Notes under the pieces: model-generated | The model's database searches: none | Seen by the model: the letters and a program-made list of their open reading frames with translations, nothing else | What the model was told of the DNA's origin: nothing | NCBI GenBank assembly: GCA_903895845.1 | Contig: CAITVK010000050.1 | Span: 4,171 to 68,170 of the forward strand | Length of the DNA: 64,000 bases | Direction: 5' to 3' | From: an uncultured Chitinophagaceae bacterium | GTDB lineage: Bacteria > Bacteroidota > Bacteroidia > Chitinophagales > Chitinophagaceae | Made by a program: the position numbers and the translations under genes | Part shown: piece by piece, positions 1-64,000 of the stretch | Numbering within the stretch: position 1 is the first letter of the stretch | Layout of the letters: each line of letters starts with the position of its first letter

Positions 1-1186
1 TATTTTTGATGGAAACAGCGCCAAAATAGACAGATACTACATAAAAAGTAGTGTCGGAAGAACCTTGTAGGATACAAGCTAGCCTGCCCGAAAAAGAATC
101 GGGGCCATAGGTTTTCATGGTGTCAATCATCATACCTCTTGCACCGCCGCCACTCAATGGTTTGATGAGTGCCGTTGGGATGCCATCCACAAAACGGGTA
201 TCGGCACCGAATAATGCAAAAAGGTTTTTCATGCCTGCAATAATGACTTCGAAAGTACCGCTACTACGCAATAAACTGATGGCAACCAGCATACCCACCA
301 GATAGGGGATTATTTTGATGGCCGTTTCGAAACCGCCCTTAGCACCAGCCACAAAGGCATCGAAAATGTTTATCTTTTTGTACAGTGCCGCAACGATTAT
401 CAACAGAAAAATAAACAGGATTAATCCATTACTCAATACGTTGGAAAAAGACTGAACACCTTTTACTGAAAGGCTTGTGAGGTAGACCACCAAACTAGCT
501 ATCACCGCCGATAAACCTAGAATCCAGCTAAGAATAATGGGTTGCAGCAAGTTTATCTTTTGTTTAAAAGCCACAATCAGCATGGCGGCGAGGGTAGCAA
601 CAAAAGTAGCAATCATGCAAGGCACAAAAATGTCTGTAGGATTAACCGACTTCATAGAAGACCTGGCTGCAATAATGCTCACAGGGATAAGCGTAAGTCC
701 GGCTGCATGCAAACAAAGGAACATGATCTGTGCGTTGGAAGCCGTGGTTTTGTCCTTATTCAGTTCTTGCAGACTCTCCATTGTTTTAATGCCAAAGGGG
801 GTAGCCGCATTGTCGAGTCCCAAAAGATTTGCAGAGAAATTCATCATCATATAACCCAAGGAAGGATGTCCTTTGGGAACGTCGGGAAATAGTTTGGTAA
901 AGAAGGGACCAATTATCTTAGACAGAAAGCGGATGCCACCTGCTTGGTCGGCAATACTCATAAATCCCATAAACAAAGCCATTACGCCCACCAGATTGAT
1001 ACATAAATCAACTGCCGACTTACAAGTAGGTATCACACCATCTACTTTCAGAGGGTTGGCAGCATCATCGGCTTTGCCAATTACCATCCAGCTAAAGATG
1101 TCGGTATTGCCGAAGTAGACACACTTGAATAGTGCCACGCCAATTGCTACAATGATAAATGCACTCCAGATTCTACTTAAAGCCAC
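1..1186 (-). CDS. Nucleoside-recognition (Gate) domain membrane protein, fused SpmA/SpmB-like; C-terminal end runs off the left edge
   Basis: Absent from the ORF track because it has no in-window stop. Hand translation of the minus strand from GTG at 1186 gives MALSRIWSAFIIVAIGVALFK...MMMNFSANLLGLDNAATPFGIKTMESL...IPTALIKPLSGGGARGMMIDTMKTYGPDSF...FYVVSVYFGAVSIKN and stays open to base 1. The + strand ORFs at 117-1118 are antisense artefacts. Confidence 0.8.
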   Translation of the reverse strand, partial: MALSRIWSAFIIVAIGVALFKCVYFGNTDIFSWMVIGKADDAANPLKVDGVIPTCKSAVDLCINLVGVMALFMGFMSIADQAGGIRFLSKIIGPFFTKLFPDVPKGHPSLGYMMMNFSANLLGLDNAATPFGIKTMESLQELNKDKTTASNAQIMFLCLHAAGLTLIPVSIIAARSSMKSVNPTDIFVPCMIATFVATLAAMLIVAFKQKINLLQPIILSWILGLSAVIASLVVYLTSLSVKGVQSFSNVLSNGLILFIFLLIIVAALYKKINIFDAFVAGAKGGFETAIKIIPYLVGMLVAISLLRSSGTFEVIIAGMKNLFALFGADTRFVDGIPTALIKPLSGGGARGMMIDTMKTYGPDSFSGRLACILQGSSDTTFYVVSVYFGAVSIKN

Positions 1187-1195
1187 TTTTTAAAT

Positions 1196-1254
1196 ATGAG
1201 TTATGAACTATGAATTATGAGTTCGAAGATAGTGGTTTCGGGTTACTGGTTATT
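1196..1254. repeat. Two tandem heptamer runs: 4 x ATGARYT (1196-1223) and 3 x GGTTNNN (1234-1254)
   Basis: Read directly: atgagtt|atgaact|atgaatt|atgagtt, then ggtttcg|ggttact|ggttatt. In the orientation of the downstream gene the first run reads AACTCAT-type heptamers and ends 10 nt before GTG 1186. Confidence 0.7.
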
Positions 1255-1331
1255 CCTCTATTTCTTTCACTAACTACGCGGCGCAGACAGCGCCGCTGTA
1301 ACGCCCTTATTTGACGGGCGGTAGAGGGGAG

Positions 1332-2414
1332 TTATTTTAATTCATCTTTTCTCACAGATACCTCAATTAATCTATAACCGTCTTTAGTCCTAAGAAATTC
1401 AAAATTATCTTGAGCTAAATCTTTTTTGTCTTTGTAGCTTATCACGATATTTTTTACAGGGTAAATCCAACTCTTTGCTTCGCCACAAGTAGAGAAGTAA
1501 TCTTTGTATTCGGCAGATTCAAAATTATATGCACTTAAATCTTCGTCAAAAATATCGTAGCTGCAATCTTTTGATTTGAGTTGAAGAAGTTTTTTTTCTA
1601 TGAGTACATAATTTCTCTCAATAAAACTTTCTCTTTCTTCACTCATCCACCCATTAGATTCTTTCCAAAAAAAAACATCTTTATTTGTATTTTTAAGTAA
1701 ATTATCTTTTGTCAGATTGCAAAGCAAAGATGATTTTAGCCAACTCCTAAATTCTTTATCAAAATCAATAAAAGAATAATATTGTCCATTGATGCCCTTA
1801 AAATTTTGTCTTAATGAATCAGTATTTGGTTGAGGAGAAACAAGAACGGAAAAGAAGTTTAAGTTTCTAGTATATCTAAAGCTATCAATTAGGGTTCTGT
1901 TATTTGTGTCAATCAGAATATCCTTCCCGCCTTTCCAAAAAAAATCTTCTCCCAATCTCTTTCTTTTTGCACCCTTTATACCTATTGTCATTCCGTTTCT
2001 AACTTTCGTCAATTCATCGTATTCGGCTGGTATTGCAACATCTCCATTTCTATTAAACATTCCTACTTTATCAGTTTTATTATCATGAAAACGTATGAAG
2101 CCTTCACTTTCACAGTCTGGACCATTGTCAAATCGATAGACACTATCTTTCCCTAACATTCTTCCACTCTTGGTCAGATAATAGTAACTATTTCTTTTCT
2201 CATTTGAATCTTCAGTTACAATAATTATATCCTCAAACTTAATTTCACTTGTAAATGCTTGGAATTTAGGAGCAATTCTCACAACCCCATTGCTATCCTT
2301 AAAACCTATGAAGCTGCTATCCTTGTTCCAAAAGGAAGTCCAAATATCTTTGCTTTGCCCAAACATTGTTGCACCAGTTAATGTCAACACGCACGTAAGT
2401 ATATAATATCTCAT
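1332..2414 (-). CDS. Secreted hypothetical protein, possibly WG-repeat-like
   Basis: 360-aa ORF with an N-terminal signal-like segment (MRYYILTCVLTLTGATMFGQ). It has repeated G-x-hydrophobic...NG-V/D-x-I-P/A..F/Y segments (FKDSNGVVRIAPKF, FNRNGDVAIPAEYDEL). The gene is visibly A+T-rich. Confidence 0.55.
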   Translation of the reverse strand: MRYYILTCVLTLTGATMFGQSKDIWTSFWNKDSSFIGFKDSNGVVRIAPKFQAFTSEIKFEDIIIVTEDSNEKRNSYYYLTKSGRMLGKDSVYRFDNGPDCESEGFIRFHDNKTDKVGMFNRNGDVAIPAEYDELTKVRNGMTIGIKGAKRKRLGEDFFWKGGKDILIDTNNRTLIDSFRYTRNLNFFSVLVSPQPNTDSLRQNFKGINGQYYSFIDFDKEFRSWLKSSLLCNLTKDNLLKNTNKDVFFWKESNGWMSEERESFIERNYVLIEKKLLQLKSKDCSYDIFDEDLSAYNFESAEYKDYFSTCGEAKSWIYPVKNIVISYKDKKDLAQDNFEFLRTKDGYRLIEVSVRKDELK

Positions 2415-2610
2415 TTTACCCTTTTGCTGATGTAGGCGTTCTTTCTCCTACATCTACTTTGTAAATATAATATCCCCACACAAACCCCTTCTATTTTATT
2501 TATCAACTACTACTAAAGAATGCATAATCTCACCTACTATCCAATACCAATAAAGGTTTCAGAGCTTCAAGAGGATGGCTAATGAATGCTAAGCACCCTA
2601 TACCCCCCTG

Positions 2611-2810
2611 AAAACAATATTCTTTTTTGTAAAACGAATATTCTTTCTGGCAAGAAGGATATTCTTTTTGGTAAAAAGGATATTCTTTCTAGTTAAAAGG
2701 ATATTCTTTTTGGTAAGAAAGATATCCTTTCTAGTTAAACGAATATTCTTTTTGGTAAGAAAGATATCCTTTCTGGTAAAACGAATATTCCTTTTAGTAG
2801 AAAAAAAATA
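2611..2810. repeat. 21-bp tandem array A: 9 full units plus a partial one, consensus AaArGATATYCTTTYTrGTa
   Basis: The ATATTC/ATATCC core starts at 2617, 2638, 2659, 2680, 2701, 2722, 2743, 2764 and 2785, exactly 21 bp apart each time. Units alternate between ..ttttggta and ..ttctagtt, giving a 42-bp higher order. The core is near-palindromic (GAATATTC, AAGGATATCCTT-like). Confidence 0.9.
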
Positions 2811-2904
2811 CAATTTACCCTATTAACTCCTAGGGTATAGGCTTGGAAGGCTTTTTTTTTTCTTCTTATCACTCACAACTTACCCCTCATATTTCATAAC
2901 CATA

Positions 2905-2937
2905 ATGGTCAACAACCTTCAAAAGGTTGTTGACCAT
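2905..2937 (-). terminator. Hairpin downstream of the D-aminoacylase gene
   Basis: atggtcaacaacct / tcaaa / aggttgttgaccat forms a perfect 14-bp stem. It lies 37 nt past the stop at 2974 in the minus direction. Confidence 0.5.
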
Positions 2938-2973
2938 AGCAAAAGCTACCTATTTCCTATTAATCATTAAACA

Positions 2974-4536
2974 TTATCCCCCTCTCTTCACCGTCCTGCC
3001 ATTTCTGGCACCTGTGTGTTTGCCATCATTCATGGTCAGCTTTCCATTTACTATCACGTACTTAACCCCTACAGAATATTGGTGTGGGTTATCGAAAGTG
3101 GACATATCATTGATGGTCTTTTCATCAAATATGGTAATATCGGCATTGTATCCTTCGCTGAGTAAGCCAATATTTTTCAACTGAAACTTCTGTGCAGGCA
3201 AGCTTGTCATCCTACGGATAGCTTCCTCCAGGCCAATTACTTTTTGTTCCCGCACATACTTTCCTAGCACCCGCGCATTGGTACCATAAGACCGTGGATG
3301 TGGCACGCCCTCACCAATTACCCGGATGCCACCATCACTCGCAAACATATTAAACGGGTATTGCATAATCGCCTTCACATCCTCCTCACACATCCCATGA
3401 AAAACCATGCTGCTACCACCTGCACTCATCATATCCATCACCGTATTCGCTTCTGCCTCGGCGGTGTGTGGCTTACCCAGCATCGTGTTCACGTCTTCAA
3501 TGCTCTTTCCGTTGTAGCTTTTGTCGGCCTTATAATTGGCGACCACTGCATAGGAAAAATGTTCCAGTCCCCTCTTTTTCAAACCTTTCAGCATAAAGTT
3601 TAATATCCTTTTATGGTTATCAGGGTTTGCAAGTCTGGCAACTATACTATCCTGACCATCAGCCAATGCCCAGCTTGGCAACATAGTACCCAGATTGGTG
3701 CTACTGGCCGTGTAAGGATATTGGTCAATAGTGGCATCAATACCTTCTTCCCGTGCCTTTATTATCAAGGGGATGGTCTCTTTGCTACGTCCCCAGTTCT
3801 GTTCACCCACAACTTTGTAGTGCGAAATCTCTACCGGCATCTTTGCTTGGCGGGCAATGTCCAGCGCCTCATTGATAGCAATTACTACACTATCACCCTC
3901 ACTTCTGATGTGGCTGGTATAAACGCCATTGTACTTAGCAGCCGCTTTGGCAAGCCGCACAACCTCCTCCGTTTTACTGTAAGTGCCTGGTATATAAATG
4001 AGCCCCGTAGAAAAGCCGACAGCCCCATCCTGCATGGCTTTCTCAACAATCGCCTCCATTTTCTGCATCTCTTCTTCGGTGGGCAAGCGGTTGGCAGAAC
4101 CCATCACTGCCTTACGAACATCATTATGCCCCACCAATGAACCAATGTTGATAGACATCTTCAGGTTATTCAGATACTCGAAATATTTTTTGATATCCGT
4201 ATGCGATACGCCACAATTACCCGTGATAACGGTAGTAACGCCGTCGAAAATGAAGTTATTAGCCTGTGGATCTTTCTTCTCCAAATCTTCCATGTGGGTA
4301 TGCACATCAATGAATCCGGGGGATACAATCAATCCAGTTGCATCAATCGTCTTCCCCCCAGTCCAATTATCCAGATGCCCCTTCGCTACTATTTTGCCAT
4401 CCTTCACAGCAATATCACCCACTGTCCACGAGTTGCCCGTACCGTCAATAATCTTCCCGTTTTTAATAAGAATATCTGCTTGCTGTGCATGGGAAACAGT
4501 AACAACCAATAATAAGAGGTAAAAAAGTTTTTTCAT
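2974..4536 (-). CDS. N-acyl-D-amino-acid deacylase (D-aminoacylase) family amidohydrolase, secreted
   Basis: 520-aa ORF with a signal peptide (MKKLFYLLLLVVTVSHAQ). The N-terminus ILIKNGKIIDGTG...GFIDVHTHMED is typical of the metal-dependent amidohydrolase / D-aminoacylase family. Confidence 0.8.
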   Translation of the reverse strand: MKKLFYLLLLVVTVSHAQQADILIKNGKIIDGTGNSWTVGDIAVKDGKIVAKGHLDNWTGGKTIDATGLIVSPGFIDVHTHMEDLEKKDPQANNFIFDGVTTVITGNCGVSHTDIKKYFEYLNNLKMSINIGSLVGHNDVRKAVMGSANRLPTEEEMQKMEAIVEKAMQDGAVGFSTGLIYIPGTYSKTEEVVRLAKAAAKYNGVYTSHIRSEGDSVVIAINEALDIARQAKMPVEISHYKVVGEQNWGRSKETIPLIIKAREEGIDATIDQYPYTASSTNLGTMLPSWALADGQDSIVARLANPDNHKRILNFMLKGLKKRGLEHFSYAVVANYKADKSYNGKSIEDVNTMLGKPHTAEAEANTVMDMMSAGGSSMVFHGMCEEDVKAIMQYPFNMFASDGGIRVIGEGVPHPRSYGTNARVLGKYVREQKVIGLEEAIRRMTSLPAQKFQLKNIGLLSEGYNADITIFDEKTINDMSTFDNPHQYSVGVKYVIVNGKLTMNDGKHTGARNGRTVKRGG

Positions 4537-4692
4537 ACTAATAAAACAAAGTAGTTAACATGATTGATTCCAATACATAATGCCTTAAGTGCTTGAAATG
4601 TAACGATATAAGCGTCATTAACTTTTTCTCTGTTCCTCAATGGAAATACTTTGGTTTAATCTGCTACATTTGAATCCTAACAAATAGTTGTC

Positions 4693-5502
4693 ATGAAAAT
4701 ATATCTGTTGTTTATTTCATTTCTCATCATAATAACGGCCAATGCATCCGTTGATACTGTTGCCATCTTTAGTAAAAGCATGCATAAAAGCATCAATACT
4801 GTGGTGATAAAACCGAGCTATTATAGTACCACTACCCGCTATCCAACTGTTTATTTATTGCATGGATATAGTGGAAAATACTCGGATTGGATTAGAAAAG
4901 TGCCTGCCCTGCAACAGCTTGCCGATGATGACCACTTGCTGATTGTTTGCCCCGACGGGGGATTTTCCAGTTGGTATTTTGATAGCCCTATTGATAGTTC
5001 CTACAGATACGAAACCTTTGTAGCCATTGAGATACCTTCATTTATTGATGCACATTACAGCACCATTGCCAACAGAAACGGGCGCGCCATTACGGGATTG
5101 AGTATGGGAGGCCATGGAGGATTGTTTTTGGGATACCGCCATGCAGATATTTTTGGTGCTTGTGGAAGTATGAGTGGGGGCGTGAATTTAGACTATAGCA
5201 GAAACAAGTTTGACGTGATGAAACGCATTGGAGACACCATTAACCATGCTGATAACTGGAAAAAGTATTCGGTATTGAATGTGGTGGATACTTATCCAAA
5301 AGATTCTATTGCTATTATTTTTGATTGCGGCGTAGACGATTTCTTTTACTCTGATAACAAGGCACTACACAATAAATTGGTGGCAATGCACGTGAAACAC
5401 GATTATATTGAACGACCTGGTAAGCACGATTGGCAATATTGGAGCAATGCCGTGGAGTATCAGCTATACTTCTTTAAGAAATATTTCCAGCGTAATGAGT
5501 AA
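4693..5502 (+). CDS. Esterase family protein (esterase D / putative esterase fold)
   Basis: 269-aa ORF with a signal peptide, YLLHGYSG and the GLSMGGHG nucleophile elbow. Confidence 0.75.
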   Translation: MKIYLLFISFLIIITANASVDTVAIFSKSMHKSINTVVIKPSYYSTTTRYPTVYLLHGYSGKYSDWIRKVPALQQLADDDHLLIVCPDGGFSSWYFDSPIDSSYRYETFVAIEIPSFIDAHYSTIANRNGRAITGLSMGGHGGLFLGYRHADIFGACGSMSGGVNLDYSRNKFDVMKRIGDTINHADNWKKYSVLNVVDTYPKDSIAIIFDCGVDDFFYSDNKALHNKLVAMHVKHDYIERPGKHDWQYWSNAVEYQLYFFKKYFQRNE

Positions 5503-5511
5503 TAGCTGAGA

Positions 5512-6171
5512 TTAGTATTGGACAGTACCATCCCTGATTTTAAATTTCTTCTTCTTTTCAATCTTTTTCTCAAACTGAACAACTTCTTTTGGCTTGTTGT
5601 TGGTTGCAGCAGAAGGATTGTTTCCTCCTTTGGGGCCATCTGCTTTTACGTCTTGCAACTTATCAAACAAATAGCTTTCTGTTTTAACCAGCTTACCAGT
5701 TTCGGCATCATAGTAGCGCCAGTTGCCATGTTTTACAGTGGTGGCAGAAACTTTCACCACCTTCATTTCATACTTATCAGGGTCGGTTACACTAGGCACA
5801 TAGACAGTATCATACGGATAAAGGGGATCGGTAGCATGCCAGAATTCGGTATGTTCTAAACCATAAATATTAAAGTATTGACTTTCCCCATCTTTAAATC
5901 CATACTTGTAGTTCTCCAAAGCAATAAAATCGCCCATCAGATTATAGTTTCTCCAGGGGCCATCCTTTTTATCGTCCTTAAATATGCCTTCCTCTTCGTG
6001 TCCGGGTTCTCCTCTCAACGCTTCTACACGGATTACCCATTTGCCCTGTTTCTTTCCGTTGACATCAGTACAATTAAGGGTATCGCCAGCGGCACTCAAC
6101 CTGAAAGTTGCACATTGCGCAAAAGAATCTGTAGAGATTAATATGATGATGAAGGCAAAAATCCAACGCAT
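5512..6171 (-). CDS. Secreted MORN-variant (YwqK-like) repeat protein
   Basis: 219-aa ORF with a signal peptide. It carries repeated K-x-G-x-W / KDG motifs (GKKQGKWVI, KKDGPWRNY, FKDGESQYF, KHGNWRYY). Confidence 0.55.
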   Translation of the reverse strand: MRWIFAFIIILISTDSFAQCATFRLSAAGDTLNCTDVNGKKQGKWVIRVEALRGEPGHEEEGIFKDDKKDGPWRNYNLMGDFIALENYKYGFKDGESQYFNIYGLEHTEFWHATDPLYPYDTVYVPSVTDPDKYEMKVVKVSATTVKHGNWRYYDAETGKLVKTESYLFDKLQDVKADGPKGGNNPSAATNNKPKEVVQFEKKIEKKKKFKIRDGTVQY

Positions 6172-6317
6172 GTTTTAAAGTATTTGACCCGAAAATACCA
6201 ATTATTTCCATTGTAACGAAATAGGGCGAAATGTTTTATCGTTTCAATAAGAAAAGGGGTATAAAAACTGTTCGTTTTCATACCCCTCCAGATAGTTTTA
6301 TTGCTATGTATTGATGC

Positions 6318-6617
6318 TTATTGAGCAAACTTCTCCGTCTTTTCATCGCCCGTAATATCGCCATGACTACGAATCTGAATTTGTAAGCTGCTAATCCATT
6401 CACTACAACCACGGCTATATAAAAACTCATTTACGTCGTGGATTAGCTTCATTACTTCGTCGTAAGTGCCTTCCAGAACTGTAGCAAATGGCCCCACTTC
6501 ATATTTTACTCCCGAAGCCTGAATGATGGCAATGGCTTCATCTACCCATTCGTAGGGATGTTTGTCTGTTACGACTGGAATAATCTGAATGCTTGCGTTA
6601 ATAATGAATTGATGCAC
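6318..6617 (-). CDS. MTH1187/YkoF (UPF0045) family thiamine-binding-like protein
   Basis: 99-aa ORF. IQIIPVV...YEVGPFATVLEGTYDEVMKLI matches the family pattern. The start is GTG, 19 nt after the aroC stop, so co-transcription is likely. Confidence 0.7.
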   Translation of the reverse strand: MHQFIINASIQIIPVVTDKHPYEWVDEAIAIIQASGVKYEVGPFATVLEGTYDEVMKLIHDVNEFLYSRGCSEWISSLQIQIRSHGDITGDEKTEKFAQ

Positions 6618-6622
6618 TTTGT

Positions 6623-6650
6623 TTAATTGATAATTGTTAATTAATAATTA
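6623..6650. repeat. 4 x WTAATTR tandem heptamers
   Basis: ttaattg|ataattg|ttaatta|ataatta. The run spans the aroC stop codon and ends 6 nt upstream of the ykoF-like start. Confidence 0.65.
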
Positions 6651-7935
6651 TCACTTCTGATACAGCGTCCAGATTGATAACACCATACACATGCGGAAAA
6701 GCAATATTTAGTGATGGGGCTATCTCGTACTTTAGTTGATGAGTCAATTTTTCTGGTTGAATAACCAGTTTTACCAAATTAGTTTGTCCAGCAAAGAAAC
6801 GTTCTAGTGTACCGGGTACTTGTTCTGCCGTACTCAAATGGATAAAACCTTCCGTATCTAAAGAGGCCGCTTCGTAGTAGCCTAACTCTTTAGCAGTATC
6901 CCAAGCGGCTTGGGTGGTGATATGATAAATAGGTTCTTCTTTGGGAAGACGACGAGGAATTTGATATTCCAACAGCATCAAATCAGTCAAAACCATTGCC
7001 GTAACTGCTTCCAACACAACAGGAACACGCAAGGCAATACACAAATCGTGACGACCTTTTACAGAGAAAGGTTCTACTTCGCCCGTATTCCAGTTAAGAG
7101 AAGTCTGTTCCTTTGGTGTGGAAGAAGTAGGCTTTATGGCGATACGAAACTCCAATTCATTGTTATTGGTAATGCCGCCAACAACACCACCCGCATGGTT
7201 AGTGGTTGTTTTGCCAGTACTATCTGCAATGGTATCATTATGTTCAACACCAAACATTCTGGCAGCAGCAAAGCCAGCACCAAATTCAATCCCTTTTACC
7301 GCAGGAATAGCAAACACTGCATGACTAATTAATGATTCTACAGAATCGAAAAAGTGTTCGCCCAATCCTAGAGGAAGTCCGTTCACCTTGCAATCTACAA
7401 TACCACCAATGCTGTCTTTGGCATCAATCGCTTTCTGCAAACCCTTTTCTAAATCTTTTTCTCCACCTATTTCTAGTATCGTACTTTTTACTTCTATTCC
7501 TTTCAAAAGCTTCTTGGCGATAACACCAACGGCAACCAAACAAACAGTCAAGCGACCACTAAAATGTCCACCACCTCTGAAATCTTCAAAGCCACCATAT
7601 TTCTGATGAGCAACAAAGTCCGCATGACCTGGACGAGGGAAATCACGTTGCTTTTGATAATCAGAAGAACGGGTATTGTTGTTTTCGAAGATGATAGTAA
7701 TAGGCGCACCAGTAGTATAACCATTGAAAATACCACTCTTAAAGATAGGCAAATCAGTCTCCTGGCGAGGAGTAGTACCCTTTTGAGTACCGCCTTTTCT
7801 ACGTTCAATATCAACCAAAAAATCATCTACTTTCAATGGCAATCCAGCAGGGCAGCCATCAATATTCACTCCCACGGATTCTCCGTGCGATTCGCCAAAT
7901 ATGGTAACCTTAAAAATTCGTCCGAAACTATTCAT
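6637..7935 (-). CDS. aroC: Chorismate synthase fused to a C-terminal DUF952 domain
   Basis: 432-aa ORF. The N-terminal ~335 aa match AroC (MNSFGRIFKVTIFGESHGESVGVNIDGCPAG...GRHDLCIALRVPVVLEAV). The last ~95 aa (IYHITTQAAWDTAKELGYYEAASLDTEGFIHLSTAEQVPGTLERFFAGQTNLVKLVI...FPHVYGVINLDAV) match the DUF952 pattern. Confidence 0.9.
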   Translation of the reverse strand: MNSFGRIFKVTIFGESHGESVGVNIDGCPAGLPLKVDDFLVDIERRKGGTQKGTTPRQETDLPIFKSGIFNGYTTGAPITIIFENNNTRSSDYQKQRDFPRPGHADFVAHQKYGGFEDFRGGGHFSGRLTVCLVAVGVIAKKLLKGIEVKSTILEIGGEKDLEKGLQKAIDAKDSIGGIVDCKVNGLPLGLGEHFFDSVESLISHAVFAIPAVKGIEFGAGFAAARMFGVEHNDTIADSTGKTTTNHAGGVVGGITNNNELEFRIAIKPTSSTPKEQTSLNWNTGEVEPFSVKGRHDLCIALRVPVVLEAVTAMVLTDLMLLEYQIPRRLPKEEPIYHITTQAAWDTAKELGYYEAASLDTEGFIHLSTAEQVPGTLERFFAGQTNLVKLVIQPEKLTHQLKYEIAPSLNIAFPHVYGVINLDAVSEVIIIN

Positions 7936-8013
7936 ACAGAAACCCCTTGCGGGGATTATATTATTTAAAAAGAATGCTCAAATTTATGGTAGTGATTTAG
8001 AAGTAGCTGTTTA

Positions 8014-8244
8014 AATGTTCATTTATGCGGTGCAAATGCTTATTTATATCATTTAAATGTTCATTTATTCCGCATCCATGTTCATTTATATGGCTTGAAT
8101 GCTTATTTATGCGACATAAATGTTCATTTATTCCGCATCCATGTTCATTTATATGGCGTGAATGCTTATTTATGTGACATAAATGTTCATTTATTCCGCA
8201 TCCATGTTCATTTATGCGACGCGAATGACCATTTATTCTTGCTA
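8014..8244. repeat. 21-bp tandem array B: 11 units, core AATGYTYATTTAT, with a 63-bp higher-order repeat
   Basis: The ATG of the core starts at 8015, 8036, 8057, 8078, 8099, 8120, 8141, 8162, 8183, 8204 and 8225, all 21 bp apart. The three-unit block aaatgttcatttattccgcatccatgttcatttat... recurs at 8055, 8118 and 8181. Confidence 0.9.
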
Positions 8245-8271
8245 ATTAGGGTATATAAAACCAATACAAGT

Positions 8272-9564
8272 TTAAGAAACCATTGCTCCCAACTTTTCTA
8301 TATGCTGGTAGAAGTTAGGATATGACTTACTAACTGCTTCCGCTTCTTCGATAGTAACTGTACCATCTGCCCTCAAAGCAGCTACTGCACAAGCCATTGC
8401 AATACGATGATCGTGACGAGAATGAACAGTTGCGCTATGCAAACCATTACCACCGTTTACAATCATAATATCATCTTGCAAAACTATTTCAACTCCCATT
8501 TTAGCAAACTCATCTTGCAATGTTAATCCACGATTGCTTTCTTTATGAGCCAATCTACTTACGCCCTCAATCACCGTTTTACCCGTGCAATAAGAAGCCA
8601 ATGCAACCAATGGAGGGAACAAATCGGGACAATCGGTAGCGTCAAAATGAAAAGCTTGTAAAATACCGGTACCCCCGACCCCTAAAGGGGGAGTGGCAAC
8701 CTCAATTTGCTCTGATTGAATAGACAATTGACAGCCACAATCCATCAAAGCTTGTAGTATTGCTTTGTCTGCTTGGGTAGATTGGATGTCCAATCCTTTT
8801 ACCGTAATATCTCCTGCAATTGCACCAGCCACCAACAGGAAGGCAGCACCACTCCAATCACCTTCTACGGTGTATTCAATGCTACTTTTTTGTGCTGATT
8901 TATCAGCAGGATTTACTGTAAAGCTTTCGTAATTATTATTGATAATGCTATAGCCAAAGTCCTCTAGTACTTTAAGAGAAAGGTCTATATAAGGTTTGCT
9001 TTTTAAATCAGTAACAGAAATAGTGACTGGTTCAGTAGCTGAAGCAGCATAAGCAAACAATAATCCAGTTAGGAATTGAGAACTGAGTGAACCATCTACC
9101 GTAATTGCTTTTGGTTGTAATGGCCCTTGAATATGCAATGGAAGTTTACCTGCATTAGATGTAATTTGCACACCTAATTGTGGCAATATCTCATCGAAGA
9201 AATCCATTGGACGGGTCAATAAACTCCCCTTTCCATTAATAGTAATCTTACTTGAAGCCAATGAAAATATGGGTGTAAACATTCTGATGCCCAAGCCACT
9301 TTCGCCACAGTTAACTGTAATATCTTCGGTAGAAGTTAATCCTTTGGAATTAACAACTAGAAGCTCATCCTTATATTCAACAGTCGCTCCCAAATCTTGA
9401 ATCATCTGCACAGCAGCCTTATCATCGTTTGAGATTCCAGGATTATGTATAATGGTTTCTCCAACTTTCAATAAAGCCGCAGCACAAGCTCTTTGCATAG
9501 AACTTTTGGAAGCTGCGGCAGTAATAACTCCTTTTAGTGTAGATGGATGTATCGTTACAATCAC
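8272..9564 (-). CDS. aroA: 3-phosphoshikimate 1-carboxyvinyltransferase (EPSP synthase)
   Basis: 430-aa ORF. KSSMQRACAAALL, LGIRMF, SSQFLTGLL and HRIAMA are family-typical motifs. It sits between aroB and aroC. Confidence 0.9.
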   Translation of the reverse strand: MIVTIHPSTLKGVITAAASKSSMQRACAAALLKVGETIIHNPGISNDDKAAVQMIQDLGATVEYKDELLVVNSKGLTSTEDITVNCGESGLGIRMFTPIFSLASSKITINGKGSLLTRPMDFFDEILPQLGVQITSNAGKLPLHIQGPLQPKAITVDGSLSSQFLTGLLFAYAASATEPVTISVTDLKSKPYIDLSLKVLEDFGYSIINNNYESFTVNPADKSAQKSSIEYTVEGDWSGAAFLLVAGAIAGDITVKGLDIQSTQADKAILQALMDCGCQLSIQSEQIEVATPPLGVGGTGILQAFHFDATDCPDLFPPLVALASYCTGKTVIEGVSRLAHKESNRGLTLQDEFAKMGVEIVLQDDIMIVNGGNGLHSATVHSRHDHRIAMACAVAALRADGTVTIEEAEAVSKSYPNFYQHIEKLGAMVS

Positions 9565-9576
9565 AATATATACTGA

Positions 9577-10596
9577 TTAAAATGCTTTAATTATTTGTTC
9601 AATTTCTTCAATAGGGATTTGTTTTATCACCCCTTTGCCAATCTTTTCCAGTAGGATATAATTGATAGAATTTCTTTCTCTTTTCTTATCCATTTTCAAA
9701 ACATCTAATACAGCTGTCTTATCAAACTCAATGTTGGTTGGAAGTCCATAGTTTCCAATCACCTCTTTTACTTCTTTAGTTTGTTTAAAGCCAAGTAATT
9801 GTTCTGAAATAATGGCAGCATAAGCAGTTCCTATTGCAACCGCCTGCCCATGATACAATTCATACTTGTTTTCTAAAGCATGACCTAGTGTATGACCAAG
9901 GTTCAATAACTTTCTATCCGCTTTTTCAAACTCATCTTTCTGTACAACCTTGGTTTTTAGTTTCGCATTGCGCTCTACCAACTCAGCCAAAAGTTTCTTA
10001 TCTTTCTTGAATGTCGCTAACTTATTCGCTTTTAAAAGCTTAAACATGGCTGCATCTTTAATACAAGCATGTTTAATAATTTCAGCAAAACCATTGCTCC
10101 AATCGGCGTCAGTCAATGTTTGCAAAAGGCTTACATCATACAATAAAAACTTAGGCTGACGGATAATACCTACCATGTTTTTATATAGTCCTACATCTAT
10201 ACCATTCTTGCCACCAATGCTAGCATCAACCATTGCCAATAAGGTAGTTGGCACAAAACCAAAGGCAATACCACGCATATAAACACTGGCAACATAGCCC
10301 GTCATATCCGTAATTACGCCACCACCGATACCAACTAAGGTTGTTTTTCTATCAGCTTGTAATTCTATTAACTGATTGATGATGCTATCAACAGTAGATT
10401 GATTCTTATGCTTTTCTCCCGATGGAACAACAATTGTTTTGAAACCCTTGAACTTTGCTTGGTGCAAGCCGTGAATAGTCTCATCGGTAATGATAATTGT
10501 ATTATCTACCTGAACAATCTCTTTCAGTTGTTTAATGGAAGCATCAAAGTAGTAATCAACAGAAGCAGTAGTAAATTTGAAAGTCTGTTTTTTCAT
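9577..10596 (-). CDS. aroB: 3-dehydroquinate synthase
   Basis: The ORF track gives 9577-10638; I prefer the ATG at 10596 (MKKQTFKF...). GGGVITDMTGYVAS and GHTLGHALE are motifs of the family. Confidence 0.85.
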   Translation of the reverse strand: MKKQTFKFTTASVDYYFDASIKQLKEIVQVDNTIIITDETIHGLHQAKFKGFKTIVVPSGEKHKNQSTVDSIINQLIELQADRKTTLVGIGGGVITDMTGYVASVYMRGIAFGFVPTTLLAMVDASIGGKNGIDVGLYKNMVGIIRQPKFLLYDVSLLQTLTDADWSNGFAEIIKHACIKDAAMFKLLKANKLATFKKDKKLLAELVERNAKLKTKVVQKDEFEKADRKLLNLGHTLGHALENKYELYHGQAVAIGTAYAAIISEQLLGFKQTKEVKEVIGNYGLPTNIEFDKTAVLDVLKMDKKRERNSINYILLEKIGKGVIKQIPIEEIEQIIKAF

Positions 10597-10640
10597 GCAC
10601 ACATCCCTTTTAGTGAGGGGCATTGGGGGATTTAACAAAG

Positions 10641-10669
10641 AAAGTACCCTGCTTAGGGCAGGGTACTTT
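10641..10669 (-). terminator. 12-bp-stem hairpin between the DAHP synthase-CM gene and aroB (terminator or attenuator)
   Basis: aaagtaccctgc / ttagg / gcagggtacttt. It starts 6 nt after the stop at 10675. Confidence 0.45.
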
Positions 10670-10674
10670 TTATA

Positions 10675-11769
10675 CTAGGAATTCATTATCTTATTCTGGT
10701 GATTGATGCTTTCCATGTGAACAGCATCGAAGTATTTAGTGATAAATTCTTTGCTTAGTCCTAGTTTATCACCTTTTGCGAAGGCACGCTCTAGGATTTC
10801 ATTCCAACGGTTAGTCTGCAAGATGGTAATATTATTTTCCTTCTTGTAGGTGCCAATTTTTTCAGCAACTTTAATACGTTGACCAAGAATCTGCATCAAT
10901 TCATCATCTAATTGATTAATTTGTTGACGTAATTTTTCCAATGCAGCATGATATTCTTCAGATGCCACGTCTTCTTTTCTCCAACGGATGTTACCAAGCA
11001 TTTCACCTAATCTCTCAGGAGTAACTTGTTGTTTGGCATCACTCCAAGCGTGATCCGGGTCAACATGACTTTCGATGATTAAACCATCAAAATCTAAGTC
11101 AATTGCTTTTTGTGCAACTTCTTGCAAAATATCACGACGACCACAGATATGTGAAGGATCATTGATAATCATCAATTCAGGGTAGCGACGTTTCATTTCA
11201 ATAGCCAGATGCCACATCGGTGCATTTCTGTATTCCGTGTTTCCGTAGCTGCTAAATCCTCTGTGTATCAAGCCTATTTGTTTAATACCGGCTTTTGCAA
11301 CTCTTTCAACTGCACCAATCCACAACTCTAAGTCAGGATTAATTGGATTCTTAATTAGTACAGGCACATCAACACCACGAAGTGCATCTGCAATTTCCTG
11401 TACGCTAAATGGATTAACAGTTGTTCTAGCACCCAACCAAAGGATGTCTACATCAAAATGCAGTGCATCTTCCACTTGTTTTGCTGTAGCTACTTCTACT
11501 GCAACTGGCAAACCTGTAATCTTTTTGGCTGCTTGCATCCAAGGCAATCCTTTTGTTCCAATTCCTTCAAAACTTCCAGGACGTGTACGTGGTTTCCAAA
11601 TACCAGCTCTCATAACATCTACTTTTCCAGTAGCAGCCAATCCAGTAGCTGTTGCTAATACTTGTTCTTCTGTTTCTGCGCTGCAAGGTCCGCTAATAAT
11701 TAACGGTCTTTTGCTCCATGCTTTTTGCGTAACCTCTTTCATTGTCGGGCTTGCAATAGTTGCTTCCAT
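10675..11769 (-). CDS. Bifunctional 3-deoxy-7-phosphoheptulonate (DAHP) synthase / chorismate mutase
   Basis: The ORF opens at GTG 11787; the first ATG is at 11769 (MEATIASP...). The KDO8PS-like type I-beta DAHPS core is followed by a C-terminal type II chorismate mutase helix bundle (LRQQINQLDDELMQILGQRIKVAEKIGTYK). Confidence 0.85.
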   Translation of the reverse strand: MEATIASPTMKEVTQKAWSKRPLIISGPCSAETEEQVLATATGLAATGKVDVMRAGIWKPRTRPGSFEGIGTKGLPWMQAAKKITGLPVAVEVATAKQVEDALHFDVDILWLGARTTVNPFSVQEIADALRGVDVPVLIKNPINPDLELWIGAVERVAKAGIKQIGLIHRGFSSYGNTEYRNAPMWHLAIEMKRRYPELMIINDPSHICGRRDILQEVAQKAIDLDFDGLIIESHVDPDHAWSDAKQQVTPERLGEMLGNIRWRKEDVASEEYHAALEKLRQQINQLDDELMQILGQRIKVAEKIGTYKKENNITILQTNRWNEILERAFAKGDKLGLSKEFITKYFDAVHMESINHQNKIMNS

Positions 11770-11887
11770 TTTTGTTGTTTTATTCACATAATGACGACTC
11801 CATCGGTCTAGAACATTATGCTACATGAGTGATAATAAGTACGTATTTATTGTTTCAGGTTCAGGTTACCTGCATCTTGTAACAGGG

Positions 11888-13588
11888 TTATCTGCTATTT
11901 GCATCATTCATTCTGATGCGTCTGCCTTTATAATTCTTGCCATCCAAACAACGAATCATCTGGTGAGCAGCTCCTTGTTCTACTTCAACCCAACTATTCA
12001 TGTCTTTCATATCTATCCTTCCAAGCACTTCTTTTTTCAAGTCGCTCATGTCTAGAATGAATTGCAAGAAACTAGCTTTATAAAAACCGTCTTTAGTCCC
12101 AAGGTTTACAAACAATCTAGCGTAACCTGATGCTGCGTTATTTCCTCCACCATAGCTACTTCTTTCTTGTCTTTCTCCTCTCGGTTCGAAACGAATCCGC
12201 TCACGACCACTATTTGCCCCTCTTTCATTGCCAAACTCACGTGATTTTTGTCTGCCGCCATCTCTCAGGTTGAGGTCTTCTGCATTTTCGTAGTATTTCA
12301 AGAATCTATCAAACTCTACCGCAGCCAATCTTTTCAAAATATCCTCCTTACTTACATCTGCAAATTTTTCTTCAAGCATTGGTAAGTAAGTATCGTAATC
12401 TCCATGAGATATATCGGTGTTCAACAATTTATCCATTACGGCGTAAAACTGTTTTCTACAAACGTCTTTGCCAGTAGGAATATCTACACGATTAAATGTA
12501 GATTGTATTAGTTTTTCTATTGCTTTTAACTTGAATGTTTCACGAGCGTGAACGATGCTCATACAGATACCCGTATTTCCAGCACGGCCGGTTCTACCAC
12601 TACGGTGTGTATAAACTTCGATATCATCAGGAAGTTCGTAATTGATTACGTGTGTAATTCCTTGTACATCAATACCACGTGCAGCTACGTCTGTAGCAAT
12701 TAGCAATTGTAATGTTTTATCGCGAAACTCGCCCATTACTTTATCACGTTGTGCCTGTGTTAAATCACCATGAAGAGCATCAATATCATAACCTTCACGG
12801 GTTAGCTTTTCAGCAATATCTTGCGCATCAACCTTAGTCCTTGTAAATATGATACCATATATGCCTGGATTAAAGTCTATCAAACGCTTTAAAGTTTCAT
12901 AACGATGTTGTGCAGAAGTGATGTAGTATTGGTGGTCTATATTTTTGTTGCCGCTGTTTACTTTGCCAACTGTTACCTCAAAAGGTTCGTTCATGTATTT
13001 CTTACTCACCTTTCTTATCTCTGGTGGCATGGTAGCACTGAATAACCAGGTACTTTCACGTTGTGGGGTATTTTGCAGGATGAATTCTATATCATCTTTA
13101 AAACCCATGTTCAACATTTCATCAGCCTCATCAAGCACTACATACTTAATCTGACCAAGATCAATTGCTTTTCTTTCAATCAAATCTATCAAACGGCCAG
13201 GAGTTGCAACAACAATCTGAACACCACGTTTCAAATCTCTAATTTGTAGGCCAATGCTTGCACCTCCATATACTGCTACAACAGAAACACCTTTAATATG
13301 TTTCTTAAAAAGCTCTACTTCATTCACTATTTGCATGCACAATTCCCTTGTAGGGCAAACAATCAATGCTTGTGGAAAACGATCTTCTGCATTTATAATA
13401 TGTAGTAGTGGCAAGCCAAATGCTGCCGTTTTTCCTGTTCCTGTTTGAGCAAGACCAATAAAGTCTTTAGTGCCTGAAAGCAATACTGGTATTGCCTTTT
13501 CTTGTATTTGTGTTGGGTTCACATACCCCAGTTCTGTAACGGCTTGTACAAGCCTCGCATCCAACCCCAACTCTTCAAAAGTTATCAT
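11888..13588 (-). CDS. deaD: DEAD-box ATP-dependent RNA helicase with a C-terminal DbpA-type RNA-binding domain
   Basis: 566-aa ORF with AQTGTGKT, DEAD (VLDEADEM), SAT and HRSGRTGRAG motifs, an RG-rich linker and a DbpA-like tail. Confidence 0.9.
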   Translation of the reverse strand: MITFEELGLDARLVQAVTELGYVNPTQIQEKAIPVLLSGTKDFIGLAQTGTGKTAAFGLPLLHIINAEDRFPQALIVCPTRELCMQIVNEVELFKKHIKGVSVVAVYGGASIGLQIRDLKRGVQIVVATPGRLIDLIERKAIDLGQIKYVVLDEADEMLNMGFKDDIEFILQNTPQRESTWLFSATMPPEIRKVSKKYMNEPFEVTVGKVNSGNKNIDHQYYITSAQHRYETLKRLIDFNPGIYGIIFTRTKVDAQDIAEKLTREGYDIDALHGDLTQAQRDKVMGEFRDKTLQLLIATDVAARGIDVQGITHVINYELPDDIEVYTHRSGRTGRAGNTGICMSIVHARETFKLKAIEKLIQSTFNRVDIPTGKDVCRKQFYAVMDKLLNTDISHGDYDTYLPMLEEKFADVSKEDILKRLAAVEFDRFLKYYENAEDLNLRDGGRQKSREFGNERGANSGRERIRFEPRGERQERSSYGGGNNAASGYARLFVNLGTKDGFYKASFLQFILDMSDLKKEVLGRIDMKDMNSWVEVEQGAAHQMIRCLDGKNYKGRRIRMNDANSR

Positions 13589-13843
13589 CTATTTCTTATA
13601 ATTTGGCGCAAAAGTAACTTAATTTAATGCCTTAACCTATATTTTCTTTAATTGGCATACAATATTGTCTGAAAATACTACTCAAACTACAGGACTGTGT
13701 ACTGCATTCTGTCTTCTGATTTTTTTTTAATCACTGCTGCCAGTAGCTAAAAAAGACAAAATAAAGCGGGTTTCAGTATTTTATTCAGCAATTATTATTT
13801 CCATAACACTTGAGAGTTGTACTTTTACCGCAAAATAGTAAGT

Positions 13844-14185
13844 ATGAAACTTTTTGTAGGCGGATTATCCCCAAATTTGGATGAAGTAGATTTTAAAGAA
13901 ATGTTTGAATTGTATGGCTCAGTTCAGTCAGCAATTTTAGTAACGGATAAAAATACAGGAAAAAGCAAAGGCTTTGGTTTTATTGATATGCCAAACGATA
14001 CTGAGGGAAAAGAGGCAATGGACTTATTGGATGGGGTAGCTATTTTTGGAAAAAAGATTGCAGTTAAGGTAGCAGAAGATCAACCACGAAAAACTTCCAC
14101 TGATTTTAACTACAGAAGCAATGACAGGAATGACAGCAGGGGAAACAGATTTGAACCAAGAAACAACGACAGGAGAAGATATTAA
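13844..14185 (+). CDS. RRM-type RNA-binding protein
   Basis: The ORF track starts at TTG 13817; I prefer ATG 13844 (MKLFVGGL). It has RNP-1 KGFGFIDM and an RN/RG-rich tail. It is divergent from the DEAD-box helicase gene. Confidence 0.85.
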   Translation: MKLFVGGLSPNLDEVDFKEMFELYGSVQSAILVTDKNTGKSKGFGFIDMPNDTEGKEAMDLLDGVAIFGKKIAVKVAEDQPRKTSTDFNYRSNDRNDSRGNRFEPRNNDRRRY

Positions 14186-14321
14186 TCCCACTTTTTGGGG
14201 TGTTTTATCATTAAGTATTAAATCTTTTTTACGGGTCAAGAAAATAAAACTATACAATTAGCGTTAGTTTATGAGCCAAATAGCTATTTTACACTAATTT
14301 ATAGACATTAAACGCATTTGA

Positions 14322-14987
14322 ATGAATAAGTTTTTTACAATAGCAATCCTTGCGATTATTATAGTTGCACAGTCCTGCGCCCCCAAAAAGCCCATTCATC
14401 AGGTGCAACAACCTGCTGCGGCGCGTACTGAACCCCCAACAGCAAAGGATCCTTATGTGCCTTTTACAAGAGACCTTTTTGATAAGTTGAGTGCCAACAA
14501 TATTGACATAAAACAAGTTCAATTTTATATTGATCAGCAACTGGTTCTGACCCGTTTTTTGAGTAATGACCAGATTGCAGTGAAAAATGGTGTCATCAAG
14601 TTCAATAATGGGAAGTATGTGAACGAAATTATTTTCCCTCAATACACTCCAGTTATCTGCGATGCCATCGAAGGGGATGGTTTGCGGGTTAAGGCAGAAA
14701 ATGGCACCAATACATTGAAGTTCTTGAACTCAAAACAATATTCGCCGATTAACTACATCTTCAATCCCGACAAGTGGAACAAAGATGGTTCTTGCGAAGC
14801 TTTATATAATGGCAACAGATATACAGTTGTATGTCCTACTTGCTCCACCAATTCTCCCAACGAGGCAAAACTTGTTGTGAAACAAAGTGCTTCCGATAAT
14901 TTGGACCATCAAACCACTACGATACCGGGTATTAAGGTTGGAGGTAATTACATTGGCAATAACGGTAACAACAATCCGCCCCACTAG
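14322..14987 (+). CDS. Hypothetical lipoprotein
   Basis: 221-aa ORF with a lipobox-like N-terminus (MNKFFTIAILAIIIVAQSC). I recognise no family. Confidence 0.55.
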   Translation: MNKFFTIAILAIIIVAQSCAPKKPIHQVQQPAAARTEPPTAKDPYVPFTRDLFDKLSANNIDIKQVQFYIDQQLVLTRFLSNDQIAVKNGVIKFNNGKYVNEIIFPQYTPVICDAIEGDGLRVKAENGTNTLKFLNSKQYSPINYIFNPDKWNKDGSCEALYNGNRYTVVCPTCSTNSPNEAKLVVKQSASDNLDHQTTTIPGIKVGGNYIGNNGNNNPPH

Positions 14988-15016
14988 AACGAATAGTTGA
15001 TTTCAACAATAAATAA

Positions 15017-15049
15017 AGAGCATGAGATAAGGAAACTTACTCATGCTCT
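15017..15049 (+). terminator. Rho-independent-like terminator after the lipoprotein gene
   Basis: agagcatgag ... ctcatgctct (10-bp stem) followed by tttgtatt. Confidence 0.55.
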
Positions 15050-15055
15050 TTTGTA

Positions 15056-15217
15056 TTAGACAGTAATAAGCTTATCTATATTATGATCAGTTAATAAATG
15101 TACGTTCTTAGTAATCTTATCTATATCCCAATTCCACCACTCTAAATTCAATAGAAGTTTGATTTGATGCTCAGAAAACCTCTTTTTGATTGGTTGTAAG
15201 TTAGAACCAGCTAGTAT
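15056..15217 (-). pseudogene. Relic of the C-terminus of a Vat/CatB-type (hexapeptide) xenobiotic acetyltransferase
   Basis: Hand translation of the minus strand gives ILAGSNLQPIKKRFSEHQIKLLLNLEWWNWDIDKITKNVHLLTDHNIDKLITV*. The RF-x5-I-x2-LL-x3-WW-x-W-x-I-x-KI pattern is characteristic of that family's C-terminal helix. There is no start codon and no upstream hexapeptide-repeat body. Confidence 0.45.
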
Positions 15218-15257
15218 TCAAAACTGTATTCGCTAATAGTTGTGAAGTATAACTTTG

Positions 15258-16346
15258 CTATTTTTCTACCACTACAATATTACTATCACTAGCAGCTAGC
15301 GGCACTTTTTTCTTTTCTAACAATGCAATGATATCGAGATTTATTGCCTCTCGCATAAAATTGAAATCGGCTAGTGTCTGGCTGATGTCTGTAAAATACA
15401 TTACTTCTATCACGTGGGCGTTTCTGCCCGTATCTTTCAGGTAAACAGAATAATTCTGTATCTCGGGATGCTTTAATAATTCGCTGATAGCTGGTGACAA
15501 TTCTTTCAACTGTGCCGCCTTCACAGATACACTTATCTCCAGGTTTGTAGTTACCCTTCGCTGTATCCTGCGGCTGAGATTGTCTACAATACTATCTACC
15601 ATTTGCTTGTTGGGTACCGAGATGTATGTTTTTTCCTCGGTGCGGATACGTGTACTTCTCAAGCCAATCTTCTCAATCACCCCAATCATATTGTTCACTT
15701 TAATGTTATCTCCTACCATAAATGGCTTATCGAAGAAGATAATAAAAGAGGCAATCAGGTTTTCCAGACTTTCTTTGGTGGCCAAGGCCAAGGCGGCTCC
15801 TACAAGGCTCAGACCAGTGACTATATTGCCAATTTCTTTGTGGAATCCAAACTTTAATATCATTAATAATCCAAAGATTCCTAGTATCATTTTAAAGAAG
15901 TCTTTAAAGAATATCACTAACTGACTTTCGGCATGATCGCTTGTTTTGATAGCGCTTTCTTCCAGAATCATGGCTACAAAGTCTATTGCCCGCAAGCAAA
16001 GCCACGTGAATGTTACAACCAAGGCAATACTTGTGGCTGAGTCGACCACCTGAAACAATGAGACTTTATATATATTGAAATCGAGCTCTTTGGGATAGGT
16101 TAATTTGTCTAACGCTACAAAAGCAATAAAAAGAAAAAGAAAATTCTCTAATGGAGGCAGAATCAGGTTGATAAAGGCTATCTTATTTAGCTTCTTTCCA
16201 GTTCTTGCCACCAGTTTAAACAACAAGGTAGCGAAGTACTTCGAAATAAAGCGCTTGAGCAGAATAGCCAGAATAATGGATACAAACACACATAGATATG
16301 CCGATATGGTGTTGTTATAAAACTCTTTATGAAGGAAACTATACAT
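15258..16346 (-). CDS. Mechanosensitive ion channel (MscS) family protein
   Basis: The ORF opens at TTG 16355; the first ATG is at 16346. It has multiple TM helices followed by PFMVGDNIKVNNMIGVIEKIGLRSTRIRT, typical of the MscS beta domain. Confidence 0.8.
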   Translation of the reverse strand: MYSFLHKEFYNNTISAYLCVFVSIILAILLKRFISKYFATLLFKLVARTGKKLNKIAFINLILPPLENFLFLFIAFVALDKLTYPKELDFNIYKVSLFQVVDSATSIALVVTFTWLCLRAIDFVAMILEESAIKTSDHAESQLVIFFKDFFKMILGIFGLLMILKFGFHKEIGNIVTGLSLVGAALALATKESLENLIASFIIFFDKPFMVGDNIKVNNMIGVIEKIGLRSTRIRTEEKTYISVPNKQMVDSIVDNLSRRIQRRVTTNLEISVSVKAAQLKELSPAISELLKHPEIQNYSVYLKDTGRNAHVIEVMYFTDISQTLADFNFMREAINLDIIALLEKKKVPLAASDSNIVVVEK

Positions 16347-16492
16347 CAGCCGCAATGTAAAGCAACTTTTTGAAACGCGTTATCTCTGATGGATGATTTT
16401 GTTTTTTTATTGTCTAAAAAGAGGAATAAAAAATGAAATTAAAGTAGTGCTTTAGAAGGTTTACTGAAGTGAAATCTTCCTTTGGGATATGT

Positions 16493-16597
16493 TTTTTTGC
16501 CACAAAGCCCCAAAGACAGAAAGAAGTACCAGGTATTTACTTTTTTTCTTTCTTCCCTTTGTGCTGATTAGAGTCTTAGCGTCTTTGTGACGAAAAA
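16493..16597. repeat. Long imperfect inverted repeat containing CACAAAG words
   Basis: The left arm is ttttttgccacaaagccccaaagacagaaagaag. The right arm is ...ctttcttccctttgtgctgattagagtcttagcgtctttgtgacgaaaaa. It lies in the satP 3' region. Confidence 0.4.
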
Positions 16598-16709
16598 TAC
16601 AGCATATATCCTTTACCACTACCGAGATTTTAAATAGAAAAAGCGCATTTCCTGTAAGTATTAAACACCCACAGAAAATACGCTTTCAACCCTCTAATAA
16701 GCAATATTG

Positions 16710-17297
16710 TTACCTTGCAACAGGCCCTATTGGAAGAACGACCTTTCCATAAACCTCATTAAGCAAAACAGCCACGCCTGTATAAATGGCAGAACCACCA
16801 CAGATGATACCTTCAAAACCAGTAAATTGTTTGATGGTGGCGTTTCCGGTTGCATCGCCAATGGCCAGCAAAAAGAATAAAATAGTCAGGCTAGCAAATA
16901 CAAATTGCAATGCTTTGTTCAGTCTCAATGTTCCAAAGAACAAAAGGAATGTGAAGATGCCCCACATTACCAGATAGGCAATCATACCGGGATAGGATGT
17001 CTTGTCTATCCAACCTAGTTTTGGAAAAACAATCAGGCCTACCAGAGAAAGCCAGAAGAACCCATAAGAAGTGAAAGCTGTAAGCCCGAACGTGTTGTTC
17101 TTTTTAGCTTCGAGGATGCCGGCAATCACTTGGGCAAGTCCTCCGTAGAAGATACCCATTCCTAAAATCATGGAATTCAATTCATAAAAACCTGCATTGT
17201 GCAGGTTCAGCAGAACCGTTGTCATTCCAAAAGCAAGTAATCCCAATGGGCCGGGATTAGCAGAAGTGTCTTTAAGCGCAATCGTTGTTTGATCCAT
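16710..17297 (-). CDS. satP: GPR1/FUN34/YaaH family acetate/succinate transporter
   Basis: 195-aa ORF with the NPGPLGLLAFGMTT signature and six TM segments. Confidence 0.85.
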   Translation of the reverse strand: MDQTTIALKDTSANPGPLGLLAFGMTTVLLNLHNAGFYELNSMILGMGIFYGGLAQVIAGILEAKKNNTFGLTAFTSYGFFWLSLVGLIVFPKLGWIDKTSYPGMIAYLVMWGIFTFLLFFGTLRLNKALQFVFASLTILFFLLAIGDATGNATIKQFTGFEGIICGGSAIYTGVAVLLNEVYGKVVLPIGPVAR

Positions 17298-17768
17298 AAA
17301 TCGTTTTTTTAGTTAGAAATAAGTTGCTAAGATATTTTTTAAAAGGATAAACGCTACAAAAGGGCAAACTTTTTTTTTCGGCCTCGTTTGCACTCTATTT
17401 TAAATAGATTTGAGGACGAGCATTTGTTGTTTAATCTTTATTAGCAAAGACAGAATAAATAACGGGGGTGTTTTTATTCTTTCCGTTATCTAGAAAATGA
17501 AAAATAAAGATAATCTGATTTGTAGGTGTACAGTCAACTACTAGATGGATTACACTTTTATATATGGTTAGGGGTTGTTTGGACAGTAGGAATAGTTTGT
17601 ATCCGCAGACATAATATTGAAAAAGAAGCTAGCGACCAGAGTTGCAACCGGCAGCTATTCTATGCCCAAGTACTCAAAAAATAATCAAGTATACGCTTTT
17701 TATCTTGCTTTTTTCACGGCACCTATCCTGCAATTGTAAAAGCCTCACCTAAATGTACCTTTTTATGC

Positions 17769-17988
17769 CATTATTCAAGCATTCCACGTCATTATTTATG
17801 TATTACGGATGATTATTCATGCATGATGCGTCATTATTCATGCTTGTTGCGAGACTATTCAAGCATTCCACGTGATTAATTAAGCATTACGGATGATTAT
17901 TTATGCTTGTTGCGTCATTATTTAAGCTTAAATAATGACGTGGAATGCTTAATTAATGACGTGGAATGCTTAAATAATGCGCTGTTGA
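17769..17988. repeat. 21-bp tandem array C: 8 direct units (core SATTATTYAWGC) followed by 3 inverted units
   Basis: The ATTATT-type core starts at 17770, 17791, 17812, 17833, 17854, 17875, 17896 and 17917. Inverted units (gcttaaWtaatgacgtggaat) start at 17926, 17947 and 17968. The junction is a perfect 28-bp palindrome (17913-17940) centred on AAGCTT. Confidence 0.9.
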
Positions 17989-18368
17989 AAAAGTCTTTTT
18001 TGTTTTTTATCAATAATTACTCCCTTTATCCTGGCTAAATTCAACCGTCAAATTTTAAAGTCTGGCTGCCCCAAAAAAAGTAACTCATTGATACTAGCCT
18101 TCATTACAGGTATGATTATACTGCACATGATTTTTTGCCTCTTTTTTTGGAAAAATGGATTTTGATTCTATTACTTTTCTATTGCCTCAAAAAGGATCGA
18201 CCGTTTATTATTCTGTCCGTTGGATAACCAAGAATGAAAGTTTGAGTACCTGAACTGATTTATTTAGCGCAACAATTCTTTAATAATTGATTGGGTAGAA
18301 ATGATTCCGTACAAGTTAATCAGCTTTTAAAAGTCACCCGAAAAAGGTGGCTTTTTTATGCTTTCCAA

Positions 18369-19067
18369 TTAAGAGTTTTTATCAATTGCATCGTCCAGCG
18401 TTTTTCTGTACGTGTTTCCAATAGGAATGGTGTACGTGTCTATCGTGATTTCATTTTTACTAATAAAATCTATCTGGCTCATGGCCACTATGTAAGAACG
18501 GTGCACCCGCACAAACTCGCCTGTAGATAGCTTGCTTTCAAAATCTTTTAAATTCCTGAGTGTGGTCAATGGCGTTTTCTTTCCCTTCAAAAAAATCTGA
18601 GTATAGTCTTTCAAGCCAGAAAAAAATAGCACTTCGCTAAGGGTTATCTTAATTAGTTTGTAGTCTGATTTGATAAACAAAAAGTCTCTTTTTTCTGCTG
18701 TCTCTGTTTTTGCTATGCCGAAAGCATAGTCGTAAATATTTTTCTTGAGCGATAGTACACGTTCCAGGCTGATGGGCGTTTGCAGATAGGCAAACACCTG
18801 TTGCGTATTCACAATGTTTTCTATCTCGTTGCCTGTGCCACTGCATACCAACAATGGGCGGGTATGTTGCTTTTTAAGCCATTTGAGTATATTGTTTGTG
18901 AGCGAGGGGATGGAACAGATGATAACAGATGGATGATCGATGGGTGTATTGAATAATGCATTTTCGTCTACTATCAACACATTGTTGGTGAAGTCGGTGG
19001 TAGATAGATAGGTTTGCAGGATGATGGCCTCCGACAATTCGTGGTGAACAATATAAAAATGAATCAT
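18369..19067 (-). CDS. LytTR-family DNA-binding protein with a degenerate receiver-like N-terminal domain
   Basis: 232-aa ORF. The C-terminal LytTR domain reads FLFIKSDYKLIKITLSEVLFFSGLKDYTQIFL...FVRVHRSYIVAM. The N-terminal half is receiver-sized, but I cannot find the acidic pocket or a clear phospho-acceptor Asp. No kinase gene is adjacent. Confidence 0.75.
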   Translation of the reverse strand: MIHFYIVHHELSEAIILQTYLSTTDFTNNVLIVDENALFNTPIDHPSVIICSIPSLTNNILKWLKKQHTRPLLVCSGTGNEIENIVNTQQVFAYLQTPISLERVLSLKKNIYDYAFGIAKTETAEKRDFLFIKSDYKLIKITLSEVLFFSGLKDYTQIFLKGKKTPLTTLRNLKDFESKLSTGEFVRVHRSYIVAMSQIDFISKNEITIDTYTIPIGNTYRKTLDDAIDKNS

Positions 19068-19169
19068 TGTGAATATTTTAAAAAGTAAATTGTGGCTAAA
19101 GATAAAGCAGTGATGGTAAAGTGCATAAAAAAGGGGCTAATTTGTATTAACCCCCTTTTTTGTCAGTTA

Positions 19170-19493
19170 TTATTTTTCTATTCCAAGGCTATCTAGCTCC
19201 TTGATTGTTACACTAGGAAGACTAGCTTTTTTCTTCATTTTGCTTATTACCAGATTAGCCACTTTAAGTGCCTGTTCCTGGGTAGTAAACTCTTTGTTGC
19301 CTTGCACCACCGGAATAATCCGTTGGTTGATGTATATTTTTTTATTAACCAATATCTGATAGCCCCAGCCTTTATCTAAGCGTAAGGCCTTTGCTTCCAT
19401 TTTGTCGGCATCTTTTGTATAAACTATTACCGATGTGATATAGGCAATAACAGAGAATGCAAACAGAATATAGATCCAGTTGTTTTTAATCAT
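19170..19493 (-). CDS. DUF4907-like small membrane-anchored protein
   Basis: 107-aa ORF with one N-terminal TM helix. It overlaps the Kelch gene stop by 8 nt. This pairing with Kelch proteins is common in Bacteroidota. Confidence 0.55.
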   Translation of the reverse strand: MIKNNWIYILFAFSVIAYITSVIVYTKDADKMEAKALRLDKGWGYQILVNKKIYINQRIIPVVQGNKEFTTQEQALKVANLVISKMKKKASLPSVTIKELDSLGIEK

Positions 19494-20610
19494 TTGTATT
19501 TAGAGCAATATAAGGTTGAAACTCTTCTAAGTCGAAAAAGTAACTTCCGCTTGCTTTACCGGAAGAAACAAATCCACGACCGTTAATCACAAATGCAACG
19601 GCACCTTCACGACCAGAACGCTCGAAGTTTGATTTGCGACTCCACAAATCTGTTTTAAAGTCGTACGCCCAAGTTTTTTGCGTGTATCCACCATTGATAC
19701 CAACGGTGATGTAGGCAGAATCTCCAATTACAAAACCAACGCCACTGTTACGAACAATGTCAGAGTAGTCATCATCATAATTTTCGGTACTTGCATTGCT
19801 AATTACCCTCAAGCCAACCCATTTTCCTTGAGAAATTCCAGAAACTGATGGTGGAAGGAATTTGTAAAAGTCATTTACATTGGCACCGCTTTGTCCGAGA
19901 CCACCTACAATGTAAGCACTATCGCCGTGCACAAAAGTGATTGCATTTAAACGTGGATTTCCAGCTGCACTATAGATTGCATTTAGGTCACTATGAGCTG
20001 TAGAAGTTTCACCAATCTGAGCCATTTGTATCCAAGTTCCCGGAAGGCCATTGGTAGTACCTGTAGGGCTGAATTGCCAGTTGTCTTTTTTGTATTGATT
20101 GTCGTAACCGCAAGTAACATACCCTTTACCTAATAAAGCAAAGGCAGAAGCACCATAACGAGGTGTGGAAGGAAAATCCGCAGCCCTAGTCCATGTGCCG
20201 TTGTCTACATTGTATGCCCAAGTGTCATTGTATTTTGTATAACCATCGGTACCAGTGGTTATATAGCCATTTCTACCAATTGCAAAGGCAACTGCACCGT
20301 TACGGGCAGGAGCAGAATCGCTAGCATTAGGACCAGAAGGTAAACTTGCTATCTGTTGCGCATTAGACCAGCCATCCTTTACACTAAAAGAGAAAAAATC
20401 ATTATACCTAACGTTTCCATCATAGCCTGTACCCACATAAGCGGTGTCACCTACTACAAAAGAAACAGCTTGAAAACGTGTATTACCAGGACTAACAGTT
20501 AGAGAAACCCAGTTGCCACTTTGCAGAAGATTTGTAGTTGTAGGGTTGCAAGCAAGAAACAACAAGACTGCACTTGCTGGCAAGAAAAAGAAATACTTAA
20601 TTAACTTCAT
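19486..20610 (-). CDS. Kelch-repeat beta-propeller lipoprotein
   Basis: The ORF track starts at 20754; I prefer ATG 20610 (MKLIKYFFFLPASAVLLFLAC). It has repeated ...AY(V/I)(G/T)(G/T)G(Y/T)DG... blades. Confidence 0.75.
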   Translation of the reverse strand: MKLIKYFFFLPASAVLLFLACNPTTTNLLQSGNWVSLTVSPGNTRFQAVSFVVGDTAYVGTGYDGNVRYNDFFSFSVKDGWSNAQQIASLPSGPNASDSAPARNGAVAFAIGRNGYITTGTDGYTKYNDTWAYNVDNGTWTRAADFPSTPRYGASAFALLGKGYVTCGYDNQYKKDNWQFSPTGTTNGLPGTWIQMAQIGETSTAHSDLNAIYSAAGNPRLNAITFVHGDSAYIVGGLGQSGANVNDFYKFLPPSVSGISQGKWVGLRVISNASTENYDDDYSDIVRNSGVGFVIGDSAYITVGINGGYTQKTWAYDFKTDLWSRKSNFERSGREGAVAFVINGRGFVSSGKASGSYFFDLEEFQPYIALNTND

Positions 20611-20894
20611 TGTTCTAAAATTTTGGCTGAAATTATAAGTGGCGGTGTTAGGCAAATAGTTAAAATGGATTTTCAAGTGTATTTTGCTGATTAATGATTG
20701 TTTTATGCCTATCAAATGCCGTTTTATGGTATAGTTAAAATCGGTGTATTTCACAGTTCAATACATTTCGGGTATATACATTTATTAAAAGACAAAATTT
20801 AATTAATCATCGTCATATTGACTTCATTCATCCATAGTAACAATTTTGTAACAGGCAGTAATTATAGTATTGCCAATGTTGCAAAGTATTCCAT

Positions 20895-20902
20895 TACTTT
20901 TG
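20895..20902 (+). promoter_or_regulatory. Candidate Bacteroidota -7 box (TAnnTTTG)
   Basis: TACTTTTG lies 24 nt upstream of ATG 20926. Confidence 0.3.
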
Positions 20903-20925
20903 ACGGCTTCATTTAATAAACACTT

Positions 20926-22284
20926 ATGCGATTAAAGCGGGTTCTCTATTTTTTCTCCATCATTTTCCTCAGCATTACTGCTTGTCAAAAAGTAGATATA
21001 CAATATGGTACGCAGGTGTTGGACAATCAATACACGCAGGTTATCAGTATCGACACATTTACTGCCAGCCTTGCTACCATTAACATTGACTCGTTCCCCA
21101 CTTCTGGTACCGGTGTTACCCTTTTGGGGGGGTACTTTGATACTTCCTTTGGAAGAATTGATACCAGGTGTTATTTCGATTTGAATCCCCCAACTTACGC
21201 GAAGGTATATGATAGTACCCGGTTCGATTCTTTACGATTAATTCTAAGACTCAACAGAAACTATTATGGCGATACCACCCAACCCATACATATTGATGTA
21301 AGCCAGCTTTCTCAACAGATATTGTTCCCGTTAAACGTGTACACTTTTTACAATGTGGACCAGTTTCCTGTTAAACCGGGTTTTATTGGTAAGGGCGACT
21401 TCTTGGTGCATCCAACTTATTACACAGATTCCATAACCATATCGCTTGCTGATACATTGGGTCAGACTTTATTGAAAAAGCTTAAGAATCCGTTGGATCT
21501 TGACTTGCAAAACAATGACAACTTTCTGCACTATTTCAATGGGCTTTGCTTGAGTAGCAACAAAAGCACAAACCTAATTCTAAACTGTAAGGATAGTGCC
21601 ATCATGCGTTTGAGTTATTCGAAGCCAGGTCCCGATACTTTGGAACACCATCACATAGACTTTACTTTAAGCAACAGGCAACATCACTTCAATCATATTG
21701 ATGTTGATAGGAGTAAGACCGCTTTAAAGAATCTTAGTCATTATGATAGTATTATCCCTAGTAGTCAGCTGAATAACAGGGCTTATAGCCAATATGCTTC
21801 TGGTGTAATGACCAAAATTACATTCCCTACAATATATAATTTGTTGAAGATTCCGTATTACTCAAAAATATTATCCGCCCAACTTAAGGTTGTACCTGTC
21901 AGAGGTTCGTATGATACTTATTATTTTCTCCCTCCTTCCTTAAACTTGTTTACAACTAATCTCACTAATTCACTTGGAGGGGCATTAACGTCGCCAGGAA
22001 CAAATAGTGCTGAGACGGGTAACCTGATATTGGACTACATAACCGGTGATAACACTGCCTACACGTATGATGTATCCAACTACATCAAGTCGCTTATTAC
22101 CAATGCACAGGCTTATAGCTATTCATTAACCAACTCGCCTGCAAATAACTATGGATTGCTTTTGGTGCCATCATCACCTGCATCTATAACACAGTTTTCT
22201 AGAGTGATTGTAGGAGATAAGAACCAACCTCAAAATTTCAGGACTCTTTTGCAGATTAACTATTTAACAGTTCAACCACAATAA
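20926..22284 (+). CDS. DUF4270-like lipoprotein
   Basis: 452-aa ORF with a lipobox (FLSITAC). Its size and its context next to a beta-barrel gene are typical of DUF4270. Confidence 0.6.
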   Translation: MRLKRVLYFFSIIFLSITACQKVDIQYGTQVLDNQYTQVISIDTFTASLATINIDSFPTSGTGVTLLGGYFDTSFGRIDTRCYFDLNPPTYAKVYDSTRFDSLRLILRLNRNYYGDTTQPIHIDVSQLSQQILFPLNVYTFYNVDQFPVKPGFIGKGDFLVHPTYYTDSITISLADTLGQTLLKKLKNPLDLDLQNNDNFLHYFNGLCLSSNKSTNLILNCKDSAIMRLSYSKPGPDTLEHHHIDFTLSNRQHHFNHIDVDRSKTALKNLSHYDSIIPSSQLNNRAYSQYASGVMTKITFPTIYNLLKIPYYSKILSAQLKVVPVRGSYDTYYFLPPSLNLFTTNLTNSLGGALTSPGTNSAETGNLILDYITGDNTAYTYDVSNYIKSLITNAQAYSYSLTNSPANNYGLLLVPSSPASITQFSRVIVGDKNQPQNFRTLLQINYLTVQPQ

Positions 22285-22297
22285 GCAAACAACAAGT

Positions 22298-23572
22298 ATG
22301 ATTAAGAGAATTATTTTAAATATCGCTGCTATTGTTTGTTTGCAACAAGTCGTTATTGCACAAAACAACAACTCTCCTTATTCTATTTATGGCATCGGGG
22401 ATATTGAGCAAAGCAGTTTTGACCGGACATCTGGAATGGGACATGCCGGTATGGCATTGTCTTCCAACAGGTTTTTGTACAATGCAAATCCTGCCTCATT
22501 GAGTGGGTTGGATGATAAGTTTTTTAATTTTGAGATGACAGCCAGAGCAAAATATATCAACTACTCTGGAGACCCCATCACTAGCAGCTCTGGCACTTCA
22601 TCTGATTTGCAGATAAAGAAAATGAGCTTGGCTTTGAAGATAAAACCAAAGTGGGGAGTGAGTTTGGGACTGTTACCATTTAGTAGTGCCAACTACTCTT
22701 TCTATTCAAATAAAAATATTGCAGGGGCTGGGAATGTAACTGTTCCGGCCTATTATCAAGGATCAGGGAGTATCAATCAGTTCTATTTATCTAATAGTTA
22801 CAAGCTTTTCAAAAACTTCTCAATCGGTCTTCAATCCTCCTATCTCTTTGGTCAGTTCAATCAGACTGAAAGCATTATATCCTCTTTTGTCACAGATAGT
22901 GGCATTACTACCACAAGAAAGAACGTAATCAGTTCTTTTTACTTCAAGCCGGGGTTTCAGTTTAATACAAAGCTCAACAGTAATGTGAGCGTGTACTTTG
23001 GAGGTACTGCAACATTTAAAACTTCTCTGGATGGTGTGGCAAGCTTGTCTGTAACTGACGGTGGTGGTACAGTACCTACTCCACAAAACACAATCATAGA
23101 AAACTATAAGAGTACACCTTTTACTTTGCCATCCAAATATTCGGGAAGTATTGCTGCTAAAGTGAATGAGAAATACACTTTCTCCGTGGATTATTCTTTC
23201 CAAAACTGGAATAGCCAGAATGTGCAGGGCATCACCTACAAATTGGTTAATAGTAGTTTTATTGGTGCCGGCATTGAGATCGCCAAGATTCAGAAATTCA
23301 GGGATATCAGTATAGAAAGGCATTTCTGGCAAGCTGGTGTATTTAGGGATAACTCCTACTTGCAAATCAATGGACAGCAGGTTTCAACGTATGGAATCAC
23401 CTTTGGGGGCGGAAAAAACTTTTTGAGAAGTAATTTGGGATTGCAGATAAATACGGAACTAGGTGTTAGGGGCATGACAACAGGGGGAATGATTCAAGAA
23501 AATTACGCGCAGCTAAATGTAATTTTAAGTTACAGGGACTTCTGGTTTGTAAAGGTGAAACGTTTTGACTAA
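22298..23572 (+). CDS. Outer-membrane beta-barrel protein (hypothetical)
   Basis: 424-aa ORF with a signal peptide and alternating amphipathic strands rich in G/S/Y/F. Confidence 0.5.
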   Translation: MIKRIILNIAAIVCLQQVVIAQNNNSPYSIYGIGDIEQSSFDRTSGMGHAGMALSSNRFLYNANPASLSGLDDKFFNFEMTARAKYINYSGDPITSSSGTSSDLQIKKMSLALKIKPKWGVSLGLLPFSSANYSFYSNKNIAGAGNVTVPAYYQGSGSINQFYLSNSYKLFKNFSIGLQSSYLFGQFNQTESIISSFVTDSGITTTRKNVISSFYFKPGFQFNTKLNSNVSVYFGGTATFKTSLDGVASLSVTDGGGTVPTPQNTIIENYKSTPFTLPSKYSGSIAAKVNEKYTFSVDYSFQNWNSQNVQGITYKLVNSSFIGAGIEIAKIQKFRDISIERHFWQAGVFRDNSYLQINGQQVSTYGITFGGGKNFLRSNLGLQINTELGVRGMTTGGMIQENYAQLNVILSYRDFWFVKVKRFD

Positions 23573-23650
23573 GTTATAACCATTAAGGAAAACTCATTTC
23601 AATCATCATGTAAAAGGTTGATTCCTCCATTTGGTAAAAGGAAAATTAGT

Positions 23651-25015
23651 ATGATAAAAAGAATTTTAATAAGTCTACCGTTAATTACTGGCTGCATTGT
23701 TGGCATAGCGCAAACCCAAAAGGTGGTCGCCGATAAGATTGTAGGTCAGGTGGGAGATAAAATAGTATTGCTTTCAGACATAAATAATGCAATTGCCGAT
23801 TATAAACGTCAGGGGCAAGAAGCACAGCTTCCTCCAAACCCTGAGTGTGCTTTTCTGGAAGGTCAGTTGATACAGAAAGCACTTGTTTTGCAAGCAGAAA
23901 AAGACTCATTGGTTGTAAGTGAAGATGACATTGAAGCAGGGCTTGATAATCAGATTCGTGGATTCATCAATGCTTATGGTTCTAAAGAGGTGTTGGAGGA
24001 AATTGCGGGAAGAACAGTTTATCAGATTAAAGAAGATTTCAGGATTCCGTTTAAGGAGCGTAAGCTGGCCGATCAGATGCGTGGAAAGATTTTGGAAAAT
24101 GTAAAAGTTACGCCAACGGAAGTAAAAGCGTATTATGACAAAATTCCAAAGGATAGTTTGCCTTATTATGAAAGTCAGATAGAGATAAACCAGATTCAGT
24201 CTCAGCCTAAGGCGAGTGCAGAAATAGAACAATTTTGCGTCAGTCAGTTGTACGAGTATAAAAGACAAGCTGAGAGTGGCACAAAGAAGTTTGAGCAACT
24301 AGTTAAGTTATATTCCGAAGATCCAGGTAGCAAGGATAATGGTGGGCAGTACAATGTAAACAGAACCAACAAAGAGTTTGACCCAGCCTTTACAGCTGCT
24401 GCTTTCAGACTTAAAGATGGACAGATATCCAACGTTGTAAAGTCTAAGTTTGGATATCATATCATTCAGATGGTAAGTAGATCTGGCGATGATGCGCTGG
24501 TAAGACATATACTTAGAATTCCGCCCGTAACAGATGATGAAGTGTCTAAGTCTATTAAGAAATTGGACTCCGTAAGGACAATTGTTAACAATGGGTGGCT
24601 TAGTTTCGGCGAAGCTGTAGACAAATTCAGTGATGATGAAAGCAGTAAATTTAACGGTGGTTCTATCACTGCAAGGGATGGTTCTTCCTTATTAAATATT
24701 GATCAGTTGGATAAAGATTTAGTAGTAAGTATCAAAAACTTAAAACCAGGTGAAATCTCTAAGCCAAGTACTTACACCGACGAAAGAGGAAGAAGAATGG
24801 TTAGAATAGTTTATTTAAAAAATAGAACGCAGCCTCACCGTGAGAATCTGAAAGACGATTATAACCGTGTTGCAGATAGAGCGTTGGAAGAAAAGAAGCA
24901 TGCAGCACTTACAAAATGGTTTAATGACCATTTACCTAATTACTTTATTACAATCGATGAGGCTTACAAAGACTGTAACAGCCTTGCAGAGTGGTGGAGA
25001 TATTCATCTAAATAA
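23651..25015 (+). CDS. Peptidyl-prolyl cis-trans isomerase, SurA-like with a parvulin domain
   Basis: The ORF track starts at 23618; I prefer ATG 23651 (MIKRILISLP). The parvulin core reads FDPAFTAAAFRLKDGQISNVVKSKFGYHIIQM. Confidence 0.85.
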   Translation: MIKRILISLPLITGCIVGIAQTQKVVADKIVGQVGDKIVLLSDINNAIADYKRQGQEAQLPPNPECAFLEGQLIQKALVLQAEKDSLVVSEDDIEAGLDNQIRGFINAYGSKEVLEEIAGRTVYQIKEDFRIPFKERKLADQMRGKILENVKVTPTEVKAYYDKIPKDSLPYYESQIEINQIQSQPKASAEIEQFCVSQLYEYKRQAESGTKKFEQLVKLYSEDPGSKDNGGQYNVNRTNKEFDPAFTAAAFRLKDGQISNVVKSKFGYHIIQMVSRSGDDALVRHILRIPPVTDDEVSKSIKKLDSVRTIVNNGWLSFGEAVDKFSDDESSKFNGGSITARDGSSLLNIDQLDKDLVVSIKNLKPGEISKPSTYTDERGRRMVRIVYLKNRTQPHRENLKDDYNRVADRALEEKKHAALTKWFNDHLPNYFITIDEAYKDCNSLAEWWRYSSK

Positions 25016-25034
25016 GAGAAGATATTCTTAATTA

Positions 25035-25075
25035 TACAATGGGGTGATTCAGCTTAGCTGAATCACCCCATTGTA
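25035..25075. terminator. Bidirectional terminator between convergent genes
   Basis: tacaatggggtgattcagct / t / agctgaatcaccccattgta forms a ~20-bp perfect stem, followed by tttta. Confidence 0.7.
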
Positions 25076-25098
25076 TTTTATAACTAAATCTAAACAGC

Positions 25099-27000
25099 CT
25101 ACTTAGACAGCGCTTTTGATTCTTCTATCCTAGCCTCCTCTGTTTTTTTGAGTAGGTTATTTACCTCTAACCCGGCAAAGAGTACGGCAAACAAGCCATG
25201 TGTGTCATTATCGTAATAAGGTCTGTTGATATAGTAATTTACATCTTCCGAGCACATGGTACCCATACAGATATCGTGTACGGTTCCATCAGAATCAATC
25301 TTTGTTTTGATGGCATTCCAGCCTTTTAACACTACACTTTTATATTCCGCAGCATCAAGCCAACCATTGGTTACGCCACGTGCTATTGCCATAGTGAATA
25401 TGGCCGAACCAGACACTTCTTCCTTGGAATCGGGACGGTCTATTACATTGTACCAGAAACCATTGGCATTCTGATACTTTACAATTGCTGCAACGTGTTC
25501 CCGATAATGTTGTAGAATGGCTTTATACTTTGGATGATTCTTGGGCAAATTCAATAGAACTTCCGAAGTTGCCCATATTCCCCAACCATTTGCACGAGAC
25601 CAATGTGGCAACTTTACATTTTTCTCTGAGTACTTGGCATGGCAATACAAATGTGCCGAACTATCCCAAACCTCTTTATTGAAATTGATAACCTGATTGG
25701 CGGCATCATCCAATAACTTCTTTTTCAAGACAGGGTCATTGGTATATAGAGATGCCTGTACTAAAAAAGGTATGCCCATAAACATATCATCTACCCAAGT
25801 GGTGTACTTTTCGGGTGAAAGTCGGGTGAATATATTACTGCCCGGCATCCTCAACTGACCTTCTTCGGCATATTTAATCATCTTATCTACGAATGCTTTA
25901 TAAGCTTCTCGTTTAGGAAAATCATCCTTACTTTCCAATTTATAAACCAATGGGAGCGAAGGTGCCAGCGTGAAATCTAACAAGGGGACACCCAATATTT
26001 CTTTGTTGGCAGAACTATCAACATTCAATTTATTTACTTGATAGTTGACAAATGGTATTCCATCCAAGTGAAAATTACAGAAGCTATCTGCATAATGACC
26101 ATATTTGCTTTCACCAGTTATCTGAGATAATTTTTCCATTGCCCAAGCTGTTCCGCCATTGTGATAGTTCCAATTATAACTGGTTCCCCATTTCTTTGGA
26201 TTAATCATTCCACCCAAAACTTCTATTCTTGGTATCGTCCAGGTTACTAGCTCATCGGCACCTTCATACATATATCCAAAGCGAATCTGGTTTTCGGGTT
26301 CATAAACTGTTTCCAATCCTTTGCGGTTGGTATTGTCAAATGGACCCACAACCAGCCAGTTTGAGACGTTTGAAACAGATTTGTCTACATACTTCATGCT
26401 ATTCAACCCAATTGCTGGATAGCTAACCCCATTTGCAAGGATTGCTCCTTTGGTAGCAGGAGGTTGTATGTAAACTTTCCACTCATTGCCAGCAGTTTCA
26501 GATTTAATGAGCAATGTATTTTTGCCTTTGTGTAAAGACAGCTTGCATTGGTTACTCATCTTCACACTACGCTCTTCATACACCAGATTTATTTTTCTAT
26601 CTCCCGCTTTCTCATAAACAACCTTTCCATTTAACCATATTTTGCAACCATCATTGTGTTCTATTTCTATGTTTAAATCTGTGTTTTCAGAAGCAGTGAG
26701 TAAGGTAGTGGCATAAGCAACAGCGGGTTTTCCTAAACCAAATGTTCTTCCAAAATCAACGACCTGGATACCATTAAATGTTTTATTGGGGGTAGCTAAA
26801 CTCAACTGATACTTGAATGGCGTTTCCTTTACCAGCTTATTACCTACTAGCTTGAGCACTTCTAATGGGGACTCAATGGACGAAACATCTTTCTGGGCAA
26901 ATAAACCTGTGATACTCAACTGTAATGAAGCGATGGCAACCAATTTGAATAGGTTACTTTTTAAGCTGCTTCTTTGCGGGATATTATAAATATGACTCAT
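25099..27000 (-). CDS. GH88/GH105-type unsaturated glycuronyl/rhamnogalacturonyl hydrolase with an N-terminal beta-sandwich extension
   Basis: The ORF track starts at 27168; I prefer ATG 27000 (MSHIYN...SLQLSITGLFAQ). DDMFMGIPFLVQA and WSRANGWGIWA resemble YteR/UGL family motifs. Confidence 0.7.
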   Translation of the reverse strand: MSHIYNIPQRSSLKSNLFKLVAIASLQLSITGLFAQKDVSSIESPLEVLKLVGNKLVKETPFKYQLSLATPNKTFNGIQVVDFGRTFGLGKPAVAYATTLLTASENTDLNIEIEHNDGCKIWLNGKVVYEKAGDRKINLVYEERSVKMSNQCKLSLHKGKNTLLIKSETAGNEWKVYIQPPATKGAILANGVSYPAIGLNSMKYVDKSVSNVSNWLVVGPFDNTNRKGLETVYEPENQIRFGYMYEGADELVTWTIPRIEVLGGMINPKKWGTSYNWNYHNGGTAWAMEKLSQITGESKYGHYADSFCNFHLDGIPFVNYQVNKLNVDSSANKEILGVPLLDFTLAPSLPLVYKLESKDDFPKREAYKAFVDKMIKYAEEGQLRMPGSNIFTRLSPEKYTTWVDDMFMGIPFLVQASLYTNDPVLKKKLLDDAANQVINFNKEVWDSSAHLYCHAKYSEKNVKLPHWSRANGWGIWATSEVLLNLPKNHPKYKAILQHYREHVAAIVKYQNANGFWYNVIDRPDSKEEVSGSAIFTMAIARGVTNGWLDAAEYKSVVLKGWNAIKTKIDSDGTVHDICMGTMCSEDVNYYINRPYYDNDTHGLFAVLFAGLEVNNLLKKTEEARIEESKALSK

Positions 27001-27250
27001 TGTAATCGTTAGATTCTCAAATAAGACATAAAGGACGCATTTTGGTATATAAATGATTTGTTCTAATGGTGCAAACAATTGGTTTAACCCGTCAATTAGG
27101 ATTGAGAGGCAAGATTTTGAACAATAAAGACAAAATGGAAGCAGGATTTTAAAGGCTAAAGGCTGCAAGACCTAAATGAACCAGCATTTGAAGTCTTACA
27201 GCCTTAATAATAAATAGGGGCATCTATTTCTTATAAATCTGAGCTAAACT

Positions 27251-28270
27251 CTACTTTTTATTTCCCCAAAGTCGCAATCTGCTGATACCGCCATCTGGAA
27301 AGATATTTAAACGAATATGGGAGAAAAGACCTTTGTTGGCAATCTCTGATTCGAACTCATGTTCACTGTCTGCACTTAATTTCTGTTCAGGAAGTACGCT
27401 AATCCATTGTACATTTTCAGCCAAGTGATCACTATTTTCTGTCAGCAGACAACCCTCTACAGAGCATCTATCGGGATAGTTTCCTTTAAAATGACAAGTA
27501 TCCACCAATATTTTATTAATTGTTCCTGTAGTTGCTAATTGCAATACTACCCAGTCGCGGTTGTTGGGGGTACGGTTTCTTTTAGTTTCCCATCCATCAC
27601 CCATATTAATGCCACGACCCGGCATAATCAAGTTGCTCATTGCACTAAAAAACATATCGTTGCAAGCAATGGCTTGTCCGCCATTGATGGCAGCAGCCAA
27701 ATCTACTGTTTCGTCTGCTGCTACTGCATCCCAATTTTTAAATACGGTACCATATACCCTAAACCTTGCAACACCGCCATCGGGATAAATATGCAAACGA
27801 ATGTGTGTAAACAATTTCTCGCTCTTGCATTCATAGAAGTTCTGGCTACCTGCATCCAGATGGGATTTAGCCAATATCTCTTCCCAAGGTAGCGTTTCCC
27901 AATCGGTTATATTGCTGGCATCCTCCAGATAAATAGCTTCAACCGAAGCATGTGGAGGATGGTTGCCCAAAAAGAAGTTGGTGTCTATATCGAACCCTGC
28001 AATCTTGCCCGGCGTTGCTAATTGTACAATTGCCCAATCATGCCCGGGGGTACGTTTGCGTCTGCTTTCCCATCCATCCATCCACTTACCACGATCGGTG
28101 TATTTGTCAGTAATAAATATGCCTCTTCCTTTTTTAATCAGATTCTCTTTCTCTGCGAAGAAGTCGTCGGTGGCGTACAATACTTTTCCACCCAAACGCT
28201 CTGCGGCTAAATCTGTTAATTGCGCAAAGGCAGGTGCCGTTTTAATAATTTCTTTTACTGATGAAACCAT
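27251..28270 (-). CDS. alc: Allantoicase
   Basis: 339-aa ORF with two internal allantoicase repeats (GWETKR/GWESRR...WVVLQLA/WAIVQLA...FKGNYP/FLGNHP...HIRLNIFPDGGISRLR/HIRLHIYPDGGVARFR). Confidence 0.85.
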   Translation of the reverse strand: MVSSVKEIIKTAPAFAQLTDLAAERLGGKVLYATDDFFAEKENLIKKGRGIFITDKYTDRGKWMDGWESRRKRTPGHDWAIVQLATPGKIAGFDIDTNFFLGNHPPHASVEAIYLEDASNITDWETLPWEEILAKSHLDAGSQNFYECKSEKLFTHIRLHIYPDGGVARFRVYGTVFKNWDAVAADETVDLAAAINGGQAIACNDMFFSAMSNLIMPGRGINMGDGWETKRNRTPNNRDWVVLQLATTGTINKILVDTCHFKGNYPDRCSVEGCLLTENSDHLAENVQWISVLPEQKLSADSEHEFESEIANKGLFSHIRLNIFPDGGISRLRLWGNKK

Positions 28271-28293
28271 GGTAAATTATTTTGAATTTTAAA

Positions 28294-29619
28294 TTAAACA
28301 TTAAATATCTTCTTCCCTGCGCTCGCTGAACCCTCTGTTATTTTATTGTCTTTATATACCGTTGTTCCGTTTACAATGGTCTCTGTTACTTTGCCAAACA
28401 AGGTGTTCCCCGTATAGGGACTCGCTTTATGCCGATGTAAGATTGCCTCTGCCTTTACCTCATACGACTCCTCAGGATGCCATATTATCAAATCGGCATC
28501 GTAACCAACGGCTATCTTCCCTTTTCGATTGTTTAGTTGTAAAAACTTAGCAGGATGTTCCGTGATTAATGGAATAAATGCTTCTAGTTTCATTACTTTC
28601 TTTAGGCTTGTCCAGCTGGCAGGTAATAGAAACTGCAATCCCGCAATGCCCCCCCAGGCTTTTAATAAATTACCACTTTCCAGTTCCTTTATGGATGGTG
28701 GTGCAGGGGAATGGTCACTTGCAATAAAATCCAGTATTCCTAGTTGCAGTGCTTTTTGAAGCATCAAGTTATTTGCTTTCTCACGAATGGGTGGTGCACA
28801 CTTAAACAGTGTTTGTCCATCGGGAATTGCTTCTGCATTAAAATAAATATAATGCGGACAGGTCTCTGCCGTTACAGGCAACCCTTCGCTTCTTGCTATC
28901 GCAATGTCTTCGATGGCATCCGAAGCCGACACATGAACAACATGTACCGCACAACCGTGTTGTTTACTCAATCCAATAACCAGTTTCACGGCTTCTACTT
29001 CCCATTCTTGCGGACGACTGGCCAGATAATTTTGATAACTGGCAGGCGCCTTCAAGAAAGCTTCGGAGACGTAACCATCCGATATTTCGCAATGAGCCAG
29101 CAATGGAATTTTGTATTTGGCAATCAACGGCATGACTTCATTCAAATCTTTCTCTTCTACATTAGGAAAGTCATCAATGCCCGAATGTACCAGAAAACAT
29201 TTTACACCCAATACGCCAGCCTCCATCAAAGCAGGCAATTCGCTACTATTTCCTGGAACCAATCCTGCATAAAAGCCACAGTTCACAGTTAGTTTTCCTT
29301 CTGCCGCTGCCAGTTTTTCCTCAAAGGCTGCAAGGGTGGTGGTTACAGGGCTAGCATTCAAAGGCATATCCACAATGGTTGTGATTCCACCCGCTGCCGC
29401 TGCTTGTGTGGCGGTATAAAATCCCTCCCATTCAGTACGCCCCGGTTCGTTCACATGCACGTGTGCATCTATTGCGCCAGGCATCAAAACGCCAGAGACG
29501 GCAGTGGCATCTTTTGTTTTATAAGGCAAAATCGCCGTTATCAACCCACCCTCTATTGCAATGGTAGCAGCCTGCAACTTGCCATCTATCCAACATTGTT
29601 CACTGTATATTTCCCTCAT
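28294..29619 (-). CDS. allB: Allantoinase (cyclic amidohydrolase)
   Basis: 441-aa ORF with GAIDAHVH metal ligands and the dihydropyrimidinase/allantoinase fold. It is adjacent to allantoicase. Confidence 0.8.
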   Translation of the reverse strand: MREIYSEQCWIDGKLQAATIAIEGGLITAILPYKTKDATAVSGVLMPGAIDAHVHVNEPGRTEWEGFYTATQAAAAGGITTIVDMPLNASPVTTTLAAFEEKLAAAEGKLTVNCGFYAGLVPGNSSELPALMEAGVLGVKCFLVHSGIDDFPNVEEKDLNEVMPLIAKYKIPLLAHCEISDGYVSEAFLKAPASYQNYLASRPQEWEVEAVKLVIGLSKQHGCAVHVVHVSASDAIEDIAIARSEGLPVTAETCPHYIYFNAEAIPDGQTLFKCAPPIREKANNLMLQKALQLGILDFIASDHSPAPPSIKELESGNLLKAWGGIAGLQFLLPASWTSLKKVMKLEAFIPLITEHPAKFLQLNNRKGKIAVGYDADLIIWHPEESYEVKAEAILHRHKASPYTGNTLFGKVTETIVNGTTVYKDNKITEGSASAGKKIFNV

Positions 29620-29673
29620 ATTCTCTTGTCTATGTGCTCTATTTCTCTATGTTCCTATGTGTTAAAACTATTC

Positions 29674-30150
29674 TTAGTACTCAACTTTTGCATTGCTTTC
29701 CTGCCATAGTCGGAAAGCTTCCAATGCTTCCTCCCGCAACAATTGCTTTGTAAACAGTTTTCTTTCGCCCAATGGCAATGCTATTTCCTCATAAATAAAC
29801 TGGTCGTCGAACTGAATTGCCGCAGCATCTGCCTTGGTATTGGCATAAAATAAGCGGGCAGGTCTAGCCCAATAGATGGCGCCGAGGCACATGGGGCAGG
29901 GCTCGCAACTAGTGTAGAGGTCGCAGCCGTCTAACTGAAAAGTATCCAATATTTTGCACGCATTGCGGATAGCAACCACCTCGGCATGGGCAGTAGGGTC
30001 GTTGCTGCTGGTAACCTGATTTGCCCCGCGGGCTATTATTTTGCCATCTTTTACAATCACTGCACCAAAAGGTCCGCCTTTTCCCTCTGTTACATTTGTT
30101 ATAGAAAGGCGGATTGCCTCTTTCATAAACACTTCTTCCTCATTCGTCAT
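29674..30150 (-). CDS. guaD: CDA-fold nucleoside/guanine deaminase
   Basis: 158-aa ORF with HAEVVAI...CEPCPMC zinc motifs. It is the size of the B. subtilis GuaD type and sits in a purine-catabolic neighbourhood. Confidence 0.7.
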   Translation of the reverse strand: MTNEEEVFMKEAIRLSITNVTEGKGGPFGAVIVKDGKIIARGANQVTSSNDPTAHAEVVAIRNACKILDTFQLDGCDLYTSCEPCPMCLGAIYWARPARLFYANTKADAAAIQFDDQFIYEEIALPLGERKLFTKQLLREEALEAFRLWQESNAKVEY

Positions 30151-30446
30151 TTTATTCAGGTATTATTTGTTTGTCAATATTATTTCTGTTGTTTACTTAG
30201 TGGGTCTTCGTTTTATCCTACTGTAGATTAAATTAGCAATTTCTGCATTTTTTTCAAAATTAAGGCATTGAAGATAAATAAAATACAGATAATATGGTTT
30301 TTAAATATTAAAATTAGATAGCTGGCTGATTGATGGCAGATTCAGGATGAAATAATGCTAGCGGATACTATTGCCCAAACAACAACGGCTATTTTGAAGT
30401 ATTACCTCCAAAACAGCCGCTATTCTATGTTCATTTTCTATTTATT

Positions 30447-31115
30447 TTATAAAATAGATGTGTTTTCTATCGGGCCAAAAGCGCCATAACCAATGGTGTT
30501 TTTGCCACAAACCATCACATTTATTTCCTCATTCTTCACAAAGCCAGTCAGCTTTTTGTGCTTCACACTTCCTTGCACAATCATCACCGGGCAAGGGCTG
30601 CCAGTGGGAACCGTAATGGCATCGGCAGTAACTGTCAATGCAAAAGCTGGTCCTCTAAAAATTACAAATACATAATCTTTTGCGCCAGTAATTTCTGGAG
30701 CAATCAAATTTACATAACCACCCTTTTCCACTTCTACAGTAACGGCTGCACCTGCAGCAGGCACTATTGTGTCGTGCACAATATCTCCAGTAGTGGCATC
30801 AAAGCCGCCCCTATTGATGGTATCCTTCACACCATTTGCCACCCCACTCACATAATCGGCACTATCCCTCAGTATAGTATCCATCTCTATGCAAGCGGTG
30901 TCCAAAGCATTTTTAGCCAATTCGCCATTTTTCCTGTTCGAATACAACGTATCCAATGCCGTTCGTTTTGTTAAAATCAATGCACCAGCAAACGGAGGGG
31001 CAGGGAACAACAATGGATTTGTGCCATAGCCGCCACTCACTTTTAAGGCCCTTTCAGACATTACGGTTGGTTCGGACACTTTCCAATTGAGAAGCGGAAC
31101 GATTTCTTTTGACAT
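30447..31115 (-). CDS. Hypothetical protein (orphan to me)
   Basis: 222-aa ORF with coding-like composition and no signal peptide. The N-terminal half looks helical and the C-terminal half beta-rich. A terminator-like hairpin lies downstream at ~30385-30420. Confidence 0.55.
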   Translation of the reverse strand: MSKEIVPLLNWKVSEPTVMSERALKVSGGYGTNPLLFPAPPFAGALILTKRTALDTLYSNRKNGELAKNALDTACIEMDTILRDSADYVSGVANGVKDTINRGGFDATTGDIVHDTIVPAAGAAVTVEVEKGGYVNLIAPEITGAKDYVFVIFRGPAFALTVTADAITVPTGSPCPVMIVQGSVKHKKLTGFVKNEEINVMVCGKNTIGYGAFGPIENTSIL

Positions 31116-31272
31116 TTTAATGATTTAATTAATCAACTAACATTGTTGATTGGGTGAAAGTAGGTTAGTAATTAACTTTCCAAATTTATTATTATGCTTT
31201 TCTAGGGTTTCAGGTGTAAAATAAAATCTACTTGAGCCAGTATTACCCCTTTTATTGAAATAAACACTACTG

Positions 31273-31482
31273 TTTAAGAAATAAAAGAGCTAGTTTATAC
31301 TTTAGAATAGCTAATGGAAAGAATAAAAGAGCTCTTTTATTTCTAAAACCATCTCTCCGAAAGTTTTAATTAGCTAATTGAAACTTTAAATTAGCTAAAT
31401 AATGTTTTAAAATAGCTAATTGAAAGAATAAAAGAGCTCTTTTATTTCTTAAACTACCTAATTAATTCTTTAAACTAGCTAG
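31273..31482. repeat. 21-bp tandem array D: 10 units, core TTWAAnTAGCTAA / AAAGAGCTCTTT
   Basis: AGCTA/AGCTC-type cores start at 31288, 31309, 31330, (31351 degenerate), 31372, 31393, 31414, 31435, 31456 and 31477, all 21 bp apart. The 28-nt block gaaagaataaaagagctcttttatttct occurs twice, at 31317 and 31422 (105 bp = 5 units apart). It contains a perfect 20-bp palindrome. Confidence 0.85.
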
Positions 31483-31660
31483 TTTTTTTCGGTTTATGGG
31501 CAGCTTTGCGATGAACAACCCTTATAGGATTTGAAATCCTATAAGGGTTTGCAGTGGTGTTGGGTGTGGATTGAGGTGATGGACTTATTTTTGGAAAATA
31601 AAAAACTAGTGAGAAAAACACTAACAGACTTAAAGCAATTTAAAATTTTCAAATTAAATT

Positions 31661-32440
31661 ATGAAAAAGAAAATGAAACCTGAAAATATTACAATACCAA
31701 GTCATCCAGTTGGTATGCCTTTACATCGGAATAGATTTGACAAAACGATTTGGGAATCAAGAAATTTATCTAATTTGGGAGATATTTATATATCTCGATT
31801 AAATGAAATTATAGAAAAAGGGTATGAAATACTCACAAAACAAATAGCAGGGGGAGCCATTGTAGTTGATAATGAAGCTTCATTTCAACTTCAATTTGCG
31901 TACATTTTAAAAACTATTGGCGAGTTGTATAAGTTCAGTTCTGATGATTTGTTTACGATAGAATTAGAAAGTAAGTTTTCTTTTACCGAAGGATTACAGA
32001 AAAGTAAATCCAAAAATGCAAGAATTGATGTCATCTTAACACTTGGTGATTCAACAAATTATGCGACCGCTGCAATTGAATTAAAATTTTTTAAGGAAAA
32101 AAATCATAGAGAACCTAATAATAGATATGACGTTTTTTTAGACTTACATAATCTAGAGAATTATAAAAAAGGGAAATTATTTGACATCACTCTTTTTATA
32201 CTCGGCACCAATCATAGTCACTATGTAAACCAAAAAGATTACTCACCGTTGACTACTTGTTTTGATTTCAGGGATGGCGCCCAATATCTTGCGGGTACTT
32301 TGCTAGTATATGAAACAGATAAACCTTATGGTAACCCACTAAGACTTGAAAATAATTACAATTTCAAATGGGATGTCATTGAGAAAAAATTTAATAACAC
32401 GGATAATTCTAATTTGTATTTTCTAAAACTTAAAGTTTAG
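31661..32440 (+). CDS. Hypothetical protein with a PD-(D/E)xK nuclease-like motif
   Basis: 259-aa ORF. ...NARIDVILTLGDSTNYATAAIELKFFK... gives D-x19-E-x-K in a beta-strand-like context, with an upstream acidic residue (VDNEASFQLQF). No methyltransferase gene is adjacent. Confidence 0.5.
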   Translation: MKKKMKPENITIPSHPVGMPLHRNRFDKTIWESRNLSNLGDIYISRLNEIIEKGYEILTKQIAGGAIVVDNEASFQLQFAYILKTIGELYKFSSDDLFTIELESKFSFTEGLQKSKSKNARIDVILTLGDSTNYATAAIELKFFKEKNHREPNNRYDVFLDLHNLENYKKGKLFDITLFILGTNHSHYVNQKDYSPLTTCFDFRDGAQYLAGTLLVYETDKPYGNPLRLENNYNFKWDVIEKKFNNTDNSNLYFLKLKV

Positions 32441-32516
32441 GAATAAAAAAATATTTTAGAAGTCAAGATATGTATACCCATTCTTTTCTTTCTATCTTAA
32501 AATCAACAGAAATATA

Positions 32517-32705
32517 ATGAGCGATATAGTAGCAACAGAGAATACCTTTTGCTTTCCTGTTTGCAATAAATGCAAGCATCATTTAGGGGGAGATAAATGT
32601 TACGCATTTGACAAAATACCTAAGGAAATTCTAATGGGAGACAATATGCATAATAAAGTTTTGTTGGAACAAAAGAATGATATTGTTTTCGAAGAAAAAA
32701 AATAG
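32517..32705 (+). CDS. Small Cys4 (zinc-ribbon-like) protein
   Basis: 62-aa ORF with C-x4-C-x2-C-x9-C (CFPVCNKCKHHLGGDKC). Whether it is coding is uncertain. Confidence 0.35.
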   Translation: MSDIVATENTFCFPVCNKCKHHLGGDKCYAFDKIPKEILMGDNMHNKVLLEQKNDIVFEEKK

Positions 32706-32868
32706 AACACATCTAGCTCAAGTCTTTCAGAAAATCATGATTTGGCGCAAAACCTATGGCTTGTGCCTAGCTGTTACTAAGTTTTATAAAACTTCATAAA
32801 ACAAATGAATCCGCCTCTTTAAACTTAATAAACCTACTTTTACAGAAATAATAATTATGGTAATCAAC

Positions 32869-33141
32869 ATGTCAGACATACAACTCTTCCAAATCTTAAA
32901 ACAAAAGATGGGCGAACAAGAGGCAGAGGCGTTGGTAACCTTTGTAGACCACAAGATAAAAGAAAACAACGAATTCAATTTGAATATACTTGCTACAAAA
33001 GCTGATATTCATGATTTGAAAGGCAACCTTGAGGTAAAAATAGCAGACTCAAAAGCAGAAATGATTAAATGGATGTTTATCTTTTGGATAGGTCAAGTAG
33101 CTGTTACAGTTGGTTTTCTAGTGGTTTATTTAAAAAAGTAA
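32869..33141 (+). CDS. DUF1640-like coiled-coil protein with a C-terminal TM helix
   Basis: The ORF opens at 32857; MSDIQLF at 32869 is an alternative start. LATKADIHDLKGNLEVKIADSKAEMIKWMFIFWIGQVAV resembles DUF1640-type proteins. Confidence 0.5.
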   Translation: MSDIQLFQILKQKMGEQEAEALVTFVDHKIKENNEFNLNILATKADIHDLKGNLEVKIADSKAEMIKWMFIFWIGQVAVTVGFLVVYLKK

Positions 33142-33166
33142 AAAGATATTGAAGCATAAAAAGTAG

Positions 33167-33192
33167 AGACGGATATTAATCCGTCTTTTTTT
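33167..33192 (+). terminator. Rho-independent terminator
   Basis: agacggat / atta / atccgtct followed by a T-run. Confidence 0.7.
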
Positions 33193-33261
33193 ATTGCAGA
33201 AAAGACCTTCGAATACGATTACTTAATAAATCTACCTAAATTTGGTTACAAGAAATTTTTT

Positions 33262-33495
33262 ATGAACGGAAGAATAATAAATATAGACCCAGAAATATTA
33301 GGAGGCACACCTGTTTTCTTTGGAACAAGGGTACCCATCAAAAACCTTTTTGATTATTTGGAAAGTGGCGATTCGATAGAAATATTTTTGGAAGACTTTG
33401 AAGGTGTCAGCAAAAACCAAGTAATAAAAGTATTGGAGATGTCGCAAAAACTAATTGAAACATCCTCAAATATTCTCCATGAAAATTTTGCTTGA
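33262..33495 (+). CDS. DUF433 antitoxin-like protein
   Basis: 77-aa ORF. IDPEILGGTPVFFGTRVPIKNLFDYLESGDSIEIFLEDF is the DUF433 pattern. Confidence 0.75.
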   Translation: MNGRIINIDPEILGGTPVFFGTRVPIKNLFDYLESGDSIEIFLEDFEGVSKNQVIKVLEMSQKLIETSSNILHENFA

Positions 33496-33805
33496 TGAAT
33501 GTGTTACCAAACGTTTGAAAAAACATTTGCCTTCTTTTGAAGTGTTTACAGTAAGGGAACTTGGATTGGGCGGAATTAAAAACGGCAAACTGATGGCTTA
33601 TTGCGTGGACAATGATTTTGAAATACTGCTGACGATTGACAAAAACCTTATGTTCCAACAAAACCTAGAAAAATATCCTGTTTCTATAGTTGTTCTAAAT
33701 TGTGTAACTAGCAAAATAGAAGAATTGATAGACTTTATTCCTAGTTTCCTAGTTCAAATTATAGAATTCAAGAAACACAATGCCTATCTAGTCAATAAAG
33801 ATTAA
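33479..33805 (+). CDS. DUF5615 (PIN-like) toxin-like protein
   Basis: The ORF track starts at 33455; I prefer ATG 33479 (MKILLDECV), which overlaps the DUF433 stop by 17 nt in typical TA fashion. Confidence 0.7.
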   Translation: MKILLDECVTKRLKKHLPSFEVFTVRELGLGGIKNGKLMAYCVDNDFEILLTIDKNLMFQQNLEKYPVSIVVLNCVTSKIEELIDFIPSFLVQIIEFKKHNAYLVNKD

Positions 33806-33939
33806 TGGCTTTTCTCTTAACCGAAAAGCCATCATTATTTTCGAAAACCGTTAACCTTCGCTTCCCTATAAACTTTTTCCGATAGATTTGCTTTATACCG
33901 AATTAGGTATATTATATCCCGCATTAAATAATTTGAATT

Positions 33940-35037
33940 ATGATTGGCTATCGTTTTATACAATTTGATCCCGCAGATAATACTAAAAGCAAGTTCGAAC
34001 AGATGCTCGATTTGTTTACCCAACTCCTCACCTACACCAATGGCGATGCCTCCGAAGCACTCAGTTGGATGAGCGAACTGGATAAGAAATACCAGTTTAC
34101 CAACAACGAATATGGCATCGGCGACTTTATAGACGACCTGAAAGAGAATGGCTACCTGAATGAAAACCCAGTAAATGGCGACTTTAAGATTACGAGCAAA
34201 ACGGAACAATCTATTCGTAAGAAAAGCCTGGAAGAGATTTTTGGCAAACTGAAGAAATCGAAACAAGGCAACCACCAAACAAAAAAGCCGGGTCAGGGGG
34301 ATGAAATAAGTTCGGATAGTCGCCCTTATCAGTTTGGGGATATGCTGGAGCAGATAGATTTTACCGAAAGCATCCGCAATGCGCAGATAAACCACGGCGT
34401 GGAAAGTTTCAGGATGCACGAAGACGACCTTCAGATAAGAGAAAACGATTTTAAAACGCAGACGTCTACAGTGTTGATGATAGACATTTCGCACTCCATG
34501 ATTTTGTATGGGGAAGACAGGATAACACCCGCCAAGAAAGTAGCAATGGCATTGAGCGAACTGATACAAACAAAATACCCAAAAGACACGTTGGACATTG
34601 TAGTATTTGGAAACGATGCCTGGCCAATAGAAGTGAAGGATCTGCCGTATCTGCAAGTGGGTCCTTATCATACAAACACCGTTGCAGGATTAGAATTGGC
34701 AATGGATTTATTGCGTAGAAGAAAGAACCCCAACAAACAGATTTTTATGATTACCGATGGTAAACCTACCTGTTTAAAGATTGGGGGACGGTATTATAAA
34801 AACAGTTTTGGGTTGGATAGAAAAGTGGTGAACCGTTGCATTAACCTTGCTGCACAATGCAAGAAACTAAAGATACCTATCACTACGTTTATGATTGCCA
34901 GCGACCCGTACCTGCAAAATTTTGTACAGGAATTTACAGAAATGAACAATGGTAAAGCCTTCTTTGCAAGCTTGGATAAGCTAGGTGCTTTCATATTCAA
35001 AGACTTTGAAAGCGGGAAGAGAAAGACGGTGTACTAA
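33940..35037 (+). CDS. von Willebrand factor A (VWA) domain protein
   Basis: 365-aa ORF with a MIDAS-like DISHSM and VVFGNDAW...FMITDGKPT. The 278-aa antisense ORF 33835-34671 is low-complexity and I reject it. Confidence 0.8.
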   Translation: MIGYRFIQFDPADNTKSKFEQMLDLFTQLLTYTNGDASEALSWMSELDKKYQFTNNEYGIGDFIDDLKENGYLNENPVNGDFKITSKTEQSIRKKSLEEIFGKLKKSKQGNHQTKKPGQGDEISSDSRPYQFGDMLEQIDFTESIRNAQINHGVESFRMHEDDLQIRENDFKTQTSTVLMIDISHSMILYGEDRITPAKKVAMALSELIQTKYPKDTLDIVVFGNDAWPIEVKDLPYLQVGPYHTNTVAGLELAMDLLRRRKNPNKQIFMITDGKPTCLKIGGRYYKNSFGLDRKVVNRCINLAAQCKKLKIPITTFMIASDPYLQNFVQEFTEMNNGKAFFASLDKLGAFIFKDFESGKRKTVY

Positions 35038-35041
35038 AGCA

Positions 35042-35069
35042 GTTGACCGTTGACCGCTTTCCGTTAACC
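35042..35069. repeat. 4 x GYTNNCC tandem heptamers
   Basis: gttgacc|gttgacc|gctttcc|gttaacc, immediately after the VWA stop. Confidence 0.65.
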
Positions 35070-35100
35070 GAAGATGTAAATCACAAACTGCAATTGCCTT

Positions 35101-35135
35101 AACTCATCACTCATAATTTATAACTCATAACTAAC
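35101..35135. repeat. 5 x AACTCAT-type tandem heptamers abutting the start codon
   Basis: aactcat|cactcat|aatttat|aactcat|aactaac, then ATG 35136. This is the same heptamer family as at 1196-1223 when read in gene orientation. Confidence 0.7.
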
Positions 35136-36449
35136 ATGCTGACTGCTTCCAAGAAAGTAATAACGGGCTGGGCTATGTACGATTGGGCCAACAGTGCCTA
35201 CAATCTGGTCATTACTTCTACTATTTTTCCAGCTTATTACGATGCCATCACAACCGTAAAAGATGCGGCGGGTAATGTGCTTTCCCACAAAGTAACGTTT
35301 CTGGGAAGCGAGTATGAGAGTGCTTCGTTGTACAATTATGCCATTGCATTTGCTTATCTGTTGATTGCACTCTTGTCCCCAATTCTATCTTCCATTGCAG
35401 ATTTCAAGGGAAATAAGAAGTCTTTCATGCAATTCTTTTGTTACCTCGGAAGCTTGGCTTGCTGCCTGATGTATTGGTTTACAAAGGATACACTCACACT
35501 AGGAATAGCTTGCGCCGTGATTGCCGCCGTAGGCTATTGTGGAAGTCTCGTTTTTTATAATGCCTACTTACCAGAGATAGCTGCCGAAGAAGACCAGGAT
35601 GATGTGAGTGCCAAAGGGTTTGCTTATGGATATATAGGTAGTGTATTACTACAGATTATCTGTTTCTTTTTTGTATTAAAGCCAGAATGGTTTGGTATAA
35701 CAGATGGCACTTTCCCAGCAAGATTATCTTTTTTATTGGTAGGATTGTGGTGGGCAGCATTTGCACAAATAACTTTTGCCACATTGCCTAAGAGTATTGC
35801 GACAGGCGTGTTAAAACAAGGAAACATAATAACCAATGGCTTTATTGAGTTGAAGAAAGTATGGCAACAAGCAGGACAACTTCCTGTATTGAAACGGTAT
35901 TTGATTGCTTTCTTCTTTTATAGCATGGGTGTACAAACGGTGATGCTTGCTGCAACACTTTTTGGTAGTCAGGTATTGCAGATGGCAACCAGTAAATTGA
36001 TTATCTGCATATTATTAATACAAATAGTAGCCATTGCGGGAGCTTATTTAATGGCAAAACTCTCTGATAGGTTTGGTAATTTTAATGTATTGGCGTTTGT
36101 TGTTTTATTATGGACAGCACTCTGTGTAGCCGCTTATTTTGTAACCAATGAAATGCAGTTTTATATACTAGCCTCTATTGTAGGATTGATAATGGGCGGA
36201 ATACAATCATTAAGTCGTTCAACTTATGCCAAGATAATGCCCGAGGGAACACACGACACAGCCTCCTTCTTTAGTTTTTATGATGTTACAGAAAAAGTAG
36301 CAATTGTAATTGGGATGGTAAGCTTTGGATTAGTGCAACAACTAACAGGAAACATGAGGAACTCGATACTGGCCTTGGTATTATTTTTCGTGATTGGTTT
36401 TATCGCTTTGTTGTTTACAATAAAGGAGCAGAAGAAAGGGGTAAATTGA
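35136..36449 (+). CDS. MFS transporter, UMF1/Atg22-like family
   Basis: 437-aa ORF with the GWAMYDWANSAYNLVITSTIFPAYY N-terminus and about 12 TM segments. Confidence 0.8.
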   Translation: MLTASKKVITGWAMYDWANSAYNLVITSTIFPAYYDAITTVKDAAGNVLSHKVTFLGSEYESASLYNYAIAFAYLLIALLSPILSSIADFKGNKKSFMQFFCYLGSLACCLMYWFTKDTLTLGIACAVIAAVGYCGSLVFYNAYLPEIAAEEDQDDVSAKGFAYGYIGSVLLQIICFFFVLKPEWFGITDGTFPARLSFLLVGLWWAAFAQITFATLPKSIATGVLKQGNIITNGFIELKKVWQQAGQLPVLKRYLIAFFFYSMGVQTVMLAATLFGSQVLQMATSKLIICILLIQIVAIAGAYLMAKLSDRFGNFNVLAFVVLLWTALCVAAYFVTNEMQFYILASIVGLIMGGIQSLSRSTYAKIMPEGTHDTASFFSFYDVTEKVAIVIGMVSFGLVQQLTGNMRNSILALVLFFVIGFIALLFTIKEQKKGVN

Positions 36450-36551
36450 TTGGATTTTGTTTGTAAATGTGAACTAGAACCTAGTAGAAATAAGAAGGCC
36501 ACCAGTAGAAACCGGCGGCCGTTATCCTATAAAAACCAAAACCAAAACTTG

Positions 36552-36570
36552 AATGCTTTATAAAAGCATT
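36552..36570 (+). terminator. Short hairpin after the MFS gene
   Basis: aatgcttt / ata / aaagcatt followed by an A/T-rich tract. Confidence 0.35.
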
Positions 36571-36785
36571 TATATAATTATTTTAATCAGTAGTAAGAAC
36601 TTAGTTTTAATTGTTGTTAACAAACCAAGTGATTTATTAACTATGGAGTGCAAATATAAAGGCAAAATTTAAATTTCAAAACATATTTTGTAAGAAATAC
36701 ACATTAATTATTTTTTTTAACGTATTTTTTGTTGCCTATTACCAATTTGATAAATGAAAGCGTGCTACTTGATAGATTTTTAAGA

Positions 36786-36793
36786 TACTTTTG
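36786..36793 (+). promoter_or_regulatory. Candidate Bacteroidota -7 box (TAnnTTTG)
   Basis: TACTTTTG lies 21 nt upstream of ATG 36814. The following CCGCA(C)AAAT resembles the leaders of the RRM gene (ACCGCAAAAT, 13829-13838) and pckA (ACCGCAAAAT, 46767-46776). Confidence 0.35.
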
Positions 36794-36813
36794 CCGCACA
36801 AATTAAAAGCAGG

Positions 36814-37149
36814 ATGTACACAATTAATATAGCATTTGAACAAAAGGGAGTCGCTGCAACTACATTGACTAACATTGACTACGGCGATAGCCTGCTGGAA
36901 ATTTTATTGGATAACAATATAGAGTTACACCATAACTGTGGTGCTGTTTGTGCTTGTAGCACTTGTCATTTATATGTTGAAAGTGGAGAAGACTACCTAC
37001 AAGAATTATCTGATAAGGAAGAAAACTTTATTGACAGGGCTGTCAACCCAAGAATTAATAGCAGACTAGGATGTCAATGTATATTAAAGAAAGGGGAAGG
37101 CACTATCAATATTTTGTTGCCGGATCAAACACAGTTTTTGGGAGAATAG
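36814..37149 (+). CDS. fdx: [2Fe-2S] ferredoxin, ISC/adrenodoxin type
   Basis: 111-aa ORF with the C-x5-C-x2-C...C pattern (CGAVCACSTCH ... GCQC). Confidence 0.85.
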   Translation: MYTINIAFEQKGVAATTLTNIDYGDSLLEILLDNNIELHHNCGAVCACSTCHLYVESGEDYLQELSDKEENFIDRAVNPRINSRLGCQCILKKGEGTINILLPDQTQFLGE

Positions 37150-37189
37150 AAAGAAGCTATATTGAGAACTAAGCTAAATAATAATTATT

Positions 37190-37429
37190 ATGACTCATTT
37201 TGAACCACCGATACATTGGAGTGACCACGAGGACATTGCAATGAAGCTTTACGAAAGATTTGGGGATGACTTTAACGAAGGAAAAATATACCGTATTCGT
37301 TTCACGGATTTATTGACTTGGGTCTTGGAAATACCAAACTTTGCAGGCACTAAAGAACAAAGTAACGAAGGACACCTCGAAATGATTCAGAGTAAATGGG
37401 TGTATGAGTGGCGCGATAACCAGAAATAA
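37190..37429 (+). CDS. iscX: Fe-S assembly protein IscX-like
   Basis: 79-aa acidic ORF directly after fdx. The W-x-D-x-EDIA...L pattern matches IscX/YfhJ. Confidence 0.7.
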   Translation: MTHFEPPIHWSDHEDIAMKLYERFGDDFNEGKIYRIRFTDLLTWVLEIPNFAGTKEQSNEGHLEMIQSKWVYEWRDNQK

Positions 37430-37441
37430 TAAACACTTCTA

Positions 37442-38383
37442 TTGAAAAAGATAACTGCATTTTTACGTTTGGTCAGATGGCCTAACCTGTTATTTTTTGC
37501 ATTGACCCAATGGATGTTTCTTTATTGTATTATCAATCCTATCTTTTCTATAAGTCATGTAGCGCCTAATATAAAAGGGTTATTTGCTTTCCTTTTAATA
37601 TTGTCCTATGTTTTAGTTGCAGCTGGTGGATATATAATCAATGATTATTTTGATTTAAACATTGATCAAATCAATAAGCCAGACAAAGTAATGATAGACA
37701 CCTATATAAGCAGGCGCTGGGCTATCATCTTTCATTTATTGTTTAGCCTTGGAAGTATTGGAATTGGTTTATACATAGACCAGCAAGCGCATGTACATCT
37801 ATTGTGGCTCGCAAACTTCATTTATGGCTTACTGCTTTTTGTGTACTCTTTATCGTTAAAAAAGAAGTTGTTGGTAGGCAATCTATTAATTGCCTTTTTA
37901 TTGGCATGGGTGATTGTTGTCTTAACCTGGTGCGAGGCAAATCAATTTGCACTATCCATATCACATAGACTTATAAATACACAAAAGCTTTTACGTTATA
38001 CTATACTTTATGCTGGCTTTGCTTTTATTGTAAACCTGATAAGGGAAGTGGTAAAAGACATGGAAGATGTAGAAGGTGATAGGCGTTATGGATGCAGGAC
38101 GATGCCAATAGCCTGGGGAATTAATCCAACAAAAGTATTTGTTGCAGTGTGGCTGGTAGTGTTGACAGCTATCTTGTCTATATTGCAACTATACGCACTT
38201 CAACTACATTGGTGGTTTTTTTCGCTGTATTGTATTATCGCTATCATTCTTCCATTGATAAATGCTTTCAAAAAGCTATCGGTTGCACAGTCACCAAAGG
38301 ATTATCATAGCATCAGTTCGCTTATCAAAATAATTATGTTCACAGGAATACTTTCTATGGTATTCTTTAAGATATACGGATAA
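37442..38383 (+). CDS. UbiA-family prenyltransferase
   Basis: 313-aa ORF with a TTG start, NDYFDLNIDQINKPDK (NDxxDxxxD) and about 8 TM helices. Confidence 0.8.
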   Translation: MKKITAFLRLVRWPNLLFFALTQWMFLYCIINPIFSISHVAPNIKGLFAFLLILSYVLVAAGGYIINDYFDLNIDQINKPDKVMIDTYISRRWAIIFHLLFSLGSIGIGLYIDQQAHVHLLWLANFIYGLLLFVYSLSLKKKLLVGNLLIAFLLAWVIVVLTWCEANQFALSISHRLINTQKLLRYTILYAGFAFIVNLIREVVKDMEDVEGDRRYGCRTMPIAWGINPTKVFVAVWLVVLTAILSILQLYALQLHWWFFSLYCIIAIILPLINAFKKLSVAQSPKDYHSISSLIKIIMFTGILSMVFFKIYG

Positions 38384-38384
38384 A

Positions 38385-38478
38385 AAGTCTTAAGCTGTAA
38401 GTCATAAGTCGTAAGTAAAAGGAGGCTTTGGCTAATTGCTTCCGGCTTACAACTTACTACTTATGACTTACAACTCTT
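38385..38478. repeat. Inverted pair of heptamer runs: 5 x AAGYNNT (38385-38419) and 5 x NRCTTAY (38444-38478)
   Basis: aagtctt|aagctgt|aagtcat|aagtcgt|aagtaaa ... ggcttac|aacttac|tacttat|gacttac|aactctt. The arms are about 23 bp complementary with 2 mismatches. The maf ATG (38463) lies inside the right arm. Confidence 0.7.
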
Positions 38479-39053
38479 CTCTGATTCTTGCTTCACAGTC
38501 GCCACGTAGAAAACAATTGTTGGAATGGGCAGAAGTCCCTTTTTACATTATCGTTAAAAGTACCGATGAAAGTTATCCTCCAGACTTGCCTATTTCAGAA
38601 GTACCTGTCTTTATAGCACGCGAAAAAGCAATTGGTGTACAGAAACATATAGCAGATGATTATCCTGAACATATTGGTAAAACAATACTTGCAGCTGATA
38701 CTGTTGTGGTTTTGGATAACTTAGTTATCGGTAAACCAACTGATAGGGATGATGCCATCAGGATACTGAAAGCATTGGCAGGAAGGAGACACGCTGTTAT
38801 TACGGGTGTTGTTTTATTGACCGGGAAAATAGAAATAGCTTTCGCTGATACGACTTATGTTACCTTTCATCCGCTTACAGAGGATGAAATTGTGTTTTAT
38901 GTAGATAAATATAAACCCTACGATAAGGCTGGTGCCTATGCAATACAAGAATGGATTGGTGTGGTGGGCATCAAAGCAATAGAGGGAGACTTTTATAATG
39001 TAATGGGGCTTCCGGTGAGCAGGGTAGTGAGAGAATTGATAATTGACAACTGA
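38463..39053 (+). CDS. maf: Maf-family nucleoside triphosphate pyrophosphatase
   Basis: The ORF track starts at 38436; I prefer ATG 38463 (MTYNSSLILASQSPRRKQLL). ADTVV and GAYAIQE motifs are present. Confidence 0.85.
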   Translation: MTYNSSLILASQSPRRKQLLEWAEVPFYIIVKSTDESYPPDLPISEVPVFIAREKAIGVQKHIADDYPEHIGKTILAADTVVVLDNLVIGKPTDRDDAIRILKALAGRRHAVITGVVLLTGKIEIAFADTTYVTFHPLTEDEIVFYVDKYKPYDKAGAYAIQEWIGVVGIKAIEGDFYNVMGLPVSRVVRELIIDN

Positions 39054-39063
39054 TAATTATGTT

Positions 39064-40332
39064 ATGAACGAAAAGCTTCTTCAATTTATCTGGCAGTTTC
39101 AATACTTTAACAGGGATACACTACTGCTAGAATCGGGGGAGCAGCTTTCTATTATCAGGCCTGGAATTCATAATACACATCAAGGACCAGACTTTGCTGA
39201 TGGGTATATTAAAATAGATAACATCCGGTTGGCTGGAAACATAGAAATCCATAACCTTTCTTCACACTGGCTACAGCATAAACATAGTTTGGACAAGCAA
39301 TATGACAATGTGATATTGCATGTGGTCTGGCAGAATGATGTGGACATAAAAGATATCCACGGGCATTCTATTCCTGTGTTGGTATTGGGAAATAGGGTAT
39401 CTAAGTTGATGGTTGATCGGTATTCGAGCCTATTTAATTCAATTGGTATTCCTTGTCATAATCATTCATTTCCTATGCTGGATGAACTAGGTTGGATGGG
39501 TTGGAAGGAGCGGTTGCTGGCAGAACGACTGGAAAGAAAAGCCGAAAGGGTACTTCATTTATTTGAACAATCGAATCATAATTGGGAAGAAACCTTCTGG
39601 TGGTTGCTGGCAGCTAATTTTGGAATGAAAGTGAATGGGGAATTATTTGAAGCACTGGCCAAAACAATAGCAGTCAACATATTGTCAAAACATAAACATC
39701 AGATTAATCAGTTGGAGGCGTTGTTGCTAGGGCAAGCCAACCTACTTGAAGGTGAAATGGAAGAAGCATATCCTAAGATGCTGCAAAAAGAGTATCAGTT
39801 TCTGAAAAAGAAATATGGGTTGGCTACGGTTACAATCAGACCCAATTTCTTGCGTATGCGACCAGCTAATTTTCCTACTGTACGCCTAGCTCAACTAGCG
39901 ATGTTGGTGCAGCAGTCATCGCACTTATTCTCTAAAATAAAGGAACTTAAAAGTAGTTCGGATTTGGCTACCTTGTTTTCGGTTGAGGCAAACGATTATT
40001 GGCATTATCACTACAAATTTGATCTGACGTCAGATTATCAACCGAAGTTAATCGGGATAGATTCAATCAATAATATCATCATCAATACGATTGTTCCTGT
40101 TGTGTTTGCTTATGGCATGTACAATAAGAATGAAACTTATAAGGAGAAAGCTATACAGTGGCTTTCGGAAACCAAACCCGAAGTAAATCATTTGACTAAA
40201 CTATGGAAGGATTTTGGGATAAAAGCATCAACCGCATTCGATTCTCAGTCGTTGCTGGAACTTACAAACAACTATTGCAACAAAAGGCGTTGTTTGGATT
40301 GTGCTGTTGGGAATAGGATAATGAAGGGATAG
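39064..40332 (+). CDS. DUF2851 family protein
   Basis: The ORF track starts at 39043; I prefer ATG 39064 (MNEKLLQFIWQFQYFN), the typical DUF2851 N-terminus. The C-terminus carries C-x2-C. Confidence 0.8.
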   Translation: MNEKLLQFIWQFQYFNRDTLLLESGEQLSIIRPGIHNTHQGPDFADGYIKIDNIRLAGNIEIHNLSSHWLQHKHSLDKQYDNVILHVVWQNDVDIKDIHGHSIPVLVLGNRVSKLMVDRYSSLFNSIGIPCHNHSFPMLDELGWMGWKERLLAERLERKAERVLHLFEQSNHNWEETFWWLLAANFGMKVNGELFEALAKTIAVNILSKHKHQINQLEALLLGQANLLEGEMEEAYPKMLQKEYQFLKKKYGLATVTIRPNFLRMRPANFPTVRLAQLAMLVQQSSHLFSKIKELKSSSDLATLFSVEANDYWHYHYKFDLTSDYQPKLIGIDSINNIIINTIVPVVFAYGMYNKNETYKEKAIQWLSETKPEVNHLTKLWKDFGIKASTAFDSQSLLELTNNYCNKRRCLDCAVGNRIMKG

Positions 40333-40474
40333 ATTACTTGTAAATCTAGGGTAACTAAGAGAAAGCCAAGCAAAAATTTGGCGTCCTGAGCATAATTATT
40401 GGCATCAATAGGTTCATGTTTGCAGACGTATATGCCGTGAAAGACGAGATAGGGAGGAAAACGTGAAATAAATA

Positions 40475-40566
40475 TTTCCGAAACAATACTTCAACGCTTT
40501 TGATTGTAATTTCTCGTGTTTCGGAAACAAAAAGGGCTTTCTGTATAAATTCGGAACGTTTCGGAA
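40475..40566. promoter_or_regulatory. Cluster of four TTCGGAA/TTCCGAA heptamers upstream of the hydrolase-dctA block
   Basis: tttccgaaac (40475-40484) and gtttcggaaa (40518-27) are inverted copies. ttcggaa occurs again at 40550-56 and 40560-66, 10 bp apart. Confidence 0.35.
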
Positions 40567-40632
40567 AGGAATTGTGATTACAACAGTCTCTAATATTGCA
40601 CAATCAATTTGTTAACGAATAAAAAAATTGTA

Positions 40633-41583
40633 ATGATAAAATGCTTGTTTGCCTTGTATGGCGATTCTTTTAAAGCTGCAACCCTAACTAAACTGTTCAT
40701 ATTGATAGTCGTATGCCAGTTGTCTTTTATTGGTTTGTTTGCGCAAAGCGGGACTACATCAATAAAAAGAGCAACAGTGGGCAGACAAGTATTTTATTTT
40801 GATAATGGAGGAAAACTGAAATCACCCCTTAAGGTTTATTATTTTAGTCCGAAAGCAAATCCAGACAGTTTGCCCATCGTGATATTAATGCATGGTGCAC
40901 ACAGAGATGCTTCTGCTTATATGGATGGACTAGTAGATGCAGCTACGGTTTTTAACTGTATTGTGGTAGCACCAGAGTTTGATAAAGACACCTATCCCGA
41001 AACGGATATGTATAATTTGGGCAATGTTTATAACAAGAAAACACATGGGTTCACAAATAAAGAAGAGTGGACATTTGAGTTGATTGAGCCTTTGTTTGAC
41101 GAGGTAGTAAAACAAATTAAGAGTATTGATAAAGGCTATTACCTCTATGGTCACTCTGCTGGTGGTCAGTTTGTTACGCGTTTTATGATGTGGGAACCAG
41201 AGAATAGAATTATTAGGGCCGCTGCTGCTAACCCAGGTTGGTATACGCTTCCATCTAAAGACGTAAACTTCCCTTTTGGATTAAATAAATCAAATGTACC
41301 AGATGCTAATATCCCTGCTATGTATGCCAAGAAACTTTTTCTTTTACTAGGCACTGCAGATGTAATTAGGGAAAGTGTAGATTTTAATTCTTCTGCACAA
41401 GCCGATGCACAAGGTCAAAACAGATTTGAAAGAGGACAGTTCTTCTTTAAGATGGCTAAAGCCAATGCGACGGAATTAAATACGACGTTTAATTGGACAG
41501 AGGTTTTTGTGCCAGGTGTTGGGCATGACAATCAGAATATGAGCAAGTTCGCTCTATCCTTATTCTTTATGGACATTAAATAA
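40633..41583 (+). CDS. Secreted alpha/beta hydrolase
   Basis: The ORF opens at TTG 40609; the first ATG is at 40633. It has a signal peptide, ILMHGAHRDA and a GHSAGG nucleophile elbow. Confidence 0.7.
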   Translation: MIKCLFALYGDSFKAATLTKLFILIVVCQLSFIGLFAQSGTTSIKRATVGRQVFYFDNGGKLKSPLKVYYFSPKANPDSLPIVILMHGAHRDASAYMDGLVDAATVFNCIVVAPEFDKDTYPETDMYNLGNVYNKKTHGFTNKEEWTFELIEPLFDEVVKQIKSIDKGYYLYGHSAGGQFVTRFMMWEPENRIIRAAAANPGWYTLPSKDVNFPFGLNKSNVPDANIPAMYAKKLFLLLGTADVIRESVDFNSSAQADAQGQNRFERGQFFFKMAKANATELNTTFNWTEVFVPGVGHDNQNMSKFALSLFFMDIK

Positions 41584-41605
41584 TTACTAACTAAAAAGTA
41601 GCGAT

Positions 41606-42904
41606 ATGAAATTTCTAAAGCAGCTATATGTACAAGTACTCATAGGTGTAGTATTGGGTGTGATTGTAGGATATCTTTTTCCATCTTACAACAATGTAGG
41701 AAAACTGATAGGAGAGGGGTATATCAATTTGATTAAAATGCTCATTGCCCCATTAATATTCTTTACGGCAGTCGTTGGTATTGCGGGTTCTGGTAATATG
41801 GGAGAAGCAGGACGAATTGGAGGAAAGGCGATTATCTATTTCCAGATAGCATCTGCGGTTGCTATGATATTGGGTATTGTTGTGGTGAATCTACTTCATC
41901 CTGGAGCGGGAGTATCTACACAGAATCTGGCAACGAGTAGTATTGATGGTTATGTGCAATCTGGCAAGGATATAAAATGGAGCGATTTCATTATGCACAT
42001 CATTCCAAGCAATGTAGTTGATTCTTTTGCCAAAGGAGAGATTTTGCAAGTATTGGTATTCTCAATTTTGTTTGGAATTGGTTTGGGTAAGTTGGGTGCA
42101 ATTGGACAATCGGTTGTGGTGACATTCGATAAAATAAACAAGGTTTTGTTTGAGATATTGAATATGATAACCATGTTGAGTCCGTTGGGTGCCTTTGGTG
42201 GTATGATGTACACGATGGGGAAATTCGGGTTCAGCACCTTGATTGTGTTGGGCAAATTATTACTTACTTTTTATCTAGCTGCCGGAATCTTTGTTTTCTT
42301 GGTTCTTGGGTTGGTGATGTGGTACTACAAACTGAATATCTTCAGATTACTAGCATTTATAAAAGCAGAAATCCTGATTGTAGTTGGATCGTTCAGTAGC
42401 GAATCTGTTTTGTCTAATCTGATTTACAAGATGGAAGAAGCAGGTTGTGCACCTTCTGTGGTTGGTTTGGTAATACCTGCAGGTTTTAGTTTCAATTTGG
42501 ATGGAACTTCTATTTATTTAAGTATGGCGGTCGTTTTTATAGCCCAGGTGTTTAATGTTCCGTTAGATTTCTGGCAGCAAGCCACTATCATTGGAATCTT
42601 GATGGTAACCAGTAAAGGTGCGGGCGGTATTTCGGGAAGTGGTTTTGTGGTGCTTGCATCTAGCTTGGCTGCCATCAAAGTCATTCCTGTTGAAGGGCTG
42701 GCACTATTGATTGGGATAGACCGTTTTATGAGTCAGGGCAGGGCAATAACAAACACGATAAGCAATGCTGTAGCCACCGTGGTTATTGCTCGAAATGAAA
42801 ATCTATTGGACATGGATGTGTATAATAGCGTTGTAGAGAGAAAAACAGCAAAGCAGTCGAAAGTGTTTCCGCTGACACAAGAGGCTGTGAGTAAGGCTTT
42901 ATAA
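41606..42904 (+). CDS. dctA: Dicarboxylate/amino acid:cation symporter (C4-dicarboxylate transporter)
   Basis: 432-aa ORF with DAACS-family motifs (INLIKMLIAPLIF, SSESVL, TSKGAGGISGSGFVVLA, IDRFMSQGRAITN). Confidence 0.85.
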   Translation: MKFLKQLYVQVLIGVVLGVIVGYLFPSYNNVGKLIGEGYINLIKMLIAPLIFFTAVVGIAGSGNMGEAGRIGGKAIIYFQIASAVAMILGIVVVNLLHPGAGVSTQNLATSSIDGYVQSGKDIKWSDFIMHIIPSNVVDSFAKGEILQVLVFSILFGIGLGKLGAIGQSVVVTFDKINKVLFEILNMITMLSPLGAFGGMMYTMGKFGFSTLIVLGKLLLTFYLAAGIFVFLVLGLVMWYYKLNIFRLLAFIKAEILIVVGSFSSESVLSNLIYKMEEAGCAPSVVGLVIPAGFSFNLDGTSIYLSMAVVFIAQVFNVPLDFWQQATIIGILMVTSKGAGGISGSGFVVLASSLAAIKVIPVEGLALLIGIDRFMSQGRAITNTISNAVATVVIARNENLLDMDVYNSVVERKTAKQSKVFPLTQEAVSKAL

Positions 42905-42939
42905 TTAAGGATAATTCTAACGATTAAAATTGAGAAAAC

Positions 42940-44262
42940 ATGATGAGAAAGAAAGTGGTACTGTTTGCCATAGTGAGCTTTTTGCTTAGTAAAAGCGTCT
43001 TTGCGCAAGAGATAGATTCTACGCTAGCGGCATCAGGTAATGTACATATTTTGAGGTTACAAAAGAGTTATACACTGGGAGAGGGTTTGATGGTTAGATC
43101 TTCGGTTGGAAATATTACGTTCAACCAGAGTTTGCAAACACTATACATGGTTACTTCGGCTAATAATTTTAATACAACAAGTTCCGAGTTTAGTATTAAT
43201 AGGGCAAGATTAACAATGAAAGGAAACATCTTTGACAAGAGAATTTCTATTTCTACAAGGATTAATTTCCCTGGAACTTATCAGAGTACTACTACTGGAA
43301 CAAGATCGTTTAATCCTGAATTAGAAGAAGCATTGATTCAGTATAGCCCAAACCCAACTCATACTTTTAATGTAGGATTACGAGCAGACTACATAGATTC
43401 TAGAGAGCTGCGGATTGAAGGGGAGGACTTTGGTTTTGTGGGAAGGAGTGCTGTTTCATCTGCTTTTGATGCTGTATTTGATTATGGCATCCGCTATGTT
43501 GGTAATTATAAATTGGGGGGGAGGAATATATTGAAGCCTTATTTGTCATTGACTACTGGTGATGGAAGAGCTGGGCTACAAAAAAATTATGGTGGTTTGA
43601 AATATGGTATCCGTGTAGATTATTTGCCATTTGATGAGTTTAAAGGTGGTGGAGAAGCACGAATGGAGGACTTGGAAAGGGAACAAACGCCAAAACTGGC
43701 AGTTGGTGTTGTTTATAGTATAGATAAGGGCGCAACTTCGGCTTATGGTACCAACGGCGGCAGGTATTTGTATGGTGATGCCAATCAGAATATTGTGCTG
43801 CCAGATTACCAAAAATATATTTTCGACTACATCTTTAAATACAGAGGATTTTATTCGATGGGAAGTCTTATTGCCACAAAAGCTACAGTGCCATCGAATA
43901 TAGCAGGCGCTTTTAGCCTAACGGGAAAGTTCACACCTTATACTGGTCAGACAACACAACAGATTCAGAATACAGTACTTTCTTATCTGGATGTTGGTAC
44001 AGGTTATAACATCCAAGCGGGGTATCTATTTAAGTGCGATTGGGGAATTGGAGCTAGGTATTCTTATTTGAGTGACAATGTGCATTCTGCTGCTTTCGCC
44101 AATAATAATCGCAACTATAGTTTCATTGCCACCAAGTATTTGTCGGGAAACAGCCTAAAAATTCAAGCTGAGATTGACTATAGTGAGCTAAAGAATAACT
44201 TACAGTCTACCAATAATACGGGTACTTATACAGGCCAAATAATGTTTTGTGTCAATTTATAA
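42940..44262 (+). CDS. Outer-membrane porin (phosphate-selective porin O/P-like)
   Basis: 440-aa ORF with a signal peptide and beta-strand periodicity. It is a paralogue of the next gene. Confidence 0.65.
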   Translation: MMRKKVVLFAIVSFLLSKSVFAQEIDSTLAASGNVHILRLQKSYTLGEGLMVRSSVGNITFNQSLQTLYMVTSANNFNTTSSEFSINRARLTMKGNIFDKRISISTRINFPGTYQSTTTGTRSFNPELEEALIQYSPNPTHTFNVGLRADYIDSRELRIEGEDFGFVGRSAVSSAFDAVFDYGIRYVGNYKLGGRNILKPYLSLTTGDGRAGLQKNYGGLKYGIRVDYLPFDEFKGGGEARMEDLEREQTPKLAVGVVYSIDKGATSAYGTNGGRYLYGDANQNIVLPDYQKYIFDYIFKYRGFYSMGSLIATKATVPSNIAGAFSLTGKFTPYTGQTTQQIQNTVLSYLDVGTGYNIQAGYLFKCDWGIGARYSYLSDNVHSAAFANNNRNYSFIATKYLSGNSLKIQAEIDYSELKNNLQSTNNTGTYTGQIMFCVNL

Positions 44263-44280
44263 CAATATAAAAAGAGAACG

Positions 44281-45573
44281 ATGATTGCTAAGAAAATGAT
44301 TTTTATTTACGGAAGTGCATTATTACTGTTTTCCAACGTGGTGAATGCCCAAAGGAACACAAGTAAATTGATGCCCAAAGATTCTACGTTGATGTATATA
44401 AATGGGGAAGGAACTTTTTTGCGCTTAGGTAAAAAAGATGGGGCTACATTCAATCTAGCCTCTACGGTTCAGTCGGGTTACCAGTATAATCAGTTGGATT
44501 CTACTAATGGAAAAACAAACTCAAACCGTTTGTCATTGAATATGGTTAGGGTTTCTTTTACTGCAAGTGGATTAAAAGACAAAGTCTCCCTTGGGATCGT
44601 AAACGATTTTACGGGAACTTCCGGGATATTAGAAGGATGGGTTGGAATATCTGTTTTGAATAATCATGGCAAATTGATTTTAGGTCAAAAGCAAACCAAC
44701 ACCAATAACAGGCTGGCAATGGCAGATGAAAGGTATGCTTCCATAATGGCTCAATCTATTGCTGGAAAATCTAATGATGGCATTACTTATGGTGGATTGA
44801 TGCAAAACTTCGTAGGTTCTACCAGAGAGGGTGGTATCTTCTTCGAAACAAATTTCAATTTAAACAAATGGAGGATTTATCCTTCAGTTTCTATCACAAC
44901 AGGAAAGGGGCAAAACTTCTTCAGTACTCAATCTGGACCAGGATTTAAGTATGGTGGTCGTATTGATGTGATGCCAATGGGTGATTTTATTAAGAACGGA
45001 GCATTTGTAGCGGATGACATCTACAGAGAACCAAAGCCGAAGTTGGCTATCGGCGTTGCGGGCAGTTATAATGTGAAAGCAAACAGCCCAATAGGGTCAG
45101 ATAATGGGTTGATTACCGCTCTTTACAACAATTCGAAAGTGCAAGATTGGGCTAATTACAGAAAAGTAGCAGCAGATTTTATTTATAAAAACAATGGATT
45201 TGCATTGGTGGGTGAGTATATCAATGGGTCTATTTACGGTAAGAACTTATATACTAATGCTGTTGCAACAACCAAACTTACAGACTCTACAGCTAGTGCA
45301 TTTTACAATTTGGGTAATGCATTCAACGTTCAGGCATCTTACATCACCCAAGGTGGATGGGCTTTCAATGGCAGGTTCTCTCACATAACTCCCGAAACCT
45401 ACATCCCTACTTCTTTGGTTCATAATCAAACCTGGTACACAGTGGGAGTGAACAAATATTTGAGTGGCAATGCCCTTAAAATTGGCTTGAACGTCAACTA
45501 TATTCAAGACAATAATTCGGCATTGCTAAAGAAAATGCTTACAGGTAATCTTGCTATTCAACTTATTTTCTAA
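44281..45573 (+). CDS. Outer-membrane porin, tandem paralogue
   Basis: 430-aa ORF with a signal peptide and a terminal ...IQLIF. It shares blocks with the preceding ORF (PKLAVGVVYS / PKLAIGVAGS; KYLSGNSLKIQAEIDY / KYLSGNALKIGLNVNY). Confidence 0.65.
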   Translation: MIAKKMIFIYGSALLLFSNVVNAQRNTSKLMPKDSTLMYINGEGTFLRLGKKDGATFNLASTVQSGYQYNQLDSTNGKTNSNRLSLNMVRVSFTASGLKDKVSLGIVNDFTGTSGILEGWVGISVLNNHGKLILGQKQTNTNNRLAMADERYASIMAQSIAGKSNDGITYGGLMQNFVGSTREGGIFFETNFNLNKWRIYPSVSITTGKGQNFFSTQSGPGFKYGGRIDVMPMGDFIKNGAFVADDIYREPKPKLAIGVAGSYNVKANSPIGSDNGLITALYNNSKVQDWANYRKVAADFIYKNNGFALVGEYINGSIYGKNLYTNAVATTKLTDSTASAFYNLGNAFNVQASYITQGGWAFNGRFSHITPETYIPTSLVHNQTWYTVGVNKYLSGNALKIGLNVNYIQDNNSALLKKMLTGNLAIQLIF

Positions 45574-45585
45574 ACAAAAACAATC

Positions 45586-46353
45586 ATGAAAAAGAACATT
45601 TTAAAATACACGCTTGCTTTCTTCATACTTGCTGGTTGCACTTCAAAGCTAGATTTTACTGCACCCGTTACTCCTGTTACTCCTACAGGTGGAACCGCCG
45701 ACCTAATTATTTCTGAAGTGTCAACAGCTATCAATACAGACAAAAATGGTGGTGGCAAAAGGAACCATTATGTAGAATTATATAATGCTACCACAAGTAG
45801 TATCGATTTATCTAATTATGCTATTGGCTATCAAGCAACCGATTCTACTAACCTTAACTCAATCCCTTGGAGCTTTCCTGATACTACTGTTTTTAAACAA
45901 TTATCTGGGTCATTAGCGGCAAGCACTTGTTTCGTTATTGCTTCTCCACAAGCGGATACGCCAACTGTACTTAGCAAATCTCAGCTAATTTGGGGAGATG
46001 CCGCCGCTAATCCTTCCAAACCACTTTCATTATCTGGCAACAGTGCGATTGCTCTATTAAAGAAAGCGGACACTGGTACTGTTATTTTAGGTGGTATTAA
46101 ATATGCTATCATCGATGTATTCTGTAGCCCATTAGTTGCTAGAATCAAAACCACTGGTAAGGTTAGTGTTAGAAACAACTACATGTGGCCTATTGGTGAT
46201 ACTACAAATGATACTAGAAACAGAACTTTTTGGAGAGTGCCTACTGTTACGGCACCTCAGGCAGATTGGAATATTTCTAATGCCGTAGGTAATTCTCAAT
46301 GGAAAGTATCTAAGGACAAAGTATGGGATTATACAAACATTGGAAGTAGATAG
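45586..46353 (+). CDS. Lamin-tail-domain (LTD) lipoprotein
   Basis: 255-aa ORF with a lipobox (FILAGC). LIISEVS...NHYVELYNATTSSIDLSNYAIGY is the LTD signature. Confidence 0.7.
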   Translation: MKKNILKYTLAFFILAGCTSKLDFTAPVTPVTPTGGTADLIISEVSTAINTDKNGGGKRNHYVELYNATTSSIDLSNYAIGYQATDSTNLNSIPWSFPDTTVFKQLSGSLAASTCFVIASPQADTPTVLSKSQLIWGDAAANPSKPLSLSGNSAIALLKKADTGTVILGGIKYAIIDVFCSPLVARIKTTGKVSVRNNYMWPIGDTTNDTRNRTFWRVPTVTAPQADWNISNAVGNSQWKVSKDKVWDYTNIGSR

Positions 46354-46379
46354 AAGAAATTTATTGAAATAAATTAGCT

Positions 46380-46631
46380 AATAAATAAAATAAACAGACC
46401 TGTTTAAAGAATAAACACATGAATAAATAAAATAAACAGACCTGTTTAAAGTATAAACAGATGAATAAATAAAATAAACACATCTGTTTAAAGAATAAAC
46501 ACATGAATAAATAAAATAAACACATCTGTTTAAAGAATAAACACATGAATAAATAAAATAAACGCATCTGTTTAAAGAATAAACACATGAATAAATAAAA
46601 TAAAAAGACCTGTTTAAAGGATAAACAGAGT
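46380..46631. repeat. 21-bp tandem array E: 12 units (6 x 42 bp), aataaataaaataaacagacc|tgtttaaagaataaacacatg
   Basis: ATAAACA starts at 46390, 46411, 46432, 46453, 46474, 46495, 46516, 46537, 46558, 46579, 46600 and 46621, all 21 bp apart. The dyad AAACAG-ac-CTGTTT / AAACAC-at-CTGTTT recurs every 42 bp. Confidence 0.9.
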
Positions 46632-46784
46632 AAATAATTCATAAAATATAGCTTGTTCATGGCGATGGCAGATGCATAATCTGATCCAAATGGCTACTTA
46701 TTTGCCCTACATGAACGGTTTTTTAATTCACAGTCATAGCGGCTTGCCATCAAGTTTTTTTTATTAACCGCAAAATGAAACATT

Positions 46785-48395
46785 ATGGAAATTACAAGTA
46801 AAGTTGATGCAGTTTTAAAAGGATTGAAACGCATCGGGGTAAAAAATGAAGGTATTAATTATCAACTTGGGCCAGATGAATTGGTTGAACAAACGCTTTT
46901 GAGAGGCGAAGGTGTATTGAATGACACCGGTGCCTTGTGCATCAACACGGGTACATTTACAGGAAGAAGCCCGAAAGACAAGTTTATTGTGAAAGATGAA
47001 AGAACCGAAAAAACGGTGGATTGGGGTGGCTTCAACATTCCTATTGATGAACACCATTTCATTAAACTGAAAAATAAACTATTGACTTTTCTTAGTCACA
47101 AAGAAACTGTTTGGGTACGTGATGCCTATGCTTGTGCCGATACAAAGCACAAATTAAACATCAGGGTCATCAACGAAGATCCTTGGAGCAACCTGTTTTG
47201 CTACAATATGTTTCTTCGCCCGAAGGAAGAAGAACTAGTGGATTTTGTACCTGATTGGCATATCATACAAGCACCTTCTTTTTTGGCTGACCCTGCAATA
47301 GACGGTACGCGACAAAATAATTTTTCTATCGTATCCTTTACCCATAAAATAATCTTGATAGGTGGCACTGGATATACAGGCGAAATGAAGAAAGGGATAT
47401 TTACCATTCTTAATTATATCCTTCCTTACGAAAAGCATATCCTAAGTATGCACTGTAGTGCAAACATTGGCAATGATGGGGATGTTGCTGTTTTCTTTGG
47501 ATTGAGCGGAACAGGAAAAACAACTTTAAGTGCAGACCCCGAACGCAAACTAATTGGCGATGACGAGCATGGCTGGACAGATAACTCTGTTTTTAATTTC
47601 GAAGGAGGCTGTTATGCAAAGTGTATTGATTTGAGTGAGGAGAAAGAGCCGGAGATATTTAATGCCATCAGATTGGGGGCTTTGGTAGAAAATGTTGTTT
47701 TTAAAGAAGGGACGTCAACCATTGATTTTGCAAATAAATCAATCACCGAAAATACAAGGGTGAGCTATCCGCTCAGTTATATCAGCAATGCTGCCGAGCC
47801 GAGTATTGGTGGATTGCCAAAGAATATTTTCTTCTTGACCTGTGATGCGTATGGTGTTTTGCCACCCATCAGTAAACTGTCTCCCGAGCAAGCAATGTAT
47901 CAGTTCATCAGTGGATATACGGCTAAAGTAGCGGGTACAGAAGCAGGGGTGACGGAACCAAAAGCTACATTCAGTACTTGTTTTGGTGCACCATTCCTTC
48001 CGTTACATCCTGGATTTTATGCCGAAATGCTGGGCAAAAAGATAAGGGAACATCAAGTGAATGTATGGATGATTAATACCGGATGGAGCGGTGGAGGTTA
48101 CGGTGTGGGCAAACGAATGAAGCTACCGTATACCCGTGCAATGATTACTGCTGCACTAAATGGCGAATTGGAAGGACTAGAGTATCAGGCGCATCCCGTA
48201 TTTGGAATGGAAGTACCTACTACATGCCCCAATGTGCCATCAGAAATATTGGATGCCAGGAGCACATGGGCAGATAAAGCAGCTTATGATGCTGTTGCAG
48301 CCGATCTGGCATCGCAGTTCATCCATAATTTTGAGAAATATGCGGCAGGAGTGAGTGCAGAGATTATAGCAGCTGCACCAAAAGTGTTATCATAG
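46785..48395 (+). CDS. pckA: Phosphoenolpyruvate carboxykinase (ATP)
   Basis: 536-aa ORF with FFGLSGTGKTTLS (kinase-1a), GDDEHGW and NTGWSGG motifs. Confidence 0.95.
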   Translation: MEITSKVDAVLKGLKRIGVKNEGINYQLGPDELVEQTLLRGEGVLNDTGALCINTGTFTGRSPKDKFIVKDERTEKTVDWGGFNIPIDEHHFIKLKNKLLTFLSHKETVWVRDAYACADTKHKLNIRVINEDPWSNLFCYNMFLRPKEEELVDFVPDWHIIQAPSFLADPAIDGTRQNNFSIVSFTHKIILIGGTGYTGEMKKGIFTILNYILPYEKHILSMHCSANIGNDGDVAVFFGLSGTGKTTLSADPERKLIGDDEHGWTDNSVFNFEGGCYAKCIDLSEEKEPEIFNAIRLGALVENVVFKEGTSTIDFANKSITENTRVSYPLSYISNAAEPSIGGLPKNIFFLTCDAYGVLPPISKLSPEQAMYQFISGYTAKVAGTEAGVTEPKATFSTCFGAPFLPLHPGFYAEMLGKKIREHQVNVWMINTGWSGGGYGVGKRMKLPYTRAMITAALNGELEGLEYQAHPVFGMEVPTTCPNVPSEILDARSTWADKAAYDAVAADLASQFIHNFEKYAAGVSAEIIAAAPKVLS

Positions 48396-48512
48396 AAGGG
48401 GGGATAAATAATATCCGTCCACAAAAAATAAGAAGGGAAGAAGTTAAGGGAAATAGGTTTCCTTTGGCTTCTTCTCCTCTTCGTTTTAATTAGTAGTCAA
48501 TTTTTGAATGAT

Positions 48513-49742
48513 ATGAAGTCGATTGCATCGGGTTTAATTTTTAGTTTATGTCTGCTGATTATGATAATTTCTTGTACTCCCACAACGGTCAATAATCCAG
48601 CAGTAAATAGTGGGCCGTTTACAGTCACCGTTAATAATGGCTACGGAAGTGCCACTTATAATACAGGGGATACTGTACACATCTGGAGCAGGGAATGTTC
48701 TAACAGCGAAACTTTTACGCAGTGGACTGGCGATACTTCTGTTTTTGCAGGAAAAAATGAGTGGCATACCTGGTTTATCATGCCTGCTCACAATGTTAAT
48801 GTGACTGCATTATTTCAATCAGTCAATTATGCCATGAAATATGAAAAGATAAGAGGAAGAGACATTCTTAAAAATGTTTATTACAACCTTTCGCCCAACA
48901 ATAAGGGTATTGTCTATTTGTTTCATGGGGCTGGTGGTTCAGCAAGCTATTGGGTGGATAATTATGAACCTGTGGCCATGATAAAAGATTTGATAGCAAA
49001 TGGTTTTGGTGTGATTGCTACCGAAGCAGAGGAAGTGTCGTTACAAACCGGAGGTAGTACACCTAGATGGAACACCACTACACTTGACAGTAATACCAAT
49101 GCAGATTTTGCCAACCTCATTGCAATCACAGATACCTTTTGCAACAGAGGGCTTACCAATCATAGTCTTCCCAGATATACAATTGGACAAAGCAATGGTG
49201 GTAGTGCTTCTATAGCTGTATCTTCTTATTTTGGTTTCAAGGCAGGTGTAGCCTATTGTGCAGCAGGTGGTGCTGCGGGTTCTGCTTTGTCTGCTACCAA
49301 TACACCTATATTTTTTTGTTTAGAACAATTGGATAACAATAGTCTGATGGGGCAAGCTGGTGATGCAAACGCCATTGCCAATTCGGGAACACTGAAAAGT
49401 AAAGGCATCTGTAGTGCCTATTTTACAAATATTCCATCCCCATTGTATCCCGAAAGGTTTGCAAGAAATAATGTAATCAGTGTGGCTTTATCCCAACAAA
49501 TATTTGCCGAGATAAAGGCAAACAACCTACTCGATTCCAAGAATCATTTTCCCGGATACTATACACGATTGACTACTGCCATAAAAGCAAACCCACAAGG
49601 GTTCCCGGTAACAGCAGCCCTTAATTCTGCCCAGCAAAATGTTGTGTATGAGCAATTAAACTGTGTGACAACTGCGCACCAGTTTTTTAGTGATCATGAT
49701 ATCAATACCATCAAATTTTTAAATAACCCTTGTTCTTTTTAA
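48513..49742 (+). CDS. Lipoprotein with an N-terminal beta-sandwich and an alpha/beta-hydrolase-like domain
   Basis: The ORF opens at TTG 48504; the first ATG is at 48513. It has a lipobox-like IISC, LFHGAGGSASYW and a GQSNGG elbow. Confidence 0.6.
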   Translation: MKSIASGLIFSLCLLIMIISCTPTTVNNPAVNSGPFTVTVNNGYGSATYNTGDTVHIWSRECSNSETFTQWTGDTSVFAGKNEWHTWFIMPAHNVNVTALFQSVNYAMKYEKIRGRDILKNVYYNLSPNNKGIVYLFHGAGGSASYWVDNYEPVAMIKDLIANGFGVIATEAEEVSLQTGGSTPRWNTTTLDSNTNADFANLIAITDTFCNRGLTNHSLPRYTIGQSNGGSASIAVSSYFGFKAGVAYCAAGGAAGSALSATNTPIFFCLEQLDNNSLMGQAGDANAIANSGTLKSKGICSAYFTNIPSPLYPERFARNNVISVALSQQIFAEIKANNLLDSKNHFPGYYTRLTTAIKANPQGFPVTAALNSAQQNVVYEQLNCVTTAHQFFSDHDINTIKFLNNPCSF

Positions 49743-49773
49743 GGGATAAGTTATCTATTTTTTAAGTTTAATG

Positions 49774-49825
49774 CACATCCGTTTGGCAGAAAGTCATTTC
49801 TATCAAACGGATGTGTTTTTTTTTT
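49774..49825 (+). terminator. Rho-independent terminator
   Basis: cacatccgtttg ... caaacggatgtg (12-bp stem) followed by T10. Confidence 0.75.
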
Positions 49826-50065
49826 AGAGTAATAGAGGGATGTAAAACCATTTTTTTTAATAATAAAAACCCAATTCGGGTAAAGCTACCCAACAGATCC
49901 TACTAATTTATATCTGACAAAAAGCCTTCTGGATAATTCACCGATTATTTACTTCAACCACTAAGGGCATTCAACCAAAAGATTGTCACAGCTACAGTTG
50001 CTTGTCTTTTTTGAAGACATATTAACTAGTTTAATAAAACAATCACGCTCAAACAATTTGCTACC

Positions 50066-51757
50066 ATGAAAAATGCTACACTTCTTCCAACAAAGCTCCT
50101 GAAAAATGCCTTAACGTTTTTAGTAGTTCTCACAATCGGAATAATCCCTGTTGTTACAAGGGCACAGTTTGCTTATTCGCCTGCTAGTGGCATTGCCTAT
50201 CACAGTAAGGCGCAATATTCTGTTGCTCCTACAGGTAGTACTGGCCCCTTCTCGTTGGTGGGTGCACCTGCGGGCATTACCATTAATGCAACTACTGGTC
50301 AAATCAGTTGGGATGCTACTGTTGCAGTTGGGCATTATAATCTAACAGTAACTGATGGTACAAATACTGCTTCTTATGCTTTAAATGTTATTCCTGATCC
50401 CAATAGTTACTTTACTGTAAAGTATTCTGCAAGTGCTGCAACGACAGTTCAGTATGGAGCATCTACAAAATACAACAATGTGGATGTTTATTTGCCTTCT
50501 GGCGATACCAATACACAACGACCTGTTCTGATGTTCTTACATGGTGGCGGCTTTCAAAGTACGGGCACCAAAACAGAGTCTTATGTAGTTAGCTTTTGTA
50601 AATACTTTGCAACGCTAGGTTTTGTTTGCTTTGCCCCTAACTATAATGAAGGTGCAGGACACACTGCTGCTCAAAATCTTGCAGCATTAAAAGATGCGGA
50701 TTCTTGTTTAAACTGGATCAGGAATCCGGCAACCGCTGCGAAGTATAAGTATGACCCCGAGATGCTGTACTTTGGCGGTGGTTCGTCAGGTGCACACCTC
50801 TCTTGTAACTTTGCTTTTGCCGATGGCAACTCTTGGTACAATGGCTTTACGCCAAACATAAAAAATGTGATAGCTTTTGCCGATTGTTGGGGCTCTTCTC
50901 CTGTGATGTCTTCTTCTGGTGCAGGAGATAGACTGTATAATTTCTCTAGTTTAAATGCAAACTCCCTTCCTGCTTATATGGTTCAAGGCTCCGCCGACCA
51001 GACAGTACCTGTAAGCAACGGTATTCAATTAGATGCCGCCCTCACAGCAGTGGGTGCGACACACGACTGGTGGGAAATTCCTGGTGAAACACATGGTTGT
51101 CCAGGTCATATCCCACAAATAAGTGATTCCATGAAGACTTTCTTTCAAAAAATTTGGAAAATAAAATATCCTCAAACAATCAATGCAGTCGTTACGCCTG
51201 TAAAATTATCTTCTTTTGATGCCGCTTTAGTGGGCAATAAAGTAACAATTGCCTGGACAACTGCTACCGAACTTAACACCAGTCATTTTGAAGTTGAACG
51301 GAGCATTGATGGCAAAAACTTTGCTAAAAGTGGGGTTATCAATGCTGTTGGCAATGCTACTTTGGCGCAGCATTACACCTATTCCGATAACGTGAGTGCA
51401 TTGACCGGTACAGTTTACTATCGTTTGAAATCGGTAGACAGAAACGGTTCTTTCTCTTACTCTAGTGTAAAGGCTGTTGAACTGAAACTTACCAAAAGCT
51501 CCGTTACCAACGTATATCCTAACCCTTTACGGGCGGGACAAGATTTAATGGTTACCTACAACTCCTTAAAGGGAGATAAAGCAACCTTCCAGATTTCAAA
51601 TAGCATTGGGCAGAAAGTTGTCAATTCAACCCTTCCGGTAAATGCAGGAAGCAATACTCTTTCATTGGCAGTTGGGCATCTGTCTGCAGGCGTTTATTAC
51701 TTAACTGTACTCGAAAACAATCAATCGGTACAAAGAATGCCTTTGGTTATTAAATAA
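50066..51757 (+). CDS. Secreted carboxylesterase/lipase-like alpha/beta hydrolase with a T9SS C-terminal sorting domain
   Basis: 563-aa ORF with LMFLHGGGF and GGGSSGAH. The C-terminal module ...YPNPLRAGQDLMV...GVYYLTVLENNQSVQRMPLVIK is typical of type A T9SS CTDs. Confidence 0.75.
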   Translation: MKNATLLPTKLLKNALTFLVVLTIGIIPVVTRAQFAYSPASGIAYHSKAQYSVAPTGSTGPFSLVGAPAGITINATTGQISWDATVAVGHYNLTVTDGTNTASYALNVIPDPNSYFTVKYSASAATTVQYGASTKYNNVDVYLPSGDTNTQRPVLMFLHGGGFQSTGTKTESYVVSFCKYFATLGFVCFAPNYNEGAGHTAAQNLAALKDADSCLNWIRNPATAAKYKYDPEMLYFGGGSSGAHLSCNFAFADGNSWYNGFTPNIKNVIAFADCWGSSPVMSSSGAGDRLYNFSSLNANSLPAYMVQGSADQTVPVSNGIQLDAALTAVGATHDWWEIPGETHGCPGHIPQISDSMKTFFQKIWKIKYPQTINAVVTPVKLSSFDAALVGNKVTIAWTTATELNTSHFEVERSIDGKNFAKSGVINAVGNATLAQHYTYSDNVSALTGTVYYRLKSVDRNGSFSYSSVKAVELKLTKSSVTNVYPNPLRAGQDLMVTYNSLKGDKATFQISNSIGQKVVNSTLPVNAGSNTLSLAVGHLSAGVYYLTVLENNQSVQRMPLVIK

Positions 51758-51874
51758 TTCATTCATAAAATAATTACAATGCCTGACAGTAGATGATTAT
51801 GATTACTGTTGGGCATTGTGATACTTAAACACTAAAACTTTTCTCTAACTTTTTTAAACAAAAATTGCTCTATT

Positions 51875-52978
51875 ATGAAAAAATTGTTATGCTCAGTTGT
51901 TCTAGGTTGTTCCTGTCTTGGTTTGGCAAATGCACAGACCGCAAAAGACACTTCTCTTCAGGTTTCTGGTTCTGGTGATGTTTATTATCGTTATGATCTT
52001 GCTCAAAGTAAGACAACAATCCCTAGTCAGGATGCTTTGGGAACCAAACAAAACTCTATCGACTTTGGTATGCTCGATTTGCGTGTGAAAAAAGACTTTG
52101 GCAAAGCTTCTGTCTTTTCGGAGCTTGCTTTTGGTGCGCGTGCGGCCTCTACCATCGACAATAATGGCTCTTCTCCATTGTCTTATTACCTTCAGAATCT
52201 TTATTTTTCTTATCAAGTAGATAAAAAATTAGCCCTTTCTGCTGGTATCATGTATCGTTACGATATGTACGAAAAGTTAACTCCGGCTGACAACTTTAGT
52301 TATCTGGCTTCGAATGCTTTTCTGGAGTCTAGGAAGATTCCTACCAGAAGTGTGGGCATAAAAGCAAATTACGCTTTCTCTGATATGGTTACATTGTCTC
52401 TTGGCTTATTCAATTCTATTGATGCTACCAATCTTAACAGTGCCGATGCCGTGGCTAGTAATCCCAATTATGGACTGTCTGATGTAGTGGCTCAGCTATT
52501 TGTGAACCCCACCAAAGACCTGAACCTGAGTGCAGCCGTTTGGAAAGAAGGGCAAAGCAATAAGGGCACGCACGAAAACCTGCAAGTGCATTATCATGTG
52601 GCAAAGGGTTTGAAACTGGGACTAGATTTTAATAATTACACAGGAAGTGACAGTACTACACAAGCTGCCAATGCCTTTAATAATTTTACCAGTGTGGCTT
52701 TATATGCACAAAAATCATTCACAAAAATGTTCTCTTTGGGTGCACGAATTGAGCATGAACAAACCCAACAAAATACCATTACAAAATCTTTTGTGAATGA
52801 AAATTACAACATCATCACCCTCACAGGTAAGGAAAAGTTAGGCGGCATCTCTTTGAAAGAAGAAATAAAATATGATATGACAGATAATAGCAATCTCAAC
52901 ACACCTTATCTAGACAAAAACGGTGCTGCTACCAACAAAGACATTCAGTTTGTTTTGGCAGCCATCTTCTCTTTCTAG
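51875..52978 (+). CDS. Outer-membrane beta-barrel porin (OmpL/bbp2-like)
   Basis: 367-aa ORF with a signal peptide and a terminal ...AAIFSF. It is a paralogue of the next gene. Confidence 0.65.
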   Translation: MKKLLCSVVLGCSCLGLANAQTAKDTSLQVSGSGDVYYRYDLAQSKTTIPSQDALGTKQNSIDFGMLDLRVKKDFGKASVFSELAFGARAASTIDNNGSSPLSYYLQNLYFSYQVDKKLALSAGIMYRYDMYEKLTPADNFSYLASNAFLESRKIPTRSVGIKANYAFSDMVTLSLGLFNSIDATNLNSADAVASNPNYGLSDVVAQLFVNPTKDLNLSAAVWKEGQSNKGTHENLQVHYHVAKGLKLGLDFNNYTGSDSTTQAANAFNNFTSVALYAQKSFTKMFSLGARIEHEQTQQNTITKSFVNENYNIITLTGKEKLGGISLKEEIKYDMTDNSNLNTPYLDKNGAATNKDIQFVLAAIFSF

Positions 52979-53029
52979 TAATTGTTGGTTGGTTCTATCT
53001 ATTTTTTCTTCAAGTAATAAATGTTTTTT

Positions 53030-54118
53030 ATGAAAAAAAGTCTGTCGTTTATATTCCTATCTGTTGTTTTTGTGGGTGCGCTGAATGCCCAGAAGCATCA
53101 TAAAGATTCATCTACACTCAAGATATCCGGCTCTGCCGATATTTATTATAAGTACGACTTTGCACAAAGTCAAACCAATATCCCTTCGCAAGATATTCTG
53201 GGTACTAAACAAAATTCTTTGGATTTTGGTGTATTCGACCTCAAGATTCAGAAGGGTTATGGCAAGGCTACCTTTTTTACCGATCTGGCTTTTGGCCCTC
53301 GTCCAGACGTGAAGCCTGTGGATCCTCAAAATTCTTATCACCTGCAAAACCTATACATTTCTTATCAGCTAAACAAAAAACTATCTTTTGCTGCTGGAGC
53401 AATGTATAAGTATCAAAGTTTTGAGAAGATAACCCCCGTTGATAATTTTAACTATTCCATGTCTAAATCTTGGGAGCAAAACTTCCTCACCAACCCAAGG
53501 GCAGCTGGCGTGAAAGCTACTTACATCTTTTCGGATAAAGTGAGCCTTACCGCTGGCTTTTACAACACCATAGACCCCAAGGCACCGGCAGACAATGTAT
53601 CGTCTACCCCCTCTTATGGCGTGTCGGACTTTGTTACACAATTATTTGTGAATCCGACAAAGGATTTGCAATTGAGTGCTGCTTACTGGCGTGAAGCCCA
53701 AACTGTAAACGGGTCGCATACCAATTTTCAAGCACGTTATCAGTTAAATAAAAGATTGAAACTCGGCTTGGATTTCACTAGGTACAAAGCAGATACATTG
53801 GCAGCGGTAAACTCGTACACAAGTGCGGTATTGTATGCGCAAGAAAAGTTGAACAACGTATTTACAATCGGTGGAAGATATGAGTACATGGACAAGACCG
53901 AAGCTCCAAATGGCATCAATACGTTTACTTATCTGCCAGGTTATTATAGTATTCTTACGCTGACGCTGAACGAAAAGCTGGGGCCAATTGCTTTGAAAGA
54001 AGAAGTGAAGTTTGATCAAACAAATAAGGGCAACCTGAATACAGTTTATCTGGATAAGGATGCAAAGCCTACGGACAAGGCCACGCAGTTGGTGATTGCA
54101 GCAGTATTTTCTTTCTAG
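53030..54118 (+). CDS. Outer-membrane beta-barrel porin, tandem paralogue
   Basis: The ORF opens at ATG 53021; MKKSLSFIF at 53030 gives a cleaner signal peptide. It is collinear with 51875-52978 (SGSGDVYYRYDLAQSKTTIPSQDALGTKQNSIDFG / SGSADIYYKYDFAQSQTNIPSQDILGTKQNSLDFG) and ends ...AAVFSF. Confidence 0.65.
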   Translation: MKKSLSFIFLSVVFVGALNAQKHHKDSSTLKISGSADIYYKYDFAQSQTNIPSQDILGTKQNSLDFGVFDLKIQKGYGKATFFTDLAFGPRPDVKPVDPQNSYHLQNLYISYQLNKKLSFAAGAMYKYQSFEKITPVDNFNYSMSKSWEQNFLTNPRAAGVKATYIFSDKVSLTAGFYNTIDPKAPADNVSSTPSYGVSDFVTQLFVNPTKDLQLSAAYWREAQTVNGSHTNFQARYQLNKRLKLGLDFTRYKADTLAAVNSYTSAVLYAQEKLNNVFTIGGRYEYMDKTEAPNGINTFTYLPGYYSILTLTLNEKLGPIALKEEVKFDQTNKGNLNTVYLDKDAKPTDKATQLVIAAVFSF

Positions 54119-54158
54119 CTAAAAAGAAAAGGGTAAGCTTAAAATACAAGTGTTCTTT

Positions 54159-54326
54159 GTTTGTGGTGTTAACACCAAACTTTGTGGTGTCAGCACCAAT
54201 GTTTAGGGTGCTAGCACCATGCTTTGTGGTGTTAACACCAAACTTTAGGGTGATAACACCAAACTTTAGGGTGCTAACACCAAATCTTATGGTGTTGACA
54301 CCAATGTTTGTGGTGCTAACACCATA
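54159..54326. repeat. 21-bp tandem array F: 8 units, TTTrkGGTGyTArCACCAAay
   Basis: GGTG starts at 54164, 54185, 54206, 54227, 54248, 54269, 54290 and 54311, all 21 bp apart. Each unit holds a 12-bp dyad (GGTGTTAACACC is perfect in units 1 and 4). Confidence 0.9.
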
Positions 54327-54484
54327 GCCAATATTCAAGTGGAAGAATGACTGATTTGAGCAGGCTAATCTTTAAATCGTTTTCGTAGAAATATGATTGG
54401 CTGGGCAACACTTGTGGGGCAGTCTGAACCAAAGGGAAAAAACTTTAGTTTTTGTTGTTACAAAGGGACATTGATTTAGCACTT

Positions 54485-54504
54485 GTTCCGAAAGGTTTCG
54501 GAAC
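54485..54504. promoter_or_regulatory. 9-2-9 perfect inverted repeat GTTCCGAAA-gg-TTTCGGAAC
   Basis: Read directly. It lies 80 nt upstream of ATG 54584 and uses the same TTCCGAA/TTCGGAA word as the 40475-40566 cluster. Confidence 0.4.
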
Positions 54505-54583
54505 ATACAATAACTAACTTAAAAGGCTATATTCGGCTCGTAAATTTTTAATAACAACACACTTTAACAACAAAAAAACAACA

Positions 54584-57256
54584 ATGACAACAACGATTAC
54601 AAAAAATGCTATTATGAGAATAGCAAAGATTACCATTGCTGTGATGGCAATGTGGCTGATGCCTAAAGTGGGTTCGTCGCAAACCACTTTTTATTATTAC
54701 GATGGCAAGGGCGCTCCAGATGCTGTTACTAGTTGGGGCACTAATCCAGATGGTACTGGTACAAATCCTGCAAACTTTACAACCGCAGGTTGCAACTTCT
54801 ATTTTACGGGCAATAATGGGTCTACAAAAGTTGCTCTCCCAACTACTTTCTCTGTTACCGGCGCAAAGGCTGGTACATTGCCTGCTAGTAAAGTAGTGGA
54901 TTCTTTGGGTGTAAACCTGATTGTACCCTTTGGTGGGTTGGCAGCAGCAACTACTATCGGTGTGAGCGATTTGTCATGGTTAACTCTACAAGATACCTTA
55001 AACGTAAAATTGGGAACGTTGAAGCCAACAAGTACAGTTGCTTATGATGGAAAGGCTACACTAAACATATTGGCGGGCACTTATGGAAATCTGATTAGTA
55101 CCAATGATTCTTTGGCAACAAGGGTAATTCCTAAAAGAACAATAACAATTGTTGGCAATTTCGATCCAGGCATGGCTTCTTTTGCTGATACATTAAGTAC
55201 CATTACTTACAAGGGTACAACGCCACAGCACATCGTTCCAATGAGTTATTATAGTCTTACTATCACCAATACTTCAAATGCATATATAGATAGTGGCGAT
55301 GTAGTAACAATATCTGGAGGTAAATTAACGGTGAGTGCAAAAGACACTATGAATATTATGAATGGTGGTACATTGGTTTATGCTTCTAAAACAGCACCCA
55401 CACTTACTGGTATTTTCAATGTGTCAGGTACTATACAAGTACTGGCAAACTTAGCAGCAATACCTGGTAGTGCAACCACTACTTATGATACTACTGCTAA
55501 TGTAATTATTGGTGACGGTTCAAACAGTGTAACTGCATTGCCTAAATTGGCAACTACATTTCAACCGAATAATGTTACCATCAATGCACCTGCCCTTGCT
55601 ACAGTAAAAGCTGGAAGCATTGTAGGTACAAAAAAAGGAGCTTATACAATTGGTAATGACTTAATTATTTTGGCTGGTAATGTTAATGGAAGTAATGGTG
55701 CTGGTAATACCAGCCTAACTATTGGTGGAGATTTAGATATATATGGTGGTTCTTTTACTATCAGTGATTCCACTAAAACTTTTGATACCTTATATACACA
55801 AGGGGTATTGAATTTGAATAATACGGGAGCTTTTTACCTCTCCAACAATTCTACAGATACTATCCTTAAGGGTACGGGTTCTTTGTATGCCTCTACAGAC
55901 ATCATTGATTCTGCTAGTGTAAAATCTTTTGGTACTGCAGATGGTACTACAGTTGGTGGTAATGTTTATTTTGTTGCTACGGATACTGCTGGTCAGGTAT
56001 TTCAGGTTCCGGATTTAAATAACAATACCGTTGGCCCAATTACTTTGCATGCAGCTGGTGGAAATGAAGTAGAAATATTTTCGGATATAACCTTAAACAC
56101 ACCATTGTATTGCGATACTGGTTCTTATACTGTAGATGCTGGTTATCACATGACTTTAAACAAGGGATGGGGCAATTATTCGGGTCACAGTTTTGTTATC
56201 ACCGATGCTTTAGTGGGTAGTGAGGGACAAGGGTTATTACAAGTTAATAACATTCCAAAGAATGCATGGTACACTATTCCATTAGGGTACGATAGTATTC
56301 ATGCTTTTTCGCCAATGGCTGTCAAATCTGCTGATGATAATATTTCAGTGACTGTTACCAATTATGAGATGCTTAGTTCTGATGGAAGTGTTACAGGTAA
56401 TTTTGTATTTGATTCAACAGAAATATTAAACGTAGTACAGAGTACCTGGAATTTTACAAGAAATGATGCGGGTACAAGCCCTATTTTCTTTAAAATTGGC
56501 TGGTATGATTCAGTTGCCAACGGTGGTGTAAATGCAGATACTGTAAGTAGTGATTTTACTGTTTATGCAAACATCAATGGAGCAGGATACTTTTCTGAAT
56601 ACCCAACTTTAAGTGTTGATCGTAAAGCAGATTCTGTTGTAATTGAGTTACCTGGCACTTTCAAGACTGGCTACTTTATGATTGGTAAGAAAGGAATTGC
56701 ACTTCTTCCACTTCATTTTACAAGTGTTCAGGCAAGCTTGAAAAATCAGATTGCTACCATAAGCTGGCAAACTACAAGCGAACAAAATATGAAGAGCTAC
56801 ACAGTAGAAAGATCTCTGGATGGTGCCAACTTCAACGCTGTAGGTGCTATTACTGCAAAAAATAAGAGTGCCAATAGCTACACCTTCACGGATGCAACAA
56901 TTTCTGAGGGTGTAAATTACTACCGTATCAAAGCAGTTGATAATACGGGTAAAATAAACTACAGCAGCATTGTTAAGGTTACTAATGTGATGAGTGCTTC
57001 TAAGTCCATCAACATTTATCCTAACCCTGTTATCAACAAGACATTAAATGTTGAGTTGAGCAATCAATCTGCAGGAATCTACTCTGTAAAAGTAATTAGT
57101 GCAGGTGGTCAGGTTTTGGCTAGCAAACAAATCAATCATTTAGGTGGCAACAGTGTCAACTCAATTGACCTGAGTGCAGCAACTGCAAAAGGACTTTGCT
57201 TTGTAAGCATCACTTCAAAAGATGGTCAGACAACAAAAACTGTTATAATTAAGTAA
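54584..57256 (+). CDS. Large secreted T/S/G/N-rich protein with a T9SS C-terminal sorting domain (adhesin-like)
   Basis: 890-aa ORF with an N-terminal signal and a low-complexity beta-rich body. The C-terminal ...IYPNPVINKTLNV...GLCFVSITSKDGQTTKTVIIK is a T9SS CTD pattern. Confidence 0.75.
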   Translation: MTTTITKNAIMRIAKITIAVMAMWLMPKVGSSQTTFYYYDGKGAPDAVTSWGTNPDGTGTNPANFTTAGCNFYFTGNNGSTKVALPTTFSVTGAKAGTLPASKVVDSLGVNLIVPFGGLAAATTIGVSDLSWLTLQDTLNVKLGTLKPTSTVAYDGKATLNILAGTYGNLISTNDSLATRVIPKRTITIVGNFDPGMASFADTLSTITYKGTTPQHIVPMSYYSLTITNTSNAYIDSGDVVTISGGKLTVSAKDTMNIMNGGTLVYASKTAPTLTGIFNVSGTIQVLANLAAIPGSATTTYDTTANVIIGDGSNSVTALPKLATTFQPNNVTINAPALATVKAGSIVGTKKGAYTIGNDLIILAGNVNGSNGAGNTSLTIGGDLDIYGGSFTISDSTKTFDTLYTQGVLNLNNTGAFYLSNNSTDTILKGTGSLYASTDIIDSASVKSFGTADGTTVGGNVYFVATDTAGQVFQVPDLNNNTVGPITLHAAGGNEVEIFSDITLNTPLYCDTGSYTVDAGYHMTLNKGWGNYSGHSFVITDALVGSEGQGLLQVNNIPKNAWYTIPLGYDSIHAFSPMAVKSADDNISVTVTNYEMLSSDGSVTGNFVFDSTEILNVVQSTWNFTRNDAGTSPIFFKIGWYDSVANGGVNADTVSSDFTVYANINGAGYFSEYPTLSVDRKADSVVIELPGTFKTGYFMIGKKGIALLPLHFTSVQASLKNQIATISWQTTSEQNMKSYTVERSLDGANFNAVGAITAKNKSANSYTFTDATISEGVNYYRIKAVDNTGKINYSSIVKVTNVMSASKSINIYPNPVINKTLNVELSNQSAGIYSVKVISAGGQVLASKQINHLGGNSVNSIDLSAATAKGLCFVSITSKDGQTTKTVIIK

Positions 57257-57281
57257 GCTTAAATCTCATAAATCTAAGAAC

Positions 57282-57320
57282 AAGCGGATGTGCCAGTTGG
57301 TGCATCCGCTTTTGTTTTTA
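57282..57320 (+). terminator. Rho-independent terminator
   Basis: aagcggatg ... catccgctt followed by ttgttttta. Confidence 0.7.
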
Positions 57321-57400
57321 TTATCCCTATTTTTGACGCAACCAGATTGGGTACTGATTTACAGTGAACCTACTTTCTCAAAGCCTGTTAAGTAAATAAT

Positions 57401-58198
57401 ATGAGCAACGAAGCAAAATATAATGTAGCTACTAATATTGCCTTGGGCGATGAAGGATTTAAGATAATCCCTTTGTCGGAAGGCTCCTTTACGATTGATA
57501 AAACGAAGATTTTTGTCCCCTTCAATCATGCTGAGGACGATTTATACCAACGCCCTATTGGTAGTTTGTTGGTAGAGGTACAACCCTTTTGTATTGTTAC
57601 TGAAAAAGACATTATACTGATTGATGCTGGACTTGGTTTTAGCAATAATAGCAATCAATTGCAGATACACACTAATTTGATTAGTAACGGCATTAACCCT
57701 AGCGATATAACCAAGGTGTTGATGAGTCACTTACACAAAGACCATGCAGGTGGAATAAGTAAGAGAGACAATTTTGGCAACTATCACTTAGCATTTACCA
57801 ATGCTGTCTATTATGTTCAGAAGAAGGAATTTGCTTTTGCAATGGAAACGGGATACCCTTCTTTTATGAGTGAAGAAATAGGTGTTCTGGAAAATAACCC
57901 GCAAGTACAATGGCTTGATGGCGATGGAACGATTGATGGATTTATAAAGTACGAAGTAACTGGAGGACATAGCCCTTATCATCAGGTATTGTGGTTAACT
58001 ATCGATGGACGGACTTTATTCTTTGGTGCTGACGATGCCCCTCAATTGCAACAGATGAAGAGTAAGTTTGTGGCTAAATATGATTTTGATGGAAAGAAGT
58101 GTATGGAACTTCGCCAGAAATGGTGGGAAGAAGGAAAAGAAGGCAACTGGACTTTTCTCTTTTACCATGACATCAAGACACCTGTGTACGCATTCTAA
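57401..58198 (+). CDS. MBL-fold metallo-hydrolase
   Basis: 265-aa ORF with the HLHKDHAGG (HxHxDH) motif. Confidence 0.8.
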   Translation: MSNEAKYNVATNIALGDEGFKIIPLSEGSFTIDKTKIFVPFNHAEDDLYQRPIGSLLVEVQPFCIVTEKDIILIDAGLGFSNNSNQLQIHTNLISNGINPSDITKVLMSHLHKDHAGGISKRDNFGNYHLAFTNAVYYVQKKEFAFAMETGYPSFMSEEIGVLENNPQVQWLDGDGTIDGFIKYEVTGGHSPYHQVLWLTIDGRTLFFGADDAPQLQQMKSKFVAKYDFDGKKCMELRQKWWEEGKEGNWTFLFYHDIKTPVYAF

Positions 58199-58204
58199 TA
58201 CTAT

Positions 58205-58252
58205 AAAAAAAGGAAGGTTGACTGAATTGTCTCAGCCAACCTTCCTTTTTTA
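58205..58252. terminator. Bidirectional terminator between the MBL gene and iscA
   Basis: aaaaaaggaaggttg...caaccttcctttttt, a stem flanked by an A-run and a T-run. Confidence 0.7.
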
Positions 58253-58268
58253 AATTCTTTGTTTTATA

Positions 58269-58619
58269 CTAAACAGCGAAACTATCTCCACAGCCACAGC
58301 TTCTGCTTGCATTTGGATTATTGAAATGAAAGCCTTTGCCGTTCAAACCATCACTAAAATCAAGCTCTGTGTTAACAAGATACAAAAAGCTCTTTAAGTC
58401 GGTTACTACCTTCACCCCATTGTCTTCAAAAACCTGATCCATCGGTTTTGTTTCATTGTCAAAATCCAACTTGTAGCTCAATCCACTACAACCGCCACCT
58501 ACAACACCCACACGTAAGAAATAGCTAGGGTCGCCGGCAATTCCAGCATCTTCCATCAGTTTCACAACTTTGGTTTTAGCTTTGTCGCTTACATAAATTG
58601 CATTATCTGTTGCCACCAT
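58269..58619 (-). CDS. iscA: Fe-S cluster insertion protein (IscA/ErpA, HesB family)
   Basis: 116-aa ORF with GGGCSGLSY and a C-terminal CGCGDSF. Confidence 0.85.
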   Translation of the reverse strand: MVATDNAIYVSDKAKTKVVKLMEDAGIAGDPSYFLRVGVVGGGCSGLSYKLDFDNETKPMDQVFEDNGVKVVTDLKSFLYLVNTELDFSDGLNGKGFHFNNPNASRSCGCGDSFAV

Positions 58620-58629
58620 ATTTATTCTA

Positions 58630-58650
58630 TTTTAAGTTTTAAGTTTTAAA
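58630..58650. repeat. 3 x TTTTAAG/A tandem heptamers
   Basis: ttttaag|ttttaag|ttttaaa. The run begins 11 nt upstream of the iscA ATG (58619) in the iscU-iscA spacer. Confidence 0.6.
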
Positions 58651-58686
58651 TTCTGAATTAATTCAAGATTTAAAACTTAAATAATA

Positions 58687-59106
58687 CTAGTGTACGCCTT
58701 TCTCTTCAAAAACCAATTCTTCCAAACCATTCTTCACTCTGTAGTCATTAATTGCAGCCTTGATAGCATCTTCTGCCAAAACTGAACAGTGAATTTTTAC
58801 AGGTGGAAGATTTAATTCTTCTACTAGATCCATGTTGTCAATAGCCATTGCTTGGTCAACAGTTTTACCTTTCAACCACTCTGTAGCCAATGAAGAAGAA
58901 GCGATTGCAGAACCGCAACCAAAGGTTTTAAACTTTGCATCTGTGATAACACCTGTGGCGTCATCAACCTGAATTTGAAGGCGCATTACATCGCCACATT
59001 CTGGAGCACCTACCAATCCTGTGCCCACACTTTTACTTCCTTTATCGAGTGTACCCACATTTTTTGGGTTACTGTAATGATCGATTACTTTTTCTGAGTA
59101 TGCCAT
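58687..59106 (-). CDS. iscU: Fe-S cluster assembly scaffold IscU
   Basis: 139-aa ORF with GAPECGDVM, FKTFGCGSAIASSS and IHCSVLAEDA. Confidence 0.9.
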   Translation of the reverse strand: MAYSEKVIDHYSNPKNVGTLDKGSKSVGTGLVGAPECGDVMRLQIQVDDATGVITDAKFKTFGCGSAIASSSLATEWLKGKTVDQAMAIDNMDLVEELNLPPVKIHCSVLAEDAIKAAINDYRVKNGLEELVFEEKGVH

Positions 59107-59178
59107 GATATTTTATTAATTTGTTATTATTCTAAAATGATTTTCTTACGAATGACTTAATACTGATAACCTACAACT

Positions 59179-60396
59179 CTAGTGGTGCGCCCACTCAATA
59201 CTATTCAAATCAATGCCTTCCTTGTACATTTCCCAAAGAGGACTCATGTCTCTTAATTTGTGTACTGTGTTACTAATTTGCTCAATGGTATAATCAATCT
59301 GCTCTTCTGTAGTAAAACGTCCCAAACCAAAACGCAATGAACTGTGTGCAAGATCATCACCCAAACCTAATGCCTTCAAAACATAGCTAGGTTCCAGAGA
59401 AGCAGATGTACAAGCAGAACCTGAACTCAAAGCTATATTCTTGTTAAAGCCCATAAGTAACCCTTCTCCTTCTACATGTTTGAAAGAAATATTGGCTACG
59501 TGGGGCAGGCGATGTTCGCGGTTGCCATTCACATAAGATTCTTCTATTTGTAACAAAGCATTTTCAAGCTTATCTCTCAACTTGCTCAATCTTGCTGCAT
59601 CATCTGCCATCTCCAAACGAGCTAATTCGCATGCTTTACCAAAACCAACAATACCAGGAACATTCAAAGTGCCACTACGCATTCCTCTTTCGTGGCCACC
59701 GCCATCCATTTGTGCAGTAACTTTCACACGTGGATTTTTACGACGAACATACAAGGCACCTATTCCTTTAGGACCATACATTTTGTGTGCAGTAAAAGCC
59801 ATCAGGTCAATACCATCCTTAAGTACATCTACCGGAATTTTTCCAACTGCTTGCACAGCATCTGTAAAGAAAAGAACACCATGTTTCTTAGCGATAGTGC
59901 TTATTTCTTTAACTGGCTGAACAACACCTATTTCATTATTGGCATACATAATAGCTACCAATATAGTTGTTGGTCTGATTGCAGCTTCTAGTTCCGCTAA
60001 ATCTATTAAGCCATCTTCTTTAACTTGCAAGTAGGTAACTTCGCCACCCAATTTTTCAATGTGCTTGCAGGTATCTAACACTGCTTTATGTTCTGTAGTT
60101 GCAGTGATGATGTGATTCCCCTTGCTCGCATACATTTCATACACCCCCTTAATTGCTAGGTTGTCTCCCTCGGTAGCACCACTCGTAAAGATTATTTCTT
60201 TTGGGTCAGCACCAACCAATTTTGCCACTTGTTCTCTCGCATAGTCTACTGCTTCTTCTGCTTCCCAGCCAAAGGGGTGGTTACGGCTTGCTGCGTTTCC
60301 AAAGTGTTCTGTAAAATAAGGAATCATCGTCTCTAAAACCCTTGGATCCATCGGGGTTGTAGCATTGTTATCTAAGTAAATAGGAAACTTCAACAT
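59179..60396 (-). CDS. iscS: Cysteine desulfurase IscS
   Basis: 405-aa ORF with the PLP lysine context ([13 protein letters not shown]) and the active-site loop [17 protein letters not shown]. Confidence 0.95.
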
Positions 60397-60592
60397 TATC
60401 TTTTTGCTTTATTTAATGATTTAAACACAAACTTAGTGCAAAGGGTTTCAGATTTTAAAAAACAACCCGTTTCAGGAGGCTAATTTTTCATATATCGTAA
60501 TCCTGTCCGACAAAAAGTCAGAACAGACCACTTAGACCACAGAAAACATAAATGTCGAATCTAGATTGGGGTCAATACGCCAGATGCTGCTT

Positions 60593-61378
60593 TTAGGACT
60601 CCTTCTGTCGGTTAAATACAGGCTTTCTTTTTTCAAGAAAAGCTCGTATTCCTTCTTTCGAGTCATCAGTACTGAAGCACTTTCCAAAAGAATTTCGCTC
60701 TGCTTCAAAACCATCTTTTGAATAGTCCAAAGAGGCATTCACCGCATGGATTGCTTCTTTTACTGCCAACGATGATTTTGTATTAATGATTTTCAGAACC
60801 TCTTTTGCTTTATCCAGCAGGCTGTCCGACGAAACCACGTAATTCAATAGGCCGTATTGCAAAGCAGTAGCAGCATCAATCATATTCCCAGTCAGAATCA
60901 ACTCCAACGCCCTCCCCTTGCCTATCAGCTGTGTCAGCCTTTGAGTTCCACCATACCCGGGAATCAAACCCAGATTTATTTCTGGCTGGCCAAATTTTGC
61001 ATCAGCTGAGGCAATCCTGAAATGACAACTCATGGCCAATTCGCAACCTCCTCCCAATGCAAAGCCGTTTACACAAGCTATAATTGGTTTGGGCGCGTTT
61101 TCAATCCTCAAAAAAGTGTCTTGTCCAAATTGCGCAATAGCTATCCCTTCTTCAGTACTAAGTCCAACAAATTCCGCTATATCCGCACCTGCCACAAAAG
61201 CTTTTGTACCACTTCCAGTGATAATCACAGATTGAATTGCAGAATTGTTTACAATCTCGTCTAATACTAAATTCAATTCAACAAAGACTTCTTTGTTGAG
61301 TGCATTCAGCTTGTCGGGGCGATTGATAGTAACAACCAAAATCCCATCTGTCAGTTCGGTGAGTAGTGTGTTGTACAT
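60593..61378 (-). CDS. Enoyl-CoA hydratase/isomerase (crotonase) family protein
   Basis: 261-aa ORF with FVAGADI and GFALGGGCELAMSCHFRIA motifs. Confidence 0.85.
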   Translation of the reverse strand: MYNTLLTELTDGILVVTINRPDKLNALNKEVFVELNLVLDEIVNNSAIQSVIITGSGTKAFVAGADIAEFVGLSTEEGIAIAQFGQDTFLRIENAPKPIIACVNGFALGGGCELAMSCHFRIASADAKFGQPEINLGLIPGYGGTQRLTQLIGKGRALELILTGNMIDAATALQYGLLNYVVSSDSLLDKAKEVLKIINTKSSLAVKEAIHAVNASLDYSKDGFEAERNSFGKCFSTDDSKEGIRAFLEKRKPVFNRQKES

Positions 61379-61508
61379 AGAAGAAATATTTGTGACAAGT
61401 TGCTGATTTTATGTTTCAAGTAACCTGTATTTGGCCGCTCCTTCAAAAGCAAAAGAGAGACAACCACTTTGTGCTGCCTCTCTTTTCTATTAAAAAGGTT
61501 TATTCTGC

Positions 61509-61730
61509 CTAGTATTCGTCTTCATTAAACATGAAGTCTTCCTGACTCGGATAGTCTGGCCAGATGTCTTCTATACTTTCATAGATTTCGCCCTCATCCT
61601 CCAACTCTTGCAGGTTTTCAATTACCTCCAATGGAGCACCACTTCTGATGGAGTAGTCAATCAATTCATCTCTTGTAGCTGGCCAAGGAGCTTCTTCTAA
61701 ATAACTGGCTAATTCTAAGGTCCAAAACAT
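61509..61730 (-). CDS. DUF2795-like small acidic protein
   Basis: 73-aa ORF. WPATRDELIDYSIRSGAPLEVIENLQEL fits the DUF2795 pattern. Confidence 0.65.
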   Translation of the reverse strand: MFWTLELASYLEEAPWPATRDELIDYSIRSGAPLEVIENLQELEDEGEIYESIEDIWPDYPSQEDFMFNEDEY

Positions 61731-62018
61731 AGCTGTAAAATTTGCGCAAATGTAAATGTATAAATCAAATAACCAAACTTAGTTTTCTTAGCATAAAGAT
61801 CAATCCCTTAAAAACGATTTCATTACCAAATACCCTCAATTTCTAATGGTACTCTGAAAAGAAAAGGCAACACAGTTGACGTAATGTCTGGCACAGCATG
61901 TATTTATCCTAGCACGGATTGCAATTATTTGAACGCTGATAACGATTATTTCAAAAGGGCATTATTCAATCAAATTATTTTATGCATTATGTTTACCGCT
62001 TAACAGTAAGTTTGTAAA

Positions 62019-62669
62019 ATGTTACAGGCAAAAGATATTAAAAAGAATTATGGTCCTTTGGCAGTTTTGAAGGGGGTTGACTTAAATGTAGAAAAAGGAG
62101 AGATAGTATCTATCGTAGGAACTTCTGGTGCAGGAAAAAGTACCTTGCTACATATTCTTGGCTCATTAGATACCCCAGATTCTGGCACCATTTTCATCAA
62201 CAACGAACCTGTACACCAGCTGAAAGGAAGGAAATTGGCCAACTTCAGAAATAAAAATATAGGTTTCGTCTTTCAGTTCCATCACCTTTTACCAGAATTT
62301 AGTGCTATCGAAAATGTTTGTATCCCCGGTTGGATTGCGGGTGCTGCCAAGAAAAAAGTAAGGGATGAGGCGGCAAGGTTGTTGGATTTATTGGGCTTAA
62401 GTCAACGACTAGACAATAAACCCGATCAGTTGAGCGGTGGAGAACAGCAAAGAGTAGCAGTTGCTAGGGCACTCATAAATAGTCCAAGTATTGTATTTGC
62501 AGATGAACCAACTGGCAATCTGGATAGTACTAATGCTGAAGGACTACATCATTTGTTTGTGGAATTACGGGATACACTCCAACAAACTTTTCTAATTGTT
62601 ACCCACAATGAAGAACTTGCCGCAATGAGTGACAGGATTATTCACATGAAAGATGGTAGAATTGTTTGA
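62019..62669 (+). CDS. lolD: ABC transporter ATP-binding protein, LolD-like
   Basis: 216-aa ORF with Walker A GTSGAGKST, the LSGGEQQRVAVARAL signature and Walker B IVFADEPTG. Confidence 0.8.
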   Translation: MLQAKDIKKNYGPLAVLKGVDLNVEKGEIVSIVGTSGAGKSTLLHILGSLDTPDSGTIFINNEPVHQLKGRKLANFRNKNIGFVFQFHHLLPEFSAIENVCIPGWIAGAAKKKVRDEAARLLDLLGLSQRLDNKPDQLSGGEQQRVAVARALINSPSIVFADEPTGNLDSTNAEGLHHLFVELRDTLQQTFLIVTHNEELAAMSDRIIHMKDGRIV

Positions 62670-62726
62670 GAAATAAGCAGTGAGCGGCTATCAGTAGCAA
62701 GCAACTCACTGCATACCTACATAAAG

Positions 62727-64000
62727 TTAGTGCGTATCATTCAAAAACGCTTCTCTCTTCGCTTTTAATGAAGCTAGTTTTTCTTTGCTATAAGCTATCT
62801 TAGAAATCAATACAAACAATACTGGTACTACAAAGATGGCTAATAAGGTAGCAGCTAGCATGCCGCCAAATACCGTATATCCAATGGTGCTTCTGGCTAC
62901 TGCGCCTGCCCCTGTTGCAAATACCAATGGTAATACGCCGAGTATAAAGGCGAAGGAGGTCATTACAATTGGGCGTAACCGTAGCCTTATCGCATCCATC
63001 GTTGCAGGAATAATTTCTACGCCACTATCTACTCTTTCCTTGGCAAATTCCACAATCAGGATGGCGTTCTTTGCGGCTAGTCCAATTAAAGTCACCAATC
63101 CTATCTGTGCATACACATTGTTTGCCAACTTAGGGAGTAAAGTGAGGGTGAGGATGGCGCCGAAGGCGCCAATAGGTACCGCTAACAATACAGAAAATGG
63201 TACAGACCAGCTTTCGTACAACGCCGCAAGGAACAAGAATACAAATGCAATGGACAGGCTAAAGATGATAACGGTACTGTTTCCCGCATTCAATTCCTCC
63301 CTACTCAAACCAGAGAATTCATACCCATAACCTGTAGGCAACACCTTGGCAGCCACATCTTTCAACGCATCAAGCGCCTGTCCGCTACTGTAACCATCCT
63401 TGGCACTGCCATTTATTTCGGCACTTTTAAAGAGGTTATAATGAGAAATAAGCGGTGCATTCTCTATCAATCTATACGTAATCACCGTACCTAATGGAAC
63501 CATTGTGCCTTGTTGGTTACGTACATAATATTGATCCAGATTGTGGATGTCGCCCCTAAAAACACTATCTGCTTGTGCCACCACCCTAAAGTTTCTGCCA
63601 TAAACAGTGAAGTCATTCACGTATCGGCTTCCCAAAAAGGTTTGCAACGTATTATAGACATCACTAAGCGATAAACCCAACTTCTTACATTTATCCCTAT
63701 CCACATCCACCTGATAGCCCGGTGTTTTTGCGGTGAAGAAGCTGAATGCACGCCCAATCTCTGGACGTTTGTTGGCTTCCGCAATGAAGTTCTGTACTAC
63801 CTTTTCAAATTGCTTAATGTCATCAGTGCTTTCTTTTTGTTCCAATTCGAAAGTAAAACCACCGCTTTGCCCCAAGCCTGGAATGGCTGGAGGAGAAATA
63901 ACGATGATGTTAGCTCCCTTTATATTGGCTAGCTTCTTCTGAAGTGTAGCCATTATTCCTTCCAATTGCAACTCTTTAGACTTTCTTTCGTTCCAAGGTT
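62727..64000 (-). CDS. RND (AcrB/HAE1-type) efflux permease, C-terminal part; the N-terminus lies beyond the right edge
   Basis: The ORF track starts at TTG 63971, but the frame stays open to base 64000 (...PWNERKSKELQLEGI...). The C-terminal TM bundle and ...RLRPIVMTSFAFILGVLPL... are typical of RND pumps. Confidence 0.85.
   Translation of the reverse strand, partial: PWNERKSKELQLEGIMATLQKKLANIKGANIIVISPPAIPGLGQSGGFTFELEQKESTDDIKQFEKVVQNFIAEANKRPEIGRAFSFFTAKTPGYQVDVDRDKCKKLGLSLSDVYNTLQTFLGSRYVNDFTVYGRNFRVVAQADSVFRGDIHNLDQYYVRNQQGTMVPLGTVITYRLIENAPLISHYNLFKSAEINGSAKDGYSSGQALDALKDVAAKVLPTGYGYEFSGLSREELNAGNSTVIIFSLSIAFVFLFLAALYESWSVPFSVLLAVPIGAFGAILTLTLLPKLANNVYAQIGLVTLIGLAAKNAILIVEFAKERVDSGVEIIPATMDAIRLRLRPIVMTSFAFILGVLPLVFATGAGAVARSTIGYTVFGGMLAATLLAIFVVPVLFVLISKIAYSKEKLASLKAKREAFLNDTH

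Follow-up and report, generated by a model that had tools for sequence, protein, structure and literature searches.

Why should six tandem arrays with different unit sequences keep the same spacing to the base pair? The question arises from a stretch of 64,000 nucleotides (hereafter the window) from an uncultured freshwater Chitinophagaceae lineage, in which a first-pass annotation had placed six intergenic arrays sharing an exact 21-bp register, with 9, 11, 8+3, 10, 12 and 8 units.

Six arrays and their units

Tandem Repeats Finder, row stacking and lag-autocorrelation agreed on the six arrays listed in Table 1, bearing out both their positions and their register. When the sequence was stacked in rows of 21 the register was perfect in 6/6 arrays and gave the annotated unit counts, and the independent lag-autocorrelation scan returned the same six loci with lags of 21n only. 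Tandem Repeats Finder and the scan detected no further array of at least 100 bp within the window, and no residual 21-bp signal was left in the window once the six arrays had been masked.

Table 1. Tandem arrays of the window and the 13-mer at the left edges of arrays D and E.
Feature	Coordinates	Strand	Description
Array A	2611..2804	.	~9 units of 21 bp, consensus AAAAGAATATTCTTTTTGGTA
Array B	8011..8241	.	11 units of 21 bp, core AATGYTYATTTAT
Array C, direct part	17769..17926	.	~8 units of 21 bp, CATTATTCAAGCATTACGCGT
Array C, inverted part	17927..17979	.	~2.6 units of the array C repeat, reverse orientation
13-mer TTATTGAAATAAA	31252..31264	+	left edge of array D; then E-like motif AAACAnnnCTGTTT
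Array D	31273..31482	.	~10 degenerate units of 21 bp, GCTAATTnAAAnTTTAAAATA
13-mer TTATTGAAATAAA	46361..46373	+	left edge of array E; then D-type core TTAGCTAAT
Array E	46380..46631	.	6 units of 42 bp (12 x 21), palindrome TAAACAnnnnTGTTTA
Array F	54160..54326	.	8 units of 21 bp, TTTGTGGTGTTAACACCAAAC

Higher orders had been reported at 42, 63 and 105 bp; these were seen, together with one of 84 bp. For array A, whose core is the palindrome AAAGRATATYCTTT, Tandem Repeats Finder gives a higher order of 42/63 bp. Array B is called at 8011-8238 with periods of 21/42/63 (88% match at 63 bp), the direct part of array C at 17769-17929 with periods of 21/42/84 and an 84-bp higher order, and the inverted part at 17926-17979 (21 x 2.6). 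The two parts of array C meet head-to-head at 17926/17927, a junction of the kind that a fold-back or template-switch event leaves behind. Array D is the most degenerate of the six, Tandem Repeats Finder calling only 31359-31481 with period 21; the palindrome AAAAGAGCTCTTTT, found at 31325 and again at 31430, marks its 105-bp higher order. Array E is called at 46380-46627 with period 42 (94% match, 0 indels) and array F at 54160-54324 with periods of 21/63. Array F has a 63-bp higher order, and its arms (TGGTG/CACCA) are conserved while centre and linker vary.

The flanking genes were confirmed (WG repeat, chorismate synthase, SatP/YaaH, PEPCK and Por_Secre_tail protein). Array A lies 197 bp upstream of the start of the WG-repeat gene (2414, minus strand) and downstream of an amidohydrolase gene, whereas array B sits in the aroA-aroC spacer, ~30 bp past the aroA stop and 76 bp ahead of the aroC start. 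Array C is flanked by a LytTR regulator gene (stop 18369) and satP (start 17297), and array D lies between two divergent genes, 30447-31115 (minus) and 31661-32440 (plus). Array E begins 27 bp past the stop of an LTD-domain gene and finishes 154 bp ahead of the pckA start; array F extends from 41 bp past the stop of the BBP2 gene to 258 bp ahead of the gene for a T9SS-sorted protein. The annotated position upstream of start codons holds in the window, but does not extend to relatives, where the L179 array sits between convergent genes and an L172 array directly follows pckA.

Similarity between units of different arrays was no higher than in shuffled controls, and core motifs were restricted to their own array in the ~200 kb of clade DNA searched. 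The units are unrelated, as had been claimed, with one qualification: arrays D and E have in common the exact 13-mer at their left edges, which is confined to one species, plus two further motifs. This 13-mer and the D-type core at the edge of array E show the two arrays to be partly related.

Open frames were not in excess across the arrays (53 observed versus 50.7 expected), and stops occur in every frame of D and of the plus strand of E; the arrays are therefore not coding, in agreement with the annotation, and coding repeats were rejected. Array B has no in-frame start codon and no link to the aroA or aroC frames. It is very improbable that the arrays reflect short-read misassembly, or that they act through a product, be it a peptide with a 7-residue repeat or a series of RNA hairpins in untranslated regions. 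The number itself invites such explanations, 21 bp being seven codons and 21 also a common smallest k-mer size of assemblers. All DNA examined comes from short-read metagenome assemblies, many contigs end at arrays, gene callers place ORFs over several arrays, and the copy number of array E is unlike in two otherwise identical assemblies. Moreover, B, E and F begin so near a stop codon (27-41 bp past it) that they may be transcribed. However, a graph cycle would give neither the many substitutions that separate the units of one array nor their higher orders. Arrays D and F are the same in independent assemblies from different samples, D in three of them and F unchanged in L081. An RNA product is further opposed by palindrome variants that are not compensatory (L170 units), by an exact 21-nt period for which RNA function has no need and by the absence of any Rfam family match.

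Dyads were enriched in the units (Fisher P ~1e-6). The short dyad annotated in most units is statistically clear only in A, E and F and, for D, in the 105-bp order; in B and C it is not clear. Many units look operator-like, with 5-8-bp arms whose centres are ~10 bp apart. Where arrays are clearly palindromic, conservation is higher in the arms than in centre and linker, as in F, L170 and L002.

A wedge model predicted an in-phase bend of 10-44 degrees per 21 bp for every unit. The predicted curvature exceeded that of shuffled units at P <= 0.02 in only 2/13 units, and no internal 10.5-bp A/T phasing (W/S harmonic) was found within units, giving no sign that bending itself has been optimised. 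The annotation's suggestion of phased bent DNA is thus weakly supported: 21-bp arrays would add bends in phase, but modelled curvature is in general no greater than in shuffled units and A/T phasing is lacking.

Period and turnover in the clade

The period was tabulated in ~200 kb (~202 kb) of DNA from the window's lineage and sister species, with 2.3 Mb from more distant Bacteroidota as outgroup. The clade DNA yielded a further eight array loci whose periods are 21n and whose units are unrelated (in L087, L001, L002, L170 (two), L172 (two), L179 and L182, one of the two L170 loci being orthologous to array E and counted together with it), and the sole long non-21n array in ~202 kb had a period of 41 bp. 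Hence 14/15 independent clade arrays have a 21n period, against 9/42 arrays called non-coding outside the clade, most of these nine resembling Ala-rich coding repeats; the binomial probability of 14/15 at p = 0.21 (from the 9/42 outgroup arrays) is ~5e-9. Outgroup periods are diverse, from 6 to 133 bp, and arrays are ~five times rarer there (~one per 55 kb versus ~one per 10-15 kb in the clade). The next genus, Parasediminibacterium, has 11-, 22- and 33-bp arrays, also near helical multiples; periods of 10, 11, 31 and 32 bp were not seen in the clade census.

Orthologous sites were compared between strains and species. L172 and L173, with 99.2-99.8% identity elsewhere, carry 8 and 10 units, respectively, and also differ by a 63-bp in-register indel. 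Length differences between strains that are 99.2-100% identical (+42, +63 and +168 bp) all correspond to whole units, and the only other indels between these strains are of 4 and 5 bp. Within the window's own species the array E site holds 2 x 42 bp in L081 and a changed unit in L083/L084; the difference between 6 units of 42 bp in the window and 2 in L081 involves assemblies that are otherwise identical, where assembly collapse is possible. In the sister species L170 the same site holds 10 x 21 bp, the arms of the palindrome being altered, and in L172 only a single-unit relic. Array B is missing in L002 and L003, where a single unit-like sequence is kept, and the array F site of L170 contains 2.4 units of an unrelated 21-mer (L170 17191-17240).

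Species with 90-97% protein identity thus differ in that arrays have been replaced, lost or cut down to a single unit, and unconstrained spacers are unalignable between these species. The same spacers are nevertheless occupied across species upstream of pckA, upstream of a helicase gene and at the F site. Few decayed relics were found when arrays were masked and the residual signal was scanned, suggesting that turnover proceeds through gain and loss and not through decay by point mutation. The copy-number changes at L172/L173 and E, together with the eight further 21n loci, support the annotation's proposal of a single process or rule with a 21-bp step, for which it had named the period distribution in relatives and whole-unit changes at orthologous spacers as checks.

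Bacterial VNTRs repeat a unit of 10-100 bp head to tail outside coding DNA and vary by whole units between close strains; the arrays do both (L172/L173, and E with the possibility of collapse). They are non-coding minisatellites (VNTRs) of a freshwater Chitinophagaceae clade, each made from its own local sequence. What they have in common is the strict 21-bp unit length, or a multiple of it, and a leaning towards a short dyad.

The annotation had also offered the arrays as platforms for different dimeric proteins. In such a scheme each array would be a multimerised platform for its own sequence-specific regulator, of the LytTR or AraC/XylS type or a dimeric helix-turn-helix protein on palindromes two turns apart, which we consider improbable. 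The operator-like units, with arms more conserved than centre and linker in F, L170 and L002, fit this scheme, as does a phage contig with a GGTG...CACC palindrome every ~22 bp, the classical pattern. The LytTR gene adjoining array C is likewise suggestive. If the LytTR repeat length of 9 bp is assumed, a 12-bp spacer gives a repeat distance of 21 bp, the period found here. LytTR direct repeats are indeed 12 bp apart, but normally number two per site, ~10 bp upstream of the -35 box (PMC6193735). The clade arrays, in contrast, are often palindromic, hold 8-13 copies, far above the two sites typical of these regulator families, and stand 76-560 bp from start codons, well upstream of the likely -7 promoter box that precedes the helicase gene, with some in convergent or downstream spacers. 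Furthermore, 5/6 window arrays have no adjacent regulator gene, the cores are found nowhere else in the ~200 kb, and arrays are lost or altered in sequence between sister species. At the observed density each genome would carry hundreds of distinct arrays, and as many cognate proteins would be required. Both the number of arrays and the speed of their turnover are too great for operators of many specific regulators, and this part of the annotation is disfavoured.

What could set a 21-bp step

Since so many short-lived units have no sequence in common, whatever imposes the 21-bp rule must be blind to sequence. Our best reading, to which we give a probability of about 0.4, is that the arrays are minisatellites that arise in situ and, whatever their sequence, obey a rule of two helical turns, so that the DNA they form is phased and one-faced. 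The constraint would be the geometry of the double helix, in which no whole number of base pairs below 21 makes up whole turns (2 x 10.5). Arrays grow and shrink by whole units or blocks of 2-8 units, as slipped-strand mispairing or unequal exchange would produce, with template switching now and then. Repetition at 21n alone would set each unit on one face of the helix and sum small bends in one plane, whatever the copy number. The product may be phased, one-faced, curved architectural DNA in gene-boundary spacers, coated cooperatively by a non-specific nucleoid protein or pinning supercoils. Strains would then differ in array length and, with it, in the influence on adjacent genes. The single unit-like sequences at the B site (L002) and the E site (L172) count for the in-situ origin. 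Against helical geometry, a rule of helical phase alone should also permit 10-, 11-, 31- and 32-bp periods, which were not seen in the clade, and real units are, in the wedge model, no more curved than shuffled ones and lack internal A/T phasing.

A tentative alternative, which we regard as possible though doubtful, is a mutational ruler. Some activity in replication, repair or recombination that is peculiar to the lineage, or else a lattice of protein on the DNA, would duplicate any local sequence in tandem at a fixed 21-bp step, favouring short palindromes, and the arrays would be neutral by-products that expand and collapse. Density and period are both clade-specific, the young 2.4-copy array of L170 already has the 21-bp period, and the units are optimised for neither curvature nor phasing. 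Every spacer type is occupied, convergent ones included, decayed relics are scarce, and the palindrome enrichment and the fold-back junction of array C point to replication prone to template switching or hairpins. On the other hand, we know of no enzyme or process that makes 21-bp duplications, and arms are better conserved than linkers in some arrays. The recurrence of arrays in the same spacers (pckA, helicase gene and F site) suggests persistence or preference, not random birth.

It is unlikely, in our estimation, that the period was simply inherited from one ancient dispersed 21-bp minisatellite, perhaps on a MITE-like vehicle, with similarity erased by concerted evolution within loci and drift between them while unequal exchange preserved the period. 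The 13-mer and two motifs retained by D and E would suit such an ancestry, loss of similarity is to be expected where unconstrained spacers are already unalignable, and at the E site the window and L170 carry arrays that have diverged far without losing the 21-bp period. There is also a precedent in Bacteroidota, BrickBuilt (PMC4596501). However, no shared flanks, leader, tail, terminal inverted repeats or target duplications were found at 15 arrays, whose left and right flanks resemble shuffled controls, as do the units. Sites are patchily occupied, single-unit states occur within otherwise conserved spacers, and the D/E 13-mer is confined to a single species; a density of one array per ~10-15 kb would imply a very large ancient burst.

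Comparison with known repeat classes

CRISPR was rejected because the units are contiguous and without spacers, and a REP/BIME/REPIN or MITE family because arrays and flanks gave no cross-matches and cores are array-confined, the 13-mer of D and E being the sole exception; both agree with the annotation. MIRU-type intercistronic repeats, whose ORFs overlap the flanking stop and start codons, were rejected on the lack of coupling at array B and of an open-frame excess.

Plasmid iterons and ParR/omega-type centromere repeats are contiguous direct repeats of ~20-22 bp on one helix face, bound cooperatively; they lie at plasmid origins or partition loci beside rep or par, with one array type per replicon. 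The clade arrays resemble iterons in unit size and one-faced layout, but are chromosomal. No rep or par gene flanks them, the neighbours being housekeeping or surface-protein genes, DnaA-box matches are at chance level and unclustered, and no similarity to plasmid (72,556 records) or phage records was found. Plasmid iterons were rejected on these grounds.

BrickBuilt of Porphyromonas gingivalis is a 23-nt tandem repeat without spacers that occurs 19 times per genome, always intergenic, 49-591 nt from genes and in variable copy number (PMC4596501). It shares with the clade arrays a Bacteroidota host, contiguous units of about two helical turns, intergenic placement and variable copy number. BrickBuilt, however, has a period of 23 instead of 21 and is one sequence family whose copies have the same leader, the same tail and ends in inverted repeat, none of which the clade arrays share; a minisatellite borne by such a MITE was rejected, as the 15 arrays have no shared flanks and no flank repeats beyond shuffles.

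Heptamer repeats of the TAACTGA class (7-nt units) occur in Beggiatoaceae, Cyanobacteria and Bacteroidetes (PMC4679880), and are likewise lineage-specific, intergenic and tandem, with whole-unit indels. They form one motif class a few nucleotides before start codons, whereas the 21-mers lie further from genes. Heptamer repeats also occur in the window and in relatives. A heptamer (STRR/TAACTGA-class) origin of the 21-mers was rejected, no lag-7 self-similarity (z = 0.5) and no period-7 harmonic being detected in them.

We found nothing in the literature that matches these arrays, and the annotation's statement that no described element class fits still stands. Known bacterial repeat classes leave unexplained the combination of a fixed 21-bp unit, unrelated sequences and strain-variable copy number. 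The clade arrays agree with bacterial VNTRs, the loci employed in MLVA typing (reviewed by Zhou, Aertsen and Michiels 2014, cited in PMC9426551), in their intergenic non-coding head-to-tail units, higher-order structure, whole-unit copy changes between close strains, and slippage or unequal exchange as the route of growth. They differ in that known genomes hold VNTRs of many unit lengths, whereas nearly all clade arrays have units of 21 bp with unrelated sequences, at an unusually high density of ~one per 10-15 kb.

A further parallel is provided by Caenorhabditis elegans, where minisatellites matched to the helical repeat have been proposed as mechanical insulators (bioRxiv 10.64898/2026.08.08.743475). 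As described there, these are eukaryotic, Helitron-derived members of a single element family with a 10-bp period and a chromatin context, unlike the clade arrays. In both, however, the period fits the helical repeat, and a physical property of the DNA, not its sequence, is proposed to count.

Arrays of the window and of its relatives

Tandem Repeats Finder returned 51 rows for the whole window, and all rows longer than about 60 bp fall in six loci, the intergenic arrays A to F. Stacked in 21-nt rows, these loci keep a perfect register with 9, 11, 8+3, 10, 12 and 8 units, respectively, and a lag-autocorrelation scan, a separate method, recovered exactly the same six loci with lags of 21 bp or its multiples (21n) only. 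With A to F masked, no residual hidden or degenerate 21-bp signal was present elsewhere in the window. The six arrays, exact register and unit counts reported in the first-pass annotation, made from the sequence alone, are hence borne out, and the gene neighbours that it named match (WG repeat, chorismate synthase fused to DUF952, SatP/YaaH, PEPCK and a Por_Secre_tail protein).

Tandem arrays of the window (A to F, as called by Tandem Repeats Finder) and of related contigs (L numbers); the E site is the spacer upstream of pckA, the F site that upstream of a T9SS-sorted protein gene
Locus	Position	Period and copies	Setting
A	2611-2804	21/42/63 bp	
B	8011-8238	21/42/63 bp, 88% match at 63	
C, direct part	17769-17929	21/42/84 bp	
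C, inverted block	17926-17979	21 bp x 2.6	
D	31359-31481	21 bp	
E	46380-46627	42 bp, 5.9 copies, 94% match, 0 indels	
F	54160-54324	21/63 bp	
L087	9249-9522	13 x 21 bp	upstream of DEAD-box helicase gene
L001	3258-3397	3.3 x 42 bp	same spacer as L087, sequence unrelated
L002	1-156	7.4 x 21 bp	contig end
L170/L171	9605-9813	10 x 21 bp	orthologous to E site
L170	17191-17240	2.4 x 21 bp	orthologous to F site, sequence unrelated
L172-L175	411-578	8-10 x 21 bp	upstream of 235-aa gene
L172	~11713-11943	21/42/63 bp	directly after pckA
L179	5648-5878	11 x 21 bp	convergent-gene spacer
L182/L183	5161-5328	8 x 21 bp	co-directional-gene spacer

By its aroC product, the window is closest to three uncultured freshwater Chitinophagaceae genomes (L001-L003; 94-97% identity, and ~85% nucleotide identity to the window), with Parasediminibacterium as the closest named genus (86%). 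DNA of the clade was obtained from a JGI metagenome contig (L087, the sole close relative from a scan of JGI metagenomes), from exact-protein look-ups with pckA and homologues at 79-99% identity, and from a look-up with the gene adjoining array D. The census, drawn mainly from the exact-protein look-ups, covers ~200 kb, less than one complete genome, and its array sequences all come from short-read metagenome assemblies. As 21 is a common assembler k-mer size, an assembly artefact has to be kept in mind as a caveat; against it, the units of an array differ from one another and form higher orders, and independent assemblies give identical D and F arrays.

Arrays of the sister species have units unlike those of the window and unlike one another. 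Array density is about 1 per 10-15 kb. The census of repeat periods, proposed as a check in the first-pass annotation, found 21n to be near-exclusive: the sole other array of at least 100 bp in ~202 kb of clade DNA is a 41-bp array common to L001 and L002. With 14 of 15 independent arrays at 21n, P is ~5e-9 (binomial, p = 0.21). In distant Bacteroidota (2.32 Mb), arrays called non-coding were ~5 times rarer, with periods of 6-133 bp; nine of the 42 were at 21n, most of them resembling Ala-rich coding repeats. Parasediminibacterium arrays have periods of 11, 22 and 33 bp. Two loci of one isolate genome, Parasediminibacterium sp. JCM 36343 (L005 8965-9064 and L178 210-307), carry a common 11-bp motif, TCACTCACAAA, and its complement in tandem, with 22- and 33-bp higher orders, and L005 8510-8581 is a distinct 22-bp array; the neighbouring genus hence uses multiples of 11 bp and not 21n.

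Gain, loss and copy number

Contigs L172 and L173, which are 99.2-99.8% identical, differ within arrays by in-register indels of 42 bp (two units) and 63 bp (three units), their remaining indels being of 4 and 5 bp only, so that whole-unit copy-number change between strains, a further check that had been proposed, is seen directly. Across 21.8 kb no mismatch separates L081 from the window, but its array E is shorter by four 42-bp units; either genuine variation or a collapsed assembly could explain this. In another strain with an identical pckA protein (L083/L084) the E array has an altered unit, and several contigs end inside arrays. The aroA-aroC spacer, site of array B, measures just 70 bp in L002 and L003, with one unit-like sequence (AATGTTCAAATTAAT). 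The E site has one degenerate unit in L172 and none in L179. About three units of array C are inverted with a perfect head-to-head junction, which marks a template switch. Taken together, the strain indels, the single-unit and empty sites and this inversion indicate that arrays grow, shrink, invert and vanish in place. The arrays are non-coding and specific to the clade; they arise in place and vary in copy number, and their 21n period is fixed whatever the sequence.

The aroA-aroC spacer (window 7936-8271; orthologues in L001-L006, L041 and L042) is an insertion hotspot in an aromatic amino-acid gene cluster: besides the near-empty form and array B, there is a two-gene toxin-antitoxin-like cassette at this position in L001 and in L004, while L005 has 11-/22-bp arrays and L041/L042 have heptamer arrays. 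Directly upstream of pckA, ~150 bp (window 46632-46784) are kept across species (window, L083, L170, L172), and all sequence farther upstream turns over. Within this block, a long-range inverted repeat (GTTCATGG...CATGAAC) precedes a T-run. The block matched no Rfam family; it could be the upstream gene's terminator, or a leader or regulatory element of pckA. The spacer upstream of the helicase gene, which carries 21n arrays in L001 and L087, has in L004 (~3300-3650) a sequence like bacterial RNase P RNA (GGAGGAAAGTCTGGAC...).

Element classes and internal structure of the units

That the arrays are neither coding nor copies of one repeat family, as had been proposed, was upheld. Six-frame translations are not protein-like, stops interrupt all frames of array D and of the plus strand of array E, and the number of open frames (53 vs 50.7 for shuffled units) gives no coding signal. 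ORFs of 72-119 aa in gene-caller output and ORF lists are open frames through the arrays, 21 bp being seven codons, a source of false predictions by gene callers; such ORFs (L087 9199-9558; L172 369-587 and 11662-11988; L173 318-578 and 11662-11925) shift in length with array copy number and, where public annotations list them as genes, are probably spurious.

No cross-matches were found among arrays or flanks, units compared cyclically reach a best identity equal to that of shuffles, leaving no residual homology, and core motifs occur solely within their own array. The exception is D and E, whose left edges have in common the exact 13-mer TTATTGAAATAAA, absent from the other species searched, in addition to motifs TTAGCTAAT and AAACAnnnCTGTTT.

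A transposon- or MITE-like vehicle was rejected, with no shared flanks, terminal inverted repeats or target duplications; likewise, the window gave no Rfam family or tRNA, and no BLAST matches pointing to plasmid or phage origin. A palindrome in an IMG/VR viral contig (GGTGGTGTCTGCACCACC, four copies, three of them ~21-24 bp apart, L184 9808-9920) turned up by chance in a search with a pattern based on array F; it has no relation to the window and looks like an ordinary phage operator cluster. Promoter arrays were discarded, as units lack, by eye, the Bacteroidetes -7 motif TAnnTTTG and have sigma-70-like matches at or below chance. Origin iterons fared no better. The cumulative GC skew has its minimum, and gene strand its switch, near 31 kb (~30000-33500 of the window): genes lie mostly on the minus strand up to the divergent spacer of array D and mostly on the plus strand beyond it. 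However, DnaA boxes are at chance level, with no cluster near array D, and skew tracks gene strand elsewhere, and a replication origin there was therefore rejected. The region at 32-34 kb has 31% G+C and small toxin-antitoxin-like genes (DUF433/DUF5615).

Short inverted repeats are enriched across the arrays overall (Fisher combined P ~1e-6), being individually clear in A, F, L170, the L001 42-mer and the second L172 array. The short dyad previously ascribed to most units holds for A and F, is borderline in E (P = 0.07) and is absent from B, C and the consensus of D. In clearly palindromic arrays the arms vary less than centre and linker (pooled odds ratio 0.73, P = 0.004; F 0.10 vs 0.25, L170 0.08 vs 0.42, L002 0.10 vs 0.30). 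The L170 units carry palindrome-breaking variants without compensation, a pattern that speaks against hairpin stems, of RNA or of DNA, being under selection.

A wedge model predicts a bend of 10-44 degrees per unit in every array, with curvature of real units not above that of shuffled ones. Optimised curvature is hence not supported, nor is 10.5-bp phasing, none being found within units. Units are also not triple heptamers, no such structure being seen. Separate heptamer direct repeats (TAACTCA, TAAGTCA, CTTACAA and others) lie at window 6624-6649, 35100-35132, 38385-38416, 38446-38475 and 39034-39058 and, in relatives, at L016 11430-11639, L041 9943-10002, L042 9826-9999 and L118 3746-3872. 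Several lie a few bases 5' of start codons (35100-35132 ends 4 nt before the ATG at 35136), and those of relatives reach 30 copies, some directly before aroC. They resemble TAACTGA-class repeats (PMC4679880).

Origin of the 21-bp period

Operator platforms, each for its own specific regulator, would account for an array geometry that resembles operator arrays. If LytTR repeats are 9 bp long, their spacing of 12 bp (PMC6193735) gives a 21-bp period. A LytTR regulator gene also adjoins array C. We nevertheless disfavour this reading: arrays occur about every 10-15 kb, each core is restricted to its own array, and species with 90-97% protein identity differ by the loss or replacement of arrays. 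Moreover, the upstream position originally described holds for the window, but arrays of relatives also lie in convergent and gene-downstream spacers. Arrays are 76-560 bp from start codons; the helicase gene's conserved -7-like box (TACTTTTG) is just ~22 bp from the ATG.

In the reading that we prefer, the geometry of the double helix would impose the rule, 21 bp being two turns and the neighbouring genus using 11, 22 and 33 bp. Repetition at 21n would place all units on one helix face and sum their bends in one plane, so that 170-270 bp of a gene-boundary spacer would be curved and one-faced. We consider a lineage-specific mutational ruler nearly as probable, since units are no more curved than shuffled ones and periods of 10, 11, 31 and 32 bp are missing from the clade arrays. 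Descent from a single ancient dispersed minisatellite is less probable but conceivable, given that neutral spacers have already diverged to saturation between these species.

With a probability of about 0.3, we tentatively propose a sequence-independent molecular ruler in this clade, either a protein or process that duplicates 21 bp of any local DNA in tandem or a nucleoid-level reader that selects for two-turn phased arrays. It would define a new class of bacterial chromosomal element, with hundreds per genome, sequence-unique and defined by period alone. If genome-wide, the rule would offer a natural experiment in which helix geometry or an unknown ruler shapes the birth and survival of repeats in bacteria, possibly revealing a new architectural DNA element or mutational mechanism. 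It would also account for a major part of the indels that separate strains of an abundant freshwater lineage. In practice, the arrays fragment short-read assemblies at gene boundaries and would serve as high-resolution strain markers.

We found no account of a 21-bp rule or its equivalent in the literature. By kind the arrays are minisatellites, and there is a real chance that their cause is new. Their closest described counterparts are ordinary bacterial VNTRs, the 23-nt BrickBuilt minisatellite of P. gingivalis (PMC4596501), plasmid iterons and LytTR operator spacing, none of which joins unrelated sequences to one clade-wide fixed period.

Follow-up and report, generated by a model that had tools for sequence, protein, structure and literature searches.

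A dispersed array of phased 21-bp repeats that reverses through a palindrome in an uncultured freshwater Chitinophagaceae bacterium

Architecture of array C

The DNA analysed here, called the window, is a stretch of 64,000 nucleotides of chromosomal DNA from an uncultured freshwater Chitinophagaceae bacterium. Array C lies in it among housekeeping genes, about 470 bp from the start of the SatP gene and 380 bp from a gene that encodes an atypical LytTR-domain protein (18369-19067, minus strand). The array has stops in all six frames, which rules out a coding repeat. A known RNA was also discarded, as Rfam gave no match at the gathering thresholds and the sub-threshold matches were spurious miRNA-hairpin hits arising from the hairpin. 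No intrinsic terminator (GC-rich hairpin with a U-run) was found at the array in a terminator scan.

The repeated unit is 21 bp long and consists of a 12-bp core, SATTATTYAWGC, and a 9-bp spacer. Eight direct cores start at 17769, 17790, 17811, 17832, 17853, 17874, 17895 and 17916, and three cores in inverted orientation, GCTTAAATAATG or a variant of it, come next, at 17926-17937, 17947-17958 and 17968-17979. In the third of these units the core stands alone, and the sequence continues with cgctgttga. Concerning the spacers of the long arm, three types were distinguished, a (ATTCCACGT), b (ATTACGGAT) and c/d (TTGTTGCGT), and their order a-b-c-d-a-b-c forms an 84-bp higher-order repeat. Two bases, GC, are common to the final direct core and the first inverted one, which places the dyad between 17926 and 17927; from this point, the core centres lie at -5, -26, -47... 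and at +5, +26, +47 bp. The features are collected in Table 1.

Table 1. Features of array C and its flanks in the window.
Feature	Coordinates	Strand	Evidence
Conserved left edge, CCTGCAATTGTmAAAAsCC-CACCTAAATGTnCCTTTTTrTGC	17727..17768	+	85-95% with L084, L086, L088, L100; partly L094
Long arm, 8 direct 21-bp units	17769..17927	+	TRF, repeat search, 21-bp register; same unit order in paralogs
Left terminal 33 bp (core, spacer a, core), inverted-repeat partner of 17947-17979	17769..17801	+	Sequence comparison
Perfect 28-bp palindrome, centre AAGCTT	17913..17940	.	Script; comparison with paralogs
Short arm, 3 inverted cores and 2 type-a spacers (2.6 units; 1.6 in paralogs)	17926..17979	-	TRF, repeat search
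Right terminal 33 bp, reverse complement of the first 33 bp of array C	17947..17979	-	Sequence comparison
Conserved right flank	17980..18162	+	First ~45 bp (GCGCTGTTGAAAAAGTCTTTTTTGTTTTTTATCAATAATTAC) common to four loci; remainder in L084 and L088 only
Best-conserved right-flank block, putative outward-facing sigma-70-type promoter-like sequence (TTGATA-17-TATGAT)	18088..18116	+	Consensus scan; kept in window, L084, L088
Intrinsic-terminator-like hairpin with T-runs on both strands, ending the LytTR gene	18329..18355	+	Terminator scan

This arrangement had been noticed in a preliminary description of the sequence, and its layout in 21-bp register agrees with the eight direct and three inverted units in 21-bp phase reported there. 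The perfect 28-bp palindrome described at the switch was also recovered: a script placed it exactly at the coordinates of Table 1, with its halves, cgtcattatttaag and cttaaataatgacg, abutting as perfect 14-nt arms. Likewise, units 1 and 5 had been described as near reverse complements of the inverted units, which holds if the units are rotated (core plus spacer versus spacer plus core) and one C/T difference is allowed.

Tandem Repeats Finder (TRF) reported the direct run at period 21 with an 84-bp super-period (score 253) and the inverted run at period 21 with 93% match, and the periodicity is nested at 7, 21 and 84 bp. A repeat search of the window detected zero-gap inverted arms (17875-17926 and 17927-17978) and, at the ends of the array, a 54-nt inverted repeat with 80% identity. 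Each array closes with 33 bp that are the reverse complement of its opening 33 bp, at 29 of 33 positions in the window and at 32 of 33 in the copies L084 and L088. By chance, a perfect 28-bp palindrome is expected ~64000 x 4^-14 = 2e-4 times per window. With at most one mismatch, the core occurs 15 times in the window against 4.7 expected, and 11 of these occurrences are inside array C.

The 12-bp cores follow each other head-to-tail every 21.0 bp, that is, every two helical turns, and so they lie on one face of the helix. At one end the final core meets an inverted one head-to-head, their centres being 10 bp apart, and beyond it the 21-bp spacing continues with one or two more inverted cores. 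As a result, the site has two-fold symmetry about the dyad, with one long arm and one short arm.

Dispersed copies of the array

Copies of the array were searched for in metagenomes with a two-core pattern. The scan recovered the ortholog of the window (L093/L097, 98% identical) and further loci with different neighbour genes (L084, L088, which is the same as L092, L094, L087, L090, L091, L086 and L100). Two other matches were discarded as chance hits of the search pattern, L089 inside a probably eukaryotic ORF and L096 on an eukaryote-like, repeat-rich contig. Five of the family-bearing contigs come from one metagenome. Moreover, the L084-, L087- and L090-type flanks were found at the window's own depth in independent runs, which indicates that these copies belong to one genome, and the depth over array C was 4-15 times that of its flanks. 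Array C is thus one of at least six dispersed copies in the genome of this lake bacterium.

In all copies that reach across the junction, the same dyad is followed by inverted cores, so the inverted arm is kept in all copies found; its loss in every relative carrying the array, named beforehand as a ground for rejecting the cruciform and binding-site readings, is clearly not what is observed. As all copies reverse at one point, this is a real, maintained element and not a chance oddity. The 28-bp dyad is perfect in six of seven copies; it is identical to that of the window in L087, L088/L092, L090 and L091, and L084 matches it at 27 of 28 positions. Across the 47 bp around the dyad, 0-5 differences were counted in pairwise comparisons of copies. 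Even L094, the most diverged copy, in which ~13-20% of array positions differ, is identical over ~45 bp at the dyad. In all paralogous copies, conservation of the element is highest in the dyad block.

Cores change less than spacers, with substitutions among paralogs at 0-7% for the eight near-invariant core positions versus 3-19% for spacer positions, and information contents of 1.57 bits for the core and 1.07 bits for the spacer, a modest contrast drawn from comparisons that are not independent of each other.

The number of direct units varies between 8 and 10 per copy, mainly beside the dyad, where the copies differ in the count of identical d-type units (CATTATTYAAGC-TTGTTGCGT). Strain-to-strain changes in unit number or orientation had been proposed as a check; the number does change among copies, and no flipped isoform was found in any assembled copy. 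In L094, a locus-specific core variant (ATTGTTC) is mirrored on both arms and extends the perfect palindrome to 62 bp, which indicates that the symmetry has been renewed and not merely inherited.

These features bear on whether the function of array C could be the DNA secondary structure itself, with a cruciform or a lagging-strand hairpin acting as a structural signal, built from the palindrome itself and from more extended arms in which the inverted units pair with units 5-6. Such a structure might be recognised by a structure-specific protein, pause replication or create a recombination hotspot. The palindrome is perfect, has no spacer and is AT-rich at its centre, unit gain and loss are concentrated beside the dyad, and the mirrored variant of L094 suggests intrastrand templating. 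Hairpins are known to stimulate slippage. Folding of 17850-17990, proposed earlier as a check, gave -36.2 kcal/mol as single-stranded DNA (z = -9.3 against shuffled sequences) and -56 kcal/mol as RNA, values that follow automatically from any inverted repeat. Extrusion is predicted to be thermodynamically possible; however, 14-bp arms are short for stable extrusion at physiological superhelicity, and a cruciform needs neither 8-10 direct units nor strict phasing. Secondary structure as the function of the array is therefore considered improbable.

Flanks and neighbour genes

The genes beside the copies are functionally unrelated, and include SatP, a PIN toxin-antitoxin pair, DUF1003, a T9SS adhesin, an S1/P1 nuclease, SusC and GAPDH. 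No Rep, Par, transposase or recombinase genes are linked to the array, and no Rep family turned up when the genes around the window copy and around six other copies were scanned with Pfam. The flanking sequence shared among copies differs in length (0-133 bp on the left and 0-290 bp on the right), and beyond the array its inverted symmetry is no better than in shuffled controls. In every relative compared, synteny breaks at the position of array C, leaving no orthologous empty site for comparison.

Regarding the SatP gene, the nearest species shares only ~100 bp upstream of it and has no array there, array C lies ~370 bp beyond this conserved region, and no such array was found upstream of SatP at 80 loci of other Bacteroidota species. 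Hence, SatP expression is not obviously dependent on the array. The TAnnTTTG box does not adjoin array C on either side in the window, and in the paralogs the boxes of the left-hand genes are ~250-270 bp from the array. A single lake metatranscriptome (n=1) contained a SatP gene fragment and nothing over array C, and is uninformative in this respect. In the right flank, the hairpin that ends the LytTR gene could also end a ~235-nt transcript starting in the flank. The promoter-like block in this flank is only a lead, given that the lineage otherwise uses Bacteroidetes-type TAnnTTTG -7 boxes.

The LytTR-domain gene that adjoins the window copy offers a specific candidate binder, with array C as the operator of this regulator, a special case of docking by a DNA-binding protein. 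Its product has a degenerate receiver-like N-terminus without a Response_reg match. LytTR regulators bind direct repeats 11-13 bp apart with a period of ~21 bp from start to start (PMC6193735), which is the period of array C. Furthermore, in the relative L105/L106 an array of 21-bp units with an 84-bp super-period likewise lies downstream of the orthologous gene. Nevertheless, array C is on the 3' side of the LytTR gene, away from its promoter, the core of the L105 array (TCAACCGTACGGTT) is unrelated although the LytTR protein is 83% identical, the LytTR orthologs of L101, L103 and L107 have no array there, and LytTR genes are missing around all other loci of the family. In known LytTR operators, the repeats form a pair that is 4-11 bp upstream of the -35 element of the regulated or autoregulated operon (PMC6193735), whereas array C presents 8+3 cores without an adjoining promoter box. 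In addition, its core does not appear to fit the LytTR consensus. Taken with these differences, a LytTR operator appears quite improbable.

The preliminary description had also considered the arms as convergent binding sites, of the kind present at some replication, partition or recombination sites. The idea of convergent sites gains from the exact two-fold symmetry of the cores, their two-turn spacing and the strong conservation of the dyad, while the contexts offered with it were not supported.

Concerning recombination, array C could be an invertible switch in which recombination between the 33-bp ends flips the ~150-190-bp interior, like the invertible promoters of Bacteroidetes. The ~33-bp inverted repeats flank a segment of the usual size, and the core variant AATTAA sits in different inverted units in the window and in L093/L097, as if moved between strains. 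However, at the loci with recognisable flanks the long arm is always at the same left edge and the short arm at the same right flank, and no flipped isoform appeared in two to four independent assemblies per locus. Strand-changing joints were not seen either (a weak observation, since it comes from contigs only), there is no TAnnTTTG box inside the array, and there is no adjacent recombinase gene. An invertible switch is hence highly improbable.

As for replication and partition, array C could represent a plasmid-type iteron origin or a partition centromere, either integrated or chromosomal. Iteron plasmids combine iterons with an inverted-repeat operator, and some centromeres are arrays of repeats in mixed orientation. 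Array C resembles them in its tandem 21-bp direct repeats, within the 17-22-bp range of iterons, beside an inverted repeat of the same sequence. Against this, no rep, parA/parB/parR or mobilisation gene occurs at any copy, the context is chromosomal and housekeeping, there are at least six copies per genome in addition to other array families, and a search of 72,556 plasmids, 50,697 phages and IMG/VR gave no similar sequence, so a plasmid, phage or viral origin was discarded. DnaA boxes (TTATCCACA with at most one mismatch) are not enriched in the window (23 against 22.4 expected), with none in 17300-18400. This possibility is already largely refuted and would be extremely improbable. An oriC was also considered, as both the GC skew and the direction of the genes change near 31 kb, and was rejected by the same lack of DnaA box enrichment.

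Other 21-bp arrays

Besides array C, the window contains five other 21-bp arrays, and all six window arrays with a TRF score of at least 50 have a period of 21 or 42. In relatives there are more 21-bp arrays with super-periods of 42, 63 or 84 bp and other cores, many of them palindromic, and an inverted unit closes the arrays of two further families as well (L103 8376-8521 and L085/L099). In this clade, 21-bp phasing thus has the look of a rule. Array B is immediately next to the -33 region of a Bacteroidetes-type chorismate synthase promoter, which indicates that at least some arrays sit where regulators act. The sister arrays behave as VNTRs between lake populations, with deletions of 42 bp and 126 bp in run X5.

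Two ideas about these arrays were abandoned. Intrinsic curvature as the cause of the 21-bp period was rejected because a wedge model predicts a straight array C, with an end-to-end/contour ratio of 0.97, straighter than 90% of random 21-mer arrays. The same model predicts strong curvature for arrays A and D; its figures are approximate. The notion that arrays avoid convergent intergenic regions was dropped since the L105 array lies between convergent genes.

Selfish repeat or protein-assembly site

Array C could be a foldback/BOX-like non-autonomous element or a satellite without host function. Such an element would spread by transposition in trans or by ectopic recombination, expand by slippage and acquire its inverted end by template switching, with no dedicated binder except possibly a transposase. 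Several observations fit this origin: at least six dispersed intergenic loci with unrelated neighbours, 33-bp terminal inverted repeats matching at 29-32 of 33 positions, an interior of tandem units whose count varies (8-10) with nested 7/21/84-bp periodicity, an orthologous SatP upstream region without array in the nearest species, sister arrays that vary between lake populations, and no isolated cores above chance elsewhere in the window. Moreover, an IS256-like transposase gene splits the L091 copy.

On the other hand, no target-site duplication and no direct repeat flanking the ends was found in the copies compared, the outer ends are not fixed, as the length of shared flank varies by copy, no transposase or RAYT gene is linked, and the flanks lack inverted symmetry beyond the array. 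A neutral model also leaves unexplained the exact 21n periods of all long arrays of the clade, whatever their sequence, and the better-conserved dyad, unless palindrome-internal gene conversion accounts for all of it. A selfish or neutral repeat is the main alternative and is viewed as somewhat unlikely.

The explanation that fits best, held tentatively and short of even confidence, is that array C is a copy of a lineage-specific, dispersed, non-coding element that acts at the DNA level as a docking platform for a sequence-specific DNA-binding protein: a palindrome-seeded, helically phased protein-assembly site for a putative binder, expanded on one side. The palindrome would be the ancestral site of highest affinity, occupied by a head-to-head pair of proteins, from which further protomers would be added cooperatively head-to-tail along both arms. 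The long arm may then have grown by slippage or unequal exchange of the units adjacent to the palindrome, and growth at this position would explain why the copies differ mainly in the d-type units at the dyad. Inverted copying between the arms could have kept them alike. Candidate roles of the complex are the control of flanking promoters, insulation or chromosome organisation.

Some observations count against docking. Outside array C, the window has four one-mismatch matches to the core against 4.7 expected, none of them above chance at the window promoters, and isolated cores at chance level mean that there is no ordinary regulon of single sites. The unrelated neighbour genes and the distance of array C from the conserved SatP upstream region also weigh against it. 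Furthermore, nested periodicity, copy-number polymorphism and rapid turnover between species typify neutral or selfish satellite DNA as well.

A wider proposal, rather unlikely at present, is that freshwater Sediminibacterium-like Chitinophagaceae carry an as yet undescribed genome-wide system of family-specific, palindrome-seeded 21-bp arrays phased at exactly two turns, each family with its own oligomerising binder, that work as enhancer- or insulator-like or chromosome-organising filaments. Array C, with a dyad cap conserved at at least six loci, would be the clearest example of such a system.

Comparison with known systems

The BOX elements of Streptococcus pneumoniae (boxA, variable boxB, boxC) are, like array C, dispersed, intergenic and non-coding, with variable tandem units between complementary ends and many copies next to unrelated genes without a linked transposase. 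They differ in their 45-bp repeated unit, in having distinct modules as ends and in the phylum, whereas array C uses its 21-bp units for the ends and the interior alike, keeps a spacing of exactly two turns and joins its inverted end to the direct run through a perfect palindrome. The foldback (FB) elements of Drosophila are also dispersed and have inverted arms of short tandem repeats that are unequal, variable and may lack a loop, but they are eukaryotic, of kilobase scale and with known target duplications, features not seen in array C.

REP, BIME and REPIN elements of Enterobacteria and Pseudomonas share with array C the dispersed intergenic palindromic clusters with changes of orientation, and some REP-type elements are bound by host proteins (gyrase, IHF). 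REP units, however, are ~35-bp hairpins in alternating orientation, while array C changes direction just once, after a long run of direct units, and no RAYT gene was found with it. Iteron plasmids of the pSC101, pPS10 and R6K type have phased direct repeats of 17-22 bp, to which monomers bind, and an inverted repeat of the same sequence, to which dimers bind. Array C differs from them in the absence of a rep gene, an AT-rich unwinding element or DnaA boxes, and in being chromosomal and multi-copy with 8-10 units.

In the heptads of the pSM19035 Omega repressor and in the sites of head-to-tail oligomerising regulators such as BldC (PMC5859096), short direct and inverted repeats are read by one polymerising protein and the number of repeats varies by site. 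Their units are 7 or 9 bp, contiguous and present in 2-10 copies at promoters, whereas array C has a 21-bp period with a 9-bp spacer and lies hundreds of bp from the nearest start codon.

If these arrays are protein-assembly sites, they would point to a new class of chromosomal nucleoprotein structure in abundant uncultured lake bacteria, with long, helically phased, dyad-nucleated filaments at many loci, and array C provides a defined 33-bp or 28-bp bait for the candidate binder. If they are selfish, they would be, as far as the literature searched shows, the first foldback/BOX-like family in Bacteroidota and a clean natural example of palindrome-stimulated repeat expansion. In either case, the arrays break short-read assemblies, with contigs ending inside them, and mark synteny breakpoints, and their copy number varies between lake populations, which makes them usable as strain markers.

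Architecture and genomic setting of array C

Re-reading of the sequence confirmed that the stretch at 17769-17988 (array C) consists of direct 21-bp units followed by inverted ones, as the preliminary description had stated, and likewise the perfect 28-bp palindrome at 17913-17940, which is produced by a GC overlap between the eighth direct core (17916-17927) and the first inverted core. The spacers follow the order a-b-c-d-a-b-c, which accounts for the 84-bp super-period reported by Tandem Repeats Finder (TRF), and the array also has a 7-bp sub-period. Concerning symmetry, the core centres lie at -5, -26, -47... and +5, +26, +47 bp from the palindrome centre (the dyad, 17926/17927), so the 21-bp spacing is held on both arms and the layout is exactly two-fold symmetric. 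Read as its reverse complement, the inverted arm (core, spacer a, core) matches the first 33 bp, so that array C has terminal inverted repeats. By chance, about 2e-4 perfect 28-bp palindromes would be expected per 64 kb.

Array C is not coding and matches no RNA family in Rfam. A structural role as a cruciform or hairpin had been proposed from the sequence. Folding of 17850-17990 gave -36.2 kcal/mol as DNA (z -9.3) and -56.1 and -53.9 kcal/mol as RNA; these extreme energies are due to the inverted repeat itself. Such a role is conceivable but unlikely. Going by an approximate wedge-model calculation, intrinsic curvature does not account for the array.

The window belongs to a Bacteroidota chromosome encoding, among others, EPSP synthase, chorismate synthase, PEP carboxykinase and T9SS cargo proteins, and a lake-metagenome scaffold is identical to it over 6.6 kb around array C. 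Going by the SatP gene, the nearest genomes are MAGs of uncultured Chitinophagaceae; going by the LytTR gene, the nearest named organism is Parasediminibacterium sp. (78%). Array C lies in a 1071-bp gap between the LytTR gene 3' end and the SatP gene start. Species-level relatives have no array upstream of SatP, and in the nearest one (L002) similarity ends about 100 bp upstream of the SatP start codon. At the edge of this conserved region there is a -7-type box, TAGATTTG (17405-17412, + strand), on the SatP side and directed at array C, and it could signal an as yet unannotated transcript that enters the array.

Features of array C, its surroundings and the other 21-bp arrays (window coordinates)
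Feature	Position	Strand	Sequence	Remarks
Array A	2611-2804		AAAGGATATTCTTT	intergenic
-7 box	7979-7986	-	TAAATTTG	44 bp from chorismate synthase start codon
Array B	8011-8238		AATGTTCATTTAT	intergenic
SatP/YaaH-family permease gene	16710-17297	-		start faces array C
Array C, direct 21-bp units (n = 8)	starts 17769 to 17916, 21-bp steps	+	12-bp core SATTATTYAWGC + 9-bp spacer	
Array C, spacer types			a ATTCCACGT, b ATTACGGAT, c/d TTGTTGCGT-like	
Array C, inverted cores (n = 3)	17926-17937, 17947-17958, 17968-17979	-		
Promoter-like block	18088-18116	+	TTGATA-17-TATGAT	outward-facing; best-conserved right-flank block
Terminator-like hairpin	18329-18355			downstream of promoter-like block
LytTR-domain regulator gene	18369-19067	-		3' end faces array C
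Array D	~31256-31486		TTAGCTAA	intergenic
Array E	46380-46627		AATAAACA, both orientations	intergenic
Array F	54160-54324		GGTGTTAACACC	intergenic

The adjacent LytTR regulator was considered as the reader of array C, since LytTR binding sites share its period (PMC6193735). However, regulator and array failed the co-occurrence tests across copies and relatives, and this reading is quite improbable. No receiver domain was matched in the N-terminal half of the protein. The cluster of Kelch-repeat, DUF4907 and LytTR genes (18369-20754) is kept in every relative examined (L101-L107), and in each of them synteny breaks off 3' of the LytTR gene; L105/L106 have at this position an unrelated array of 21-bp units whose super-period is 84 bp (TCAACCGTACGGTT, L105 5041-5249).

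A dispersed family within one genome

In four freshwater metagenome runs, the depth of array words was 4-15 times that of the flanks, and contigs passed from the array into foreign flanks. JGI metagenome contigs were then scanned for two phased cores. The scan recovered the window ortholog (L093 and L097, 98%) as well as family members in other gene contexts (L084, L088 = L092, L094, L087, L090, L091, L086 and L100), five of the family contigs coming from one sample. The foreign flanks in the runs are of three types (L084, L087 and L090); in each of the four runs, the depth of the L084-type contig is close to that of the window. The shared sample and the foreign flanks at matching depth indicate that the copies are paralogs within one genome, with at least 6-7 loci according to the count of distinct left and right flanks.

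The genes adjoining the copies have unrelated functions. Among the neighbours of all examined copies there were no Rep, Par, transposase or recombinase genes, save an IS256-like gene in L091. With no Rep or Par gene at the copies, the earlier suggestion of a replication or partition site (origin or centromere) is poorly supported and highly improbable. The IS256-like transposase gene (L091 72-1014) is inserted in the short arm, the inverted one, truncating the array after the first inverted unit.

Regarding the flanks, about 40 bp on the left are common to most copies (up to 133 bp in L084, L086 and L100), and about 45 bp on the right are common to four loci (170-290 bp in the window, L084 and L088). 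Neither inverted symmetry of the flanks outside the array nor target-site duplications at its copies were found. The conserved right-flank ranges are 17980-18355 in the window, 6520-7511 in L084 and 7090-7343 in L088; in L084 a 221-codon ORF without a Pfam match lies between the promoter-like block and the terminator-like hairpin. On these features, the right flank could represent a small transcription unit or else an sRNA gene copied along with the array. Genes of this lineage usually have their Bacteroidetes TAnnTTTG box at 20-70 bp upstream, and no such box adjoins array C.

Conservation of the dyad and turnover of the units

Every junction-spanning copy has the same structure, with 8-10 direct units in a-b-c-d order, the dyad and inverted units. 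The inverted arm is kept in all of these copies; it has 2.6 units in the window and in the ortholog, and 1.6 units in the others. Six of 7 loci have a perfect palindrome, L084 matching 27/28, and in L094 the perfect palindrome extends over 62 bp, with a locus-specific core variant (ATTGTTC) on both arms. Any two loci show 0-5 differences within 47 bp around the dyad. Even in L094, the most diverged copy, about 45 bp at the dyad are identical to the other copies, and the differences elsewhere in the array amount to 7% at strict-core, about 40% at degenerate-core and 13-19% at spacer positions. Eight core positions are more conserved than the spacers.

Length differences among copies concern chiefly the number of identical d-type units adjoining the dyad (1 in the window, 2 in L084, and 3 in L088, L087 and L090). 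Hence, the dyad is kept, and the most dynamic part lies right beside it. As to the changes between strains that had been suggested as a check, the window and its 98% ortholog have equal unit numbers and differ in which inverted unit carries the core variant AATTAA. The possibility that array C is an invertible switch is poorly supported and very unlikely.

Other 21-bp arrays in the window and its relatives

Six tandem arrays in the window reach a TRF score of at least 50, all with a period of 21 or 42 bp, and no window array of any other period does so. Their cores are unrelated, and several are palindromic. For arrays A and F, one or more paralogs each are present elsewhere in the genome. In metagenome run X5, as compared with the window and run X1, array A lacks 42 bp (2 units; 2700-2743) and array B lacks 126 bp (6 units; 8053-8180), which indicates that both are copy-number polymorphic between lake populations. 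Array B takes up the interval between the genes for EPSP synthase and chorismate synthase, and it abuts the -33 region of the Bacteroidetes-type chorismate synthase promoter (7979-8031).

Other 21-bp arrays, with super-periods of 42, 63 or 84 bp, were found in relatives (L003, L103, L105/L106, L094, L095 and L099). The array at L103 8376-8521 ends inverted (three copies of TTGACCAA, then TTGGTCAA), and the L085/L099 family likewise ends in an inverted unit (GGCTTAAATAAGCC). Across 80 other Bacteroidota species (L002-L081; 637 kb), one single 21-bp array of at least 100 bp was present, and among 36 short tandem arrays 23 had periods divisible by 7. In L094 two 21-bp families, TCAACACTCAAAATATATATC and that of array C, adjoin in one intergenic region (1486-1600 and 1623-1841). 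Heptamer-based short repeats (periods 7, 14 and 28) are common, as in the window at 6624-6649, 35100-35132, 38385-38475 and 39034-39058.

Possible nature of the element

Any explanation has to account for the exact two-turn phasing, common to arrays of unrelated sequence, the two-fold symmetric cores, the best-conserved and repeatedly renewed dyad, the higher conservation of core than spacer at eight positions, the multi-locus spread and the polar growth beside the dyad. The most economical model, tentatively held, is that of a palindromic site for a head-to-head pair of a hypothetical protein, extended on one side. The palindrome would bind the protein pair and would also stimulate slippage or unequal exchange, by which the site would be extended on one side into a head-to-tail array along one helical face; a protein filament could then nucleate at the dyad and spread over both arms. 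Nevertheless, this model is weakened by several observations: stand-alone cores are not above chance in the window, the neighbour genes of the copies are unrelated, the conserved promoter region of SatP is a long way from array C, and the turnover is satellite-like with a nested repeat structure.

The main rival, less probable though still to be reckoned with, is a selfish foldback or BOX-like repeat without host function. It would fit the terminal inverted repeats, the dispersal, the variable internal repeat number and the rapid turnover. Less easily reconciled with it are a dyad conserved beyond the rest of the array, periods that are always 21n, and ends that are neither fixed nor marked by target duplications. 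Both explanations are compatible and not mutually exclusive.

Full-text literature searches did not turn up any account of arrays of this kind from Bacteroidota, Chitinophagaceae or Sediminibacterium. The architecture is akin to BOX or foldback-type dispersed repeats, and also to iteron-plus-inverted-repeat and omega-type binding arrays; the element is a variant form of known architectures and no demonstrably new category. Because the dyad cap is conserved and the 21-bp rule holds across the clade, the protein-binding hypothesis is open to direct testing.

Other features of the window

The amidohydrolase gene is followed closely at its 3' end by a hairpin (2890-2965) with a 15-bp stem, ATGGTCAACAACCTT-CAAA-AGGTTGTTGACCAT. 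Its depth in metagenome contigs is about 5 times that of the flanks, suggesting either a shared terminator or a palindromic repeat dispersed in the manner of REP elements.

At about 31 kb, where array D lies, the cumulative GC skew is at its lowest and the genes change from minus to plus orientation; G+C is low (0.31) over 31-34 kb. The region at about 30000-34000 is origin-like in appearance, yet canonical DnaA boxes are not enriched. Moreover, 16-bp arms that form a perfect inverted repeat around a 1-nt gap (AACCCTTATAGGATTT / AAATCCTATAAGGGTT) occur at 31517-31549, after array D and ahead of the promoter of the gene at 31661.
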